From positions 1-64,000 of the IMG/VR virus record IMGVR_UViG_3300032240_002285: a stretch of 64,000 bases of DNA; one strand, written 5' to 3'. A program made the translations under genes and the position numbers. Below the pieces are notes generated by a model. That model saw only the letters and a program-made list of their open reading frames with translations, made no database searches and had not been told where the DNA came from. Of the stretch, positions 1 through 64,000 are shown one piece after another. This DNA is from a virus. Each line of letters starts with the position of its first letter. Positions within the stretch are counted from its first letter, which is position 1.

Positions 1-180
1 ATAATATTATATAATAATTCACCAATAGGTATATCTAAACTTTCTAAATTGTTTGACGGTATAATATTATATAATAATTCACCAATAGGTATATCTAAAC
101 TTTCTAAATTACTTAATGGAATATTATTATACATTAAGTCTCCTATTGGAATTAATTCGTATGTTAGTGATGGACAAGGG
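1..180. repeat. 60-bp tandem repeat encoding a 20-aa unit (PSNNLESLDIPIGELLYNII on the - strand)
   Basis: 1-50 is identical to 61-110; a degenerate third copy lies at 121-180. Confidence 0.9.
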
Positions 181-2072
181 ACTGAAACGTATGACAAATC
201 GTTATTTGGAATTGTGATTCTACAATTAATACAATTAGGGTCAAGTAAATTATACTTACTCTTTTGAATTTTAAAGTTATGTCTAATTTGAGAGGCGTTC
301 AATGGCTCAGTATACATTCTAAATGCACTGATGTCACCAATCATACTACCGCCAAATAATTCTTCTAATCTTATTTGAGTTGTAAGACCTGAATATATTG
401 TGTGGTCTAAGTCATAAGTTGTTAAAGATTCGGGGTCTTGTTGGTAAGTAAGTCCACTCAATTCCGCAGGACAACCTCCTGAGAATGTTAAGTTATCGTG
501 AAGACCTTGAGTACCACCACCAATTGAAATATTGTAACCAACACCAATTTGTTTTTCTTTTTCTACGTTTAAAAGTCTTGGAATAATTTCTTCAAAGTTT
601 TCCGCAACCATAAACAATTTACCATTAACATAAAACTTAAGAGTACCTAATCTGTACTTTTGTTCTACAGTCCACATGTCGTTAAACGTAACAACTTCAG
701 TACTTGCTGGGTCATAAGGTTGCTCGTGAGTTAAAGGAGGCTCAACTAAAGTATTACTTCTATTTTCTATTGTTGCAAAATATGTGTTTTTAACCAATAG
801 ACCAAGTCCACCTTTGTCGTATAAATCACATTTATCCAACCACTCGTTTCGTTGGAATACCGTATCTATTTGAACCCAATGTTCAACATTTGGATATGTA
901 GTTCCACTACAATCATCAAATATACCTCTTGTAGAACACCATTCTGTAACTGATGTTCCTGTTTGATATGTTACTCCAGTCAAACACACACCACTAAATT
1001 CACACCCTCCTGTTATTCTATATGTCTTGACACATAATCTTGGGCTACCTGTATCACCACTTAATCTTAATGATAGTGCGTTAGAAACTTCATCATATAA
1101 AGGGCCTTTTTCAGGGTATTTTGCAGTTGTATGACAATCACAAGGACAACCACAATCGCAGTGAGTTATTGTACCACCTGATGGTTGATAAACTTGAAGA
1201 CACATAGATGATGTGTTTGCACTACTAGCACAACCACAAGTGTGCATACAAGTTAAACCTGAAGTTACTCTTGTATATCCCGTATCTTGTTTTGGTTCTC
1301 CGTCCGCATAATGATAAAATTTATTCTCGGCTCTTGCCCCCATATAAAAGAATGTTCCTTTATTATTAGGGTATCTATTATTTAAGCCAACCGAAGTATC
1401 TCCAGTCCATCTATATCTTAACATAAACTCAGCGGTCCAACCTAAACTAACTCTTTCAGGAAAAACTTGGTAATTATATCCAGCAATCTTATAAAATCCT
1501 TGATAGAATCCTCCATCTAATCTTGAGAAGTATCCAACAGGATTACCATCCGTTGCGTAATACATATCGTAGTTATATGAATTATCGTCCCATAATCTAT
1601 TTTCGGTTGTGGTAAAACCAGTGATAGGATGTAATTTCATCCTTCTATCGTACTTGTATCTACTAAACTTGTCTGACTCTGATTCGTAAAGTCCTGTGGT
1701 GATTTGAATTGTTTCACCCGACATATTTTTTACCAATCCATTATCAATACCCGTCAATCCAACATCACATAAATTAGTAACGATTGGACAAAAGTTAGGG
1801 TCAATAAGTAATGGGTTCCAATAATTTTCAGAAACTATTGTATTGTTATCAAAAGTACAAGCTGATGTTTGACATAAAGTTGTACTCGAACTGTTGAAAT
1901 CAAATTTAAACGGCATTCGGTTACCATCGTCCTCTCCAATCAATAGAGGAGAGAAAACAACCTCTTGGTCGTAATCTTTTTCGTCAGAAGCTAGACAAAT
2001 ATCTGTTATTTCATTAACAGGTTTTAGACCAAATCTTCTAAAATTATACTGATTTATATTTTGATATGCCAT
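1..2072 (-). CDS. Virion structural protein with a C-terminal LamG/concanavalin-like domain and tandem repeats (3' end runs off the window)
   Basis: Not in the ORF track. Translated by hand at both ends: MAYQNINQYNFRRFGLK... from ATG at 2072, and ...FRMYTEPLNASQIRHNF (LamG-like end) followed by repeats in the same frame. Late motif at 2082-2088. Confidence 0.75.
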   Translation of the reverse strand, partial: MAYQNINQYNFRRFGLKPVNEITDICLASDEKDYDQEVVFSPLLIGEDDGNRMPFKFDFNSSSTTLCQTSACTFDNNTIVSENYWNPLLIDPNFCPIVTNLCDVGLTGIDNGLVKNMSGETIQITTGLYESESDKFSRYKYDRRMKLHPITGFTTTENRLWDDNSYNYDMYYATDGNPVGYFSRLDGGFYQGFYKIAGYNYQVFPERVSLGWTAEFMLRYRWTGDTSVGLNNRYPNNKGTFFYMGARAENKFYHYADGEPKQDTGYTRVTSGLTCMHTCGCASSANTSSMCLQVYQPSGGTITHCDCGCPCDCHTTAKYPEKGPLYDEVSNALSLRLSGDTGSPRLCVKTYRITGGCEFSGVCLTGVTYQTGTSVTEWCSTRGIFDDCSGTTYPNVEHWVQIDTVFQRNEWLDKCDLYDKGGLGLLVKNTYFATIENRSNTLVEPPLTHEQPYDPASTEVVTFNDMWTVEQKYRLGTLKFYVNGKLFMVAENFEEIIPRLLNVEKEKQIGVGYNISIGGGTQGLHDNLTFSGGCPAELSGLTYQQDPESLTTYDLDHTIYSGLTTQIRLEELFGGSMIGDISAFRMYTEPLNASQIRHNFKIQKSKYNLLDPNCINCRITIPNNDLSYVSVPCPSLTYELIPIGDLMYNNIPLSNLESLDIPIGELLYNIIPSNNLESLDIPIGELLYNI

Positions 2073-2081
2073 AGACTATTG

Positions 2082-2109
2082 ATAAATACCTTATATCCTA
2101 GTATTTATA
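2082..2109. promoter_or_regulatory. Back-to-back late promoter motifs (TATTTAT) for divergent genes
   Basis: ATAAATA at 2082-2088 serves the - gene; TATTTATA at 2102-2109 serves the + gene. Confidence 0.7.
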
Positions 2110-2124
2110 GAATAAAAAATAGAG

Positions 2125-2940
2125 ATGATTGCAGCAGATTCAGAATTTTATTCATCACCATATTATTTTTTCCTTAGAGACAAAGGAGACAAATACTCGT
2201 TATATTTCTCTGTAGAGGGAAGTTTGAACGAAGCACGTAAAAAAGATGAGGTTATTCACTTCCCTAAAAAGGATGGTGAGAAAGTAAAAAACCACATTAA
2301 AAAAATCGCCAAAGAGAAAAAAATTAAAACAACTAAAGGTGTAAAGAAAGATTTGGAAGAATTGGTTAATTTGGACGGAGCAATGTCAAATTCCAAAATA
2401 CCAATTTTAGACCCTAAATTACATCCAAAGAAAACAATGGACCAAACTGTTGCCGCAGCTAGAATCACTAATGACCCAATTTCTCGTGGTTATAGGACTT
2501 ATTATGGTGAATCTGTTGAAGAAGAAGTTAATGAAATTGATTTATCGGGAGCGTTTGGTTATGAAGAAACTGAAGACATGGATGGTCCTGAAACTTACAA
2601 ATACTTGGTTAAGAAGATGAACTTAGAACCAGATGATGCTAAGGAAAGAACAAAACAACAAGGTAAAGACCCTTCAGGTAAGAAAGATAAAAAATCAAAA
2701 TACTACCACGATAAGAATTTTATAACAAGAGCAACTCTTTCAGAAATTCAAAAACAAAAAATGATTAAGGTGGTTGAAGATATTTTGATGGGTAAAAAAA
2801 ATTCTGATACATCAGAAGTTGGAAAAAAAGAATCTGAAGTTTCTAGTATATTAAAGAAAAATATTTCTTCATTAAAGAAACAAGCTGAGAAAGAAGGATT
2901 AACGGTTGCAGAATTAATTAAATTATTAAAGAGTGAATAG
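2125..2940 (+). CDS. Hypothetical late protein (K/E-rich, candidate head-internal protein)
   Basis: 271-aa ORF after a late motif; several x-x-E sites (LNE, VNE, LSE). Confidence 0.75.
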   Translation: MIAADSEFYSSPYYFFLRDKGDKYSLYFSVEGSLNEARKKDEVIHFPKKDGEKVKNHIKKIAKEKKIKTTKGVKKDLEELVNLDGAMSNSKIPILDPKLHPKKTMDQTVAAARITNDPISRGYRTYYGESVEEEVNEIDLSGAFGYEETEDMDGPETYKYLVKKMNLEPDDAKERTKQQGKDPSGKKDKKSKYYHDKNFITRATLSEIQKQKMIKVVEDILMGKKNSDTSEVGKKESEVSSILKKNISSLKKQAEKEGLTVAELIKLLKSE

Positions 2941-3400
2941 TAGTTTATACGATAAAGAAATTGAATTCCCTTCGGATAAAAGAAGACATATGAAAATATG
3001 TTTTGATAAAGCCGTTGGTGCAGATGCAAATACTGAAGGTTATCTTAGAAATAAAGAACTTCAAGACCAAAAATTTATTTCATATAAGCAACTTAAAAGA
3101 ATTAAAAACTTTTTTGATAATTTTAAAGGTAATGAAAAAGAACTACCATTTATTTTAAATGGAGGTGTTGAAATTAAAAATTGGGTTGACAATGAGTTGA
3201 GAAGAATGAGGGATTTTATCAAGATGACCAAAACCAACAAGATGAACACAGGAATGCAAAACCAATTCTTAGACCCTCATGAAAAGAAAGATTTTAATAA
3301 CGTAAGAGCGTCTCAAAAACATTTAAAGACTACCGACAAATATGATGTTGCGGTAACTGAAAGCCTAAAAAGAATAAATGAAATAATGTCAAAACTATAA
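2933..3400 (+). CDS. Hypothetical late protein with a scaffold-like C-terminal helix
   Basis: 155-aa ORF; C-terminus ESLKRINEIMSKL resembles the scaffold C-terminus. Confidence 0.75.
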   Translation: MNSSLYDKEIEFPSDKRRHMKICFDKAVGADANTEGYLRNKELQDQKFISYKQLKRIKNFFDNFKGNEKELPFILNGGVEIKNWVDNELRRMRDFIKMTKTNKMNTGMQNQFLDPHEKKDFNNVRASQKHLKTTDKYDVAVTESLKRINEIMSKL

Positions 3401-3404
3401 AAAC

Positions 3405-3698
3405 ATGGCAAACGAATTAACAGTTGATTTAAGTCAAAATGAACCAAATGCATTGACAGCAATTGCAGACCAAGAAAGAGCTAGACTTATACCTAGAAAT
3501 GATTACAATGGAATTGGAAATCCATATTCGGCAACCAATCAAGATGCGGTCGCTAACGGTGATGATAAAGGTAGAGGTACTGGCGTTTTTCTTGATGTTT
3601 ATAATCCCGCAGCAGGGACTATTACAGATGTTGTAGAAAGAAAAAATGAAATAAAAATAAATAAATTTAACTCATCAAAACCCTACCCTAATTTCTAA
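3405..3698 (+). CDS. Hypothetical protein
   Basis: 97-aa ORF in a tightly packed operon. Confidence 0.75.
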   Translation: MANELTVDLSQNEPNALTAIADQERARLIPRNDYNGIGNPYSATNQDAVANGDDKGRGTGVFLDVYNPAAGTITDVVERKNEIKINKFNSSKPYPNF

Positions 3699-4123
3699 TG
3701 AAACTTCAAGAGTCATTAAAAGGATTACTTTGTGAAATTGCTTCTATTGGTAGTGTACAAGATGCTATAAATAAAAAGCAAGTAATTACAATTTACTATG
3801 ATGGCGATGAACCTGGTGGTAGAGGTATTCGTGAAGTTGAACCCGTAGCTTTAGGTAAAAGTAAAGCAGGAAATTTAGTGATGAGAGGTTGGGACCGTGA
3901 AGGTGCTTCTCATACGGCATATAAAGGCGAAAAGCCATTACCAGGATGGAGATTATTTAGATTAGATAAAATCTTATCGTTGAAACCTACTGGTGAGGTT
4001 TACAATCAACCCCATCCAGGTTATAATTTTAACGGGGATAAAAGCATGGCTAGTATTATTACAATTGCAAAATTTGATAACAATCCTGTCACACCACCAA
4101 CTCCTGAACAACAAACAGTTTAA
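3698..4123 (+). CDS. Stand-alone WYL-domain protein
   Basis: AINKKQVITIYY...REVEPVAL...WRLFRLDKILSL matches the WYL pattern; no HTH or WCX domain. Confidence 0.8.
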   Translation: MKLQESLKGLLCEIASIGSVQDAINKKQVITIYYDGDEPGGRGIREVEPVALGKSKAGNLVMRGWDREGASHTAYKGEKPLPGWRLFRLDKILSLKPTGEVYNQPHPGYNFNGDKSMASIITIAKFDNNPVTPPTPEQQTV

Positions 4124-4132
4124 TTTAAAAAC

Positions 4133-4771
4133 ATGGACCAATTAATGCAAAAACTTATGGTATCTAAAGCCATAATGGACAAGACAGAAGGAATTTCTAA
4201 AAGTGATTATAGACCACAATCTAATCAAATGTTAACGCCAGAGTTTGATATCCCTCAAGCAAAATATAATATTCCTCAAGAATTCTTACAGGAGGCACCC
4301 CAACAAGGACAAATGATGCAACCTTATTTGTCAGAAGCACCAAGAGTTAATACAAAACCTGTGGGTAATCCAACTGTTGACGCCATTAAAAATTCAAGAC
4401 TTCCTGACGAAATTAAAAAGTTAATGATGGAACATCCCATTGCACAACCTCAACAACCAACAGCTACATTATCTGATGATTTAATTGAAAGAGCTTCAAG
4501 ATTAATGAAAGAAAACGGTAACAGTTATTTACCTGATTCCGCAAAACCTCAAACGGCTCAAATTCCTCAATCAAAAACTCAAACACACACAACCTCATCA
4601 TCTATTGATTATAAGCTAATCCAAAAGATGATTAAAGAAGCGGTTAAAGATGCTTTGTCCGAAAATGGATTAATTGCCGAAAGTACTGAAAAATCTAACG
4701 AAGTATTCAGTTTCAAAGTTGGTAAACACGTTTTTGAAGGTAAGGTAACTAAAATTAAAAAATTGTCTTAA
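4133..4771 (+). CDS. Hypothetical P/Q-rich late protein
   Basis: 212-aa ORF with the helix LIQKMIKEAVKDALSE. Confidence 0.75.
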   Translation: MDQLMQKLMVSKAIMDKTEGISKSDYRPQSNQMLTPEFDIPQAKYNIPQEFLQEAPQQGQMMQPYLSEAPRVNTKPVGNPTVDAIKNSRLPDEIKKLMMEHPIAQPQQPTATLSDDLIERASRLMKENGNSYLPDSAKPQTAQIPQSKTQTHTTSSSIDYKLIQKMIKEAVKDALSENGLIAESTEKSNEVFSFKVGKHVFEGKVTKIKKLS

Positions 4772-4826
4772 CCCCTTTCTTTATCTGACATAAATTATTA
4801 TATTTTATTGAATACAATAATTTAAT

Positions 4827-6038
4827 ATGTCAAAAATCAAAGTTTTAGTAGTACCATCCGACCGTACAGGTGTTGGTAAATTTAGGTCTGTAGACCCTCA
4901 CGTTTTTCTTCAGAATTTATACGGAGATGATTTCCACGTAGATATCGTATATGAACCACCATATGATGATGTTAACTTTTGGACTGATTATCAAATAGTA
5001 TCTTTCCACAGAAGTATTGGTCCTGATTTTGATAAGGCAAACCGATTAATCCAAATGTTAAATTCATTAGGCGTTATCACTGTTGGTGATATTGATGACT
5101 ATTGGATGCCAGGTAAAGAACACCCTATTCACGATGTTATTAAATTTAATAAGATTAATGAAAAGATTGTTGCCAACCTTAAAGTTGCAAAATATGTGAC
5201 AACAACCACAGGGTTATTTGCAGATGAAATCAAAAAGATTAATCCTAATGTAGTTGTGTTCCCTAACGCAATTAATCCAAATGAGTCTCAGTTTAAAGAA
5301 CCGACAATTGAATCGGACAGATTACGTTTTGGTTGGTTAGGTGGTTCATCTCACTTACACGATATTCAGTTATTAGACCAATCTTTAGGTAAAATTACTC
5401 ACTTAAAAGACAAATTCCAATTTGTTTTATGTGGCTTTGATACAAGAGGAACGGTTACTGAAATCAATTCAGCAACAGGAGAACATAATAAAAGAAACAT
5501 TTTACCTCATGAAACTGTTTGGGCATCTTATGAAAAAATATTTACCCAAAATTATTCAACAGTTTCTGAAGAATATAAAAAACATTTATTAACTTACGGA
5601 CAAGAAACTTATGCGAATGAAAACAGCGAAGCGTATTCAAGAGTATGGACAAAACCTGTTACGTCTTACGCTAAAAATTATTCAAAGTTTGATGTTTCTT
5701 TAGCACCAATTAAGAATCACATGTTCAACAGAATGAAGTCACAGTTAAAAGTTATTGAGGCAGGATTCTACAAGAAAGCAATTATTGCATCAAACTTAGG
5801 TCCATATACAATTGATATTAAACATTGTTTAGACCACGGTAACTTTGTTGATGGTAATGGTTTATTGGTTGATGAGCAAAGAAACCACTCTGACTGGGCG
5901 AAGTATATTGAGAAACTAATTAAGAATCCTAATATGGCTAAAGATATGGGAGAGAGGTTATATGAAACAGTTAAAGACACATACGATTTAAACGTAGTTA
6001 CAAAAAACAGAGCAGAATTTTATAAATCAATTATATGA
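4827..6038 (+). CDS. Glycosyltransferase, GT-B fold (GT4-like)
   Basis: DIDDYW, FPNAI, GWLGGSSH, LAPIKNHMFNRMKSQLKVIEAG. Confidence 0.85.
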   Translation: MSKIKVLVVPSDRTGVGKFRSVDPHVFLQNLYGDDFHVDIVYEPPYDDVNFWTDYQIVSFHRSIGPDFDKANRLIQMLNSLGVITVGDIDDYWMPGKEHPIHDVIKFNKINEKIVANLKVAKYVTTTTGLFADEIKKINPNVVVFPNAINPNESQFKEPTIESDRLRFGWLGGSSHLHDIQLLDQSLGKITHLKDKFQFVLCGFDTRGTVTEINSATGEHNKRNILPHETVWASYEKIFTQNYSTVSEEYKKHLLTYGQETYANENSEAYSRVWTKPVTSYAKNYSKFDVSLAPIKNHMFNRMKSQLKVIEAGFYKKAIIASNLGPYTIDIKHCLDHGNFVDGNGLLVDEQRNHSDWAKYIEKLIKNPNMAKDMGERLYETVKDTYDLNVVTKNRAEFYKSII

Positions 6039-6739
6039 TAAACATACCTATTACCAAATTATTATTCATTGATATTGAAACCGTTGGAGTTCAACCTGAT
6101 TGGGATTCATTAGTCAAAAATAACGAGGCTCTTTCGTTCCAATTTGAAAATTATTTAGATTGGTTCCAAAAAAGATTCCCTGAAGATGCTGACAAACCTG
6201 TTGGAACAATGTTTGTTAATAGGTCTGCATTAGTTCCTGAATTTGCACGAATTGCATGTGTCAGTGTTGCATTTGTGATGGACAATGGTGAAGTTAAAAT
6301 GCAATCATTCAGTGACCCTGACGAAGGTAAAATGTTATTAGATGTTCAAAAACTTTTATATAGAGTTGGAGAACTTGGATTTTTCTTGTGTGGACATAAT
6401 GTAAAAGGATTTGATATTCCAATGTTGGCAAAAAAAATGATTATAAATGGAATCCTACCTCCAAAAATATTACCAGGTCATGATACTAAACCTTGGGAGG
6501 TTAAAGCGTTAGATACCAAAGAATTATGGCAATACGGTAGTTACGGTTCTATCGCATCTTTGGAACTTATGTGTGTTTCTTTAGGCGTTGAGTCTTCCAA
6601 AAATATGGAGGTTACAGGAAATAAAGTTCACGAAGCGTTTTGGATTAAGAAAGACATTAAAGGTATTGTAGAATATTGTGAAAAGGATGTATCAGTATTG
6701 ATAGATGTAATAAAAAAAATAGTAGAATTAAAACGATGA
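6035..6739 (+). CDS. 3'-5' exonuclease (DEDD, PolB-exo-like)
   Basis: Exo I-III motifs FIDIET, GHNVKGFDIP, YCEKDV. Confidence 0.85.
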   Translation: MINIPITKLLFIDIETVGVQPDWDSLVKNNEALSFQFENYLDWFQKRFPEDADKPVGTMFVNRSALVPEFARIACVSVAFVMDNGEVKMQSFSDPDEGKMLLDVQKLLYRVGELGFFLCGHNVKGFDIPMLAKKMIINGILPPKILPGHDTKPWEVKALDTKELWQYGSYGSIASLELMCVSLGVESSKNMEVTGNKVHEAFWIKKDIKGIVEYCEKDVSVLIDVIKKIVELKR

Positions 6740-7347
6740 AAAACACATTAGACCCAAACTTACTTAATCAAATTCAACAACAGTTTGAATCTTTAAAGAA
6801 TCAAATGGGTATCGAACCAGATGAGCAATCTTTTGCAGGATTAGAAAGTCTTATTGGCAATATTTCTTTTGATGAAATTCAACAAGAAATGGAAACTGCC
6901 ATGAAAACAAAAACTATAAAAATAGAAACAATTCATGAAGATGCGATTCTTCCAGGATATGCATACCCTTCAGATTCTGGATTTGATTTATATTCTGTTG
7001 AAGAATTAGATATGGCTCCGTTTTCAAGAGCATTAGTTGCAACAGGATTAAAAGTTTCTTTTGATGAGGGATATGAAATCCAAGTTCGTCCAAAGAGCGG
7101 ATTAGCCATTAATTATGGTATTACTTGTTTAAATACACCTGGTACTGTTGACCAAGGATATACTGGTGAAATTAAAGTAATATTATTCAATACATCAAAT
7201 GAAAAATTTACAGTTAAAAAAGGAATGAAAATAGCTCAAGCAGTTTTATGTCCTGTTATGAATGGTAAATTTGTTAACATTGAATTAGTTGAAAAAGTAG
7301 ATAATAAAGACCGAGGAAATAACGGATTCGGTAGCACAGGAATTTAA
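6736..7347 (+). CDS. dut: Trimeric dUTPase with an N-terminal extension
   Basis: SGFDL, RPKSGLA, GTVDQGYTGE, IAQ, RGNNGFGSTG. Confidence 0.95.
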   Translation: MKNTLDPNLLNQIQQQFESLKNQMGIEPDEQSFAGLESLIGNISFDEIQQEMETAMKTKTIKIETIHEDAILPGYAYPSDSGFDLYSVEELDMAPFSRALVATGLKVSFDEGYEIQVRPKSGLAINYGITCLNTPGTVDQGYTGEIKVILFNTSNEKFTVKKGMKIAQAVLCPVMNGKFVNIELVEKVDNKDRGNNGFGSTGI

Positions 7348-7352
7348 TACAA

Positions 7353-8981
7353 ATGATTACAGTAGGTTATTCAACAAGAGAACATAATCCAAAGTTTATT
7401 GAGTATCTCAAAAAAAGTTCAGGATTTAAAAAATTAGAAGTAATTGAAAAAATAAACAATGGTGAGAAATCTCTTGCCCAAGTTTATAATGAAATACTTG
7501 AAGAGTCTAAAACTGATATTGTAATACTTTGTCACGACGACATTTATTTTGAGGCAACTGGTTGGTACAACAAAATATTAAAACACTTTGAAAAAAGTGA
7601 TTTTGGTATTATAGGTATGGCTGGTTCCACATCTATGCCGACAAGTGGACAATGGTGGGAAGATAGAAAGAAGATGGTTGGTATTGTAAACCATGAACAC
7701 GAAGGGAAAAAATGGGAATCAAAATATTCTGAATCGTTCCATAATAATGTATTTGAAACTGTTATTGTTGATGGTTTATTTATGGCAATTCACAAAAAAA
7801 GAATCAAATCAAACTTTATTGAGGACTTTAAAGGGTTTCACTTTTATGACATTCCTTTCTGTTTTGAAAATTATTTACAAGGAGTTAAGGTTGGTGTAAT
7901 CACTAACATTAGAGTTACTCACAAATCTATTGGTCAGACAAACGAACAATGGGAAGAAAATAGAAAATTATTCTCAGAAAAATATAAAGATAGTTTACCT
8001 ATAAAACTTCCATTTGACCCCACAAGAAGAATCAAAGTCTTAATTTCTTGTCTATTCTTCAGAACTTTTACAGGCTCTGAATTATATGTGTACGAACTTG
8101 CAAAAAGTTTGATGAAACTTAATTGTGATGTTACAGTTCTATCTCAAATTGGAGGGCCATTGACCGACATGGCTAAAAGAATCGGTATTAAATGCCTTTC
8201 ATTTGAAGAATCACCAGGATTTAGACTTGGTGATGGGAAATGGGGATTTACTACTCCTGAAGGTTTTAAACCTTCAACTGAAAATGTAATGTATAGAGTT
8301 TCAGAAGTTAACTATGATATTATTCATATGCAACACAAACCTGTTGCTGAAAGAATGATTCAATTCTATCCTGAAATAGATAAAATATATTCAATACATT
8401 CTGAAGTAATTGAACTAGAAGACCCCATCAAACACGAATCAATTAAAAAATATATTGCAATTAGACCTGAAATTAAGGAACATATTGTAAATAAATTTGA
8501 AATAACTGAGGAGTCTGTAGACGTTATTTATAATCCATTAGATAATGAAAAATTTAAACCAAAATCAAATGTAAAAACTGAAAATTCAGTTTTATTTGTT
8601 GGGACAATTGATTACTTAAGAAAAGAAACAATATTAGATTTAATGGAAAGAACCAAAGAAGAAGGAAAAGAACTTTGGTTAGTAGGTGAAGATAAAGGAA
8701 ATTATTTAGAACAAGTATTGTTTGAACCTCACGTAAAATATTTTCCACCAATTTGGTCGGTTGAAAATTTTATATACAAGTGTGAGGAAACTGCAGGGAT
8801 TCAATTAGGTAGAACAACTATAGAAGGTTGGTTATGTGGAAAACCAAGTTGGATTTATAAAGTAGATTCTAATGGATTTATATTATCAAAAGAAAAATTC
8901 AATCCACCATCAGATTTAGAAAAGTACCACACATTAAATGTTGCAAACCAAATAAAAAAAGAATATTTAAAAATTTTATAA
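7353..8981 (+). CDS. Two-domain glycosyltransferase (GT-A N-terminal plus GT-B C-terminal)
   Basis: HDD and DGLF...FHFYD in the N-terminal part; TGSELYVYELA and VIYNPLD in the C-terminal part. Confidence 0.8.
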   Translation: MITVGYSTREHNPKFIEYLKKSSGFKKLEVIEKINNGEKSLAQVYNEILEESKTDIVILCHDDIYFEATGWYNKILKHFEKSDFGIIGMAGSTSMPTSGQWWEDRKKMVGIVNHEHEGKKWESKYSESFHNNVFETVIVDGLFMAIHKKRIKSNFIEDFKGFHFYDIPFCFENYLQGVKVGVITNIRVTHKSIGQTNEQWEENRKLFSEKYKDSLPIKLPFDPTRRIKVLISCLFFRTFTGSELYVYELAKSLMKLNCDVTVLSQIGGPLTDMAKRIGIKCLSFEESPGFRLGDGKWGFTTPEGFKPSTENVMYRVSEVNYDIIHMQHKPVAERMIQFYPEIDKIYSIHSEVIELEDPIKHESIKKYIAIRPEIKEHIVNKFEITEESVDVIYNPLDNEKFKPKSNVKTENSVLFVGTIDYLRKETILDLMERTKEEGKELWLVGEDKGNYLEQVLFEPHVKYFPPIWSVENFIYKCEETAGIQLGRTTIEGWLCGKPSWIYKVDSNGFILSKEKFNPPSDLEKYHTLNVANQIKKEYLKIL

Positions 8982-9775
8982 TGAATAGAATCGTTGATTA
9001 TCAAAACTTGGCAAAAGAAATTAAGTTGTGGATTTCAGACTATGTCACCAAAAATAATTTAAAAACTTTAGTTGTTGGTGTTTCAGGTGGAATTGATTCT
9101 GCAGTTGTTTCAACACTTTGCAGTGAAACAGGACTTCCTACTATTTTAGTAGGAATGCCAATTAATTCAAATGAAAAAAATACGGAGTTATCTGAAAAAC
9201 ATATGGAATTTTTAATTGCGAAGTATAAAACAAATGTTTCAGGGTACAACGTTGATTTAAGTAAAACATTTGGTGAATTTCAATCACACCCAATATTCAA
9301 AAATAAATTTAATTCTGAATTAGGATTTGCTAATACAAAATCACGACTGAGGATGATTACACTTTATCAAATCGCAGCATCAGTAAGTGGTTTAGTAGTT
9401 GGTACTGGAAATAAGGTCGAAGATTTTGGTGTTGGGTTTTATACCAAATATGGTGATGGTGGAGTTGATATTTCTCCGATTGCAGACTTGTATAAAACTG
9501 AAGTTAGAGAACTTGGACGTTACTTGGGCATACCTCAAGAAATTATTGATGCGGAACCCACGGATGGTTTGTGGGAAGATGATAGAACAGACGAAGACCA
9601 AATTGGTGTCACTTATGAACAATTAGAATGGGCTATGGAATATGGTTTAAATAAGTTGACATACACAAATAAAGAATTTGAAGTTATGGAAAAATACTGG
9701 AGCTTTAACTTTAAGAATAAACATAAAATGGTTCCAATACCAATTTTTGATTTAAAAGAAAAAGAAATTATATGA
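8981..9775 (+). CDS. nadE: NH3-dependent NAD+ synthetase
   Basis: GVSGGIDSAV, NTKSRLRM, GTGNKVE, GFYTKYGDGGVD, PTDGLW. Confidence 0.95.
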   Translation: MNRIVDYQNLAKEIKLWISDYVTKNNLKTLVVGVSGGIDSAVVSTLCSETGLPTILVGMPINSNEKNTELSEKHMEFLIAKYKTNVSGYNVDLSKTFGEFQSHPIFKNKFNSELGFANTKSRLRMITLYQIAASVSGLVVGTGNKVEDFGVGFYTKYGDGGVDISPIADLYKTEVRELGRYLGIPQEIIDAEPTDGLWEDDRTDEDQIGVTYEQLEWAMEYGLNKLTYTNKEFEVMEKYWSFNFKNKHKMVPIPIFDLKEKEII

Positions 9776-10932
9776 AAATAGGAGTAATTGGTGCAGGTAG
9801 GTTAGGTCTTACATTTGCACTATTATGTGAAAAAAATGGTTACGAAGTTTTAGTGTCTGACGTTAGAGAAGATTATGTTTACAATCTTAATCAAAAAATT
9901 TGTGTTACAAATGAACCGTTAATACAAGATATGTTGTTTGAGTCAACTAAACTAAGTGCAACAACAGACAACATAGAAATTATAAAGAATTGTGATACTA
10001 TTTTCACATTTGTTGCAACTCCTTCAACAATTGAAGGTAACTATGACGTATCGAAAGTTTTTGAAGTTTCAGGAAATTTTAATACTGCATCAGCACTTGA
10101 TATACCTCTTTATAATAAAAAATTCATTATTGGTTGTACAACAAACCCTGGTGACGTGGAACAAATTCAACAAAGATTGAATATGTTTAATATTCAAGTT
10201 GCTTATAATCCCGAGTTTATTGCCCAAGGTGAAATTGTAAAAGGATTAGAACAATCTGATATTTTGTTAATTGGTACGGAATATCAAGAATTAGCAAATG
10301 AGCTTATTGAAATTTATAATAGAATTCAGACTACACCTGTTAACGCTTATATTATGTCTCCCAAAGCTGCAGAAATTACAAAAATAGGTATAAATTGTTT
10401 CTTAACAACTAAAATCAGTTACGCTAACATGATGGGTGACATCATGACAAAGGCTGGGATTAAGGGTGAGATAGATATGGTATTAAGCGCTATTGGTGGT
10501 GATACAAGAGTTGGTAAAAAATACATGAAATATGGATTTGGTTTTGGGGGACCATGTTTACCAAGAGACAATAGGGCTTTAGGACATTATGCTAAAAATT
10601 TAGGTATGGAGTTGAATTTACCATTAACTGTAGATTCATTCAACAAAGAACACGCGACTTTCTTAAAAGATTATTATGTTAGTTTGAATCCCGATAAATC
10701 TAATCCATTCGTGATGAACTATATCACATACAAAAGGGGAACTGATATTTTGGAAGAGTCACAACAATTTCAGTTGTGTATAGATTTGTTGAATGAGGGG
10801 TACATGGTAAACGTAATTGAAATTGACGCAATTAGTTCAAAACTGAACTATTTGTCAGAAAGTTATGATAATAGATTAAAATTTTATAAACAAGGTACTA
10901 AACCTGAAGGATTTATAATTAATTTACAATGA
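9772..10932 (+). CDS. UDP-glucose/GDP-mannose 6-dehydrogenase family protein
   Basis: GAGRLG, YNPEFIAQG, GFGFGGPCLPRD. Confidence 0.9.
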   Translation: MKIGVIGAGRLGLTFALLCEKNGYEVLVSDVREDYVYNLNQKICVTNEPLIQDMLFESTKLSATTDNIEIIKNCDTIFTFVATPSTIEGNYDVSKVFEVSGNFNTASALDIPLYNKKFIIGCTTNPGDVEQIQQRLNMFNIQVAYNPEFIAQGEIVKGLEQSDILLIGTEYQELANELIEIYNRIQTTPVNAYIMSPKAAEITKIGINCFLTTKISYANMMGDIMTKAGIKGEIDMVLSAIGGDTRVGKKYMKYGFGFGGPCLPRDNRALGHYAKNLGMELNLPLTVDSFNKEHATFLKDYYVSLNPDKSNPFVMNYITYKRGTDILEESQQFQLCIDLLNEGYMVNVIEIDAISSKLNYLSESYDNRLKFYKQGTKPEGFIINLQ

Positions 10933-11657
10933 TAAAATTTGTTTGTTGTTTTTGGAATGCCGAAAAATACATAAAAAATTGTATTAAAACTATTAAATCA
11001 CAGTCTGACAAAGACTTTGAAGTTTACTTAATAGATGATATGTCAACTGATAATACAGTTGAAATTACTAAAAAATTAATTGAGGGAGACTCTCGTTTCA
11101 AACTAATTGTCAATCAAGAAAAAAAATTCAAGTTAAAAAATTTGGATGAATTGATTTATCAGTTTGACGATGAAGATATTGTGATAGAAATTGATGGAGA
11201 TGATTTTTTGTTAAACCCTGATGTTGTTTCAGACATTAGAAAAATGTATTCAGACGGTCAGGTATGGTTAACTAATGGCTCATTTATGTACTCTCACGGT
11301 GACTTAGGTTTTTCAACAAAATGTAATCCTGATACTGTTAGAAAAGACGTTTTTACCTTTTCCCATTTAAGAACTTGGAAAACTTTTTTATGGAAAGCAA
11401 TACCTGAAAGTTATTTGAAAGATGACGATGGTACTTACTTCAAGTCTGCAGCAGACGTTGCATATACTTTTTCATTATTAGAGTTAGCAGGGGAAGAAAA
11501 TTATAGATTTATACCAAAACTTTATTATGTTTATAATGCCGAATCACCATACAATGACCATAAAATTGGTAGTGCAACTGGCGGGGGACATAGAGAACAA
11601 GAAAGATGTTCCAATATAATCAGAAATAAAACTAAACTAAAAAAATTAATTAGATGA
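10929..11657 (+). CDS. Glycosyltransferase family 2
   Basis: IDDMSTDNT, IDGDD. Confidence 0.85.
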   Translation: MIKFVCCFWNAEKYIKNCIKTIKSQSDKDFEVYLIDDMSTDNTVEITKKLIEGDSRFKLIVNQEKKFKLKNLDELIYQFDDEDIVIEIDGDDFLLNPDVVSDIRKMYSDGQVWLTNGSFMYSHGDLGFSTKCNPDTVRKDVFTFSHLRTWKTFLWKAIPESYLKDDDGTYFKSAADVAYTFSLLELAGEENYRFIPKLYYVYNAESPYNDHKIGSATGGGHREQERCSNIIRNKTKLKKLIR

Positions 11658-12463
11658 GTAATTTGATATCCTGTAATTTAATGGGAGGACTTGGAAACCA
11701 ACTTTTTCAAGCAGCACATGCCGTCTCACATGCAATGAAATTAAACAGAGAGGCGGTTTTTGTACCACATTCGTGGACTCCAATGCAAGGGAGACAAACC
11801 GAAAATTATCTTGACAACATTTTCAGAAATTTGAAATTTGTTGAAAGTATTGATGGATTTGAAAAAGTTAGTGAAGGTCCATGGGAATACATAGATGTTT
11901 ATGCGAAAGAACACAATACAGTTTTTGATGGATACTTCCAAAGTAGTAAAAACTTTTTTGGATTTGACGACGAGATTAGAAAAATCTTTTCACCGACAGA
12001 AGAATTTATTCAAGAAATGTATGTGAAACATCCAGAACTTAATCAAGAAAAAACTTTATCAATTCACATTCGTAGAGGAGATTGTTTTATGAATCCTGAC
12101 ATTCATCCAATCGCAAATAAAAAATATGTGGAAAGGGCACTAAAAGAGATTGGAGAATATTCTCATGTATTTGTTTTCAGTGACGATAAAGACTGGGTTA
12201 AAGAAAACTTGAAATTTGAAAATGTAACTTATGTTGATGATGTGGACTATAAAGAAATGTGGTTAATGTCACTATGTAAAAATCATATAATGGTTAACTC
12301 TACATTCTCTTGGTGGGGAACTTTTTTAAACCCAAATAAAAATAAAAAAATAGTCGCCCCTTCAATTTGGTTTGGACCAAGAGGCCCAAGAAATTATCAA
12401 GATATCTACGAACCATATTGGACGGTATTAGAGGTTAATTACGAAGACGGATGGTTAAGTTAA
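11654..12463 (+). CDS. GT11 alpha-1,2-fucosyltransferase-like protein
   Basis: GGLGNQLF, GYFQS, HIRRGD, FSDD, NSTFSWW. Confidence 0.9.
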   Translation: MSNLISCNLMGGLGNQLFQAAHAVSHAMKLNREAVFVPHSWTPMQGRQTENYLDNIFRNLKFVESIDGFEKVSEGPWEYIDVYAKEHNTVFDGYFQSSKNFFGFDDEIRKIFSPTEEFIQEMYVKHPELNQEKTLSIHIRRGDCFMNPDIHPIANKKYVERALKEIGEYSHVFVFSDDKDWVKENLKFENVTYVDDVDYKEMWLMSLCKNHIMVNSTFSWWGTFLNPNKNKKIVAPSIWFGPRGPRNYQDIYEPYWTVLEVNYEDGWLS

Positions 12464-13269
12464 ACATGTTATCGAGAAATTTCGCACATGACAAAGGGTC
12501 AACTGCGAACAAGGCACCTGTTCATATCGAATGGTGTTTTAACAGTTACGATAATCCAATTTCTGTTTATTTGGATAACGATTTGTTTAAAGGTATTGAA
12601 GACCACAAAGTTGATGGTGGAGAAAAAAAGAAATTTCTTTGGGTTATTGAATCAAGAAAGTTTGATGGTGGTGCAATAGACAATATCAAAAATAATTTAG
12701 ACGCAGTACTTGAAACATTTGAGCAAATTTGGACTCATAATGATGAACTATTACAGTTAAGTTCAAAATTCAAATGGACACCAGCATATGGTAGTTACAT
12801 TAAAGAATTTGGTATTCATCTCAAAACTAAAATGGCTTCTATGATTACTTCCGATAAAAGATGGACACGTCAACATGAAATCAGACACGATTTTGCTATG
12901 GCAAACAAAGACAAGATTGATGTATTTGGAAGAGGAATTCAAGAAATTCCAAACAAAGAAATTGGTTTGAAAGATTACCGTTTTTCTTTTTGTGTTGAAA
13001 ATGATACGTATGACACTTACTTTACTGAAAAAATATTAGATTGTTTTGCAACAGGAACTATACCTGTTTATATGGGTACTCCAAAAATTGTAGAGTACTT
13101 TAACTCGGACGGTATTATTTTTTTCGACGGTAATTTTGATGTATCAACATTGACAGAGGAATTATATAATTCCAAAATAGATGCAATAAAAGATAATTAT
13201 GAAAGAGTACAAAAATATAGTGTACTTGACGATTGGATTTTTGAAAACTATCTAACTTACTATGTCTAA
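12451..13269 (+). CDS. GT10 alpha-1,3-fucosyltransferase-like protein
   Basis: YRFSFCVEN...YFTEKILDCFATGTIPVYMG. Confidence 0.85.
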   Translation: MVKLNMLSRNFAHDKGSTANKAPVHIEWCFNSYDNPISVYLDNDLFKGIEDHKVDGGEKKKFLWVIESRKFDGGAIDNIKNNLDAVLETFEQIWTHNDELLQLSSKFKWTPAYGSYIKEFGIHLKTKMASMITSDKRWTRQHEIRHDFAMANKDKIDVFGRGIQEIPNKEIGLKDYRFSFCVENDTYDTYFTEKILDCFATGTIPVYMGTPKIVEYFNSDGIIFFDGNFDVSTLTEELYNSKIDAIKDNYERVQKYSVLDDWIFENYLTYYV

Positions 13270-13966
13270 AATTTGTTTGATAAGACAACCCGCAGGTATT
13301 GGAGACATTTTCTTTTGTCAAAAAATTGCAAAAGATTGTATTTTCAAAGGGTATGAAGTTTGGTGGCCAGTTATATCTGAGTTTGAATTTATAAAGGATT
13401 ACATAAAAGTTGATGGATTAAACTTCATTAATGAAAATGATAATTTTCCTCATAAAAACATCTATAGGGAAGGTTATAGTAAACCTCTACAAATTTCAGA
13501 TGATTCTGTTTATTTACCGATTCAACATTTTGATAGACACTTTGACTGTTCGGTAATGCACGCAAAGTACAAAATGTTAAACATGGACTATTCGGATTGG
13601 ATGGACCATTTTTCTTTTGAAAGAAATCTTGAAAGGGAACAAAAATTGATTGACTATTTCGGTGTTCAAGATAAAGAATTTGTGTTAGTGAATCGAATGT
13701 TTGGTTCACCTCCAGATTCTAAACCATGTATTCATATGGGAGAATATGAAAACTCAGTTGAGATGAAATATCTTGGTTGGGATAATTTATTTGATTGGAT
13801 TGGATTATTGTTGAAAGCTAAACACATTTATACTGTCGAGACTTCAATATTATATATTATTACAAAACTTGGATTGAAAAACGTAACTGTTTATTCAAGA
13901 CACAACCCACCAAGTTTCCATCAAGTAGAACACATGTTTGATAAAGATTTAACTTATATATTATGA
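13262..13966 (+). CDS. Putative GT-B glycosyltransferase or glycan-modifying protein
   Basis: N-terminal PAGIGDIF; position inside the cluster. Confidence 0.55.
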   Translation: MSKICLIRQPAGIGDIFFCQKIAKDCIFKGYEVWWPVISEFEFIKDYIKVDGLNFINENDNFPHKNIYREGYSKPLQISDDSVYLPIQHFDRHFDCSVMHAKYKMLNMDYSDWMDHFSFERNLEREQKLIDYFGVQDKEFVLVNRMFGSPPDSKPCIHMGEYENSVEMKYLGWDNLFDWIGLLLKAKHIYTVETSILYIITKLGLKNVTVYSRHNPPSFHQVEHMFDKDLTYIL

Positions 13967-14346
13967 TTTATACACCAGTAAGTGTAGGGGAATTGATTGA
14001 CAAATTATCAATCCTACAAGTAAAAAAAACAAAAATTACTAACAAAGAAAAGTTAGATTACGTAAATAAAGAGTTCGAATTGTTGTATAATTTATCTTCG
14101 GTTTATTTAGATAACAAAGAACTTGAAACATTATATCACATATTAGTAAAAACAAATTCAAAACTTTGGGACATTGAAGATAAACTTCGAGTTTTGGAAA
14201 GTAAAAAAAAGTTTGACGATGAATTTGTTGAATTAGCAAGAAATGTTTATTTTACCAATGATGAAAGATTCAGTCTAAAAAATCAAATAAATAAAATTAC
14301 AGACTCTGAAATCAGAGAAATAAAAGAGTACATTGAATACCAATAA
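13963..14346 (+). CDS. DUF6165-like protein
   Basis: PVSVGELIDKLSIL...LWDIED...LARNVYFTNDER. Confidence 0.75.
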   Translation: MIYTPVSVGELIDKLSILQVKKTKITNKEKLDYVNKEFELLYNLSSVYLDNKELETLYHILVKTNSKLWDIEDKLRVLESKKKFDDEFVELARNVYFTNDERFSLKNQINKITDSEIREIKEYIEYQ

Positions 14347-14347
14347 G

Positions 14348-15019
14348 ATGATAGAGAACATTAAAGAATCACTGAAAAATTATTTTGAAGACGAAAGTTT
14401 GATTAACCCTGAAGGAACGCCAGGCTCTGAAACTGGTTATCCCGAAAGAGATGTAAATTGGATGAGAGAAAACTTAATCCCAAGAATTAATAATTTAATC
14501 GATAAAACCATAAATAAAAATTGTTTGGACGTTGGATGTGCTCAAGGATATTTTACAAGGGTTTTGAATGAAACTTTTGAAAAAACTTATGGTATTGATT
14601 TATCAAACAACAGAATTAATTATGCTAAAAAATATGAGACTGAAACTTTGAAATTTGTTCAATCAGACTTGACTGAAAGTTTTATTGACAAATTACCTAT
14701 AAAGTTTGATTTTATGTTCACAAATGCGGTTCTTCCACATATTCCTTTAGAATTTAAATCAGATGTTTTAAAGAATTTGGCAGAGGTTGCAAATCCAGGT
14801 TGTATTTTTGTAATGTATGATGGAATGTTAGATGATGAGGGAAAACATAAACACGATGGAAACAAACAAGCCGATTTTGAAAATTGGAATGGAAAACAAA
14901 TTATAAGAGTTGTTTTTATTAGTGAAAAATGGTTACGTGAAAATGCTAAAGATTGGGAAATATTACAAATTAATAACATCGGTTACGGAACTGAAGAAAT
15001 AGTTTTGAAAAGAAAATAA
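14348..15019 (+). CDS. Class I SAM-dependent methyltransferase
   Basis: LDVGCAQG, GIDLS, AVLPHI; ATG at 14348 preferred over the track start of 14333. Confidence 0.85.
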   Translation: MIENIKESLKNYFEDESLINPEGTPGSETGYPERDVNWMRENLIPRINNLIDKTINKNCLDVGCAQGYFTRVLNETFEKTYGIDLSNNRINYAKKYETETLKFVQSDLTESFIDKLPIKFDFMFTNAVLPHIPLEFKSDVLKNLAEVANPGCIFVMYDGMLDDEGKHKHDGNKQADFENWNGKQIIRVVFISEKWLRENAKDWEILQINNIGYGTEEIVLKRK

Positions 15020-15056
15020 TTTCAGAATAAGTTTGTAAAAAACTCAGAGATAATAT

Positions 15057-15887
15057 ATGAAAAAATCGGTAATTTTAACATCAAGGAATGATAACTATGG
15101 AGGTAATTTACACCAAAGGACTACTATGGCGATTAGTTCACTAATAGAAAATCATGACGAAGTTATTTTTGTTGATTGGAAAACAAAAGATGGTGAAGGT
15201 GTAATTTCAAGTATTAAATACAAATTACCCCACACTAAAAAGTTAAAATGTGTTCAAGTCTCAACTGATTTTTTGAATGAAAAATATCCTGATATTTCAA
15301 ACTACACAATAGTAGAATCTATTGGTAGAAATATTGGTATCAGAAGAGCGGATAATGATTATATTATTTCAACTAACATAGACATTGTTACAACACCTTT
15401 AGATAATTCAGTATTAAAAGAAAACATTTTTTATACAGTACCTAGAAGAGATGTTGATGAAGCTTTTCATTTAGGATTTCAATCATACGAGGAGTTGTAT
15501 AATACACTTTGGAACAATAAAGAATCTTACAGACCAAAAGAAAGAATTGAAACTAACGAAGATAAGTGGTCTTTGATTAATTGTTGTGGAGATTATCAAG
15601 TTGGTCATAGAAATGTTTGGAATCAAATGAAGGGATTTGAAGAGTCAGTTTTGTTTGGTTGTGGTATTGACACTAATGTAATGAAAAAAGCATCTTGGTA
15701 CTCAACTATTGAAGTTTTAGACCATTACATTTTCCATCTCAATCATGGAAAAAATGGAAATATGGAAGAAAATGAATCTATACCTCCCATGTCCGAACAA
15801 AATTCAATCATTAAAGATTTCAACGAAACTACAAACTCTGATAACTGGGGAATGTTTAATGAAGATTTACCAATAGAATTAATTTAG
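15057..15887 (+). CDS. GT-A fold glycosyltransferase-like protein
   Basis: SRNDNYGG, RNIGIRRA, TNID, GFEES, FHLNH. Confidence 0.7.
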   Translation: MKKSVILTSRNDNYGGNLHQRTTMAISSLIENHDEVIFVDWKTKDGEGVISSIKYKLPHTKKLKCVQVSTDFLNEKYPDISNYTIVESIGRNIGIRRADNDYIISTNIDIVTTPLDNSVLKENIFYTVPRRDVDEAFHLGFQSYEELYNTLWNNKESYRPKERIETNEDKWSLINCCGDYQVGHRNVWNQMKGFEESVLFGCGIDTNVMKKASWYSTIEVLDHYIFHLNHGKNGNMEENESIPPMSEQNSIIKDFNETTNSDNWGMFNEDLPIELI

Positions 15888-15888
15888 A

Positions 15889-16533
15889 ATGGCAACAGTA
15901 TTAAGAATTCCAAAAACAATTTTTATCGTTGGTGGTAATGCTGGTGCTAAAATAGTAACAAACATTTTTAAGATGACACACCCTAATCATGGGTTACGTT
16001 ATGTTGAATGTTTCTGTGATGAGATAACAACTAATCGGTTATTCCGAACAGTTGAAGAATCTTTGGATACATTAAAAGATGAAAACATAGACTATTTTAT
16101 TGCAACTGGGGATAATGAATTACGAAAAAAACACTACGAGTTAATTAAGAATTACACTAATAAAGAACCTATTAATTGTATTCACCCTACCGCAGTTATT
16201 GAATCAAGTTTGGTTGGACATGGTAATTTAATTTGTCCAAATGCGGTTACACATATAGATTCTAAAATCCATAACTGTACTATAATCAATACTGGTTCAG
16301 TTGTTGAACATGATTGTGAAGTAAAAAGTTTTTCTCAAATTTCTCCTAATGTAACTTTATGTGGATACGTTAGTATTGGTGAAGGTTCATTTATTGGAGC
16401 AGGAAGTACCATAATTCCAAAAATATCGGTAGGGTACGACTCTATTGTTGCCGCAGGTTCTGTTGTAATAAAAGATGTCCAACATTGTACCATGGTTGCT
16501 GGTGTACCAGCAAAAATAAAAAAACATTTATAA
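15889..16533 (+). CDS. NeuD/PglD-family sugar acetyltransferase (hexapeptide repeats)
   Basis: IHPTA, INTGSVVEHDC, VAGVPAK. Confidence 0.9.
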   Translation: MATVLRIPKTIFIVGGNAGAKIVTNIFKMTHPNHGLRYVECFCDEITTNRLFRTVEESLDTLKDENIDYFIATGDNELRKKHYELIKNYTNKEPINCIHPTAVIESSLVGHGNLICPNAVTHIDSKIHNCTIINTGSVVEHDCEVKSFSQISPNVTLCGYVSIGEGSFIGAGSTIIPKISVGYDSIVAAGSVVIKDVQHCTMVAGVPAKIKKHL

Positions 16534-16535
16534 TA

Positions 16536-17699
16536 ATGAAAAATTTTAATATACCTATCTTCAGACTTAAATTTGATTTTATGTCAAAGATTAAATTCTT
16601 AAAAGGTTCATGGGACATCTTATCATCAGATAGACCATTAGGAGAATCAAAATATGTAAAAGAATTTGAAGACAAATTTGCAAAACTTTCTGATTCAAAA
16701 TATTCTTTAGCTTGTTCTAATGGAACAACCGCAATTGAATTGGCTTTGAAGTCAATTGATGTTAGAGGTAAAAAAGTTTTAATACCGTCAAACACATTCT
16801 TTGCAACAAGTGTTGCGGTTACAAATGCTGGTGGTAGTGTAGAACTTGTTGATATGGAATCAGATTCATTTTCAATGTGTCCTGATGATTTAGAAAAAAA
16901 AATAACACCTGAGGTTGGAGCGGTTATTATTGTTCATATTGGTGGAATCATATCTAACAAAATGACTAAAATAGTTAACTTGTGTAAAAAAAATAAAGTT
17001 CATTTAATTGAAGATGCTGCACATGCACATTGTTCGGTAAGTGGAAATTATAAAGCTGGCACCATAGGTTCGATTGGTTGTTTTTCATTTTTCCCTACAA
17101 AAGTTATGACAACAGGTGAAGGTGGAATAATAACAACAAATAACCAAGAGTTATATGAGAAAATGAAGTCACTCAAAAATTTTGGTAGAGACAACAAAGA
17201 CGGTGGTATCATCATCAATGATGGAGGTAACAATTTCAAAATAAATGAATTTACTGGATTGTTAGGAAGTATTGAGTGTGATAGAGTTCTTTCAAGAATA
17301 AGTAAAAGAACGGAGTTACTAGAAAGATATTTTACTAATCTAAAAGAAACAAAATACTTTGTTTTGAAACAAAAGGGAAAGGGAGTTTGTTCTTATTATA
17401 AGGCTATTGTTAAGACCCCAATTGATAGTGTTTGGTTGAAAAAATACTGTAAAGAAAAGAATATTACATTGACTGGAGAAGTATATAAAATACCTGTTCA
17501 TCAACAACCTCTATACAAAAGTAAATTTTCCTATGTAAATTTACCAAAAACTGATTATTATTGTAATCATCATATATGCCCACCACTTTATCCTGAATTG
17601 TCTTTTGATGAAATTGATTACATATGTGATGTATTAAAACAAGCATTAGTTGATTATGAAGAACAGAGTCGCAAAACTAACTCAAATAAGAAAAATTGA
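16536..17699 (+). CDS. DegT/DnrJ/EryC1/StrS PLP-dependent sugar aminotransferase
   Basis: SNGTTA, IEDAAHA, FSFFPTKVMTTGEGG; ATG at 16536. Confidence 0.9.
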   Translation: MKNFNIPIFRLKFDFMSKIKFLKGSWDILSSDRPLGESKYVKEFEDKFAKLSDSKYSLACSNGTTAIELALKSIDVRGKKVLIPSNTFFATSVAVTNAGGSVELVDMESDSFSMCPDDLEKKITPEVGAVIIVHIGGIISNKMTKIVNLCKKNKVHLIEDAAHAHCSVSGNYKAGTIGSIGCFSFFPTKVMTTGEGGIITTNNQELYEKMKSLKNFGRDNKDGGIIINDGGNNFKINEFTGLLGSIECDRVLSRISKRTELLERYFTNLKETKYFVLKQKGKGVCSYYKAIVKTPIDSVWLKKYCKEKNITLTGEVYKIPVHQQPLYKSKFSYVNLPKTDYYCNHHICPPLYPELSFDEIDYICDVLKQALVDYEEQSRKTNSNKKN

Positions 17700-18684
17700 A
17701 ATCTTTGAAGAAGAGATTCCATTATTAAAAGAAGGTCAAATACTTGTCGCCATGAAATCCGTAGGAATTTGTGGTTCCGACATGCACTATTTCAAAGAGG
17801 GTGGACTTGGTTCTTTCAAAAATCCATTACCAATGTACATGGGGCACGAACCATCAGGTGTAATTGTAGATAGTAACGGTTCAACTAAATTTAATGATGG
17901 GGATAGAGTTGCTGTAGAACCAGGTATGCCGTGTGTAACATCATATTGGTCAATGAAAGGTAAACACAATCTTTGTGAGAAAGGTACATTCATGGGAGCC
18001 AACGCACAGGGAGCGTTTTCAGACTATGTCGTTGTTGAAGAATTACAACTGGTTAAAATTCCTGATTCAATGTCATATAATTTAGCGAGTTTACTTGAAC
18101 CTTTAGGGGTTTGTTTACACACTGCTAATTTAATTGAACCTAAATTTACAGAATCTGCAACAATTTTTGGTTCAGGACCAATAGGTTTATGTATGTTTTC
18201 TATTCTAAAGAAGGCGGGATTAAAAGACATTTTCATGATTGATAAGTTACCTTACCGAGTTAAATTTGCAAAAGAATTTGGTGCAACAGATTCATACTTA
18301 CTTGCTGACGATTACAACAAAAAAATCAAAGAAATGACTAATGGTATGGGTACAACAATTACTGTTGATACAGGAGGTACTGCAGAGTCAATTGACGGGT
18401 GTATTAATGTTGCGTCAGTAAATGGTAAAGTTGCTTTGATTGGTATACCTGAATCTGACATGGTAAATTACAATCCTCATAGAATGAGAACAAAAGAATT
18501 AACAATCAAAAATGTTAGACGTTCAAATCAAACATTAGATGATTGTGTTAAAAACTATACAGGTGATATAGATATTGAAAAGATTATTTCTCACGAATTT
18601 AAATTTGAAGATATTCAAAAAGCCTTTGATTTAGTTGCCGATTATGGTGACGGAGTATTAAAATGTATTATAACTAATAACTAA
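17656..18684 (+). CDS. Zn-dependent medium-chain (polyol/sugar) dehydrogenase
   Basis: GICGSD, GHEPSG, GDRV, GSGPIG. Confidence 0.9.
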   Translation: MKNRVAKLTQIRKIEIFEEEIPLLKEGQILVAMKSVGICGSDMHYFKEGGLGSFKNPLPMYMGHEPSGVIVDSNGSTKFNDGDRVAVEPGMPCVTSYWSMKGKHNLCEKGTFMGANAQGAFSDYVVVEELQLVKIPDSMSYNLASLLEPLGVCLHTANLIEPKFTESATIFGSGPIGLCMFSILKKAGLKDIFMIDKLPYRVKFAKEFGATDSYLLADDYNKKIKEMTNGMGTTITVDTGGTAESIDGCINVASVNGKVALIGIPESDMVNYNPHRMRTKELTIKNVRRSNQTLDDCVKNYTGDIDIEKIISHEFKFEDIQKAFDLVADYGDGVLKCIITNN

Positions 18685-18685
18685 T

Positions 18686-19294
18686 ATGAAATTAAATTTA
18701 GACTATACTGGTGACAGTAGATGGGAACAAATGTCTAGTATACATAAAACTAGCCTCCCTATCCCAAACTTATTTGTAAGTTTACTTTACAGATATCAAG
18801 ACCAAATTCCTAATCTTAAAGATATCAATTTTGCAATTGAGACTGGAACTCATGATGCTAGAACTTCTATTTTCTTGGCGGAACATTTTGACGCAGCATT
18901 TACTGTTGAATTATTTCCTGACCATAATCCATATGATGGAAAAAGTTATAGACAATTATATGAAGAAATTAATCAAAAACATAAAAATTTAACTTTCTTG
19001 TTTGGTAATTCAAATAAAGTACTATCTTCAGTTTTAGAAGAATTACCTGACGAAAGATTTTTCATTTTACTAGATGCTCACAGCATGTTAGATGGCCCTT
19101 TGAGAGAAGAATTAATTGCTATTAATAAATCAAGTAATAGAAAAGACCACGTAATGTTAATTGATGACTGTAGAGATTTAGGACAAGGTAACTTTCCGTC
19201 ATTACAAGAATTCAAAGAATTACTTTACGCAATTAACCCTGACTATACTATCATTAACACAGAAGAGGGTAACCACATTTATTTAGTTTATTAA
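18686..19294 (+). CDS. Putative SAM-dependent methyltransferase
   Basis: IETGT, TVE, GNS, LDAH, IDD. Confidence 0.65.
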   Translation: MKLNLDYTGDSRWEQMSSIHKTSLPIPNLFVSLLYRYQDQIPNLKDINFAIETGTHDARTSIFLAEHFDAAFTVELFPDHNPYDGKSYRQLYEEINQKHKNLTFLFGNSNKVLSSVLEELPDERFFILLDAHSMLDGPLREELIAINKSSNRKDHVMLIDDCRDLGQGNFPSLQEFKELLYAINPDYTIINTEEGNHIYLVY

Positions 19295-19295
19295 A

Positions 19296-20231
19296 ATGAA
19301 AAAATTTATAGTTACAACAACAATTAATTCACCAACAGAAGCAACTCACAAATTCTGTGATATTGCCGATAAAAAAGATTTTATTTTTGTTATAGTTGGT
19401 GATACAAAAACTCCTCACGAAGAATATGAAAAATTGGTTGAGGAACATAAAAATGTGGTTTATTTAACACCTGATGTTCAAGACGAACTTTATCCCGCAC
19501 TGTCAGAAATAATTGGTTGGAAAACAATTCAAAGAAGAAATATTGGTTTTGTATTTGCTTACCAAAATGGTGCTGACATTGTTGCAACAGTTGACGATGA
19601 CAATATTCCTTATAGTTCCTGGGGTGACAATATTTTACTGGGACAAGAAATTGAGGTTGACGAATATGAAAACATCTCATGTCCGTATTTTGATGCAATA
19701 TCAACCACAGAACATAATGACCTTTGGCACAGAGGTTTCCCTATTGAATATCTACAAGTTAAAAACAATATTGAATACAAGGGAAAAACAAAAATCACTC
19801 CAATGGTTCAAGCAGAGTTTTGGGATGGTGACCCTGATATTGACGCAATCTGTAGACTAAGTAAAAAACCAATCGTAAAATTCAATCCATTTGACCCGTT
19901 CACAACAAAACAACTTACGCCATTTAATTCGCAAAACACTTTCTTACACAGAGATGTTCTTAAATATTATTCTGTCTTTCCATATACAGGTAGAATGGAT
20001 GATATTTGGGGAGCATATGTTATGCAACATTATTTCCCTAACTCTGTCATCTTTGCAAAAGCTTCGGTATACCAAGCAAGAAATCCACAAGATTTGGTTA
20101 AGAATTTAGAGAATGAAGTTATTGGTTACAGAGGGACATTAAACCTTATAGATAATATAAAAGACTACAGGGATTTACTTCCTGCTAAAACTGTTGAATA
20201 TTTTAACATATATCAAAAACATTTCAATTAA
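19296..20231 (+). CDS. STELLO (DUF288)/RGP (GT75)-like GT-A protein
   Basis: VTTTIN, VGDTKTP, RRNIGF, DDDN, RGFP, GDPDIDA, FNSQNT, RMDDIW. Confidence 0.75.
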   Translation: MKKFIVTTTINSPTEATHKFCDIADKKDFIFVIVGDTKTPHEEYEKLVEEHKNVVYLTPDVQDELYPALSEIIGWKTIQRRNIGFVFAYQNGADIVATVDDDNIPYSSWGDNILLGQEIEVDEYENISCPYFDAISTTEHNDLWHRGFPIEYLQVKNNIEYKGKTKITPMVQAEFWDGDPDIDAICRLSKKPIVKFNPFDPFTTKQLTPFNSQNTFLHRDVLKYYSVFPYTGRMDDIWGAYVMQHYFPNSVIFAKASVYQARNPQDLVKNLENEVIGYRGTLNLIDNIKDYRDLLPAKTVEYFNIYQKHFN

Positions 20232-21322
20232 TGAAAAAAATAATAGTATTAGGTGGCGGAGGGTTCATAGGTGGACACTTAGCAAAAAGGTTAAAAGAAG
20301 AAGGTAATCATGTAAGAATATGTGATATAAAGAAACACGAATATTTTTTTCAAGATGAAATATGTGATGAGTTTATTGTTGGTGATTTAACAGACCCAAG
20401 AGTTGTTGAACTTGTTATAGAAGAAGGTGTAGATGAAGTGTATCAATTAGCTGCTGACATGGGTGGTGCATTATACATCTTTACAGGAGAAAATGACGCA
20501 AATGTAATGCACAACTCAGCAACAATTAATTTAAATGTGGCTCACGAATGTGTTAAAAAGAAAGTCAAAAAAGTATTCTACTCATCTTCAGCATGTATGT
20601 ATCCTGAACATAATCAGTTAGACCCTGAAAATCCAAACTGTAAAGAATCATCTGCATATCCTGCAAATCCTGATTCAGAATACGGATGGGAAAAGTTATT
20701 CTCTGAAAGACTTTATTTGGCTTACAACAGAAACTACGGTTTAAATGTTAGAGTTGCAAGATTCCATAACATTTTTGGACCACAAGGTACATGGCAAGGT
20801 GGTAAAGAAAAATCACCAGCGGCAATGTGTAGAAAGGCTGCGGAATCTAAAGAGGGTGATGTGATTGAAGTATGGGGTAACGGATTACAAACTCGTTCAT
20901 TCTTGTATGTTGACGAATGTGTGGAGGCGGTATTAAGATTAATGGATAGTGACTTTACTGGACCAGTTAATATTGGTAGTGAAGAAATGGTTACTATTAA
21001 TCAACTCGCTGAAATGGCAATTAGTATCTCAGGTAAAAACATTAATATTAAAAATATTGAGGGTCAAGAATTTATTAACAAATACGGGTTCAAATGTCCT
21101 TTAGGTGTTAAAGGTAGAAACTCCGATAACAAACTTTATAGAGAGAAAATTGGTTGGGAAGTTAATCAACCATTATTAGTAGGACTTACCAAAACTTACA
21201 ACTGGATTAAATCTCAAGTTGATGACAGAGAGTTAAACACAGATTGGATTTTTGAAAGTCCTGACGGTAAAACCGTTTATAGAAGAGAACCAGGTAGCTT
21301 AGATAAGCATAAAGTTAAATAA
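20231..21322 (+). CDS. NAD-dependent epimerase, GDP-mannose 3,5-epimerase-like
   Basis: GGGGFIG, LAADMGG, SSSACMYPE, YGWEKLFSE, EKSPAAMCRK, GVKGRNSDN. Confidence 0.85.
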   Translation: MKKIIVLGGGGFIGGHLAKRLKEEGNHVRICDIKKHEYFFQDEICDEFIVGDLTDPRVVELVIEEGVDEVYQLAADMGGALYIFTGENDANVMHNSATINLNVAHECVKKKVKKVFYSSSACMYPEHNQLDPENPNCKESSAYPANPDSEYGWEKLFSERLYLAYNRNYGLNVRVARFHNIFGPQGTWQGGKEKSPAAMCRKAAESKEGDVIEVWGNGLQTRSFLYVDECVEAVLRLMDSDFTGPVNIGSEEMVTINQLAEMAISISGKNINIKNIEGQEFINKYGFKCPLGVKGRNSDNKLYREKIGWEVNQPLLVGLTKTYNWIKSQVDDRELNTDWIFESPDGKTVYRREPGSLDKHKVK

Positions 21323-21329
21323 AAAGTGA

Positions 21330-22064
21330 ATGGCGACAAGACCAAAAAAGTACCCAACACCAACTCCTTCAGGTGAAGAGAAAGTTGTAAAAACAAAAAA
21401 AGAACTAATATGTTCTATTGTTAAAAAGAAAACTAAACAAAAATTCTTATCTGACAATCAAAGAATTTATTACGAGCAGTTAACCAAAAATCAAATAACA
21501 ATTTGTTCAGGTCCTGCGGGTGTTGGTAAAAGTTATATCGCAATGAAAAGTGCGGTTGACCTATTAAGTGACCCCGAAACTCCTTATGAAAAAATTATTA
21601 TTGTAAGACCAGCAGTTGAGGCTGAAGAAAAACTTGGTAGTTTACCTGGGAACGTTGAAGAGAAACTAGACCCGTATATTTTTCCATCTTATTATTTGTT
21701 AAATAAAATTATTGGAAAAGAATCACGAGATAAATTAAAAGAAATTGAGGCTGTTGAAGTTTTTGCTTTGGCTTTTATGAGAGGTATGAATATTGATAAC
21801 TCAATATTAATTTTTGAAGAAGCTCAAAACTCAACTCCAAACCAAATGAAGTTATTACTAACAAGAATTGGTTTTAATTCTAAATTTTTTATTTCAGGTG
21901 ATTTAGAACAAACGGATAGATACAAAGATATTAAACATAGTGGATTGTATGATGCAATCCAAAAGTTTAAAAATATGGATGATATTGGAGTTTTTGAATT
22001 TCAAGCTGAAGATATAGTTAGAAATCCATTAATTACTAAAATATTAAAACGATATGACGAATGA
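21330..22064 (+). CDS. phoH: PhoH-like ATPase
   Basis: GPAGVGKS, RPAVEAEEKLGSLPG, AFMRG, EAQN, GDLEQ, VRNPL. Confidence 0.95.
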   Translation: MATRPKKYPTPTPSGEEKVVKTKKELICSIVKKKTKQKFLSDNQRIYYEQLTKNQITICSGPAGVGKSYIAMKSAVDLLSDPETPYEKIIIVRPAVEAEEKLGSLPGNVEEKLDPYIFPSYYLLNKIIGKESRDKLKEIEAVEVFALAFMRGMNIDNSILIFEEAQNSTPNQMKLLLTRIGFNSKFFISGDLEQTDRYKDIKHSGLYDAIQKFKNMDDIGVFEFQAEDIVRNPLITKILKRYDE

Positions 22065-22663
22065 GAATTGCAATAGAACTTAATGGTGTACTTAGAGATA
22101 CTTTAAAAAAAATTCAAGAACAGTATGAAAAGTGGTATATTGAAAATCCGTTTAGAGAAGAAGAGGAAAAATCTGAGTTTGAATATAAAGTTATTTCGGA
22201 TTTAACAACATTAAATATCAAAGAACATTTAACATTCAAAGATAAAAATGACTTGTATGATTTTTTATACAAAGAACACACAATGGAAATTTTTGGACAT
22301 GCTGGTTCAGTAGAAGTATCAAGTATGATGGATTTCAATGATTTTTATTTAGACATTAGAGATGAACACGATGTTTTAATAGTTTCTGATGAAATTGGGA
22401 AATCAAAACCTGCTTCATTATTTTTTATATCTAAATTTGGATGTTTAGTAGAAACTGTGAAGTTTTATAGTGAATCGACAATAAATTCTATGTGGGATTC
22501 AATAGATGTTTTACTTACAGCAAATCCTAAACTATTATTAGACCATCCACAATCAAAGATTGTTATTAAGTATGATACTTCTTACAACAAAGATGTTGAA
22601 GTTGAGCATTCAATAACAAATTTAAAAGAGTTAAAAACAAAAATTGAAGAAATATATGCTTAA
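22061..22663 (+). CDS. HAD-fold 5'-nucleotidase-like protein with a degenerate motif I
   Basis: IAIELNGVLRD in place of DxDGV. Confidence 0.5.
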   Translation: MRIAIELNGVLRDTLKKIQEQYEKWYIENPFREEEEKSEFEYKVISDLTTLNIKEHLTFKDKNDLYDFLYKEHTMEIFGHAGSVEVSSMMDFNDFYLDIRDEHDVLIVSDEIGKSKPASLFFISKFGCLVETVKFYSESTINSMWDSIDVLLTANPKLLLDHPQSKIVIKYDTSYNKDVEVEHSITNLKELKTKIEEIYA

Positions 22664-22961
22664 TGTCCTAGGAGAAAATTATTATATAGATTTAGATGAG
22701 ATTGAAAATTACTTGGATATGAACGACCCTGTCCTAAGCGATTCTTCACAATACGATGAGTTTTCAGGAGGAACCGAAACAAAAATCAATATCATCAAAT
22801 TTGAAATGGTAAAATTATTATTAGAAACTATACTATCAGAAAGAGACGAAATTGATGATAATTTAGGCCTTAAAAAATCTGAAACCGCATCAAAGGCAAG
22901 TATACCATTCAAACTAGCATTTAATAGTTTATTAAACAAAAAACTTATCAATCATTATTAA
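22656..22961 (+). CDS. Hypothetical protein
   Basis: ORF overlapping the upstream stop; ATG at 22656. Confidence 0.7.
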   Translation: MLNVLGENYYIDLDEIENYLDMNDPVLSDSSQYDEFSGGTETKINIIKFEMVKLLLETILSERDEIDDNLGLKKSETASKASIPFKLAFNSLLNKKLINHY

Positions 22962-22962
22962 T

Positions 22963-24015
22963 ATGGAAAACACATTACAAGAAAAAGTTAAACAATCAAT
23001 TCAAATTCTTAGAGATAAGAAGGCAAGAATTTATTTTCTTGTCCAAGACACAAAAGGGAATGCAAAGGCATCTATAAAGTTAATTTATCAGATGGCAAAA
23101 ACTCTTTTAGATAACGGATTTAATCCAATCATTCTTCATGAAAAAGCAGATTACGCTGGAGTTGTCGCTTGGTTAGAAGAAGAATATATGGAAATTCCTC
23201 ACAAAGCCATTGAAGGGCAAAATTTAGAAATTTCTCCTGAAGATTTTATTGTTGTACCAGAGCTATTTGGTTATGTTATGGAACAAATTAAAAATTTACC
23301 TTGTGCTAAAATAGTATTGGCTCAAGCATATTCTCAAATTGTTGAGACATTACAACCAGGTCAAAATTGGGCTCAATATGGTTTTTTAAAATGTATTACA
23401 ACAAGTCCAATACAACAAGAATATATTGAAAAAGTAATGAGACAAACTACTTTTGATATTGTCAAACCTTTAGTCTCTTCAGAATTTTCACCTAAAACAT
23501 TACCTGCAATGCCAATCATTGGTGTTCATACAAGAGAACAATCAGACACTATCAACCTTATCAAAACATTCTATTTGAGATTTCCTCAATATAGATGGTT
23601 CACTTTTAGAGATTTGCGTGGTTTGTCTGAAAAAGAATTTGCCAATTCATTAAGAGAATGTTTTGTAAGCGTTTGGGTTGATGATAAAAGTGGGTTTGGT
23701 ACATTCCCATTAGAATCTATGGCTTCTAACGTACCTGTAATTGGTAAATTGCCAAACATTAAACCTGAGTGGATGAATGACGATAATGGTATATGGATTA
23801 CTGATGAAACATTATTATGTGATGTAATTGCGGATTTCATCCAAAATTGGTTAGAAGACAACATATCACCAGAACTTTATGACAGTATGAAACAAACTGT
23901 TGAAAACTATACGAATAAACAAGAATTTGAATCTAAAATCATTTCGTTATTTGAAAATTACTTAACCGTTAGAGCGGATTCATTTGAACAACAAATTTCT
24001 AAAACTGAAGAATAA
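22963..24015 (+). CDS. GT-B fold glycosyltransferase-like protein
   Basis: DFIVVPE, SGFGTFPLESMASNVPVIG. Confidence 0.75.
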   Translation: MENTLQEKVKQSIQILRDKKARIYFLVQDTKGNAKASIKLIYQMAKTLLDNGFNPIILHEKADYAGVVAWLEEEYMEIPHKAIEGQNLEISPEDFIVVPELFGYVMEQIKNLPCAKIVLAQAYSQIVETLQPGQNWAQYGFLKCITTSPIQQEYIEKVMRQTTFDIVKPLVSSEFSPKTLPAMPIIGVHTREQSDTINLIKTFYLRFPQYRWFTFRDLRGLSEKEFANSLRECFVSVWVDDKSGFGTFPLESMASNVPVIGKLPNIKPEWMNDDNGIWITDETLLCDVIADFIQNWLEDNISPELYDSMKQTVENYTNKQEFESKIISLFENYLTVRADSFEQQISKTEE

Positions 24016-24016
24016 T

Positions 24017-24823
24017 ATGAGCAACAAATTATCACTATCAATTATACTACCAATTAAATCATCTAAGGCAAGAAACTTTGATGAATATTTTGAAAAAGCA
24101 ATTAAATCAATTCAATCTCAAACTGTTGAAATTGAAGAATTAGTAATTGTCCATACTTCTGAGGAATCGTTAGTAACTCTTTTAGAAGGGTATGATTTCG
24201 GTACTTTGAATGTAACTAAATTATTATGGGACAAAAATCCAAATTATGCAGACCAAGTAAACTTTGGTGTTAAAAATGCCAAAGGTAAATGGATTTCATT
24301 ATTTGAATTTGATGATGAATATTCATCTATTTGGTTCAAAAATGTTGAGAAATATATTGCGGCATATCCTGAAGTTCAAATGTTCTTACCTGTAGTTGTT
24401 GAAACGGACGAAAAAGGTATGTTTGCAGGTTTTACTAATGAAGCAACATTCGCAGCCAACTTTAGTCAAGAAATGGGTATCTTAACAAATGAAACATTAC
24501 AAGATTACCAAAACTTCCAAACTGCAGGTTCTGTAATTAAAAAAGAAGTATTTGAAGACTTTGGCGGATTTAAACCAACAATTAAATTAACGTTTGTTTA
24601 TGAGTTCTTATTAAGATTATCTTATAACTCAGTAACAATCATGACAGTTCCAAGATTAGGTTATAAACACACAAATATGAGAGAAGGTTCTATCTTCTAC
24701 AACTACAAATTTGGTGAAGATAAAATGGTTGATGATGAAGTTAAATTTTGGATTCAAACAGCGAAGAAAGAATTTTTCTTTGTGGACGATAGAGCCATAA
24801 AATATCAATCAGAAACAGTATAA
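24017..24823 (+). CDS. GT2-like glycosyltransferase
   Basis: LSIILP, NFGVKNAKGKWISLFEFDD; ATG at 24017. Confidence 0.75.
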   Translation: MSNKLSLSIILPIKSSKARNFDEYFEKAIKSIQSQTVEIEELVIVHTSEESLVTLLEGYDFGTLNVTKLLWDKNPNYADQVNFGVKNAKGKWISLFEFDDEYSSIWFKNVEKYIAAYPEVQMFLPVVVETDEKGMFAGFTNEATFAANFSQEMGILTNETLQDYQNFQTAGSVIKKEVFEDFGGFKPTIKLTFVYEFLLRLSYNSVTIMTVPRLGYKHTNMREGSIFYNYKFGEDKMVDDEVKFWIQTAKKEFFFVDDRAIKYQSETV

Positions 24824-25572
24824 TGTCTGAAACTCTATCTGCAACAACAGAAGATGTTTTATCTAAAAAAAGAGGAAGAAAGGCTGTAAAAGAAAATTAT
24901 TTTGATGTTAGGGAAGAAACCGCCGTTAGAAACTTTCTATTGGCGGAAACTTCTGAAGAAAAGAATAAAATATACAATCAGTTTTTAAGAGGTCCTTTAG
25001 ATAAAATGATTTCATCTATCATAAGGCGTTATAAACTATATCGCAAAGATATGGATTTTACTGAAATCCATTGTGATACCCATTCTTTTTTAATGACAAA
25101 AGTTGATAAGTTTAAACCGTCAAAAGAAAAGAAAGCGTATTCTTATTTTGGAACAATATGTAAAAATTATTTGATGGGTCAAATCATCAAAGACCAAAAA
25201 GAAATTAATAGAAAAGTTTCATATGAGGATATGTCTGAGAGTATCGAGGAAAGACCTGATATGATGTACAGAATAGATGAAGAGATTGTAGATACTAGCG
25301 TAATCATTACAGAATATATTAGAGAGTTAAAAGAGTTTATTGAGTCTGAAAATTTAAATGACAACGAAAGAAAACTGGGATATGCATTAGCCGATTTATT
25401 TGACAACTATGAAACCATATTTTCAGGGGCCGATAATAACAAATTTAATAAAAATGTTATTTTATTATCTTTAAGAGAAATGACTAATTTAAGTACAAAA
25501 GAAATTAGAAGTTCAATTAAAAGATTTAAAAAATTATACTTAGTCATTCAATCACGAATGAAAACGGATTAA
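24823..25572 (+). CDS. gp55-like late sigma factor
   Basis: Sigma region-2-like KVDKFKPSKEKKAYSYFGTICKNYL, resembling the T4 gp55 family. Confidence 0.7.
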   Translation: MSETLSATTEDVLSKKRGRKAVKENYFDVREETAVRNFLLAETSEEKNKIYNQFLRGPLDKMISSIIRRYKLYRKDMDFTEIHCDTHSFLMTKVDKFKPSKEKKAYSYFGTICKNYLMGQIIKDQKEINRKVSYEDMSESIEERPDMMYRIDEEIVDTSVIITEYIRELKEFIESENLNDNERKLGYALADLFDNYETIFSGADNNKFNKNVILLSLREMTNLSTKEIRSSIKRFKKLYLVIQSRMKTD

Positions 25573-25576
25573 AAAG

Positions 25577-25583
25577 TATTTAT
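25577..25583 (+). promoter_or_regulatory. Late promoter motif TATTTAT, 4 nt before the ATG
   Basis: gTATTTATagatATG. Confidence 0.7.
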
Positions 25584-25587
25584 AGAT

Positions 25588-25956
25588 ATGCCTAGACCAC
25601 AACGTAAAGAAATTAATTTTAGTAAGGAATCTATATTATCTTTAATGCAAGAAATCTACAATGAACTTGTAGAACAAAGACAGACTGCCATCAGAATTCA
25701 AAATAAGATGTTGGCTCTGTTAAAAAATCCATCAGACATGACAACTATCGGTCCTGTTATTGAAAAACAACAAAAAATTGTTAATGATTGTGTGGAAAAA
25801 AAAATTAGTTTGTCAAAACTTCAATCAAGTATTTGGGAAAAATCAAACAGTGGTAATAACGAATCTTTTTCTTTGGCTGATTTAGATGATGATTTGATTC
25901 AAAATCTTATAGAAAAAGATGTTTCTAACGACGAAGAAACATATAAAATGAAATAA
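25588..25956 (+). CDS. Hypothetical late protein (coiled coil)
   Basis: 122-aa ORF. Confidence 0.75.
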   Translation: MPRPQRKEINFSKESILSLMQEIYNELVEQRQTAIRIQNKMLALLKNPSDMTTIGPVIEKQQKIVNDCVEKKISLSKLQSSIWEKSNSGNNESFSLADLDDDLIQNLIEKDVSNDEETYKMK

Positions 25957-25957
25957 T

Positions 25958-28072
25958 ATGGCAATAGATTTATCACAAAGTTGGGGTGCTGCTAAAAGTA
26001 GAACCAAAGCCATAGTCGCTTTTACAAAAGCGTCCGCTGGAGCTAAAGAATTAAAAGCATCGGCAGGTAATTCTGAATCTCCAAGTAACAACGCGTTAAA
26101 CACTCAGTTAGACAAAATACAAAATCAACAAAAAAGATACTTAAGGAATCCACCTACATCTTTTACACAAATGTTAGAACTAATTGGACTGGTGAGCGGT
26201 TCAGGTGGTAGTACTATTAGTTATTTACGAAGAAAGTTAATTGAGACTAGTGTTGCAATAGAACCTGAAGTAAGAAAAATTATTTCTGATGAAGCAATAC
26301 ATGCCATAGGTTGTTCACAAGAACAAACATTTAATGGATATTCAGTATCCAATTTAAATTTAAATCCACTTTCAACTTTACCTGAAGGTGAGGGTATATA
26401 TGTACCTGTTGAATCTTTAGACATCGGTAATCTATTAAAAAATGCACCAGACTCTACGCTTGGCAAATCTTTATATGAAGCTCCTGAAGTTACCACTCAA
26501 GCTGGATTTTTGAGGCCTTACGGAGGAAAAATAGCTTTTCCGATGAATAAACAATTGAATCAAAGAATGGATTCATCTAATTTAGGTAGGTCTTATTATA
26601 CTGAATTTGGAAAATATTACCAAGGCACATCAGGTCAACCATTGTTTGATTTTGAATACTCAAAAACAAATCAATATGGAATAACTCAAGATTGTTATAG
26701 ATTTGCACTAATAGATAAAGAACCAATAACTGGAGACAATGAACAATCAGGTAACAACGTTGGAGATTTTTTAAATGATTACTATAGTACAATTAAAATA
26801 ATTGATAGTGTTGACATGACAGCGGCTATCATGAATTTGTTATCAGGAGCCATTTCCATGAAAGCGAATATAAGTGCCGATGAAATAACGGAGAATTCAA
26901 AATTTTATTTGTTACTCCAAAGAATATTAGGGCTTTGTTTTGATTCAAGAAAAGAAATTGATGTTAGTGGTATTTCAAAAATTGCAGAATTAGATGGTGT
27001 TGATGAAAGTTTTTTTGAATTTACTGAAGTTGATTTAAGAAATATTGATGTTGAGGTTACAAATATTCAAAATAAAGTTGTTGAATTTGAAGACTGTAAT
27101 AACATTAAATTACCTGTTGACTACGAAAATATTGTAGCTCAGTTAGTTGAGTTTAGAAGTACTTTAAGCGGTCAAACTACAGAACAACAAGTAAATACGA
27201 TTACTTCAATTATTGATAGCCTTTACCAAAATCCCGATTGGAAACTTTTTATACCAACAAATTTAAATGTTGAGGTTGCAATTAATAAAGATGTATTGAA
27301 ACAAATACCTATAGCGGTTGCATCAGCAATATTGTCACCAAAAGTTTTATTACCTATTTTTGTTTTGTTAAAAGTGGTGGAAAGTAATGCATTATCACAA
27401 TATAATCAACTTATAACTTCAGGTAACACATTTATTCAGTCAGGTAATAATAGTTTAGGAGGTGTTAATAATATAGTCAACAATTCAGTAGACTTTCTTA
27501 GAGTGTTTAAAACATTTAGTATTCAAGTGGTTTCTAAAATTGGGGCCATTTATTTGAAAACTTTGTATAAAATTTTAGAAAAAGATATTATTAATTTAAT
27601 ATATTTTGTAAATCAAGATATAATAAAAAGTAAAATACTCAAAAAGTACCAAATTATATCTGCACTATTACAGATATTAAATTATTATTTAATTATATCT
27701 CAATTAGTTGATGATTATAGACGATGCAAATCGTTAGTAAATGACATTTTAATACTCTTAAATTTAATATCTCAAAGTAGTGGACTAACAAGTAATGATA
27801 TTCCAGCTCCTTTGTTAGCGTTATCAGGATTTTTACCAGGAACTGACCCTAATAGGTCGACAATAAACACAATAGAATTTTTACAAGAGTTAGGTTTACC
27901 GACAAATGCTTTACCTGATGGTTCACCAAATTTAATGGTGTTATATAACTTGGCAACACACAAAGGAGCCGACAAAGAAAATTCTGAAAACGGTAAAGTT
28001 CAGGCGACTATTGATGCAAACTGTGCATTTAATCCAGCGGCTTGTACAAGAATTGTAGGAAAAGCGACGTAA
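25958..28072 (+). CDS. Large hypothetical virion (baseplate/tail region) protein
   Basis: 704-aa ORF in a late operon upstream of the gp5-like gene. Confidence 0.65.
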   Translation: MAIDLSQSWGAAKSRTKAIVAFTKASAGAKELKASAGNSESPSNNALNTQLDKIQNQQKRYLRNPPTSFTQMLELIGLVSGSGGSTISYLRRKLIETSVAIEPEVRKIISDEAIHAIGCSQEQTFNGYSVSNLNLNPLSTLPEGEGIYVPVESLDIGNLLKNAPDSTLGKSLYEAPEVTTQAGFLRPYGGKIAFPMNKQLNQRMDSSNLGRSYYTEFGKYYQGTSGQPLFDFEYSKTNQYGITQDCYRFALIDKEPITGDNEQSGNNVGDFLNDYYSTIKIIDSVDMTAAIMNLLSGAISMKANISADEITENSKFYLLLQRILGLCFDSRKEIDVSGISKIAELDGVDESFFEFTEVDLRNIDVEVTNIQNKVVEFEDCNNIKLPVDYENIVAQLVEFRSTLSGQTTEQQVNTITSIIDSLYQNPDWKLFIPTNLNVEVAINKDVLKQIPIAVASAILSPKVLLPIFVLLKVVESNALSQYNQLITSGNTFIQSGNNSLGGVNNIVNNSVDFLRVFKTFSIQVVSKIGAIYLKTLYKILEKDIINLIYFVNQDIIKSKILKKYQIISALLQILNYYLIISQLVDDYRRCKSLVNDILILLNLISQSSGLTSNDIPAPLLALSGFLPGTDPNRSTINTIEFLQELGLPTNALPDGSPNLMVLYNLATHKGADKENSENGKVQATIDANCAFNPAACTRIVGKAT

Positions 28073-28073
28073 C

Positions 28074-28280
28074 ATGACAACAGAAGAATTTGACAGTATT
28101 TTAAAAGAACAAGCGGATTTAAAAAATTTACCTAATTCAAAATTAATAGAAATAATGGATAAATTATCCACCGATTTTGATTTAACAAGAACTAATATTA
28201 TAAATCTTACTATGTATTTAGATAGTGTTGAAGAGCTTTATAATAAAACATTAAAAGAGTACGAGTTAAGAAATAAATAA
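28074..28280 (+). CDS. Hypothetical protein
   Basis: 68-aa ORF coupled to both neighbours. Confidence 0.7.
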   Translation: MTTEEFDSILKEQADLKNLPNSKLIEIMDKLSTDFDLTRTNIINLTMYLDSVEELYNKTLKEYELRNK

Positions 28281-29845
28281 TGACAGGACCGATATTTTTT
28301 CAAGTAGTAGTTATGGATAATCAAGACCCAATGATGTTGGGTAGGATTAGAGCCAAATTATTGACTGATAATTATAACGATATTGTAAAAAGTATTACTG
28401 ACCCACCTTGGGACGAACAGAAGGATGTATGGACAAGTAGAGACCCATTTATTTTTAATCCTTTAATGCCCTACTTTATGTACCAAGTACCTAAAGTAGA
28501 AGAATTAGCGCAAGTTATTTATGTTAATAAAGATTTCAAATACCAAAATCAATATTACATTCAAAACACATTTTCATCACCAACTGCAATTTTATTTGAA
28601 TATTATGTCGGTGGAAATAAATTTACAGGTACAGGTACCCAACTATCAAATCCTAAACCTTTAAAAAATCAAGATGGTACTTATGCTGACAAAGCAACTC
28701 ATAAAGGTGTATTCCCTGAGCCAGGTGATAACGCAATTTTAGGAAGAGGTAGTGCGGATTTAATTGTTAAAGAAAATGAGGTTTTATTAAGAGCAGGTAA
28801 ATTTAAATCAGCAACTTTACAACCAAACGTTATACCAAGTGGTAATTCACAAAGAGGTTTTTTACAACTCTCAAGAGTTAATACAACGAAGGTTAAACAA
28901 GAAGACAAAACTATTGTAGAATTTAACGAAAAAGTAATTGCCGTAAAATATTTGGTTGAGTGGGTAATTATTAATCCTGAAAATACTCAAAACAAATTTT
29001 CAGGTAATGTTTATCTATATGGATTAAAACCTGATATATCAACAAATTCAAAAAACTTGACAGTAGGAAGTGTTGTTGATGAAAAATTGAAATCTTTAAT
29101 TGAATCCGTTCCGTTTACATCTTTATCAATAACTGACACTGCAAAGTTTATTAACAATTTTATAAATAAATGTAATGGAACGCCAAGTGTTACAGACCCA
29201 TTAACGGGCTCTGAACTTTCACCTACTCTTGAAAATAATTTATCTTTAAGATTAAATGGAAGTTTTCCATTTTTTTACAGACCAAATAATTTAACATATT
29301 CGTACTTAAAACCATCATTGTCTTCAAGTTATTTGAATCCAACGGGTGTTGAAGTACAAAATATTCAAAATATATTCAACAATGTTAAATTATTTTCCGC
29401 CCTCAAACAAGGAGGATATGGATTAGTTTATGCTAAAAGTAAAGTTGGTATACCACTTGAAACAAAAACAAGTGTTATCCCTAATTCAACTTTTGTGAAT
29501 AGTCCAACAACCTTTGGTGCGTTAGGAAGTGATAACGTATTTTTACTTTCTCATCAATCGTCAATTCCAGGTAAAGGTAAAATCAATTTTGATAATACAC
29601 TGTATGGCATAACAGGAGACCAATTTGTTGATGAAATTATTCCAAAAACATCAAGTTTAGTTAGAGGCGAAGAGCTCATGGAATTAATTAATTTGATTGT
29701 TAGATTCTTGGTAACCCATACTCACGCATTCCCAGGACTACCACCAGTACCTGTAACTCAGGACGGAAGTAACGTTCAAGATATCTTAACTGAACTTCAA
29801 AACGCAGCAAATAAGATTCTTAACAAAAATATTAGACTTAACTAG
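28280..29845 (+). CDS. Baseplate hub/spike protein, gp5-like
   Basis: N-terminal OB-fold motif VMDNQDPMMLGRIRA; C-terminal THTH spike-type motif. Confidence 0.7.
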   Translation: MTGPIFFQVVVMDNQDPMMLGRIRAKLLTDNYNDIVKSITDPPWDEQKDVWTSRDPFIFNPLMPYFMYQVPKVEELAQVIYVNKDFKYQNQYYIQNTFSSPTAILFEYYVGGNKFTGTGTQLSNPKPLKNQDGTYADKATHKGVFPEPGDNAILGRGSADLIVKENEVLLRAGKFKSATLQPNVIPSGNSQRGFLQLSRVNTTKVKQEDKTIVEFNEKVIAVKYLVEWVIINPENTQNKFSGNVYLYGLKPDISTNSKNLTVGSVVDEKLKSLIESVPFTSLSITDTAKFINNFINKCNGTPSVTDPLTGSELSPTLENNLSLRLNGSFPFFYRPNNLTYSYLKPSLSSSYLNPTGVEVQNIQNIFNNVKLFSALKQGGYGLVYAKSKVGIPLETKTSVIPNSTFVNSPTTFGALGSDNVFLLSHQSSIPGKGKINFDNTLYGITGDQFVDEIIPKTSSLVRGEELMELINLIVRFLVTHTHAFPGLPPVPVTQDGSNVQDILTELQNAANKILNKNIRLN

Positions 29846-29853
29846 TATTTATA
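29846..29853 (+). promoter_or_regulatory. Late promoter motif TATTTATA
   Basis: gTATTTATA 13 nt before the ATG at 29867. Confidence 0.7.
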
Positions 29854-29866
29854 TTAAAAAACATTA

Positions 29867-31369
29867 ATGTCAATCTTAAGGTCATACATAGATAAGAATA
29901 ATACTATCATATCAAATTCTTACGTCAACACGGGAAGAAACCCTGTTATTGAATTAAATTTTGGTGCATCAGATTACGTAGTACCTAACTACGGATTCAC
30001 AAGATTCATCTTTGAATTAGATTTAGCATTACTTAGAGAAAATATTACTTCAGGGGTAATTTCAACAGGGTGTACTTCGGCGATGACTCATACATTAAAA
30101 ATGACAAACACATCGTCATTTGATAATGAACTTTTAAATTCGTTTATGTCAAACAAAAGAAGACGAGCGACATCATTCGACCTAATTTTATTTAGAATCC
30201 CTCAGGCGTCAGGTACGACAGGTCCATCTCAACAATGGGATGAAGGAGTAGGTTACGATTACAATGATTTTAACTTAGCTCAGAATAGTGCCATAGGAGG
30301 TTCATCCCCTTTAACATATGTAGATAGTAGAGCATACTCTACAAGACCATCAAACTGGTACCAAACATCTACAATTTCAAATTGGACCCAACCAGGAATT
30401 TATGACAACAAAGACCAAGGAACTGTTAATTACTCAGGTCTAACGATTATTGCAAGACAACATTTTGAATTGGGTAATGAGGACATTAACATGGATATGT
30501 CGGATGAAATCAACGGTATTCTTAATGGTTCAATCACAGGTGTTACAGGATGGGGATTGGCTTATTTACCTCAAATTGAAAACTTGACAGGTTTAACTGA
30601 AAGTTATAGTGTGGCATTCTTTTCAAGACAAACACAAACATTCTATCAACCATATATGTTAACAAATTATGATGACATAATCAAAGACGATAGAAATGTA
30701 TTTCTAAAGAATCAAATAAATAAATTATACCTTTATGTTTATCAAAATGGTGACTTGGTTAATTTAGATTCTGACCCGTTTGTTAGAATTGAAGATAGAA
30801 ACGGGGATGCCGTTAGTGGTATGTCTTCATTAAACACATGTTTGAGAACCAAAGGAGTTTATGAAGTTGTTGTTCCCAACGGGTTTACAAATCAACCTAC
30901 ACCGTGTTTATTCTACGATGTATGGTCAGGATTAACAATTAGTGGACAAAGTCTTCCAAACGTAACAAATCAGTTTACCCTACAACCATATTCCGCGGGA
31001 ATTCAAATTGGTTCAGTATCTCAAGACCCTACCAAATTTGGTTTTGATTTCTATGGTATCTTACAAAACGAACAAATACTTAATTCCGACATAAGAAAAG
31101 TAGGGGTTACAATTAAGAAAGCCTACACAGGACAAGTACCATTACAAAATATTTCAGCATTCTATAGAGTGTATGTAAGAGAAGGTACGACAGAAGTTCA
31201 AGTTCAAGATTGGACTCCAATCAACAGAACTCCAAATGAATATTATTTTATCTTTGACATGAGAGATAAAATTCCAAATCAATATTATGTTGATATTCAA
31301 GTGAATACATCAGGTGAGAAAGACACCTATAAAAAACAATTAACATTTAATATCGTAAATAAAAAATGA
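29867..31369 (+). CDS. Virion structural protein (beta-rich, baseplate/tail region)
   Basis: 500 aa, N/T/G-rich, WDEGVG motif, late motif upstream. Confidence 0.65.
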   Translation: MSILRSYIDKNNTIISNSYVNTGRNPVIELNFGASDYVVPNYGFTRFIFELDLALLRENITSGVISTGCTSAMTHTLKMTNTSSFDNELLNSFMSNKRRRATSFDLILFRIPQASGTTGPSQQWDEGVGYDYNDFNLAQNSAIGGSSPLTYVDSRAYSTRPSNWYQTSTISNWTQPGIYDNKDQGTVNYSGLTIIARQHFELGNEDINMDMSDEINGILNGSITGVTGWGLAYLPQIENLTGLTESYSVAFFSRQTQTFYQPYMLTNYDDIIKDDRNVFLKNQINKLYLYVYQNGDLVNLDSDPFVRIEDRNGDAVSGMSSLNTCLRTKGVYEVVVPNGFTNQPTPCLFYDVWSGLTISGQSLPNVTNQFTLQPYSAGIQIGSVSQDPTKFGFDFYGILQNEQILNSDIRKVGVTIKKAYTGQVPLQNISAFYRVYVREGTTEVQVQDWTPINRTPNEYYFIFDMRDKIPNQYYVDIQVNTSGEKDTYKKQLTFNIVNKK

Positions 31370-31833
31370 CAAAGGTAGTAAAACTTACAGAACAAGATTT
31401 AAATAGACTTGTTAACAAAGTTCTTAAAGAACAAGATGAAGCGAATTATATGCTTTTTAGCAATTTAGAACAAATTAAAAGACAATGTGAAATGATGTTG
31501 GAAATGGACCCCCATATGATTGACCAGTTAATCAATAATGGACACGATTGGGCCGATGACCATATCACTGAAGCAAAGGTCAACATAGACCAAGTATTTG
31601 ATTTTTTCAAAAATGAATTTGCTAAAAAAGACGAATACGTAGATTACGAGGAAATGATGGCAGAAAGCAGAAAGAAAACAGGAACTCCACTTTGCGCTAG
31701 GGGAAAAGCTTCAGCGAAGGCAAAATTTAAAATTTACCCTAGTGCTTACGCAAATGGTCACGCTGTTCAAGTTTGTAAAGGTAAAATTAAAGGATTAGAC
31801 GGTAAGAAACACTGTTCAGGTGCTTATTGTTAA
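31366..31833 (+). CDS. Candidate head-internal protein with a KLTEQDL leader and a Cys/basic C-terminal domain
   Basis: MTKVVKLTEQDLNRLVNKVLKE; LCARGK...YPSAYANG...C. Confidence 0.75.
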   Translation: MTKVVKLTEQDLNRLVNKVLKEQDEANYMLFSNLEQIKRQCEMMLEMDPHMIDQLINNGHDWADDHITEAKVNIDQVFDFFKNEFAKKDEYVDYEEMMAESRKKTGTPLCARGKASAKAKFKIYPSAYANGHAVQVCKGKIKGLDGKKHCSGAYC

Positions 31834-31846
31834 TTAATAAAACGCT

Positions 31847-32545
31847 TTAAGGAATTCTATTATAATGTTCTCTTAAAGCGTTTTTTATTGTATCTCTAAG
31901 AGATTCATTTTTCGGCTCGTAGTGAGTCATTTTTGGTTGGTTGCCAGTACCACTTTTGGAATGTGTTTTTTCGGCTTTTCTTTTTTGTTGACACGCAGCT
32001 TTCTTTTGAGAATCGCTCATTTTACTTGCTACACCTGCAGCCCTACATTTAGGATATCCTTTATCACTAGCTTCAGGTCTACCACATGGCGGATGTTTAC
32101 CACCTTCTTTTTTACGACAAATATTGACCCATGGCCCCTTTGGTTGTGAACTGCCTTTTGGAGCTTTCTTTTTACCAAACCAAACTGCCAAATCCTCTTT
32201 AAGAAATCCAACGGCTTTGTCAATAACCTCATCAGGATTTTCAATGTCACCAATACTACTACCTTCGTCGTCGTTCTGACCAGTATAAAAACTTTTCAAG
32301 TATGTATCAATTTTAGATAATATTTCAGTTTTATCTTCAATTTTTGCTCTTTCTTCGGGAGACTCTTTATAATCGTCTCCACTAGCCTCTTCATATGCTA
32401 ATTCTGCATTGGTGTATTGATAAACAGGAATATTAAATGGCCCTAATTGGTCTTCAGTCCATGCTTGGGGTGCTAAAACAATTGGTACTTTAAAATGACC
32501 AGCACTTCCTGACCCTGTCGCTTCACTAATTCTTTTATTTTTCAT
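31847..32545 (-). CDS. Candidate head-internal protein with a Cys/basic domain
   Basis: RISE leader; EDLAVWF...WVNIC...PCGR...YPKCR; late motif at 32551-32558. Confidence 0.75.
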   Translation of the reverse strand: MKNKRISEATGSGSAGHFKVPIVLAPQAWTEDQLGPFNIPVYQYTNAELAYEEASGDDYKESPEERAKIEDKTEILSKIDTYLKSFYTGQNDDEGSSIGDIENPDEVIDKAVGFLKEDLAVWFGKKKAPKGSSQPKGPWVNICRKKEGGKHPPCGRPEASDKGYPKCRAAGVASKMSDSQKKAACQQKRKAEKTHSKSGTGNQPKMTHYEPKNESLRDTIKNALREHYNRIP

Positions 32546-32573
32546 ATTATTATAAATATATCAAAGAAACATT

Positions 32574-32798
32574 ATGTTACAAGAAAAAAAACCATTAGGA
32601 TTACTTTTTAATAGTGTTGCATATTATAAACCTGAAGATATTGAAATGATAGTTGACAACTTAAATTTTGACCAGGCATTTTATATGTTAATACAATCAT
32701 TAGAATATGCTCACCAACACAATGTGTATTCGTTACAAGAAGCAGAAATAATTTCAAAATCAATAAGAATATTAAATTCAAAAAAAACTGAAGAATAA
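32574..32798 (+). CDS. Hypothetical protein
   Basis: 74-aa ORF followed by a terminator. Confidence 0.6.
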   Translation: MLQEKKPLGLLFNSVAYYKPEDIEMIVDNLNFDQAFYMLIQSLEYAHQHNVYSLQEAEIISKSIRILNSKKTEE

Positions 32799-32827
32799 AA
32801 AAAGGGACAATTACTTGTCCCTTTTTT
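32797..32827. terminator. Bidirectional intrinsic terminator
   Basis: A-tract GGGACAA ttac TTGTCCC T-tract between convergent genes. Confidence 0.85.
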
Positions 32828-32847
32828 ACTATCATCAAGAATATTGA

Positions 32848-34653
32848 TTATCTCAATTCTCTTAAGTCGAAAGTTCTAACACCATCAACTGTGATACGTC
32901 CGTAGAATCTGTTATTAACCATTTTCTTAGCGTATCTAGTCATGATACCTTTGATTGGTGTAAAGTTAAACGGATTGTACATCGTTGGTGTTAATTGTAA
33001 TGGTACGTATGGTGCGTAAATGTAACCAGTATCTAATAAAGATGTACCTTTGTGACCTAATAACACTTGGTTAGCAGGGAAGTAAGGGTCTCTATAAACT
33101 TGGTAACGACCAGCTAAAGTACCTACTCTTTCAATACCCATGTTATATTGGTCTTGCTCAGGAGCTGCGTTTGATACGTGGAAGTACTCCAAGTCATCAA
33201 AGATAGCACTGATTTCAGAAGAAACAACAATCCAGTTAGCTCCACCTCTTAAAGTAGACTTGTGGATTTGAGCTGAAATTTGGTTGATAGCTGTAATTAA
33301 AGTTTGATTCCAGTCTTTTTGAGTATAAGGTTGTGCTTGACCACCTAGTCTCTTCCAACCATTGTAATCCCAACGTAAGTTCCATGCTGCACCTTTACGT
33401 AAATCTCTTAAGATTTCACGGTCAATTTCTGCAGCAACTTGTTCAGATAATAAAGCTGTTAATTCAGCTTCAGCATCAATATTATGGAATGCTGCAACGT
33501 CTTGTGCCATTTCTGGAGACCATTGAGCTCTTAATTTTCTTTCAGTTACAGAAACTGTTACTGACATTAAATCAAATGAAACTTCACCGATTTTATCTTC
33601 AAATTCTAAGTTTTTGTAGATTCTATAAGTAGCTGTAAACGCTTGGTTTACTGCTGTTGTAGAAGCAAATGTAGAACCTGTGTAACCGTCCATAGAACCA
33701 CCACAAGTAATACATACTGGTACTTGTAAATCAACCTCTAAGTAAATTTTACCTTGAGCATCACAGATGTTGTCATATTGACCACCATCAGTTTTACTGT
33801 TAGGGAATACTAATGTTGCGTTGTTATCACCGTATTGAACAATACCTTTACCATATCTTTGAGTTACAACTCTGAATAAATAATTGTTAGATGTGTTAGC
33901 TGAAGTATAAATGTTTCCAGCAGCTCCACGAACTGTCAAATCAGATAAGAAAGCTTCGTTGTCCATAGGTTGACCATCTGGACCAATCAATTTACCTGCT
34001 CCGTCAGAAGCGAAACCAGACATTACGATAAGAACTTTTCTATAGTCTGATAAAGAGTAAGCTGAAACAACTAATTGGTCAGCTAACCAAGCTACAGTAG
34101 CAACATCTGCAGTGATAGCAGAATATTGTCCCTTAGAATAATCAAATAATCCTGGTGGGTCTAAAGCTGGTTCGTTACCTTCGTAGAATCTATCGTAAAG
34201 GTCTTTAGTGTTATTGTAATCATAACCACTGTTTGGAGTTTGGTCCGCGTTAGCGTTCGGTGAACCGTACGGTGCGTAGTGTGCTCCACTATTTGCGTTA
34301 GAAAACGCTGGGTCGTATGACTGAATGTTTGGTACAAAGTAGAATAATTTACCGATAGGTAAATTCATAGCTTGTACAGAAACGATATCATTCGCTAATA
34401 ATTTAGAGAATACACGTCTAACAATTGGGAAAACAACTGTTTCAAATGCACCTGTGTCAGATGTAGATGATGCTTCGTTAATCAAATACGATGCTTGGTT
34501 TTCATATAATTGTGCAACGTTTTCTCTCATGTGACCTTTAAGACCCTCTAAGAATCCTAATTTGTCCCACTTACTAATTGTGTCTTCTTTGATAACCTTA
34601 AGGTGCTTAAGACCGATGTTACCTACAAGACCTGATTCTAATAATGCTCCCAT
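32848..34653 (-). CDS. gp23: Major capsid protein (T4 gp23-like)
   Basis: VSVQAMNLPIGKLFY, RKLRAQWSPEMAQD, EIDREI, YAPYVPL, GIMTRYA. Confidence 0.97.
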   Translation of the reverse strand: MGALLESGLVGNIGLKHLKVIKEDTISKWDKLGFLEGLKGHMRENVAQLYENQASYLINEASSTSDTGAFETVVFPIVRRVFSKLLANDIVSVQAMNLPIGKLFYFVPNIQSYDPAFSNANSGAHYAPYGSPNANADQTPNSGYDYNNTKDLYDRFYEGNEPALDPPGLFDYSKGQYSAITADVATVAWLADQLVVSAYSLSDYRKVLIVMSGFASDGAGKLIGPDGQPMDNEAFLSDLTVRGAAGNIYTSANTSNNYLFRVVTQRYGKGIVQYGDNNATLVFPNSKTDGGQYDNICDAQGKIYLEVDLQVPVCITCGGSMDGYTGSTFASTTAVNQAFTATYRIYKNLEFEDKIGEVSFDLMSVTVSVTERKLRAQWSPEMAQDVAAFHNIDAEAELTALLSEQVAAEIDREILRDLRKGAAWNLRWDYNGWKRLGGQAQPYTQKDWNQTLITAINQISAQIHKSTLRGGANWIVVSSEISAIFDDLEYFHVSNAAPEQDQYNMGIERVGTLAGRYQVYRDPYFPANQVLLGHKGTSLLDTGYIYAPYVPLQLTPTMYNPFNFTPIKGIMTRYAKKMVNNRFYGRITVDGVRTFDLRELR

Positions 34654-34696
34654 TTTTTAGTATAGTTTGTTTTTAAGTTTTATTTTATTTTTTACT

Positions 34697-36220
34697 TTAT
34701 TGTAACTTACTCATTAAGTCCTTCATTCTCATGAACTGAGGATTCTCATAAGTTTTAGATTCAATTAAAGTAGTAGATGAACCTGTAGAAACTGTGTTAT
34801 TAATTTTTTGTCCTACCGACTCATTTATTGATTTTGAGTCAATCTTAGTTAATTCTTCTTTGATTGATTTATAAAGACCTTTTGATTCTTTAAGTGTCTC
34901 AACATCGTCAAATCTTCTAAGAATGTTAATTTTTTCTTTTTTAGTTGTAGAGTGTTCAGTGAACAATCTAGTTGCGTAAGCTAAGTTAGAGTTGAATATA
35001 GCAACTTCCGTTAATTTTTCTCTGAAAACATTTAACGCTTTTCTATACTCTTCATTTTTTTCTCTTAACATAGAAACTTCCGCTTCTAAAGATTCAACAG
35101 TTACACCGTTATTTCCATAAACATAGTTTCTGTTGTTTGTAATGCCCTTTCTTAATCCTCTACCTTCTTTGGAACCACTTCCATAAGTTCTTGCAGCTTC
35201 TTTTGTTTCTTCTTTTTCAAACGCTTTTCTTTTTAAAGTATCACCTTTTTTAGTAGTGTAATCTTCATCATCTTTGTGAGTCTTAGATTTGTCACCCTTA
35301 TTCATTCCGTAATCACCCTCTTTTGTTTCAGCTTTAACAACTTTAGATTTACCTTCCATGTTAGCACCTTTCTTGTATTCAAATTTAGCTTTACCAGTAC
35401 CAACTGCCTTTGGACCTTCTTTTTTGTCCTCGTCAAATCCTCCTTTAGCCTTATTGTCATAAGAGAATTTTGGTCCTTTACCAATTCCAACACCTTTAGG
35501 TTTTACCGAAGATTTTGATTCATTAGTGAAATATTCTTCCTCTAATTCTTCTTCCATTTCTTCGTACATTTCTTCGTCCATTTCTTCATCCAATTCTTCT
35601 TCCTCATCTTCGTCTAATGAAATCTCATAAACAACTTCTTCGTCGTCTTCTTGTTCTTCCATTTCAGATTCGTATTTAGGAGAATTTATTCCTGACATAT
35701 TACCATCAAAAATTGCTTTGATAACCTCGTCAACTGATTCATCTGAATCGTCAGCGTAATCCATTTCATTCATTGTTTCTTCCTCTTCTTCTGATTCACC
35801 AAGTTTAACAAGATATTCTACATCGTTATTATCATCTGATAAATGAATTTCGTTACCATCTTTTTTAACGATGATTCCGTCATCTTCACCCATCGCTTTA
35901 AATACTTTCAGAATTTCTTCGTCAGTAGCGTCAGTTAAATCTATTGGACTGTCAGAGTCAATGTTCATGTCCATATCAATGTTCATTCCCATATCGTCAT
36001 TATCAACCGCATCTCCTTCATCACCTAATGATGGGATAGCAGCATCTATTTCAACCTCATCTTCTTCATTTTCTTGTTCAGATAGAGATTCTTTTACTAA
36101 TTGATTGATTTCTTCCTTCATTGTTGAAGCAAGTATTCCTTTTGCATTTTCGGCAATTGCCTCTTCAACGTTTTTCATTTGAATGAGTGCCTCTTGTACT
36201 AATGATTTATTTTCTTGCAT
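34697..36220 (-). CDS. Prohead core/scaffold protein (gp22-like position)
   Basis: Acidic coiled coil immediately upstream of the capsid gene; late motif at 36244-36251. Confidence 0.8.
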   Translation of the reverse strand: MQENKSLVQEALIQMKNVEEAIAENAKGILASTMKEEINQLVKESLSEQENEEDEVEIDAAIPSLGDEGDAVDNDDMGMNIDMDMNIDSDSPIDLTDATDEEILKVFKAMGEDDGIIVKKDGNEIHLSDDNNDVEYLVKLGESEEEEETMNEMDYADDSDESVDEVIKAIFDGNMSGINSPKYESEMEEQEDDEEVVYEISLDEDEEEELDEEMDEEMYEEMEEELEEEYFTNESKSSVKPKGVGIGKGPKFSYDNKAKGGFDEDKKEGPKAVGTGKAKFEYKKGANMEGKSKVVKAETKEGDYGMNKGDKSKTHKDDEDYTTKKGDTLKRKAFEKEETKEAARTYGSGSKEGRGLRKGITNNRNYVYGNNGVTVESLEAEVSMLREKNEEYRKALNVFREKLTEVAIFNSNLAYATRLFTEHSTTKKEKINILRRFDDVETLKESKGLYKSIKEELTKIDSKSINESVGQKINNTVSTGSSTTLIESKTYENPQFMRMKDLMSKLQ

Positions 36221-36243
36221 GAAAAATTATTTTTTTTATACCT

Positions 36244-36251
36244 TATAAATA
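36244..36251 (-). promoter_or_regulatory. Late promoter motif for the scaffold-capsid operon
   Basis: TATAAATA on + reads TATTTATA on the coding strand. Confidence 0.75.
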
Positions 36252-36277
36252 GTATCAAAATTCAAAAAGTTTATTTT

Positions 36278-36607
36278 TTAGATGGCAATAAACGACCTTT
36301 TTTGATATTGAATGCTTACAACATCTTTATTTGGTTGGTTTTGAGCCCAAGTTGATGAATTATCAAATGTATCGTAAATGATATTATTTGAAGTTTGTGG
36401 TGATGTTATGTCTTTCAATATTATTTGATATAACCCACTCAATGATGTGTCATTTAAAATAATATTATCAACATTTAATAAGTTGATACTTTGAATTTCT
36501 TTTTCAGTACCTTCAGCGTAGGCTAAACAATTTGACCATGATGAACCACTTACGATAAGTAAGTCAATAGATGAATCAATATTCTTAAGAGATAAATTAA
36601 ATAACAT
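36278..36607 (-). CDS. Hypothetical late protein
   Basis: 109-aa ORF; late motif at 36624-36630. Confidence 0.65.
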   Translation of the reverse strand: MLFNLSLKNIDSSIDLLIVSGSSWSNCLAYAEGTEKEIQSINLLNVDNIILNDTSLSGLYQIILKDITSPQTSNNIIYDTFDNSSTWAQNQPNKDVVSIQYQKRSFIAI

Positions 36608-36639
36608 ATTTTTTGTGTTTACAATAAATATGTTGAAAC

Positions 36640-36667
36640 AAAAAAAAAGTGGTCAGAGACCACTTTC
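36640..36667 (-). terminator. Intrinsic terminator
   Basis: AAAGTGGTC aga GACCACTTT hairpin with a T-tract on the - strand. Confidence 0.8.
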
Positions 36668-36671
36668 ATAA

Positions 36672-36881
36672 CTATTCAATAACTTCGTCAATCTTACTTT
36701 CAGAAACTGAAGTAATTCTCCAATCGTGTGTAAAACCTTCATACTTTTTTGTGACTTTAGCTTCAACATCTGTCACGGAGTAACCTTTAACAAGTTTTTC
36801 CTCTCTAATTTTTTTAATCTTTCCTGAATTTTCGTCAGGTAAATCATACTGAACTTTTGCTACAAAATATTTTTCTTCCAT
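36672..36881 (-). CDS. DUF4494-like small protein
   Basis: YFVAKVQY...GKIKKIREEKLV...SVTDVEAKV...SKIDEV. Confidence 0.65.
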   Translation of the reverse strand: MEEKYFVAKVQYDLPDENSGKIKKIREEKLVKGYSVTDVEAKVTKKYEGFTHDWRITSVSESKIDEVIE

Positions 36882-36890
36882 TTTTTTATT

Positions 36891-37610
36891 TTATTTTCCT
36901 AAATAATCGTTCAATTTTTTCATTAAGTCAAGGGATTTATTTGATGAAGTATCCATTGATTGTTTTATCTTTTTTTCTTCATCTAAATTTTCTTCATATT
37001 TTCCTCTGTCTTCAGGGTTTGAAAATAAATAAGCACCAGGTGTTGAAGGCGAAGACACTAAGTCAAAACAAATTAATTCAAAATCATCTTGTACTTCATT
37101 TCTTTCCCCAACTTTTTTTAATGAACCAACTCCTCTTGATGAAACTCCCATAGTTACTCCTTGTCTCATTAAATTAGCTGCTTGGTCTCCTTTTGTTGAA
37201 ACAATTCCACTTTCATGAAATCCTGGTGAAGTTAATAGTTTGAGTTTACCCATCAATATATTTTTATCCCACCATATATCAGTGATAATATGAGATACTC
37301 TGTCTAAGTCAATCAATGACGACTCAGGGTGGTTAAGTTCTGATGTTGATAAACCTTTAGCAATAGCCTTCTTATAATTGTCAGCTTCTCTTTTTAAAAT
37401 TCTTTCAGGGTAGAATCTACCGTTTCTATTTGGGGTGTCATACTTTTGTAAAACCGCATAGAATTCAAAAGGATTTCTATAATCAAGTGTCGCAGCCTCT
37501 TTTAGAATTTCAAAATTACGATGGTCTTTAGGCGATACCAAACCAGCATCCATTTCAATTAATATTCCGTGACCTAATTCGTTGGCCTCTAAGATTCTTA
37601 AATTTTTCAT
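36891..37610 (-). CDS. gp21: Prohead protease (T4 gp21-like)
   Basis: NRNGRFYP, ELNHP, GVSSRGVGS, FDLVSSPSTPGAY. Confidence 0.92.
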   Translation of the reverse strand: MKNLRILEANELGHGILIEMDAGLVSPKDHRNFEILKEAATLDYRNPFEFYAVLQKYDTPNRNGRFYPERILKREADNYKKAIAKGLSTSELNHPESSLIDLDRVSHIITDIWWDKNILMGKLKLLTSPGFHESGIVSTKGDQAANLMRQGVTMGVSSRGVGSLKKVGERNEVQDDFELICFDLVSSPSTPGAYLFSNPEDRGKYEENLDEEKKIKQSMDTSSNKSLDLMKKLNDYLGK

Positions 37611-37651
37611 TAATTCTTTTTTAAGATAAATATACCAAAAGAGTATCTTTA

Positions 37652-38089
37652 TTAGATTTCCTCATTTTTTGAAATTGAAAAATTAAAATATTTGTTATTT
37701 TCAACCGCGTTATTGAATATATTTTTAATAATAATTTTGACAGATTCTTTAATTTCTTGGGATTTAAAGTCAATTTCTTGATTTGTGTATAAATTAACTT
37801 CAAGATTTAAAAATGATTTTTTACCATAAGATAAACCACTTGTTCTTAAATCTAAGTCAATAATACTTCTTTCTTTGAATATTGACATATCAATAGAATT
37901 GAATACTGATGTTTTAATGTCTCTGTTTAAACTTGACACAACTCGGTTCCAATTATCATACTCTTTTTTTGGTGTTACCCAAGATTGAATATTTATATAG
38001 AGTGATTTTAAATTTTTTGAATCTACAGTCCCATATACCGATTTAATTGGATTATATAGATTTAATTTTACGCTTTTACCTTTTTTCAT
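37652..38089 (-). CDS. Hypothetical protein
   Basis: 145-aa ORF; TTTG-N20-TATTTTTT upstream. Confidence 0.75.
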   Translation of the reverse strand: MKKGKSVKLNLYNPIKSVYGTVDSKNLKSLYINIQSWVTPKKEYDNWNRVVSSLNRDIKTSVFNSIDMSIFKERSIIDLDLRTSGLSYGKKSFLNLEVNLYTNQEIDFKSQEIKESVKIIIKNIFNNAVENNKYFNFSISKNEEI

Positions 38090-38188
38090 TAACCTTTACA
38101 TTGGTAATCATTTATTATATATGTAAAAAATAACACATTTTATAACGATTGTCAAAAATTTTGTAAAAATTATAGATATTTGTATTAT

Positions 38189-38374
38189 ATGTTAATAGTA
38201 GAAATTAAAAATAACGAGAGTATTGAAAGAGCCTTAAAGACTTTAAAATCTAAAGTTATCAAGACTAAGCAAAATCAAATACTTTTTGAAAGAAAACAGT
38301 TTGTTAAGAAATCACTGACAAAAAGAGTGAAAAAATTAAAAGCTATCTACAAACAAAAATTAAATAACGATTAA
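38189..38374 (+). CDS. rpsU: Ribosomal protein bS21 (phage-encoded, Bacteroidota type)
   Basis: MLIVEIKNNESIERALKTLKSKV...ERKQFVKKS...KAIYKQ; ATG at 38189. Confidence 0.9.
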   Translation: MLIVEIKNNESIERALKTLKSKVIKTKQNQILFERKQFVKKSLTKRVKKLKAIYKQKLNND

Positions 38375-39069
38375 AGAGACTCCTCTAAATTTTTTATTTT
38401 TAAAAAATTCATTTGGTCAAACTTCTCGTTTTTAATTCTATCAATTGTTTCTGATAACTTTGTCTTCATTTCAAACTCATCTTCTTTTTCTAAAATTGTT
38501 TGAAGCTTAGATACTGCGCTCTCACGGATAGTTTCAAACTTAGTTTCAAGTGAAGCGGTATCTTCTGAAATGATTAAGAAAAATTCTTTTTTAGAATTCT
38601 CATCAAGAGTATCAATGTAATTCTTTAATGTTTGGTTAGCAATACTAACCATAGATTTTAATGGAATGTTAATAGATTCCTTTATAGTACGATTAGTTGA
38701 CGTTAACAATTTAATAATATTCTTTTTTGAATTAATTCTCTCGTGTATATCCAATTTATTTAGATAAACAATAGAATCAATGTCAGAATATTTATTTTCA
38801 ACATTTTCGGATAATGTTGATGGCAATTTAATACTTGGTAATAATTTTTGAATTAAATTAATACCTTCTTCTAAAAAATCTTTAGCGTCGGATTCGGATA
38901 AACTTTGGGGTGTACTTAACTGGTCGTACAAAGAATATATCTTTGACATAGTTTTATTACTCAAAACATTATGCTTGAATTCTTTAAGTGACTTTTTGAA
39001 ATCTTTTTCATTTTGATAAGATTCAATTAAGCTGTTTTCTATTATGGATTTGATTTGTCCGAACGTCAT
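38371..39069 (-). CDS. Hypothetical head-module protein
   Basis: 232 aa, helical; late motif at 39088-39095. Confidence 0.75.
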   Translation of the reverse strand: MTFGQIKSIIENSLIESYQNEKDFKKSLKEFKHNVLSNKTMSKIYSLYDQLSTPQSLSESDAKDFLEEGINLIQKLLPSIKLPSTLSENVENKYSDIDSIVYLNKLDIHERINSKKNIIKLLTSTNRTIKESINIPLKSMVSIANQTLKNYIDTLDENSKKEFFLIISEDTASLETKFETIRESAVSKLQTILEKEDEFEMKTKLSETIDRIKNEKFDQMNFLKIKNLEESL

Positions 39070-39095
39070 TTATAAAGGTATTTTGAATATAAATA

Positions 39096-40946
39096 TTACG
39101 AGTTTAGTAACTTATCCAATTCTTTTGAAATTTCTCCTAAAGATTCTTGCCCTTGACCCAAATCTAAGAACGTTGACCCTCTGAAAATGTTGTTTTCCAA
39201 TAGGATATTCATGTTAGCGGTTTTGGATTCTGGAGTTATTTCTGCTTCAGGTCCTGCTGGAGTTTCAGGAGCTGAAGGAGTTGCTTCTTCAGGTGTTGCA
39301 GCAGTTTCAAACTCAGATGCTCCACCACTTGCTGGAGGTGCACCAATTTCTGTTTCACTACCCGCACTAGGTACTGCTGGAGTACCTGAAGCTCCGTTAC
39401 CGTATAATTTATCAATGTTGTCAAATAAACCTGTTTTAGTGATAACTGTTGGAGTGGCTTTAAGTTCTTCTCCGACTGCTCTTTCAATTCTTTGTTGTTG
39501 TAAATCAAGTCTGATTTCTTCATCAGAGAATCCAAAAATATGTTTCTTAGCCCATGTTGAAGAAGTTGGTTGTATACCATTTCCTGGGTCAGATACTAAG
39601 TCTTTATATAATAATACTTTTTCTTTCCAAACATCAATTTTTAATAAATCAGCTTGTGTAGATGGATTTGTAAGGCCTAATGTAAAGTTTTGTAATTCAT
39701 CCTCAAATCCAAGTAAAAATAAGTGAACAATTGCAATTTTATTCAATTCTGCAATCATACTTTTTTGAATTCTATTAATAGTACGAGCAAAACGAATATC
39801 TTGTAATGATAAATTTTTACCATCACCAACAACTTCTTCAAAACCTAAGAATGCTTTAGGGACACGAAGCGCTGTTAATAATTTCTTTTGGATATATTCA
39901 ATATCAGCAATCTCAGAAAGGTTAGTCGCACCAGGTAAAGTTGTAATTGGGTCTGGTGCTGCTGGGTCTCTAACAGGGATAAAGTAATCTTGGTCAACCG
40001 CCATTTGGTTGAATCTCATATCTACGTTACCTGTTTTACTATCAACAACTTGTTCTCTTTTGAATTTATTAGCAACACGGTTTACGTATGCCTCAACATC
40101 ATCGTCATTCATATTACCTACGAATACCTTGAACATTCTTCTTTCAGGTGCTCTTGATGTACGATAAATTAACATTGCATCTTCAGATAGTAATAATTGT
40201 TTCCAAATTCTTCGGGCCTTTTCTAACATAGAAGTACCGTAAGGAAGTTTTCTATCGTCACCTAATAATCTAAAGTGAGCAATTTCCCATGATTGGAACT
40301 CCATGTTTTTGTTTTTCCAAGTAAAGTGTAATGCTTTCTTGTCTTTGTCAGGTTCAGCAGTGATATCTACCGAAATTTTTTGTGTTACACCAACTTCGTG
40401 GCGTTCAATTTCAATAGTTGGTAGTTGTTGACATCCTACAACACCTTTTTCTGGGTCTAATTTTAAATAAACAAAATTGTCACCATACTTACAAGTGTTT
40501 CTTGTCCACATTGGTAAGTTGGTGTTAATATCTAAATTATTGTTGAATAAATCGGCCAACACTGATTTAATTCTTTTTGACTCAGAATAGATTTGAAGAA
40601 TAAATCCATCTTCATTTGTTGTTGTGGATTCTTCAGAATAGATATCTAACGCTGCGGAAATCTCAGGAGTATACTCCATAGATTCATAATCATACTGCGA
40701 AGACAATCTTGATGGTTCATAATAAATTGCTTGAGAGTATAAGTTGTTTTCAACCTTAGACCATTGATTAGATAAATAAAACGATTGTTGAGCTTGTAAT
40801 TTTTCTTTCTCATATTCATCACGATTTGTTGTACGCAAAAGTTCTTTCTTATCAAACTTAAAAGTTGGATAATCTTGCTTTAGTAAAGAATTCGGGCCGA
40901 ACGTTTTAGAAAGCCTCTGCCATACCGTTAAATTATTATCATTCAT
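39096..40946 (-). CDS. gp20: Portal protein (T4 gp20-like)
   Basis: PEISAALD, YGTSMLE, EDAMLIYRTSRAPERRMF, ITTLPG, ALRVP, DIRFARTI. Confidence 0.95.
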   Translation of the reverse strand: MNDNNLTVWQRLSKTFGPNSLLKQDYPTFKFDKKELLRTTNRDEYEKEKLQAQQSFYLSNQWSKVENNLYSQAIYYEPSRLSSQYDYESMEYTPEISAALDIYSEESTTTNEDGFILQIYSESKRIKSVLADLFNNNLDINTNLPMWTRNTCKYGDNFVYLKLDPEKGVVGCQQLPTIEIERHEVGVTQKISVDITAEPDKDKKALHFTWKNKNMEFQSWEIAHFRLLGDDRKLPYGTSMLEKARRIWKQLLLSEDAMLIYRTSRAPERRMFKVFVGNMNDDDVEAYVNRVANKFKREQVVDSKTGNVDMRFNQMAVDQDYFIPVRDPAAPDPITTLPGATNLSEIADIEYIQKKLLTALRVPKAFLGFEEVVGDGKNLSLQDIRFARTINRIQKSMIAELNKIAIVHLFLLGFEDELQNFTLGLTNPSTQADLLKIDVWKEKVLLYKDLVSDPGNGIQPTSSTWAKKHIFGFSDEEIRLDLQQQRIERAVGEELKATPTVITKTGLFDNIDKLYGNGASGTPAVPSAGSETEIGAPPASGGASEFETAATPEEATPSAPETPAGPEAEITPESKTANMNILLENNIFRGSTFLDLGQGQESLGEISKELDKLLNS

Positions 40947-40983
40947 AATACAATTTTACTTAAAACCTTGAAATTATAAATAG

Positions 40984-42744
40984 TTATCTAGCGCCAAATA
41001 ACCATCCATATTTCTGGTAATCCTCTTTTGAAGAACTCCGATTATGCCCCGCACTGTCTCTACCCATTTGAGGAACCATCGGATTAAAGAACTCAGAAGC
41101 GTTTTTATTTTCATTAACCGCAGTTGACCAAGAGTTAATCATCGCTTTAGTATGGTTAGTTACTTTTTCTAATGACTGAAATGATTTCTCCGCGACATAA
41201 ATTGCCATTGACAATCCCATAATGCAATCATCATGGTGTCCTTTTTGGTGGTCTGGTCTACCATTAATGTATACAAACGTGTTCATTTCATTATAAGTTC
41301 TATTTGAATAGATTCTAAATCCATGTCTACAGGCCTCCTCAAGAGCCGATATAATTTGAACCCTTTTTGCATTAAAGTTAATTCCAGGGATTTTATCATT
41401 AATTTTCGGGTCGTATTTCCATTTATTACTTGTATCAACACCATCAATATAAAAACCTCCTTGATATGATAACTCTTGTAATTTTCTTGCTGTTGCAACA
41501 CCCATACCACCTGTTAAATCAACTACACAATAGGCGTTATACATTGTACCCCATTTGTAAGCAATTTCGGCTAAAACATCTGGTGGTACTTTTCCCACGT
41601 ACTCCAATGCCTGTTCTCTTTCGTCAAAGTCAATAATCTGAATAGATGAAAAGTCCTCAGAGTCTCCCCTTGAAACGTCAACACCCATTACGTACTTATG
41701 ACCATTAACGGGCTCTTTGAATATCCATAGTCCACTACCCATTAATTTTGCTTGGGGTTCTCTAAGTTGATTTTTGGCAATGTTTTGCATTAATTCAGAA
41801 TCAAATACGTTATCACCTGAACCCAAGAAATTACATTCTAATTCTTGTGCTACTTTACGTCTATCGTATTTTAATTTTTTAACCATACCCTCAAACCAAG
41901 CAGAACATGGTTTGTATCCATCCTCAATGTACTTTGTTACTATAGAATGGTCTCTGTCATATGGATTGTCCATAGATAAATCTACTACAACATCTTTAGG
42001 ATAATCTTCTCTATTTAATAGATAGTGAACTAAATCCTTGGTTTTAACCATATACAAGTCTTTTGTATAACGAGGGTCACGATGCCAATACATTTCAGAG
42101 ATTTTGAAATCATTCATTCCTCTTAACGCTTGGTCATAAATTTCGTAATAAATTGCATCATAACCATTTGGTGTAGATACTACAATTACTTTACCACCTG
42201 TAGATAGTGAGGCCATACAAGCCGACCAAAAATCACTATCGGCCTCAATAAATGCTGCCTCGTCAAATATAAGAATTGTTGGAGTATAACCACGTAGTGC
42301 GTCTTTTGAAGTTGCAACCGCTTTAACTTCACAATTATTATTTAGTTTGAAGTGTCTTTGTGAGTTTTTCTCTTGTGAGAATCCAATACCTACCCATGAT
42401 GGCCATTGTTCTACAAACCCTCTAACTTTATTTGCCATCTCCATTGACGTATCAAGTTTGTTGGCAATTATTAGAATTTTTTCAGGTTTGGTTTTTTTAG
42501 CAAAGGCTAATTTTTTGGACGCCCAAGCGGCCGTTACTGTTGAAACTCCCGCCTGTCTGTACTTTAAGGCAATGTTTTCATTGTAATTGTCGTAATCTTC
42601 TATTAAAGATATTTGGTCTGGGAAAAGGTCTAATGGAACATACTTTGAAACTGTGTTATCGTATGTCTGTAGATAAGTACGAAGTGCGTAAGGTGTATTC
42701 CTCATGCACTTCGTAACTTCAATTATTAGTTGTTCTTTATTCAC
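40984..42744 (-). CDS. gp17: Terminase large subunit (T4 gp17-like)
   Basis: KYRQAGVST, IFDEAAF, STPNG, GVDVSRG, HDDCIM. Confidence 0.95.
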   Translation of the reverse strand: MNKEQLIIEVTKCMRNTPYALRTYLQTYDNTVSKYVPLDLFPDQISLIEDYDNYNENIALKYRQAGVSTVTAAWASKKLAFAKKTKPEKILIIANKLDTSMEMANKVRGFVEQWPSWVGIGFSQEKNSQRHFKLNNNCEVKAVATSKDALRGYTPTILIFDEAAFIEADSDFWSACMASLSTGGKVIVVSTPNGYDAIYYEIYDQALRGMNDFKISEMYWHRDPRYTKDLYMVKTKDLVHYLLNREDYPKDVVVDLSMDNPYDRDHSIVTKYIEDGYKPCSAWFEGMVKKLKYDRRKVAQELECNFLGSGDNVFDSELMQNIAKNQLREPQAKLMGSGLWIFKEPVNGHKYVMGVDVSRGDSEDFSSIQIIDFDEREQALEYVGKVPPDVLAEIAYKWGTMYNAYCVVDLTGGMGVATARKLQELSYQGGFYIDGVDTSNKWKYDPKINDKIPGINFNAKRVQIISALEEACRHGFRIYSNRTYNEMNTFVYINGRPDHQKGHHDDCIMGLSMAIYVAEKSFQSLEKVTNHTKAMINSWSTAVNENKNASEFFNPMVPQMGRDSAGHNRSSSKEDYQKYGWLFGAR

Positions 42745-42752
42745 TAATTGAA

Positions 42753-44066
42753 TTATTTAGGTCTTGATATACCTAAACTACCTAAGAAATCATCTAAATC
42801 GTCATCATTGTCATCATCTCCAAAATCATTAGAACTTGAAAAATCAGAAGAATCATTATCTTCTTTATATTCATCAAACTCATTTTTCATTTGAATAGCT
42901 TCTCTCATAATTTCTTCAAATCTTGATGTAGCTTTTTTAACTTTTGATTCGTCTTCAGAAATAGCGTTTCCAATAATATTTAAGAATTCTTGGGCAGGTA
43001 CTTGGTATAACAAAATGTGAAACCAGTTTATTAGACCTTTGTTTGAATCTTCAAACATTTGGTCAGGTAAAGCATGTCTTAATTTTTCGGCGATTTCAGG
43101 TCCGATTCTCAATTGCATTGGTTCATTTGGTAATATATCAACAGCTCCTTTTACTCTATCACGCATTGTATCAGATGTAGGTAAACCGTGTCTGCCTTTT
43201 GATTCCTCAATACCTTTGATAATCTCATGACAAAGAATTGGGAAAATCATTCCTTGAGCTTTAATTACAGTATCTGCATCATTCTCTTCTTCTTCAAAAT
43301 CATCATTTTCATCCTCGTCATCGTCAGGGTCTAATTCTACTTTACCCGCAACACCGTTACCTGTTTGACTCATCATTTCAATCATTTGTTCCATTGTAAA
43401 ATACAAGAAATCGTTGATTGCCATAATACCTAAATAAGCAGGATATAATCTTGGGTCAATTTTGTTTAATTTTTCTCTGATATCAGGTTTTTGAAAAACA
43501 TAGTGTCCTTTTTTCGCAGCCCCTTGAATGATGGCATTGATAATATTTCTTTTATGTTTTTCTAACTCAAATTCTTCCTCGTCTGTCAGTTCATCAACAT
43601 CAAAAGATGGAATTTGTAATTTTGGTTCTTTTGGTTCTTTTTCTTTTTTTGGTTTGTATTGGAAATTTGAAGTATCAATCCCTCCTCCTAATATTGCCTT
43701 AATTTTCACCCATCCTTCAGGTGTTTGAGTTTCTTCTAATGATGCTTCTTTTGCAAGTTGTTCTAGTTCCTCTTTGTGTCTTGCCTCAATTTGCATAATC
43801 ATTGGCATTTTGGACATCATTTCGTTATAAACCATCTCTTGAACTTGTCTAGAACTAAGATTTTCAATACCTGTTACTTCTCTTAATTTATCGGCAACTT
43901 TTTGAAATCTCTGACTTACTAATCTTTGTACGTCAGCAGGACCTTTTTTCATTGCAGGATTTGACCCGTAAAGACTTTCAGGACTTGCTAGTTTTCTTTC
44001 CAAGTTCGAGTCCATCCTTTCGGGTGTGTTACCATAATCTAATTGTTCTCTAACATTCTTAGCCAT
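42753..44066 (-). CDS. Hypothetical head-module protein with acidic tracts
   Basis: 437-aa ORF in the operon with TerL. Confidence 0.75.
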   Translation of the reverse strand: MAKNVREQLDYGNTPERMDSNLERKLASPESLYGSNPAMKKGPADVQRLVSQRFQKVADKLREVTGIENLSSRQVQEMVYNEMMSKMPMIMQIEARHKEELEQLAKEASLEETQTPEGWVKIKAILGGGIDTSNFQYKPKKEKEPKEPKLQIPSFDVDELTDEEEFELEKHKRNIINAIIQGAAKKGHYVFQKPDIREKLNKIDPRLYPAYLGIMAINDFLYFTMEQMIEMMSQTGNGVAGKVELDPDDDEDENDDFEEEENDADTVIKAQGMIFPILCHEIIKGIEESKGRHGLPTSDTMRDRVKGAVDILPNEPMQLRIGPEIAEKLRHALPDQMFEDSNKGLINWFHILLYQVPAQEFLNIIGNAISEDESKVKKATSRFEEIMREAIQMKNEFDEYKEDNDSSDFSSSNDFGDDDNDDDLDDFLGSLGISRPK

Positions 44067-44068
44067 AA

Positions 44069-44806
44069 TTATTTTTTTAAAATGTCCATAATAGTATCAA
44101 TAACTTTATCCTTAGCAATCTCAGGACTTATTTTCTTAGCCTTAGGATTTGGTTTTTCACCAGGGTGTGGGTTTTTCATTGGATGTGAAGGCCTTGTTCT
44201 AGGCTTAACATCAGGTTTAGTTCTGACAGGAGCCGTTTTAGTGTCTCCTCCCTCAGAAAGATATTTTAATAACTCACCTTTAGTCATTTTTGGTTGTATG
44301 TGTTTTTCCACGAGCTTAGATATTTCATTTTCTAAGAACAAAGATAGTGGATTTTTTCCTTCCGACAATTGTTTTTTTACAGATTGTACACATCTCTCAA
44401 ATTTTCTTGTTTTTTTAGGTCCAACTTGTGCGTGGCATATTGCCCATGGATTTGGTTGACCTGGCTTTAAGTCTGCTTCGCTTTCAAACATACCCATACC
44501 GTCATCTTCAGTTTCGAATCCGTCATCTGATGATGGACCTACTTGTTTCGGGTCTTGAGTTTCAGTTTCTTTATTTGGGTCAACTGTAACTTCTTCTTCC
44601 TCGTCAAGTTCTTTTTCATAAACTTGGAAAGGTTTCTTTTCATTTTTTAACTTGGTAATTGTTGCAGTATCTGTTTTTGAAACATTTATTTGTTCCACAA
44701 CTAATTTCTTGTGTAGAATGTCAATTTGTGATTCAGTTAATTTTGAAACAGTTTTTGAAGATAAACCGTTTTCTATGAGTTCAAGAGCTTTTTTATTAAT
44801 TTTCAT
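44069..44806 (-). CDS. Hypothetical protein with a KLTESQ motif
   Basis: 245 aa; KLTESQIDILHKKLVVE, NPWAIC...FERCV. Confidence 0.75.
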   Translation of the reverse strand: MKINKKALELIENGLSSKTVSKLTESQIDILHKKLVVEQINVSKTDTATITKLKNEKKPFQVYEKELDEEEEVTVDPNKETETQDPKQVGPSSDDGFETEDDGMGMFESEADLKPGQPNPWAICHAQVGPKKTRKFERCVQSVKKQLSEGKNPLSLFLENEISKLVEKHIQPKMTKGELLKYLSEGGDTKTAPVRTKPDVKPRTRPSHPMKNPHPGEKPNPKAKKISPEIAKDKVIDTIMDILKK

Positions 44807-45194
44807 ATACTACTTTTTGTTCAAATTCTAAAATCAAATCTCTTTCATAGAGTTTGTCTTTTATTTCTTTTTCGGTATTACCATATCGGAATACCAATCT
44901 TTTTTGGCCATTTTGGTCATCTTCTTCCCAAGCTAAAGCAACAACATCATCAATTGCATCTACCATAGAAAAAAAATCGGAGTTCTGAATCAATTCCAAT
45001 TTTATATTAGTATTTCTCAGAACTCCAACTTTTTTAATGTATTGTAGTTCAGGTGGTGTTGGGTAACTGTTTGATGGTTTGTTATCCCATCCGTCACCCC
45101 ACACATCTTCTAAACTATCAGAAAAAATAAACTCGTAAAGATTGTCTCCCTTATAATTAGGTCCTAAACCGTTTACGTAAGTTAAATAACTCAT
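44796..45194 (-). CDS. Hypothetical protein
   Basis: 132-aa ORF overlapping both neighbours. Confidence 0.75.
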   Translation of the reverse strand: MSYLTYVNGLGPNYKGDNLYEFIFSDSLEDVWGDGWDNKPSNSYPTPPELQYIKKVGVLRNTNIKLELIQNSDFFSMVDAIDDVVALAWEEDDQNGQKRLVFRYGNTEKEIKDKLYERDLILEFEQKVVYEN

Positions 45195-46711
45195 AATATA
45201 TTACCCTCTGGTGAAATCTTAACTTGTCCACCTTTGTTTTCAAATACTAAATTTTTCTTATTTGTAATTCCTACAAATTTAGAGTTAGAGTTTTCTTGTA
45301 AAAATTTCTTAGCAGCCATTTCTTGTTCGAATGTCTCAGTCATTGTTACAACTGTTTCCATAACTTTTTTAACTTGTAAGTTTTTTTGAGCTTTCTTTTC
45401 TTTGCTTTCTAAAATTTCTTTTTTTGAAGTTTCAAAATATTTTGAAATTACTTTGTCTACTTTAGATTCTCCGAATATACTATCTAAAATTGCCCCATTG
45501 TCAGATTTTTTAGCAGTTCTAACTTTGAATGGTTTACCATGTTTTTCTTTATACATGTTAAAGATTTTATTACCTAATTCCCCTTTACCAAACCATCCAT
45601 GTTTTCCACCATATTTTTTTTCAAGTGATGGAAAATCTTCAAATTCTTCTTCATCATAATCAGAAAAAACATCTCCATGACTTTGAGCGTCTACGTCATC
45701 AAACCAACCATGTTCATCATCAAATGAACCAATCATTTTTGGTTTACGAGTTGGTACGTGCCAGTTAGAGCCTTTCCCAAAGTTTCCTTCTTTTTCAGAA
45801 TCAGACATATCAGATTCATCATCAGCAGCATTGAAGTAAAAATCTTCATCTACTTCACCTTCTACAGGTAAATCCATATCTGCTTGGATATCTTCTACTT
45901 CACTGTCGTCAGTTAAGTCTTCTCCACCCATGTCGTCACCACCTAAATCAACGCTATCTTTGTCAAATTTGTTTACGATATCTTCCTTATCTTCTTCTGA
46001 TAATTCTTTTAAGTTTAATGAAGATAACACCATGTTAATAACATACTTGATGTCTTCAGAAGTCATTCCTTCATTGTTATCCAGAACTCTAATTTTTTGT
46101 GTAAGTTTTCCAGTTAATTTTTGAATAGTTTTAAATGTAACTTGTTCGTCATCGTCTTCTTTCTCAGTTGCATCAATGTCAACATCTACATCAACATCAT
46201 CCACCTCAGGTGCCAACTCGTCACCCATACCCATTTCATCTCCCATTGGTGATGCAGGCAATTCAGGTGATGGTACTGCTGGAGGTGCTGCAGGTAATTC
46301 AGCAGCTGGTGCTGGTGCTTCAACCGCTGGCTTTGGAGTTTTTAATGTAAATTTCTTTTGTTCACCATATAATGAAACACCTTCTTCATTTTCATTAATC
46401 CTATTCAATTCTCCTGCAACTAAATTTAATCTTTTTAATGCTTGAGAGTATGAAGAATAGTATTTTCTATTTTTCATTGGTTCAATGTAATCTGTCTCAG
46501 ATTCAGAAATAGTTTTCTTGATGATATATCCTTGTCTTTCTCTAACAATTTGATAGTTGTTACCATCAGCCAAAGAAACTGAAAACTCAGACTTTGAAGT
46601 TTCATTAATAGGTTGTGGAAGAGTTTCGTTGAAACGAGCGATTTCCATGATTCTATTTATCTTATCTTGGCCCTGTAACTTTTCACTTCCAATTGGTTTT
46701 AAATTTGCCAT
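45191..46711 (-). CDS. Acidic prohead-core-like protein
   Basis: 506 aa; QDKINRIMEIA leader; P/A and D/E tracts. Confidence 0.7.
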   Translation of the reverse strand: MANLKPIGSEKLQGQDKINRIMEIARFNETLPQPINETSKSEFSVSLADGNNYQIVRERQGYIIKKTISESETDYIEPMKNRKYYSSYSQALKRLNLVAGELNRINENEEGVSLYGEQKKFTLKTPKPAVEAPAPAAELPAAPPAVPSPELPASPMGDEMGMGDELAPEVDDVDVDVDIDATEKEDDDEQVTFKTIQKLTGKLTQKIRVLDNNEGMTSEDIKYVINMVLSSLNLKELSEEDKEDIVNKFDKDSVDLGGDDMGGEDLTDDSEVEDIQADMDLPVEGEVDEDFYFNAADDESDMSDSEKEGNFGKGSNWHVPTRKPKMIGSFDDEHGWFDDVDAQSHGDVFSDYDEEEFEDFPSLEKKYGGKHGWFGKGELGNKIFNMYKEKHGKPFKVRTAKKSDNGAILDSIFGESKVDKVISKYFETSKKEILESKEKKAQKNLQVKKVMETVVTMTETFEQEMAAKKFLQENSNSKFVGITNKKNLVFENKGGQVKISPEGNIL

Positions 46712-46733
46712 ATCTTGTATTATTTATTTGTTT

Positions 46734-47519
46734 TTAATTGTTTAATCCGTTGAATCCACCTAAGGCAACCGCATTTAATTGTATTAATTCTTGTGTACCG
46801 TCATTATTGGTATATACAGGGTAAGGTACTGTATTCATTGGTGGGGCTACATATGTTCCACCACTAAAACTACCTAACATATCAATTGTATATTGATATT
46901 GTGGATTCACACCTAATGGTTGATTTTGTAATAATGCATAATTGGCTGCAATTTCTTGTGCGGTTAATGCACCTCTATACAAATTTAAAGTATTAATTTG
47001 TCCATTAAATGCTCCTTCGTAGTTAGCAACTGAAAAAATTGTATTAGCAGAAATTATACAAGTTTTTGCACTAGTTGCATCTAATACACCATTTATATAA
47101 ATTTTTGAGGTTGTACCATCGTTTGTTGCAACAAGGTAAACCCATCCTGTATCATTTGCAGGAGTATTTGAAAACATTGATTGTCCTGCGGCAGTTTCCC
47201 ATCTTACATCACCATCACGTAATTGTAGATTTAAATAATTTCCTCCTCCATTATATGAAAAAATTCCTTGTACTCCTGTAACACTATTGAATTTAAAATA
47301 AGTCTCAAGAGTGGCACCTGTAACACCACCTGTTCTAAAATTAGTTAATACTGTTGCTGATGTACCAGAACTTGTACTTCCGTTGAAGCTTAACTCAGGA
47401 ATTGGATATTGATTTTGTGTTACATTTGATAATGTAATATTATAACCATTACCAGATTCATCGTTCCACGTACTTGAAGTAGCATCTGACGCATTAAGCT
47501 TAAGTATAATCGTTGCCAT
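46734..47519 (-). CDS. LamG-domain virion decoration/fibre protein
   Basis: WNDESGNGYN, FNG, WVYLVATNDG..KIYINGVL, YRGALTAQEIAANY; late motif at 47533-47540. Confidence 0.8.
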   Translation of the reverse strand: MATIILKLNASDATSSTWNDESGNGYNITLSNVTQNQYPIPELSFNGSTSSGTSATVLTNFRTGGVTGATLETYFKFNSVTGVQGIFSYNGGGNYLNLQLRDGDVRWETAAGQSMFSNTPANDTGWVYLVATNDGTTSKIYINGVLDATSAKTCIISANTIFSVANYEGAFNGQINTLNLYRGALTAQEIAANYALLQNQPLGVNPQYQYTIDMLGSFSGGTYVAPPMNTVPYPVYTNNDGTQELIQLNAVALGGFNGLNN

Positions 47520-47563
47520 CTATTTTTTTCTTTATAAATATATGATTAGTAGGAATAATTTAA

Positions 47564-48289
47564 TTATTCAGTTATAGTTCTTTCAATTGAAAGTTCTTTA
47601 TCTACCTCTTTGTTTGCGGTATCAAATAATTTTTGAATGTGTCCTGACCTTCTTAGGAATTTAAAAACTAAATTTTCATAAGATAATTCACCATCAGTTT
47701 CTAATCCAGACTTCCTATAATCTTTTAATTTAGTTTTGATTTTTTCTAAATCTTTTTCCTCTTCAATTGCCGAATCAATTTTTTCAGTCCAATTTTTTAT
47801 CTTTTTTTCCAATATTTTTTTGTCAACATTGTTCTTGAATTTTTCGGGTTCACTAACCCATTCGTTATTCATTACTGAATAAACTCCTGAACTATAGTGT
47901 TCTTCTTCAACATCTTGGGCATACAATTCAACATCATATCCATAAATTCTAATATTATGTTTGTCGTTGAATACTTGTTTTTTTAAATTGAACAACTCTT
48001 TATATAACTCCGCATCATTTTCATATTGTTGTAAATCAACAAGAACATGTAAATCAAAATCAGAAAACTCCGACCAATTATAATTTGCCAAAGAACCAGT
48101 CAAAACAATATCCTCAACGAAAACGTCTTCACCCAAATATTCTATAAATTTTTCCGCAATGCGTAAAAGAGTTTCCCTAACCTTGGGTATCATGACCGCT
48201 TTATCAGGGTTTTCAGGATTTTCCCATACTTTTGGATTTAAAGTTTCTTTAACAGAAAAACTATCAAGAATTTTTTGGAAATTACTCAT
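47564..48289 (-). CDS. Pol-beta superfamily nucleotidyltransferase
   Basis: DIVLTGSLANYNWSEFSDFDLHV (hG[GS]...DxD); late motif at 48294-48301. Confidence 0.85.
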   Translation of the reverse strand: MSNFQKILDSFSVKETLNPKVWENPENPDKAVMIPKVRETLLRIAEKFIEYLGEDVFVEDIVLTGSLANYNWSEFSDFDLHVLVDLQQYENDAELYKELFNLKKQVFNDKHNIRIYGYDVELYAQDVEEEHYSSGVYSVMNNEWVSEPEKFKNNVDKKILEKKIKNWTEKIDSAIEEEKDLEKIKTKLKDYRKSGLETDGELSYENLVFKFLRRSGHIQKLFDTANKEVDKELSIERTITE

Positions 48290-48310
48290 ACATTATAAAT
48301 AGTACAAATA

Positions 48311-48553
48311 CTATACTTTTTTGTATGAATATTTTTTTGATATTTCTGCAATGAAGAATTTACCTTGTGATTCGGCCTTTCTGAATTGTGTGTAGACATT
48401 ATGAGGTACGTCACTGTACTCATATTTTAATCCATTATTGAACTCAGTAACTAACTTTTTTGTTTCAACGTCGTACTCTGTTCTCTTAATGTTTGACGAT
48501 TTAATTTCATTCAAAATCTTCGTCCCCTTGATTTCCTCCTTCGTGATACCCAT
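48311..48553 (-). CDS. KTSC-domain protein
   Basis: SSNIKRTEYD...LVTEFNNG..YEYSDVP..VY..F..AESQGKFF. Confidence 0.9.
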   Translation of the reverse strand: MGITKEEIKGTKILNEIKSSNIKRTEYDVETKKLVTEFNNGLKYEYSDVPHNVYTQFRKAESQGKFFIAEISKKYSYKKV

Positions 48554-48845
48554 TTTCGCTTAGTGGTGTTAACTCGTTAATTTTTTGTAGTAGTGGTTTA
48601 ATATACTCTTGTAATTCCGCTCTACTAACTTCAAAACCATAAGCATTAACTTGATTTAATAAAGCGTTCATGGAACTTTGAAATCTTTTTTGTAACATAA
48701 ACATTCCATTAGTATATGTTGGTGGGTCAACTAAATTGGCTTCACTAAATCCTATTTCTTGAAAATGTTTTCTTAACTCAAGATAAATCTCGAGTAATTC
48801 TTTTGTTCCCAAACTATCGTTTAAAAATTTTTCAAATGGTTTCAT
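48507..48845 (-). CDS. Hypothetical late protein
   Basis: 112 aa; late motif at 48849-48856. Confidence 0.7.
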   Translation of the reverse strand: MKPFEKFLNDSLGTKELLEIYLELRKHFQEIGFSEANLVDPPTYTNGMFMLQKRFQSSMNALLNQVNAYGFEVSRAELQEYIKPLLQKINELTPLSENGYHEGGNQGDEDFE

Positions 48846-48857
48846 GAATATAAATAC

Positions 48858-48882
48858 AAAACCCCCACCAAATGGTGAGGGT
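48858..48882 (-). terminator. Intrinsic terminator, copy 1 of an exact 25-bp direct repeat
   Basis: ACCCTCACCA-TT-TGGTGGGGGT-TTT on the - strand. Confidence 0.85.
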
Positions 48883-48897
48883 TATACTTTTAACTTA

Positions 48898-49494
48898 TTA
48901 CTTTTTTTGTTTTATTTCGTTTAGTATATTCACAGGGATAATTGTTCCTACTGAATACGTTGACCCTTCAGGCGCTTGTGTTACTGATGTTTCACCAGAT
49001 TTAACACTGACCGCTCTACGTAATGGAATTGCCGCTTCGTTAAGTGGACCATAACATTCAGCTAGTTCAGTACCATTAACTGATTTAATAACCTTACACG
49101 GCATACAGAACATATTGCTCATTTGAGTTGTTGGTTCGTCACCAATTACAAATGTACGACTTACTGTAGGTGAAGTTTCCCAAGTTGGAGCTTGTGGTAC
49201 TTCATCATAATACCAAAAGAATGACCATACAGTATTTTCTGTACCATCAGGTGATTCAGATGGGTTCGGAACCAATTTAAGATTTGCAATTGATGGTCCA
49301 TTCATTACAGGGCATATAGAACGCCCTTCTTGGAATTTCTTACCTTGTACTGTAATCATCTTACCTGTAGGAACCGCGCCTGAAGCTCCACAAAATGCAA
49401 ACTTACCTTTATAAATGTTCAATGCCTTTTCAATTTTTTTTTCACGTTTGTTAAGACCCAAAAAAGTTAAAATGTTTGATAATATTTTTTTCAT
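48898..49494 (-). CDS. Hypothetical Cys-containing protein
   Basis: 198 aa; late motif at 49508-49515. Confidence 0.7.
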   Translation of the reverse strand: MKKILSNILTFLGLNKREKKIEKALNIYKGKFAFCGASGAVPTGKMITVQGKKFQEGRSICPVMNGPSIANLKLVPNPSESPDGTENTVWSFFWYYDEVPQAPTWETSPTVSRTFVIGDEPTTQMSNMFCMPCKVIKSVNGTELAECYGPLNEAAIPLRRAVSVKSGETSVTQAPEGSTYSVGTIIPVNILNEIKQKK

Positions 49495-49527
49495 AATTTT
49501 GTTTTATTATAAATATCTTTGTAATTA

Positions 49528-49552
49528 AAAACCCCCACCAAATGGTGAGGGT
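49528..49552 (-). terminator. Intrinsic terminator, copy 2 of the exact 25-bp direct repeat
   Basis: Identical to 48858-48882. Confidence 0.85.
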
Positions 49553-49559
49553 CTGTAAA

Positions 49560-49940
49560 TTACTTTAGTTTTCTTAATTGGTCTCTGATTTCAATAGACC
49601 TTTCAAAATTCTGTTCTTGTATTGATTGTTTTAATTCTTGTTCAAGTTTTTCAATTGTTTCTTGATTAGTTTCTAAATTTTTGATTTTATCTCTAAGAGA
49701 AACCGCTAATTCAAAATTTTCATTTTCAATTGCATTTTCAAGTTGTGATTTTAGTTTTTCAATACTGCCGTTTGAGTTAGTGTCTGAAGGTTTGTTACTC
49801 CAGTAGTGAGTTGTGATTTTAGTTGTTCCGTCAGGGGATGTTCTGGTTTGACTTTTCCATTCACCAGGAACATTAAATTGTTCAAACATTTCATCAAATA
49901 TTCTGAACATGTCATTGTAGTTTCTTCTGTTTCCAAACAT
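49560..49940 (-). CDS. Double UVR (UvrB/C-motif) protein, candidate ClpC adaptor
   Basis: LENAIENENFELAVSLRDKI and LKQSIQEQNFERSIEIRDQL. Confidence 0.85.
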   Translation of the reverse strand: MFGNRRNYNDMFRIFDEMFEQFNVPGEWKSQTRTSPDGTTKITTHYWSNKPSDTNSNGSIEKLKSQLENAIENENFELAVSLRDKIKNLETNQETIEKLEQELKQSIQEQNFERSIEIRDQLRKLK

Positions 49941-49985
49941 AATATTAATTTTTTAATTTAAGATTTATTATTTATCTTTGTCTTA

Positions 49986-50000
49986 TCAAAAATAGTACCA
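49986..50000 (-). promoter_or_regulatory. Sigma54-like -24/-12 element
   Basis: TGGTACTATTTTTGA: GG-N10-GA spacing, compared with the consensus TGGCACG-N4-TTGC. Confidence 0.5.
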
Positions 50001-50043
50001 ACCAAGGTTTTATCTTATATAATTATAGAAATAATTTACAACC

Positions 50044-50097
50044 TGTCAATATGTCAGTATATTTTTATTTAATAAAAAAAAGTATGACAATTTGACA
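50044..50097. promoter_or_regulatory. Inverted pair of TGTCA-N3-TGTCA boxes (candidate regulator sites)
   Basis: TGTCAATATGTCA at 50044-50056 and TGACAATTTGACA at 50085-50097. Confidence 0.55.
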
Positions 50098-50102
50098 AAA
50101 TG

Positions 50103-50134
50103 TTTGGCAAAGTACGAAATTTGTTAGACCTTTG
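50103..50134 (+). promoter_or_regulatory. Bacteroidota sigmaA-type promoter for clpC
   Basis: TTTG-N20-GACCTTTG, one mismatch to TAnnTTTG. Confidence 0.55.
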
Positions 50135-50151
50135 TTAAAACTTATAAGAAT

Positions 50152-52167
50152 ATGAACGACTTAATGGACGACGACGACAAAATGATGAGCAAAAAGCAAA
50201 AAGCATCCACCGAAAGCAGTACACCTGTTTTGGACAACTTTAGCCGCGACTTAAATAAACTTGCAACTGAAGGTAAACTTGACCCTGTAATTGGTCGTGA
50301 AAAAGAAATTTTGAGAATCGCTCAAATCTTATCTCGTAGAAAGAAAAATAACCCTATCATCATCGGAGAACCTGGTTGTGGTAAAACCGCTCTGGTTGAA
50401 GGTTTGGCAATCAAAATTGTTAACGGGGAGTGTCCTCGTAATTTACTTGACAAACGAATTGTTAACTTAGACTTAACTTCAGTTGTTGCAGGTACAAAGT
50501 ACCGTGGACAATTTGAGGAGAGAATGAAAGTTATAATTGAAGAACTTCAAGCGAATCCTAACATAATTGTGTTTATTGATGAGATTCATACTTTGGTTGG
50601 CTCAGGTAACTCCTCAGGTTCTATGGATGGTTCAAACATCTTCAAACCAGCTTTATCTCGTGGAGAACTTCAATGTATTGGAGCAACTACATTAGATGAG
50701 TTCCGTAAGAACATTGAAAAGGATGGAGCGTTAGAACGTAGATTCCAAAAAGTAATTGTAGATGCATCTACAGTAGTGGAGACAATTCAAATTTTGAAAA
50801 ACGTTCGTGACAAGTATGAAGATTTTCACAAGGTATCTTATAGTGATGAGGTTATTGAAACTTGTGTAAAACTTGCTGACCGTTACATTACTGACCGTGA
50901 GTTTCCTGATAAAGCATTTGATATCTTGGATGAGGTTGGGGCTAGAATGCAGACTGAGTTAAAAGTTCCTGAGGCTATTGAAGAACTTAAACGTCAGGCA
51001 GCAGACATCAAGACTCAAAAATTAGATGTGGTTAAGAAACAAAACTACGAACAAGCAGCAGAACTTAGAGATAAGGAAAAGAAGTTGTTGATTAAACTTG
51101 AAACTGAGAAGGCTAAGTTTGAAGAAAGAATGTCTAAAGACAAACAAAAGATTACACTTGAGAGTGTTTATGATGTTGTGTCTAATATGACTAAGATTCC
51201 TGTCAACAAGATGAATGCGGATGACTCCAAAGCTCTAATGAACTTGGACAAAGAATTAATGGGTAAAGTAATTGGTCAAGACGCGGCTGTCGTTAAGATT
51301 GCTAAATCTATCAAACGTAATCGTCTTGGTATCAACAACCCTAATCGTCCTATCGGGTCATTTGTGTTCTTAGGTTCAACAGGTGTTGGTAAGACTCACT
51401 TAGCTAAGGAATTGGCGAAAGAAATGTTTGGTAGTGAAGACTCATTAATCCGTGTGGATATGTCAGAGTACCAAGAAAAACATACAGTATCCAAATTGGT
51501 CGGAGCGCCTCCAGGCTACGTTGGTTATGAAGAAGGCGGATTGTTGACTGAGAAAGTTAAGAACAAACCATATTCGGTTATCTTATTTGATGAGGTTGAA
51601 AAAGCACACAAAGACGTGTTCACAATCTTACTTCAAATTATGGATGACGGTCACGTAACAGATAGTTTAGGTAGAAAGATTAACTTCAAGAATACCTTAA
51701 TTATCCTAACTTCAAACTTAGGTGTTAAGAAGCTACAAGACTTTGGTACTGGTATCGGGTTTTCAAGCTCCACTTATGGTGAAGAAGAAATGAAGAAAGA
51801 AATCTTAATGAAAGAAATGAAAAATTTCTTCTCACCTGAATTTATCAACCGTATTGACGATACGATTGTATTCAACTCTTTAACAAACGACGATATTAAA
51901 AAAATCACCGAAATTGAACTTAAGAAGTTGGTTTCCCGTTTAGAAGAAATGAAATACAAAATCTCTTACGATGAGACTTTAGTTGATTACTTATCTAAAG
52001 TTGGTTATGATGAATTATACGGAGCACGACCATTGAAGAGAGCTATTCAAGACAAAGTTGAAGACTTGTTATCTGATGAAGTATTAACAGGTAAGATTGT
52101 TGAAGGTAAGACTTATGTCCTGAAAGTGGTTGACGAAAATGTAGTTATTCAGAAAAAAGGTAGGTAG
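50152..52167 (+). CDS. clpC: ClpC-type AAA+ unfoldase lacking the N-terminal Clp repeat domain
   Basis: Two AAA modules (GEPGCGKT, GSTGVGKT), a UVR M-domain (QNYEQAAELRD) and an IGF loop (GIGF); D1 starts after about 25 aa. Confidence 0.9.
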   Translation: MNDLMDDDDKMMSKKQKASTESSTPVLDNFSRDLNKLATEGKLDPVIGREKEILRIAQILSRRKKNNPIIIGEPGCGKTALVEGLAIKIVNGECPRNLLDKRIVNLDLTSVVAGTKYRGQFEERMKVIIEELQANPNIIVFIDEIHTLVGSGNSSGSMDGSNIFKPALSRGELQCIGATTLDEFRKNIEKDGALERRFQKVIVDASTVVETIQILKNVRDKYEDFHKVSYSDEVIETCVKLADRYITDREFPDKAFDILDEVGARMQTELKVPEAIEELKRQAADIKTQKLDVVKKQNYEQAAELRDKEKKLLIKLETEKAKFEERMSKDKQKITLESVYDVVSNMTKIPVNKMNADDSKALMNLDKELMGKVIGQDAAVVKIAKSIKRNRLGINNPNRPIGSFVFLGSTGVGKTHLAKELAKEMFGSEDSLIRVDMSEYQEKHTVSKLVGAPPGYVGYEEGGLLTEKVKNKPYSVILFDEVEKAHKDVFTILLQIMDDGHVTDSLGRKINFKNTLIILTSNLGVKKLQDFGTGIGFSSSTYGEEEMKKEILMKEMKNFFSPEFINRIDDTIVFNSLTNDDIKKITEIELKKLVSRLEEMKYKISYDETLVDYLSKVGYDELYGARPLKRAIQDKVEDLLSDEVLTGKIVEGKTYVLKVVDENVVIQKKGR

Positions 52168-52171
52168 TAAT

Positions 52172-52202
52172 AAAAGGGAGGAATTTATTTCTCCCTTTTT
52201 TT
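52172..52202 (+). terminator. Intrinsic terminator
   Basis: AAAAGGGAG...CTCCCTTTT hairpin with a T-tract. Confidence 0.8.
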
Positions 52203-52215
52203 ATATTTATCTATA

Positions 52216-52869
52216 ATGATAAATTTAATTCGTAAAATTTTATTGGAAGAAACTAAAGATGAATCTAACTTTGATAGATTACTCAATAAATTCAAAAAAA
52301 ATTTCCCCGATGAATTAAAATCTAAGGCAGATGCCATCAAAAACTTTGTAGTTAATTACGTTAAAGAAAAAGGGTATACTATTAAATTTTTAAATTCTTG
52401 TAGTACAGGTTTTAGTGGTGTCAGAACAAAAAATCAAATTATTATTTGCTCACCAGCAAATATGCATACCATAGGTGATTTTCTTTACACTATTTTTCAT
52501 GAAATAAGACATGAACAACAACTAACTGAATTCAAAGAAAAAAATCCTTTAACAGATTATGATTTAGAGGATTTTGAAACTCTATACAAACAATATTGGG
52601 ATATGGAATTGGATGCTGATAAGTTTGGTAAAGAAATGATTGCAAAACTTGTAATGGCTTTAGATATACCATTAGATTTTGCAAAACAACAATTTAATTT
52701 GTCACTATACATAAAACAATACCCCTTTATGTCAGAAGTAATCAAGCGTAATATCAAAACAATTATTGAACAAATTAAAGAACTAAAAAATGCTGGAATA
52801 GAATTCACAGATATTCAAGACCATCCAATCGTAAAACGTCATTTGGATAAGTTAGAAAACTTTTTATAA
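52216..52869 (+). CDS. HExxH zincin-like protein
   Basis: FHEIRHEQQ...ELDADKF; leader LIRKILLEE; late motif at 52204-52210. Confidence 0.7.
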   Translation: MINLIRKILLEETKDESNFDRLLNKFKKNFPDELKSKADAIKNFVVNYVKEKGYTIKFLNSCSTGFSGVRTKNQIIICSPANMHTIGDFLYTIFHEIRHEQQLTEFKEKNPLTDYDLEDFETLYKQYWDMELDADKFGKEMIAKLVMALDIPLDFAKQQFNLSLYIKQYPFMSEVIKRNIKTIIEQIKELKNAGIEFTDIQDHPIVKRHLDKLENFL

Positions 52870-52918
52870 TATAAATTTTCTTTATTTATAACTCATCGGT
52901 ATTTATTGTTAAAATTCA

Positions 52919-54934
52919 ATGCCAAATCTTGTCGCCTACAATTCTGGAAGTCCAATATCAAATGCAATTCAATTTGGAACAATCGTAATGGATGTTAACG
53001 GAGATGTACCAAAAGGTTCTCTATTATGGTGTCCTGATTTTGGTATTTGTAACCAATACATAATTATTACTGATAGTTATACCAACGGAAAAACAAACCA
53101 AGCGAACTCAAGACCTATGGGGTTCAAAACTCCAACTCTAACAACTAATGATTTAATTGAAGCGATTAATAAATTAGCAGCATCAAAATTTGCAGGTCCT
53201 TTTCTATCATTAGAAGAGGCAATCAATTGGGCCATATATCAAGGATATTTTATTACTAATCAAGAATATCCTTCAATTGTCACAAATGGTTGTGTTTTAA
53301 ATTTAGATTCAAATTTTCCTCCATCATATCCTTTAGTTTTTGATACATGGTATGACTTGACAGGAAATAACAATTTTGGTTTATTAAATAATGGGGTATT
53401 GTACGATGGCCCACTTAGAGGAAGTTTATTATTTAACGGCACTAATCAATATGTTTCATTCAGTGCAACAACAAATATTCCTGTAGGAAACTCAGACTAT
53501 ACAATTAGTGCATGGTTCAATCCAGCATCTTTAGGAACTAAAGGTATTGTGGGATGGGGTAATTATGGAACAACTAATGCGGTCAATGCCCTAAGACTTT
53601 CATCGTCAGGAATTGTAAATTATTGGCAATCAAATGATTTGTCAGCATCATATTCTTTTACTACGAATAATTGGTATAATGCTGTTGCAACATTTGATGG
53701 AACAACAAGGTCTATTTGGGTTAATGGGTCTTTAATTGGTTCAGATACTCCGTTAGGGCATAACGTTCCAAATTCTACAAATCTTACTGTGGGTGTAACA
53801 AACACAACAGAATATTTTGCAGGTAATATGGGAGAAGTTCAAATTTTTAATAGAGCGTTAAGTTCTACTGAAATTACTCAAAATTATAATGCGTTACTAC
53901 CAAGATATAATGGAACATATACGGACCCTTGTAACGGTGCACCACAGTGTACACCTACACCAACAGGTACACAAGTATTAACACCTTCACAAACTGTCAC
54001 GCCAACAGTCACTGCAACACAAACTTATACTCCAACAATTACACCAATGCCTACAGGTACACCTTTCCCAACTTTACCTAATTATCAAAGAGAATGTACT
54101 ATTTCTTTACCAGCTTGTAGAGCATCAGACCCTGCGTTTGTCAATCTTTACGAAAGCAATTATGATGGTTATAGTAATATATTAAATTGGTTGAATATTG
54201 GAAATACTCAAAATAATTACCCTTATAATATTAATAGTGAAATAGTCATTCAAAAAATATACAATAATATTGGTCAAGATATCACAATATATAACGGGTC
54301 AGGTAATGTAGAGTTAGATTTAAGTTATTACACACTTACCCAAGGAGCTCAATATTTTGTATTGTATGACGTTTATTGTAAGCCTTGTAGTTGTAATTCA
54401 GTAGCTGTTTTAACTAACCAAGTCGGCCAGTTTTCTATTTTATTTAAAGGAATTGGAAATCCTACTTCTTCACCTGTTAACTATAGTACAAGTACAGGTG
54501 GCCAAGATGCATGTTATCCTTTCAATCAATCATTATTTATATATTATGATATTGCACAAACTAACGTCGGTTTAGGTGCTCCATTGGTTGTGGGGTCTAC
54601 AATTTATTTAGATAGTGCGCGTACAACCACAGCTCCAGCGGGAGCTTATGTTATGAGAAACAATAACAAATATATTGTGAATTCAAGTGGTGTTGTAACA
54701 TCGATTGAAACAAATGTTTGTACAAACCCACCAACATTCTCACTAAAATTTAGTAAACCGACATTTACATTTAAAGTGGGAACCTCAGTGTGTACTTTCA
54801 ATGTGGGAGATTCTTATATAATCTATAATCCTAATTGTTCTTCAAGTCAAATAAGAGGTACGGTACAAAGTAAAAGTGGTGCACCTGGTGACATAACATT
54901 GACATTAATAAATTGGACCGCTTATTGTGGTTAA
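52919..54934 (+). CDS. LamG-domain virion fibre/decoration protein with a T/P-rich linker
   Basis: WYDLTGNNN, WYNAVATFDG, FNRALSSTEITQNY, PTPTPT linker; late motif at 52900-52906. Confidence 0.8.
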   Translation: MPNLVAYNSGSPISNAIQFGTIVMDVNGDVPKGSLLWCPDFGICNQYIIITDSYTNGKTNQANSRPMGFKTPTLTTNDLIEAINKLAASKFAGPFLSLEEAINWAIYQGYFITNQEYPSIVTNGCVLNLDSNFPPSYPLVFDTWYDLTGNNNFGLLNNGVLYDGPLRGSLLFNGTNQYVSFSATTNIPVGNSDYTISAWFNPASLGTKGIVGWGNYGTTNAVNALRLSSSGIVNYWQSNDLSASYSFTTNNWYNAVATFDGTTRSIWVNGSLIGSDTPLGHNVPNSTNLTVGVTNTTEYFAGNMGEVQIFNRALSSTEITQNYNALLPRYNGTYTDPCNGAPQCTPTPTGTQVLTPSQTVTPTVTATQTYTPTITPMPTGTPFPTLPNYQRECTISLPACRASDPAFVNLYESNYDGYSNILNWLNIGNTQNNYPYNINSEIVIQKIYNNIGQDITIYNGSGNVELDLSYYTLTQGAQYFVLYDVYCKPCSCNSVAVLTNQVGQFSILFKGIGNPTSSPVNYSTSTGGQDACYPFNQSLFIYYDIAQTNVGLGAPLVVGSTIYLDSARTTTAPAGAYVMRNNNKYIVNSSGVVTSIETNVCTNPPTFSLKFSKPTFTFKVGTSVCTFNVGDSYIIYNPNCSSSQIRGTVQSKSGAPGDITLTLINWTAYCG

Positions 54935-54963
54935 AAAAAAATAAAATGGTAATTTAATTTTTT

Positions 54964-55806
54964 CTACAGTATACTTCTTGTTCTCCAATCGTATGGGACT
55001 GATTTTTTGTAGTGTAATTTATTACCAAGTTCATTAATTATTTTCCGACCCATATCAATCCCATTAAACACGTCATCTATAATTACGTATTCGTTTTTAG
55101 TATGGTAGTTGTAGTATCCAATTGAGAAGTTGATACATGAAAAATCAAATTTACCTCTTAATGCATAAACATCGGTATATGGATGAACCATATATTTCAT
55201 ATTTTCATTAATCATTCCTTCAGTTAAAACTTTATTACAAGCTTGAAAAAATTTAGAATCTCTATCAAATAGAATTTGTCCAAAACATTTTTCTGTAATC
55301 ATCCAGTTTTCAGGAGCATCAAATTGAATTGCGTACCCAACATTTTGAAAGAATTCTTTATCTGCCTTCATGGAACCAATACAACCTAATTCCTCTGATA
55401 CAAAGAATGCCGCTTTCAAATTAGGTAATTCTTGTAATAGGGTTAAACAAGCAAATACTCCGCATTTATCATCACCACCAATGCCTGTTGGTTCTCCTTC
55501 ATCGTTGTATGCTTTATACGCTAACTTAAGTTGATTTTGAGTATTACGTAAATTTTCTTCACGAATATTAATTGTATCAATACCATGAACAGTGTCAGTA
55601 TGAGCGACTACGCATGGAAAGTAAAAATCTTCAGGTAAAGTTTCGGATTCTTGTTTGGTGGCGTACACATTCTTGTGTTCGTCAACATAATATGGTATGT
55701 TGTTTTCGGTTAACCATTTTTCTAAAAAGGCGACCATTCGTTCTTCATGATATGTAACCGTAGGTACGCTCAGAACTTCTTTTAATAAATCTAGGTTTTG
55801 TGTCAT
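54964..55806 (-). CDS. M20/M28/M42-clan metallopeptidase
   Basis: AHTDTV, GGDDKCG, SEELGCIGS, YHTKNE; ATG at 55806. Confidence 0.85.
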   Translation of the reverse strand: MTQNLDLLKEVLSVPTVTYHEERMVAFLEKWLTENNIPYYVDEHKNVYATKQESETLPEDFYFPCVVAHTDTVHGIDTINIREENLRNTQNQLKLAYKAYNDEGEPTGIGGDDKCGVFACLTLLQELPNLKAAFFVSEELGCIGSMKADKEFFQNVGYAIQFDAPENWMITEKCFGQILFDRDSKFFQACNKVLTEGMINENMKYMVHPYTDVYALRGKFDFSCINFSIGYYNYHTKNEYVIIDDVFNGIDMGRKIINELGNKLHYKKSVPYDWRTRSIL

Positions 55807-55810
55807 AGGA

Positions 55811-55842
55811 CAAATATACAAAATTATTTGTATTTGTCCAAA
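55811..55842 (-). promoter_or_regulatory. Bacteroidota sigmaA promoter (perfect consensus)
   Basis: TTTG-N20-TATATTTG, 4 nt before the ATG. Confidence 0.8.
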
Positions 55843-55845
55843 TTA

Positions 55846-57210
55846 TTAAAATAACTCAGGTTGATATAAGAACAAATTAAATTGTTCTTCATTCATATAT
55901 TTTTTGACATATGTATTACCATTTTTATCTTTAAACAACGTGATTATAACCATTGGTTCATTTTTATAGTCAAATCCTGTTACACGGAATTTTTGAGATG
56001 GTTCTTTTGGAGTATCATACCACATGTTTAATTCAAACTTGGACATGATTTTATTTCTAAAATTATTGAATTCTCCAAGATTTCCTTTTTCATCAAGAAT
56101 TTCAATCATTTTATCCAAATTACCTTTAACTAAATCGTGAAACATACTGTTTTCAGGAAACGAATCTCTTGTATCAAATTTCCAATAATCATCACTCCAA
56201 CCTCCAAGATTTCTTGACCCTTGAGAAACTGCAATACGATTGAATAAAGATTTAGAGTCTATTTTTTCAAAATTAAATCTTGCGACCCACATTAATAAAT
56301 TTGCAACAGTTGTTGATACTTCATTGTCAGAATACATTTCAAAACCAATTTTATCCATGAACTCATTCATTTCCAAGCTAATTTCATAATCAGCAACTTC
56401 ATTCATATCCTTTTCTCTATAGTACCTAAATTCACTCAACAAATCTTCAATATATCCAGGAAATACTGCAAACAATGACTGTGCCAATTTTTCTCTGTAA
56501 TCTTGTCTTTCTAAAATCACAGGACCATCAACAATAATTGCAGCAATCTCTTTTATTTTTTGTAAGTTTTCTTTGTTCATAAAATCGTAAAGAGAACCGT
56601 ACCCTTCTTTAAAATCTTCTATGAGGCTATATTCATCATAAAAATCCCACTGACCTTCTTTAGAAAATGCATACATTGCTTGGTCTTGTTCATTAATATC
56701 TAAAGATTCAAATAACTCATCACGACTTTCAAATTCAATAATGATTTCTGTTTGAGCTAAAGGTATTTTTTTTGAAACCGTGGTGATTGAATCGTCTGAT
56801 AGCTTAATATCGGTTGCCTCAGCTTTACCCTTAACAAATTGTTTTAATGTTTGAACTAAATCTTGTTTACCAACCAATTCATCAATCAAGTCTTTTTGCC
56901 CACTGAAAGTTCTTTTGAACTCATCCATTTTCATAGCTTTGTTTCTTGAATCACTCATCCAATAGCTTAGACTACCGTAATTGTCATATACATATAAATT
57001 GATTTTTGTACCGTATTCCTTGTTGATAAACAAATAGATTGCTCCATTGTCCGCATAACTTCTAAAAGAATATTCAGAGTCCCGACACCATCTCGTTTCA
57101 CTTCCATAATAACAAGCATCTTTGTAAGTTAATAATCTTACAACTAAAATCTCATCATCATCAAATAAAATATTTTTTTGGAGAGAACCTTCTTCTTCGT
57201 TTAGTTTCAT
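55846..57210 (-). CDS. Hypothetical late protein with a C-Y-Y-G-x-x-T-x-W-C motif
   Basis: About 454 aa; MKLNEEE leader; late motif at 57224-57231. Confidence 0.75.
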   Translation of the reverse strand: MKLNEEEGSLQKNILFDDDEILVVRLLTYKDACYYGSETRWCRDSEYSFRSYADNGAIYLFINKEYGTKINLYVYDNYGSLSYWMSDSRNKAMKMDEFKRTFSGQKDLIDELVGKQDLVQTLKQFVKGKAEATDIKLSDDSITTVSKKIPLAQTEIIIEFESRDELFESLDINEQDQAMYAFSKEGQWDFYDEYSLIEDFKEGYGSLYDFMNKENLQKIKEIAAIIVDGPVILERQDYREKLAQSLFAVFPGYIEDLLSEFRYYREKDMNEVADYEISLEMNEFMDKIGFEMYSDNEVSTTVANLLMWVARFNFEKIDSKSLFNRIAVSQGSRNLGGWSDDYWKFDTRDSFPENSMFHDLVKGNLDKMIEILDEKGNLGEFNNFRNKIMSKFELNMWYDTPKEPSQKFRVTGFDYKNEPMVIITLFKDKNGNTYVKKYMNEEQFNLFLYQPELF

Positions 57211-57277
57211 CAACAGTTTTTATTATAAATACCATTAATCTCTGTATATTTTACCAATATATTTTATAATCTACATT

Positions 57278-58039
57278 ATGAAAACTATCCAAGAAGCAAT
57301 CCAAGAGATTAAAGATTTTGATTTTAAAAATGCGACCCAACAAGAAATTGAGGCAGTCCTACCAACATTTGGTATGAATGATGAACAAACATTTGAAATG
57401 CCGCAAGAATTGAGTGAATATTTTGGATGGGGGGTTAAATTTTGGCAATACCCAAATCAACTTAGTAAACTTATTTGTTATCTTAGAGAAAAACAAATTG
57501 ATTCTTATTTAGAAATTGGTTGTAGATGGGGTGGAACTTTTATAATTTTAAATGAAGTTCTACGAAAATATAACCCACATCTTGATGCATATGCTTTAGA
57601 CCATATACCAGCTTCCGATATCCTTCATAGTTATCAACATGATTTCAAAGGAAATCCATTTGCATATATTCAAATGGATTCTAATGGTTCATATTTTTTT
57701 TATCACATGGGAGGATTCCTCACGGTTCCTACGGTACAAATGGATTGCGTACTCATTGATGGAAATCATACATATTGGGGTATTAAAGAAGATTATCATA
57801 GAGCACTTACAATGGGCGCAAAATATATAATTTTTCACGATATTGTTAATCAATCGTGTAATCCATGTAGAAAAGCTTGGAAAAATATTAAAAAAAATCA
57901 TAAGAATATTGTTGAATTCAACGACCAATATGATTCAGTTACTGGAACTTATTTAGGTATCGCAGTTGTTGAAGTAAATAAAGAAGATAAATGTTTTCCA
58001 CACTTTCAAGAATATTATCCAGATTTGTTTGGCGAATAG
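57278..58039 (+). CDS. SAM-dependent methyltransferase (Methyltransf_24-like)
   Basis: YLEIGCRWGGT, IDGNHTY, IFHDI. Confidence 0.85.
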   Translation: MKTIQEAIQEIKDFDFKNATQQEIEAVLPTFGMNDEQTFEMPQELSEYFGWGVKFWQYPNQLSKLICYLREKQIDSYLEIGCRWGGTFIILNEVLRKYNPHLDAYALDHIPASDILHSYQHDFKGNPFAYIQMDSNGSYFFYHMGGFLTVPTVQMDCVLIDGNHTYWGIKEDYHRALTMGAKYIIFHDIVNQSCNPCRKAWKNIKKNHKNIVEFNDQYDSVTGTYLGIAVVEVNKEDKCFPHFQEYYPDLFGE

Positions 58040-58059
58040 AGTATTTATTCTTACATTTG
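58028..58059 (+). promoter_or_regulatory. Host-type promoter with a nested late motif, upstream of tmRNA
   Basis: TTTG(58028)-N20-TACATTTG(58052); GTATTTAT at 58041-58048. Confidence 0.7.
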
Positions 58060-58082
58060 TGTTCACAAGTTCTTTAAAATAT

Positions 58083-58491
58083 GGGGATGGCCAGGCATTT
58101 GATTTCAGGTGTTAAGGGTAAGTTGCAAGTAGTCAGATTTTATCTATGACTTAAATCTATGGTAAAGAAGAATAACAGGCAATACATTTGCAAAATTAGC
58201 AGCTTTAGGTTTAACTAAAGAAGCTGGTGTTACAGTAGCTTAATAGTGAACTAACAGACGAGTCGGTGAGCATATAACTTGGGAACAGAAGCTCTTAAAG
58301 TGGATACTACTTAGTGTGTCAAAAGGTCTCGTTCAGAGGACTACCTTAATAAAAGTGAACTCGACACAGTTATTGGTAACAATGTCAAAATAGGAACCAA
58401 TTATTTTTCTATTGAGAACTAATAGAATAAACTTGTAGTAACTTGCTGTTAAGCAGGAAAGACCGCGGTTCGACTCCGCGCATCTCCACCA
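58083..58491 (+). ncRNA. ssrA: tmRNA (SsrA)
   Basis: 5' GGGGATG pairs with 3' CATCTCC-ACCA, with a G3-U70 pair; T-arm CGCGG-TTCGACT-CCGCG; tag frame 58178-58243. Confidence 0.92.
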
Positions 58492-58494
58492 AAT

Positions 58495-58527
58495 AAAAAA
58501 AGAATCTCTCTGAGGTTCTTTTTTTTT
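58495..58527 (+). terminator. Intrinsic terminator
   Basis: AAAAAAAGAATCTC tct GAGGTTCTTTTTTT. Confidence 0.75.
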
Positions 58528-58557
58528 ATAAAAATTTTCAGTACATTTGTAAAAGAT

Positions 58558-58941
58558 ATGGGGACCGATTGTAATATATGTAGTGATAAGTGTTATGGTA
58601 GAATTGGTTACCACGGCAGTTGTTGTTCTCTAGAAGATAGAGATTATATAATCGGGCCCCATCCAGATACGGAGGATTTTATTAAAAAATTATCTTCAAA
58701 ATTAGGAAGAGAAATATATGAAGAAGACGTATTCATCGGATATGAGGAAGGAAGAAAACTATTCCCTTACAAGACTAGTTGGCAAAATCGAGATTCTTAT
58801 CCCGCATTTAGAATTGATTTTTTTAATCCTAAGTTACCTTGTATATTCTACAATACAAAAATAAAAGCTTGTAGTATATATGATATAAGACCTCAAACTT
58901 GTAGAGAATATGAGTGTGAGTATCTTTCCAACAACACTTAA
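58558..58941 (+). CDS. YkgJ-family cysteine-cluster protein
   Basis: CxxCxxxC...CC, CIFY, CSIYDIRPQTCREYEC; TACATTTG at 58542-58549. Confidence 0.85.
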   Translation: MGTDCNICSDKCYGRIGYHGSCCSLEDRDYIIGPHPDTEDFIKKLSSKLGREIYEEDVFIGYEEGRKLFPYKTSWQNRDSYPAFRIDFFNPKLPCIFYNTKIKACSIYDIRPQTCREYECEYLSNNT

Positions 58942-58942
58942 C

Positions 58943-59016
58943 GCTCCGTTGGACAAATTGGTGAAGTCGCCTCCCTTTCACGGAGGAGATTAGCGGTTCA
59001 AGCCCGCTACGGAGTA
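58943..59016 (+). tRNA. tRNA-Glu(TTC), CCA not encoded
   Basis: Acceptor GCTCCGT/ACGGAGT; anticodon arm CCTCC-CTTTCAC-GGAGG; T-arm AGCGG-TTCAAGC-CCGCT. Confidence 0.9.
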
Positions 59017-59066
59017 CATTTAGTTAATCACTACACAATATCAAATAAAAACCTTACTTTTATAAA

Positions 59067-59417
59067 ATGAACAAGATTATTTCTGTAATTTATATATTAG
59101 TAATATACACTATTTCCCAAGTTTTTACCTATTATCAACTTCAAGGACATTTATTCAATAAGTGGATTAAAGAAAACCCATTTATAATGGCATTGTTAGG
59201 TTTACCAATTGGTTATTTTGTAATTAAAGCAAGTAGGGTAATGGTTGAATTATGGGGAGGCCAAACATGGCCGAATCGTTTAATTGGATTCAGCCTTGGG
59301 GTTATCATTTTTACATTTATGTCTTGGTTGATACTCAAAGAACCTCTAACTCCAAAAACAATAACTTGTTTGGTGTTATGTTTCGCCATTTTAATGATAC
59401 AATTTTTATGGAAGTAA
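59067..59417 (+). CDS. Small multi-pass membrane protein (DMT/SMR-like)
   Basis: Four hydrophobic segments; LKEPLT motif before the last helix. Confidence 0.6.
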   Translation: MNKIISVIYILVIYTISQVFTYYQLQGHLFNKWIKENPFIMALLGLPIGYFVIKASRVMVELWGGQTWPNRLIGFSLGVIIFTFMSWLILKEPLTPKTITCLVLCFAILMIQFLWK

Positions 59418-59639
59418 TTACTTATTAGATAATCTGCGAAAGTAATAATAAAGACCAAAAAAGAATACCGCAATAAAGTACAACACGCAGTTGGCTTTCC
59501 ATAAATTTCCTGTCAATAATATTAAAGAATATTGAATTGCGTCGAATCCAAAAGGATTGAAGAATAGGGCTAGCATTAAAAATAGTTGTGATAGATTGTC
59601 TTGGAAGGTCCTTCTCCAAGTTTTGGTTTTCATCGTCAT
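59418..59639 (-). CDS. Small membrane protein
   Basis: Two hydrophobic helices; TATTTAT motif at 59693-59699. Confidence 0.55.
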   Translation of the reverse strand: MTMKTKTWRRTFQDNLSQLFLMLALFFNPFGFDAIQYSLILLTGNLWKANCVLYFIAVFFFGLYYYFRRLSNK

Positions 59640-59748
59640 TCATATGTTAAAATTAATAATTTATGTCTTTTTTTTAGACTTTCTGTTTCAAAATAAATAT
59701 TCTATTATTAGATATAACCATAAAATATATTGAATTTTGCCTGAGTAA

Positions 59749-60081
59749 ATGGCCAACAAAAAAAATACAAAAATAGAAACAAAATTTTTGAATATATTAC
59801 TTTCTGAATTTGGAAATCAAAAAATTATGGATGATGTTTATAAAATTGCTGTTTGTAATTATTTAGACGGAACCGCGGACTGTATACTTATACATAAGAA
59901 AAATAAACATTACGACAGATTGTGGAATTGGGGAAAGAATTTATATCACATAAAAGGAAATAGTGGTATTTCTTTGGAAGGTGTTATTAGAACATTTAAT
60001 TTTGACCATATAGAACTTGAACCAAGACATTTTTGGGAGCGAAGACGTTTAGGTTGTAATAATTGTAAATATATAAAATAA
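59749..60081 (+). CDS. Hypothetical protein
   Basis: 110-aa ORF. Confidence 0.6.
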   Translation: MANKKNTKIETKFLNILLSEFGNQKIMDDVYKIAVCNYLDGTADCILIHKKNKHYDRLWNWGKNLYHIKGNSGISLEGVIRTFNFDHIELEPRHFWERRRLGCNNCKYIK

Positions 60082-60239
60082 TGACTGAACAAGAAATTTT
60101 AAGTGAAGTTGTCATGTTAGAATATGAAGTAACCATGGCAAATTTGCTAGGACATAGAGCATCTGACGATGATGAATATTCAGAAAAAAGAAAAAGAATA
60201 AACGAGTTAAGAAAAAAATTAAAAAATTATGACAATTAA
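60081..60239 (+). CDS. Small hypothetical protein (52 aa)
   Basis: Manual translation MTEQEILSEVVMLEYEV...KNYDN; TAATG-coupled to the upstream gene. Confidence 0.55.
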   Translation: MTEQEILSEVVMLEYEVTMANLLGHRASDDDEYSEKRKRINELRKKLKNYDN

Positions 60240-60330
60240 AATAGCAGTTGTGTTGAGTATTTTGGTTATTTTGGCAGTATCAATTTTATTGGTGGATAGA
60301 AATAATCACAACATATACCAAAGACGATAG
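60229..60330 (+). CDS. Small single-TM protein (33 aa)
   Basis: Manual translation MTIKIAVVLSILVILAVSILLVDRNNHNIYQRR. Confidence 0.45.
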   Translation: MTIKIAVVLSILVILAVSILLVDRNNHNIYQRR

Positions 60331-60341
60331 TAAATTAAAAT

Positions 60342-60851
60342 ATGAAAACTATATTTTTAGATATTGATGGTGTTTTGGCAACTGATAAACAATTCAATAG
60401 AAACCGTGAAAAATTCAAATCCAATTACGAATGGGCTGCAGAATATGACGTCCCTTATCCATACGATGAAGGTTGCGTTAAAATTTTGAATGAAATAGTA
60501 GAATCTACAGGTGCCCAAATTGTATTGAGTTCTGATTGGAAATTACACTATAATTTGGATACTATGGGTAAAATTTTTGAAGCCAATGGAATCAAAACAA
60601 AACCTATAGGAACAACAGAAGATTTTGGTTATAGTGGATTGTTATTGGAAATGTGGAGAGCATCTGAAATTGTAAGTTATATTGGCAAACATGATGTTGG
60701 ACAATGGGTTGTAATTGATGACCTTAATATGCAAAAATGGTTTGATGATTATGAAGGAGGAAAAGGTGATAGATTCTTTATAACTAGAAGTCGTGATGGT
60801 TTAAAAAAATCATCCCTCAAAGATAAAATCATCAATAAATTAAACGAATAG
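60342..60851 (+). CDS. HAD phosphatase (Swiss-Army-knife RNA-repair type)
   Basis: FLDIDGVL, IVLSSDW, WVVIDD. Confidence 0.8.
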   Translation: MKTIFLDIDGVLATDKQFNRNREKFKSNYEWAAEYDVPYPYDEGCVKILNEIVESTGAQIVLSSDWKLHYNLDTMGKIFEANGIKTKPIGTTEDFGYSGLLLEMWRASEIVSYIGKHDVGQWVVIDDLNMQKWFDDYEGGKGDRFFITRSRDGLKKSSLKDKIINKLNE

Positions 60852-60874
60852 ACTAAAGTTATATACATATAATT

Positions 60875-61270
60875 ATGACTAAAATAATTAAAAATCCTAC
60901 ATTATTTGTAGACATTGATGGGACGATTGTTAAGTATCGTAATTTCAGTGAATTAGGAGAATCTACACTAACTCCAATTCAAGATGTTATTGATTTTATT
61001 AATGAACACCATTCAAATGGGGCAATAATTATTATTACAACAGCTCGTCCTGAAAAGTACAGACTATTTACTGAAGAGGAACTTACTACCATAGGTCTAA
61101 AATGGAATCAACTTGTTATGGATTGTGGTAGAGGAACAAGAGTTGTTCTTAACGACATTGACCCTAAAAGTCCTGAAATAAAAAGAGCCATTGGCATAAA
61201 TTTAATTAGAGATGGCGGATTCAACAATATTGAAATTCCATCCGATATCAAACCATATGAATCAGAATAA
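60875..61270 (+). CDS. HAD phosphatase (PNKP-phosphatase-like)
   Basis: FVDIDGT, ITTARP. Confidence 0.75.
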   Translation: MTKIIKNPTLFVDIDGTIVKYRNFSELGESTLTPIQDVIDFINEHHSNGAIIIITTARPEKYRLFTEEELTTIGLKWNQLVMDCGRGTRVVLNDIDPKSPEIKRAIGINLIRDGGFNNIEIPSDIKPYESE

Positions 61271-61541
61271 AATTTCCCCTAAAAGACACATAGCAAAAAC
61301 AATAACTTATCGTATAATCAGTACCTTAGTTGGTTTTTTAACCATGTGGTCGGTGACAGGAAGTATTAAAGTTGGAACCACATTTGGTTTATTTGAATTA
61401 GTATACAAACCAATTCAATATTTTATTCATGAGAGAGTTTGGTATAAATGGATTAAATTTGGAGTTAGTGAAGAACCAAAGGTTGTTAAAGTAGAAGAAC
61501 CTAAAGAAACTATAAAAAGGTTGAATTATACTCGTAGATAA
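61257..61541 (+). CDS. DUF2061-like membrane protein
   Basis: RHIAKTITYRIIST...YFIHERVW; ATG at 61257. Confidence 0.75.
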   Translation: MNQNKISPKRHIAKTITYRIISTLVGFLTMWSVTGSIKVGTTFGLFELVYKPIQYFIHERVWYKWIKFGVSEEPKVVKVEEPKETIKRLNYTRR

Positions 61542-61569
61542 ACCGATACTAATAACTATTTATTTAGAT

Positions 61570-62289
61570 ATGAATAACGAGGTTAACAAAATTATATCGG
61601 TATATACCACAATACTTGAGAATAAATCAATATTACAGGAATTTAATTCCGTAAGCCTTGCGGATACTAATTATTCAAATGTAAAATTTAATAATGACTC
61701 AACAAGAAATGATTCGGTTAACAAAGCTCTCTTAGATGATATTCAACAAGCAGCCTCTAATGTTGGTATAGTAGCAACAATTACAACAGCAAAATCAGGA
61801 CATAGTGAAAAAACCACTACAGGTAATACAAGTAGACATTCAACAGGTGCTGGAGTTGATATTGCAAAGTTGAATGGGATTGGTTCGGATAATGCGACGA
61901 GTGCTATGGATGGTAATCCTGAATTTAGAAATTTAGGAAATAAACTCAAAGATTCTTTAGTGTCATTAGGTTATACTTGGAATACAGAGTCGGGAAATCC
62001 AAAGGCAGTTTTATGGCAAACAAACTCTGGAGGTAACCATTATAATCATTTACATGTATCCAATAATTCGGGAGAAACTTCTGAACCAACAAATTCTAAA
62101 GACTCAAGTGAATTAGGAGATTTAAATAAAAACTCGGTAACATCTACATTGTCAAATTTAATGTCGACCGCATCCAAAAGTTCTTCGCAGTCTATAACTC
62201 CTGACCCTTTGATTATGGCATTTGCAAATAAACTTACAAGTGCGTTGGGTCTCACAGAAAATATCAATAAAATTAAAAGATTATTATAA
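61570..62289 (+). CDS. M15-like zinc peptidase (peptidoglycan hydrolase candidate) with terminal helical motifs
   Basis: SRHSTGAGVD (H-x6-D) and HYNHLH; late motif at 61557-61563. Confidence 0.7.
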   Translation: MNNEVNKIISVYTTILENKSILQEFNSVSLADTNYSNVKFNNDSTRNDSVNKALLDDIQQAASNVGIVATITTAKSGHSEKTTTGNTSRHSTGAGVDIAKLNGIGSDNATSAMDGNPEFRNLGNKLKDSLVSLGYTWNTESGNPKAVLWQTNSGGNHYNHLHVSNNSGETSEPTNSKDSSELGDLNKNSVTSTLSNLMSTASKSSSQSITPDPLIMAFANKLTSALGLTENINKIKRLL

Positions 62290-62317
62290 AAAAAACCCAT
62301 CGTAAGATGGGTTTTTC
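62289..62317. terminator. Bidirectional intrinsic terminator
   Basis: A-tract CCCATC gtaa GATGGG T-tract. Confidence 0.85.
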
Positions 62318-62321
62318 TTTT

Positions 62322-62945
62322 TTAGATGATTTTGAACAAATCGTCAGTTGATTTTCTTACTTTCGGATAGTTTTGATATTCATCAGTTGCGTCTCTCTTA
62401 CCTATTGGACAAACAATCACAGATGATGTTTCCGTCAATCCTAAGATACTATCGTATTGTCCTCTATCAAATCCCTCCATCGGACAAGAATCAATCCCTA
62501 AAACGGATAAAGAGGTTAATAAATTACCTACCGCTAAGTAGATTTGTTTTTCAACCCAAGTACTTTTTTGGTCTTCAGTTTGTGAAGATACTGCATGTTT
62601 CATCATACCTTCGTATTCCGCCAACATTTCTTTAGTTACTCCTCTTGTATTGATAATGTTTTCAACAAACAAATCAACTTCGTTTTCATCAACATTTTTG
62701 TTTTTTACAAAAATTAACAAAACACTTGCGTCAGTAATTTGTGATTGACCCCATGAAGCACCTTTTAATTGTTTTCTGATTTCAGGATTTGTTACAATTA
62801 AAATTTTGTAAGGTTGTAATCCAAAAGAAGCTGGTGATAATTGAATAACTTCTTTAATTGTGTCTAATTCTAATTCTGATAATTGATAAGTTGAATCAAA
62901 CTTTTTTGTGGCATAACGCCATTTAAGATTTTCTAAAATATTCAT
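62322..62945 (-). CDS. NAD(P)H nitroreductase (NfsB-like)
   Basis: WRYATKKFD, SPASFGLQP, IDSCPMEGFD, PKVRK. Confidence 0.92.
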   Translation of the reverse strand: MNILENLKWRYATKKFDSTYQLSELELDTIKEVIQLSPASFGLQPYKILIVTNPEIRKQLKGASWGQSQITDASVLLIFVKNKNVDENEVDLFVENIINTRGVTKEMLAEYEGMMKHAVSSQTEDQKSTWVEKQIYLAVGNLLTSLSVLGIDSCPMEGFDRGQYDSILGLTETSSVIVCPIGKRDATDEYQNYPKVRKSTDDLFKII

Positions 62946-62966
62946 TTTTTTTGATTAAGGTTTAAT

Positions 62967-63003
62967 AAAAACCCCCAACTTAAAATTAAATTGAGGGTTT
63001 TTT
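62967..63003 (-). terminator. Intrinsic terminator
   Basis: AAAAACCCCCAA...TTGAGGGTTTTT hairpin. Confidence 0.7.
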
Positions 63004-63019
63004 ATTTTTACAAAATTAA

Positions 63020-63175
63020 TTATTTTGCTACTGTTGTGTCTGCAACTACTGCAATTGTGTCAGCTTTCACTGAATCTGCAACTACTGCAGTTGAATCAGT
63101 TTTTACTTCAGTTGATGTTGAGCCTCCGCAAGAAGCTAATGTTAAAATTGATACTAATGCTACGATTTTTTTCAT
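63020..63175 (-). CDS. Small lipoprotein (51 aa) with four D(S/T)x sequons
   Basis: Manual translation MKKIVALVSILTLASC-GGSTSTEVKTDSTAVVADSVKADTIAVVADTTVAK; lipobox LASC. Confidence 0.8.
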   Translation of the reverse strand: MKKIVALVSILTLASCGGSTSTEVKTDSTAVVADSVKADTIAVVADTTVAK

Positions 63176-63216
63176 AATTGTTTTTTTTGTTTTTTATATA
63201 ATAGTTAATTGTTTTT

Positions 63217-63308
63217 TGGCAGAAGGTACCAGATTCGAACTGGTGGATAGGTTTAACCCCATCCGCAGTTTAGCAAACTGCTGGTTTAAGCCACTCACCC
63301 AACCTTCT
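63217..63308 (-). tRNA. tRNA-Ser(GCT)
   Basis: Acceptor AGAAGGT/ACCTTCT-GCCA; anticodon arm GCAGT-TTGCTAA-ACTGC; long variable arm; TATATTTG promoter at 63323-63330. Confidence 0.93.
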
Positions 63309-63386
63309 ATAAATTGGTAATACAAATATAACAAAAATCCCCCAATTTTTCAATAGGGGGAAAGTTAATAATAGAAAATTTTAAGT

Positions 63387-63836
63387 TTATTTTAAGAATC
63401 TCAACTTATATAAAGTAGAAAAAATTAATTCTTGTACTCCATCAATTTGATTTTGAATATATGATTCTTTAACACCTTTTCTATTTTTTTCAATGTTATC
63501 ATCCAAAGCTTTGAAATAAGATATTAATTGTTCAGTTGATTTATAGTCAACCATTTGAATTGTTTTGTATCCTGTTATTATATCATATTTTCCTTGGTAA
63601 CTTTCAACAATACCATCAATTAATTCAACAATTTCATCATAATATGTCCCTAAAGCCATATGTTCTGCAAATGATGATTGAGATTTGGTTTGCCAATGAA
63701 AAATATGTGCTTGGCTTCTTGAATGAAGTAATGTTGCAATCATATCTACAACATCTCCTGTTTCTGTTGTTTCTTTTTGTTCGTTAAGCTTCATAGCTTT
63801 AAACAACTGTTCTTTAGTTATTGTTACTTTGTCCAT
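63387..63836 (-). CDS. Ferritin/Dps-like protein (DUF5856-like) with an N-terminal leader
   Basis: QAHIFHWQT...EHMALG..YDE...DGIVESYQG; late motif at 63841-63848. Confidence 0.8.
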   Translation of the reverse strand: MDKVTITKEQLFKAMKLNEQKETTETGDVVDMIATLLHSRSQAHIFHWQTKSQSSFAEHMALGTYYDEIVELIDGIVESYQGKYDIITGYKTIQMVDYKSTEQLISYFKALDDNIEKNRKGVKESYIQNQIDGVQELIFSTLYKLRFLK

Positions 63837-63908
63837 GACAATAAATACTTGTATACGTTTGTTTGTTTCGCATCATCGTATTTGTTTCGCACAAAATTTA
63901 ATAACTTG

Positions 63909-63979
63909 CACTCCCTAAAGGATTCGAACCTCTACAAACGGTTTTGGAGACCGTTGTGCTACCGTTACACCAAAGAAGT
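63909..63979 (-). tRNA. tRNA-Trp(CCA), 3' CCA not encoded
   Basis: Anticodon arm ACGGT-CTCCAAA-ACCGT; T-arm AGAGG-TTCGAAT-CCTTT. Confidence 0.88.
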
Positions 63980-63985
63980 GAATAA

Positions 63986-64000
63986 TGAGGTCAGAACAGG
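63986..64000 (-). tRNA. Probable 3' end of another tRNA (truncated by the window edge)
   Basis: CCTGT-TCTGACC-T-CA resembles a T-stem 3' half plus acceptor strand, directly upstream of tRNA-Trp. Confidence 0.35.

Follow-up and report, generated by a model that had tools for sequence, protein, structure and literature searches.

A few proteins encoded in the window, rather than the whole list first proposed for it, carry terminal helices that are common to thousands of otherwise unrelated proteins of related phages. The most secure of these is a 22-residue N-terminal leader ending in I/L-x-E, and its most likely function, judged by analogy and with a probability of about one half, is prohead targeting of the kind served by the capsid-targeting sequence (CTS) of phage T4. 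The window, by which we mean the whole stretch of 64,000 nucleotides analysed here, is part of an uncultured T4-type giant phage and lies on a contig of 99.7 kb with an estimated completeness of 26%. The initial annotation had proposed two classes of portable terminal tags, bearing a T4-type protease motif, on unrelated late proteins; this core idea is borne out for one kind of tag, whereas the two classes did not survive as drawn.

Head genes and the late motif

The window contains a head module composed of a Gp23 capsid protein, a gp20 portal, an S77 protease and a long acidic protein in the scaffold position (34697-36220), including the following features.
32848..34653, minus strand: major capsid protein, Gp23 family (Pfam Gp23 6.6e-73; also matches T4 gp23 structures)
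36891-37610, minus strand: gp21-family prohead protease (Pfam Peptidase_S77 3e-22, 79.5 bits, cut-off 27; PDB 5jbl 1.2e-13)
38371..39069, minus strand: candidate prohead core protein, between portal and protease

Family searches returned no match for the scaffold-position protein, which was assigned by position and composition, nor for 38371-39069. The latter is a probable prohead core protein; in [LI]xE density it ranks first among the 122 proteins, with 14 sites in 232 residues versus 5.7 expected from composition, and the T4 genes for gp67/68 likewise sit between portal and protease. A TATTTAT late motif was located 11-36 nt upstream of the genes at 2125, 29867 and 31847c, of the scaffold, protease and portal genes, and of the zincin, M15-like and ferritin-like genes discussed below. 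The carrier of the long leader, 31366-31833, belongs to the 29867 operon, behind such a motif.

A portable leader shared with related phages

31366..31431, plus strand: long-form leader, residues 1-22 of the 155-residue protein 31366-31833, last residues L-K-E (leader models, orthologues)
31432..31833, plus strand: cargo part of 31366-31833, with a helical HDWADDH region and a Cys-containing YPSAYANG module

With a model derived from 84 unrelated carrier families, all on other contigs, the leader of 31366-31833, a protein that the initial annotation had listed under type A, scored 41.4 bits. With the same model, the next best score among the remaining proteins of the contig was 5.4 bits, and 20 shuffled proteomes reached 5.5. 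Genome-wide, a second profile (A1) gave 63.2 bits for this leader as its sole match in the contig; within the contig, membership of the leader family is statistically secure for 31366 only. The leader is kept in 37 unique orthologues, and its consensus, M-K-K-I-I-K-L-T-E-S-D-L-x-R-I-V-K-K-V-L-x-E, describes an amphipathic helix of 22 residues. The cargo behind it has a pI of 6.2 and is thus not basic; its C-terminal module matches phrog_27331 (1.1e-13) and resembles small proteins of Pelagibacter and Prochlorococcus podophages.

Profile A1, built from 19 sequences and searched against 1.84 billion representative proteins, retrieved 8,072 representatives, each standing for a cluster, at E<=1e-3, and 102 at E<=1e-10. 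Within 119 IMG/VR loci, 185 leader carriers (median length 130 residues) could be grouped into 84 clusters unrelated to one another. The thousands of carriers in uncultured related phages are for the most part small proteins without annotation. A position-blind DNA pattern gave 123 matches, 120 of which had an in-frame ATG within 7 codons upstream. Among the 84 cluster representatives, Glu occupies P1 in 81 and Ile or Leu occupies P3 in 75, with P2 variable, and the 10 residues after the Glu are 70% polar compared with 55% proteome-wide. Complete genomes of 268-321 kb hold 7-14 leaders each. A tblastn search with a 30-residue leader gave no match in 50,697 GenBank phage records, and we found no published description of this leader.

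A prohead address as the most likely function

In the T4-CTS-like reading, the leader helix would dock its carrier to the scaffolding core during prohead formation. Cleavage behind the conserved I/L-x-E by the prohead protease would next free the cargo inside the head, from which it may be delivered with the DNA; we infer this sequence of docking, cleavage, packaging and delivery from the sequence features described here. Quite possibly, the 22-residue leader and an 11-residue short form described below together constitute an address label, readable from sequence, that is used across a large uncultured clade of giant phages of the T4 type and mimics the N-terminal helix of the scaffold. That helix is invariant (QLVKESLSEQ) and is followed by the same acidic stretch, and by imitating it the leader could co-assemble into the core. 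If so, the approximately 8,000 carrier clusters would represent head-loaded, probably injected cargo, and proteins with two leaders would be polyproteins split inside the capsid by the prohead protease.

A rather unlikely, though substantial, alternative is that the leader is a real portable helix addressed elsewhere, for instance to membrane, DNA, a tail or baseplate hub or some other phage assembly, or to itself by self-association, with I/L-x-E being part of the binding face and no cut site. In favour of this reading, the consensus helix is basic, and one of its faces is strongly hydrophobic. Further leader copies are found at C-termini or internally, where cleavage could not remove them, and LysM or PG_binding_1 domains are found on 3 of the 84 cargo representatives. 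In complete relatives, clusters of leader genes are remote from the head genes, and many leader genes are separated from the protease gene by tens of kilobases. Arguing against a different address, the exact I/L-x-E with its free middle residue and ensuing polar linker has the appearance of a gp21-type site (PMC9026906). Furthermore, 9 of the 10 large contigs with carriers have an S77 match, 4 of 4 complete ones included, figures that pertain to carrier contigs only. Moreover, carriers directly adjoin the capsid gene in the window's clade, and the late motif, which head genes also have, precedes leader genes more often than control ORFs (TATTTAT upstream of 99/192 leader genes versus 378/1,143 control ORFs; Fisher p 1.3e-6).

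If a leader copy at a C-terminus were cut behind its Glu, the helix would stay attached, unlike a T4 propeptide. Besides these C-terminal and internal copies, we counted against head loading the distance of leader genes from the protease gene and the LysM or PG_binding_1 cargo, which a lysis role fits equally. Also counted were the non-basic cargo of 31366, the single contig protein passing the leader model, the lack of a GenBank phage match and the failure of the scaffold-type (type B) HMM described below.

Short, degenerate and rejected leader forms in the window

31868..31909, minus strand: degenerate C-terminal leader-helix copy (NESLRDTIKNALRE), residues 213-226 of 232 in 31847-32545 (orthologues)
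52216..52251, plus strand: short-form leader (MINLIRKILLEE), N-terminus of the HExxH protein 52216-52869 (orthologues, unrelated clusters)
63780..63836, minus strand: first 19 residues of the ferritin-like/DUF5856 protein 63387-63836, an optional N-terminal extension with L-N-E at its end, ahead of Q (homologues)
44693..44743, minus strand: ambiguous leader-like helix KLTESQIDILHKKLVVE, residues 22-38 of 44069-44806 (PSSM, orthologues)
4616..4663, plus strand: string LIQKMIKEAVKDALSE listed as type A, residues 162-177 of 4133-4771, internal
3698..3736, plus strand: N-terminus of the WYL protein, rejected as a tag (no leader-model likeness)

All strings quoted in the initial annotation are present in translated ORFs, and all but the 4133 string (10 of 11) are found no more than 38 residues from a protein end. 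Type A had been defined there as a helix ending in (L/I/V)-x-E, a description that does not discriminate: such a site ends at residues 8-40 in 65 of 122 proteins, versus 44% of same-size internal windows, and the 30,057 residues of the proteome hold 604 [LIV]xE sites (2.0 per 100).

Two of the listed proteins have putative leader forms, the evidence for which comes through their relatives. In 31847-32545, the convergent neighbour of 31366, the C-termini of 42 unique orthologues follow the pattern ...L.x.[LI]I.x.[VIA][LI].E and then continue for 2-7 variable residues. Two orthologues (L001 and L012) have a full leader in place of the degenerate C-terminus (24.3 and 46.7 bits in two scans), whereas the window's own copy scores just 7.7 bits; the proposed tag would be a degenerate C-terminal copy. 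The zincin, so labelled from a single feature, the HExxH at residue 95, begins with a 12-residue short form, M-K-x-L-I-K-K-I-L-x-E-E, that is kept in 13 orthologues, with Glu11 in 13/13 rows shown. Its 8-residue core placed behind Met yielded 24 N-terminal candidates in 12 unrelated clusters of the fetched loci, the zincin family included. The core as such gave 227 matches in 21,131 frames compared with about 5 by chance, the latter a rough hand estimate from residue frequencies. These matches lie mostly at protein ends, and 170 of the 227 are part of a long leader. The zincin's own N-terminus scores 1.7 bits with the leader HMM, which is noise, and 12.1 bits with a half-motif PSSM (rank 5 of 28,959).

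The tag proposed for the ferritin-like protein, a label based on DUF5856 and PHROG 858, stands as an optional N-terminal extension ending in L-x-E-Q, but the extension bears no similarity to the leader HMM; it is supported by presence and absence among homologues. Across 73 loci, short forms of 118-125 residues lack it and long forms have 145-170 residues; [LIF]-x-E-Q-E closes the extension in at least three types that are unrelated to one another, while another long-form type lacks this ending. The helix of 44069-44806 is ambiguous as a leader: it is the best non-self match of the first-half PSSM (13.5 bits) and is kept in 11 orthologues, but its full-model score of 3.3 bits falls inside the decoy range, and it sits off the extreme N-terminus. 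The 4133 string lies inside its protein, ending 35 residues before the C-terminus of 212, and is therefore not a terminal tag; it is conserved, as is the 35-residue C-terminal domain that follows it. The WYL label itself was confirmed (Pfam 26.4 bits, cut-off 21.8), but the N-terminus of this protein, although conserved, is unlike any leader model, and its separateness from the domain found no support.

Scaffold-type C-terminal helices

34700..34738, minus strand: scaffold-position protein 34697-36220, conserved helix at the C-terminus (QFMRMKDLMSKLQ), L-I-E before the helix (orthologues)
3359..3397, plus strand: C-terminal helix of 2933-3400 (ESLKRINEIMSKL), scaffold-end-like (PSSM rank)
36894..36935, minus strand: gp21-family protease 36891-37610, conserved helix at the C-terminus (SLDLMKKLNDYLGK), behind a variable linker (orthologues, PSSM)
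4133..4180, plus strand: N-terminus of 4133-4771 (MDQLMQKLMVSKAIMD), weak scaffold-end likeness (orthologues)
62257..62286, plus strand: M15-like C-terminus ENINKIKRLL, rejected (PSSM; one orthologue fetched)
46637..46669, minus strand: QDKINRIMEIA near the N-terminus of 45191-46711, rejected (PSSM; two unique sequences)

The C-terminal helix of the scaffold-position protein is near-invariant in 38 unique orthologues, with a varying region upstream. With a PSSM made from the scaffold alone, the C-terminal 10-mer of 2933 ranked first of 28,959 non-self windows (15.9 versus 11.3 for the next) and is exactly C-terminal; 56 unique orthologues, with identities as low as 46%, keep this end behind a variable linker. 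The protease end (LDLMKKL) ranked sixth among non-self 7-mers. In all three proteins, column entropy is low over the last 10-14 residues and high just upstream. Among the ten best-scoring 7-mers, four are found no more than 10 residues from an end, a number that 1 of 200 shuffles attained (binomial p 0.008). By HMM the likeness is weak, at 1.4 bits under decoys at 6.9, and none was significant in 21,131 frames. On the rank test, these ends may nevertheless be related, and the scaffold helix could serve as a docking element that brings scaffold, 2933 and, more weakly, protease to the same shell or core site. The N-termini of 4133 orthologues read MEDLMSKL or SDLMQKL; the best HMM score there, 7.8 bits (E 3.4), was not significant.

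From the type B list of the initial annotation, only 2933 matches the scaffold end by rank, and the protease end, which that list had not included, also matches; the M15-like C-terminus and the 46711 string both fell outside the top 25 scaffold-PSSM windows. The M15 label itself comes from SRHSTGAGVD...HLH read by eye and has no Pfam or NCBIfam match. Because the listed motif classes fail for most members, there is mostly no support for the envisaged head loading of WYL, zincin, ferritin and peptidase as a toolkit.

It is improbable, in our judgement, that the listed strings are for the most part ordinary amphipathic helices that share no function and owe their likeness to a Lys/Glu/Leu/Ile-rich proteome and to the common helix N-cap pattern, hydrophobic-S/T-x-x-D/E-hydrophobic. 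The frequency of [LIV]xE near N-termini would be expected on this account, the top PSSM matches are not terminally enriched (4/20 versus a 12.6% background), and WYL, 4133, M15-like, 46711 and 44806 all score in the decoy range. Left unexplained, however, are the 31366 leader at 41-63 bits with its 8,072 clusters, the excess of short-form core matches over the hand-estimated chance level, and the exactly terminal end of 2933, the top scaffold-end match proteome-wide.

Selection on the leader peptide

Up to 7 leader carriers stand in tandem within <=15 kb, two-leader fused ORFs were seen, and 31847 orthologues exchange one N-terminal form for another. These arrangements would also arise if the leader-coding 5′ segment were mainly a DNA homology patch for cassette swapping by recombination, with the peptide incidental, but this is very improbable given that the third codon position is the least conserved (identity 0.52, versus 0.69 and 0.79 at the first and second) and that conserved Leu residues use TTA as well as CTN codon families, from which we conclude that the leader is under peptide-level selection. 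The homology-patch and peptide-selection ideas are mutually compatible.

Comparison with known systems

The scaffold of P22 ends in a coat-binding helix, and the prohead protease of HK97 has a C-terminal capsid-targeting tail. Similarly, both the scaffold-position protein and the protease of the window end in a conserved helix behind a variable linker. The present case differs in that the otherwise unrelated, unannotated 2933 ends in the same kind of helix and in that the likeness is weak by HMM.

In the phiKZ-like giant phages phiKZ, 201phi2-1 and SPN3US, a diverged gp21 homologue cuts propeptides from head and ejection proteins (PMC5694885 and PMC9026906). These phages resemble ours in being giant, in processing many head proteins after Glu and in having propeptides proposed to target the prohead. 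Their propeptides are mostly longer than 100 residues, follow the motif S/A/G-x-E and have no single portable sequence, whereas here one conserved leader recurs.

The closest comparison is with the T4 CTS of IPI-III and Alt, which is removed by gp21 (PMC9026906, PMC3012670 and PMC5694885). T4 gp21 cleaves after L/I-X-E, 10 residues from the N-terminus of IPIII are enough to bring it into the head, and foreign proteins fused to a CTS are packaged; in T4, such tags are an established engineering tool (PMC9026906). Like the leader, the CTS is a short N-terminal peptide on unrelated, fast-changing proteins that ends in Leu/Ile-x-Glu, and both phages have a gp21-family protease, Gp23, gp20 and a late-gene context. 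The leader is longer, at approximately 22 residues (11 in the short form) versus 10 for the CTS, and the two are likened by pattern. Unlike the CTS, the leader is found on thousands of protein clusters, with 7-14 genes per complete genome, and occurs also at C-termini and as a second, internal copy.

A T4-type head module on the contig of a probable giant phage

The window covers the opening 64 kb of a viral contig that is 99.7 kb long and was estimated by CheckV to be 26% complete; the phage is therefore probably giant. A T4-type head module was found on the minus strand.

Head-module and RNA genes in the window (RNA genes from ARAGORN)
40984-42744, minus strand: large terminase
39096-40946, minus strand: portal (Pfam Portal_T4, 7e-76)
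36891-37610, minus strand: prohead protease, gp21 family (Peptidase_S77, 3e-22; PDB 5jbl, 1.2e-13)
34697-36220, minus strand: acidic 507-residue protein at the scaffold position, placed without any family match
32848-34653, minus strand: major capsid protein (Pfam Gp23, 6.6e-73)
58083-58491: tmRNA
58943-59017: tRNA-Glu
63217-63308: tRNA-Ser
63908-63979: tRNA-Trp

The initial annotation had presumed a gp21-type protease, and this premise is sound, since the enzyme in the head module is assigned by its S77 and 5jbl matches. When the major capsid protein was aligned to T4 gp23, the putative mature N-terminus fell near residue 45, and F-L-E36 and I-N-E59 were conserved as candidate maturation sites. 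Its nearest relatives in culture, Flavobacterium phage immuto and Microcystis phage Mel-JY01, share ~41% capsid-protein identity with it; close relatives in IMG/VR number hundreds. A 690-residue ORF running off the window start (3-2072, minus strand) ends C-terminally in a tandem 20-residue repeat, IPLSNLESLDIPIGELLYNI twice.

A portable leader on unrelated proteins

The protein at 31366-31833 (plus strand) begins with a helical unit of ~22 residues, M-x-K-[IV]-[IV]-K-L-T-E-x-D-L-x-x-[IL]-V-x-K-V-L-x-E-Q, conserved in an alignment of 37 unique orthologues. Homologue searching with residues 1-40 returned mainly orthologues and gained little. Application of a leader HMM to 172 related loci identified 53 ORFs at ≥10 bits, whose remainders split into at least 8 mutually unrelated groups; of 54 leader copies, 47 were N-terminal and two were C-terminal, both on orthologues of the protein at 31847-32545. 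Codon identity within the leader was 0.69, 0.79 and 0.52 at positions 1, 2 and 3, respectively, and codons of both Leu families occur at its conserved Leu positions; the weaker conservation of the third position and this mixed usage argue that the leader is selected as a peptide.

We then searched a 30-column profile (A1), built from 19 leader instances, against 1.84 billion representative proteins, which yielded 8,072 matches at E≤1e-3, 102 of them reaching E≤1e-10. Among the best 150 of these 8,072, we counted 139 that matched inside the first 35 residues. The other 11 had an internal best match, each with two or more matched stretches, and all 10 whose sequences were inspected also carry a long- or short-form leader at the start. 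Many carriers contain a second leader, mid-protein or C-terminal (fetched proteins P0121-P0270; loci L030 and L194), an arrangement suggestive of fusions or of polyprotein-like proteins with two modules.

Scanning IMG/VR with a DNA pattern that encodes K-L-T-E-S-D-L-x-R-I-V-K, irrespective of its position in genes, gave 123 matches in 119 loci, with an in-frame ATG no more than 7 codons upstream in 120. These loci contained 201 leader matches, from which 185 cargo remainders formed 84 clusters (median protein length 130 residues); among the 84 representatives, Pfam named only LysM (2), PG_binding_1, HD, PIN_12 and, weakly, two more. Glu is the last leader residue in 81 of 84 representatives, with Ile or Leu two residues earlier in 75 and a free middle residue, and the stretch after this Glu is 70% polar versus 55% for the proteome.

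The late motif TATTTAT is enriched upstream of leader genes, at 99 of 192 versus 378 of 1,143 control ORFs (p=1.3e-6). Complete relatives of 268-321 kb encode 7-14 leaders per genome. The S77 protease occurs in 9 of 10 large carrier contigs and in 4 of 4 complete ones, a count made among carrier contigs alone. No leader was detected in GenBank phages by tblastn, and a full-text literature search of main texts returned no paper in which the motif strings occur or an environmental leader of this kind is described. Phage immuto (L173, MW353176.1) has two adjacent proteins (4712-6012), plus one more close to its protease gene (12322-12549), that start with N-F-D/N-L-K/R-x-F-L-x-E-N-K-L-T, a peptide different from the leader; two other proteins start with M-K-K-S-Q-[LI]. 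These peptides of other sequence suggest that leader systems vary from one lineage to another.

Carriers within the contig

The initial annotation had grouped proteins of unrelated fold by terminal helices ending in (L/I/V)-x-E (type A). All of its quoted peptides are present in translated ORFs, and the late motif TATTTAT does lie upstream of many genes that it named, as it does of the scaffold, protease and portal genes. As a defining mark, the helix ending does not discriminate at all: the contig proteome contains 604 [LIV]xE sites among 30,057 residues, and 65 of 122 proteins have one that ends at residues 8-40 versus 44% of internal windows. A leader HMM from the 31366 orthologues gave no second member in the contig proteome, and the outcome was the same with ungapped PSSMs, half-motifs and an independent 84-family model; given this agreement, the view of type A as one family was abandoned. 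In the last of these tests, the 122 contig proteins were scored with a model from foreign clusters alone: 31366 reached 41.4 bits, making it a secure member, the runner-up 5.4, and 20 shuffled proteomes up to 5.5. A six-frame scan of the contig with the leader profile accordingly gave one match.

The C-terminus of 31847-32545 (minus strand) is a degenerate leader copy whose pattern recurs in all 42 unique orthologues; two orthologues have a full leader in its place. The HExxH protein at 52216-52869 (zincin) did not score on the long model, but its conserved N-terminus equals a short form of the leader. The ferritin-like protein (63387-63836) is unlike the leader; its homologues occur with and without an N-extension. 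The protein at 44069-44806 (minus strand) gave the best first-half match, but at residues 22-38 and with a full-model score within noise, leaving its membership ambiguous. Leader models gave no support to the WYL protein or to 4133, whose string is not terminal, since it occupies residues 162-177 of 212 and a conserved domain follows. Judged from sequence, credible cargo in the window is limited to 31366, 31847-32545 and the zincin, with the ferritin-like protein as a possible addition and 2933 included via another signal; the WYL protein and the peptidase are not supported as head cargo, and chance accounts for most of the remaining items on the original list.

Across the whole contig, 10 of 19 [LI]xEQ sites lie at residues 6-45 versus 3.1 expected, an enrichment that is a lead only because the pattern was chosen post hoc; carriers include 22061, 25588 and 28074, with 74783, 75447 and 76516 beyond the window.

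Short form and N-terminal extensions

The first 12 residues of the zincin, conserved in 13 orthologues, equal the short form M-K-x-L-I-[KR]-[KR]-I-L-x-E-E. The same short form opens the proteins of 12 unrelated clusters from the retrieved loci, and four 31847 orthologues have it in place of their usual N-terminus. Its 8-residue core was counted 227 times across 21,131 frames versus ~5 expected by chance on a rough estimate; most occurrences are at protein ends, and 170 are part of the long leader. Residues 1-8 of 31847-32545 itself are M-K-N-K-R-I-S-E, followed by A-T-G-S-G-S, and nearly all orthologues have [IL]-x-E ahead of a Gly/Ser linker, an N-terminus that may be a minimal propeptide. 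Ferritin-like/DUF5856 homologues from 73 loci (L293-L365) comprise proteins of 118-125 aa without an N-extension and of 145-170 aa with one; the ending [LIF]-x-E-Q-E is found on at least three extension types with no mutual similarity, and another long-form type lacks it. This pattern looks like an added propeptide.

Three small Cys-containing modules (YPSAYANG...CKG, WVNICRK...CGR...YPKC and NPWAIC...CV) were observed in 31366-31833, 31847-32545 and 44069-44806. All three recur in many aquatic phages, and for the first there are matches among the hypothetical proteins encoded by podophages of Pelagibacter and Prochlorococcus.

A possible second signal at the scaffold C-terminus

The scaffold-position protein ends in L-I-E-S-K-T-Y-E-N-P-Q-F-[LM]-R-[MI]-K-D-L-M-S-K-L, almost invariant among 38 unique orthologues, and similar ends (type B) had been proposed for 2933, an M15-like peptidase and 46711. 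With a PSSM built from scaffold orthologues alone, the last 10 residues of 2933-3400 ranked first of 28,959 non-self windows, exactly at the C-terminus; the M15-like and 46711 ends were unranked. Behind a variable linker, 56 unique orthologues of 2933, with identities as low as 46%, retain this C-terminus. For a 7-residue core PSSM, 4 of the top 10 non-self matches, including the conserved protease C-terminus, lay no more than 10 residues from a protein end (binomial p=0.008; 1 of 200 shuffles). By HMM, the likeness was not significant, and a scan of 21,131 frames matched scaffolds alone; the idea that type B is a portable tag of wide occurrence was rejected. Given the PSSM rank versus the HMM result and the unranked ends, we regard as suggestive a second signal limited to scaffold, 2933 and protease, perhaps with the 4133 N-terminus as a further member. 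The scaffold and 2933 ends are both too invariant within the clade for covariation comparison. For 2933, no homologue was found in cultured phages and no match in Pfam, PHROGs, NCBIfam or PDB profiles; its ESM Atlas matches were viral hypothetical proteins only.

Proposed capsid targeting and its alternative

In the best reading, to which we assign a probability of about 0.5, the leader is a capsid-targeting signal, a much enlarged form of the T4 load-then-clip tag. Docking of its helix to the scaffolding core would be followed by S77 protease cleavage after I/L-x-E. Weak side support comes from two head-module proteins. Between portal and protease, 38371-39069 (minus strand) is 232 residues long and has 14 [LI]xE sites, which makes it denser in such sites than any other of the 122 proteins; the T4 prohead core proteins gp67/68 occupy the same gene position, and by analogy it is likely a core protein cut into fragments. 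Residues 1-49 of the scaffold-position protein, almost invariant across 38 orthologues, end in Q-L-V-K-E-S-L-S-E-Q, which is akin to the latter half of the leader, likewise closes with L-x-E-Q and precedes an acidic stretch that varies. Against capsid targeting stand the leader copies at C-termini and inside proteins, the position of leader clusters far from head genes in complete relatives, and the peptidoglycan-binding domains on a few cargo proteins; a docking role other than capsid targeting is rather unlikely.

If the leader does load heads, the injected proteins of an abundant environmental giant-phage group could be deduced from sequence alone; anti-defence and take-over factors, nearly all without annotation, would likely be among them. 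The practical yield for the window is narrower, with few of the proposed cargo proteins credible. In T4, as set out in published accounts (PMC9026906; also PMC3012670, PMC5694885), gp21 cleaves after L/I-X-E, the N-terminal 10 residues of IPIII are enough for head incorporation, and such tags have already been used to package foreign proteins. Tag-based loading is thus established in T4, and the engineering use suggested for the present system would not be new.
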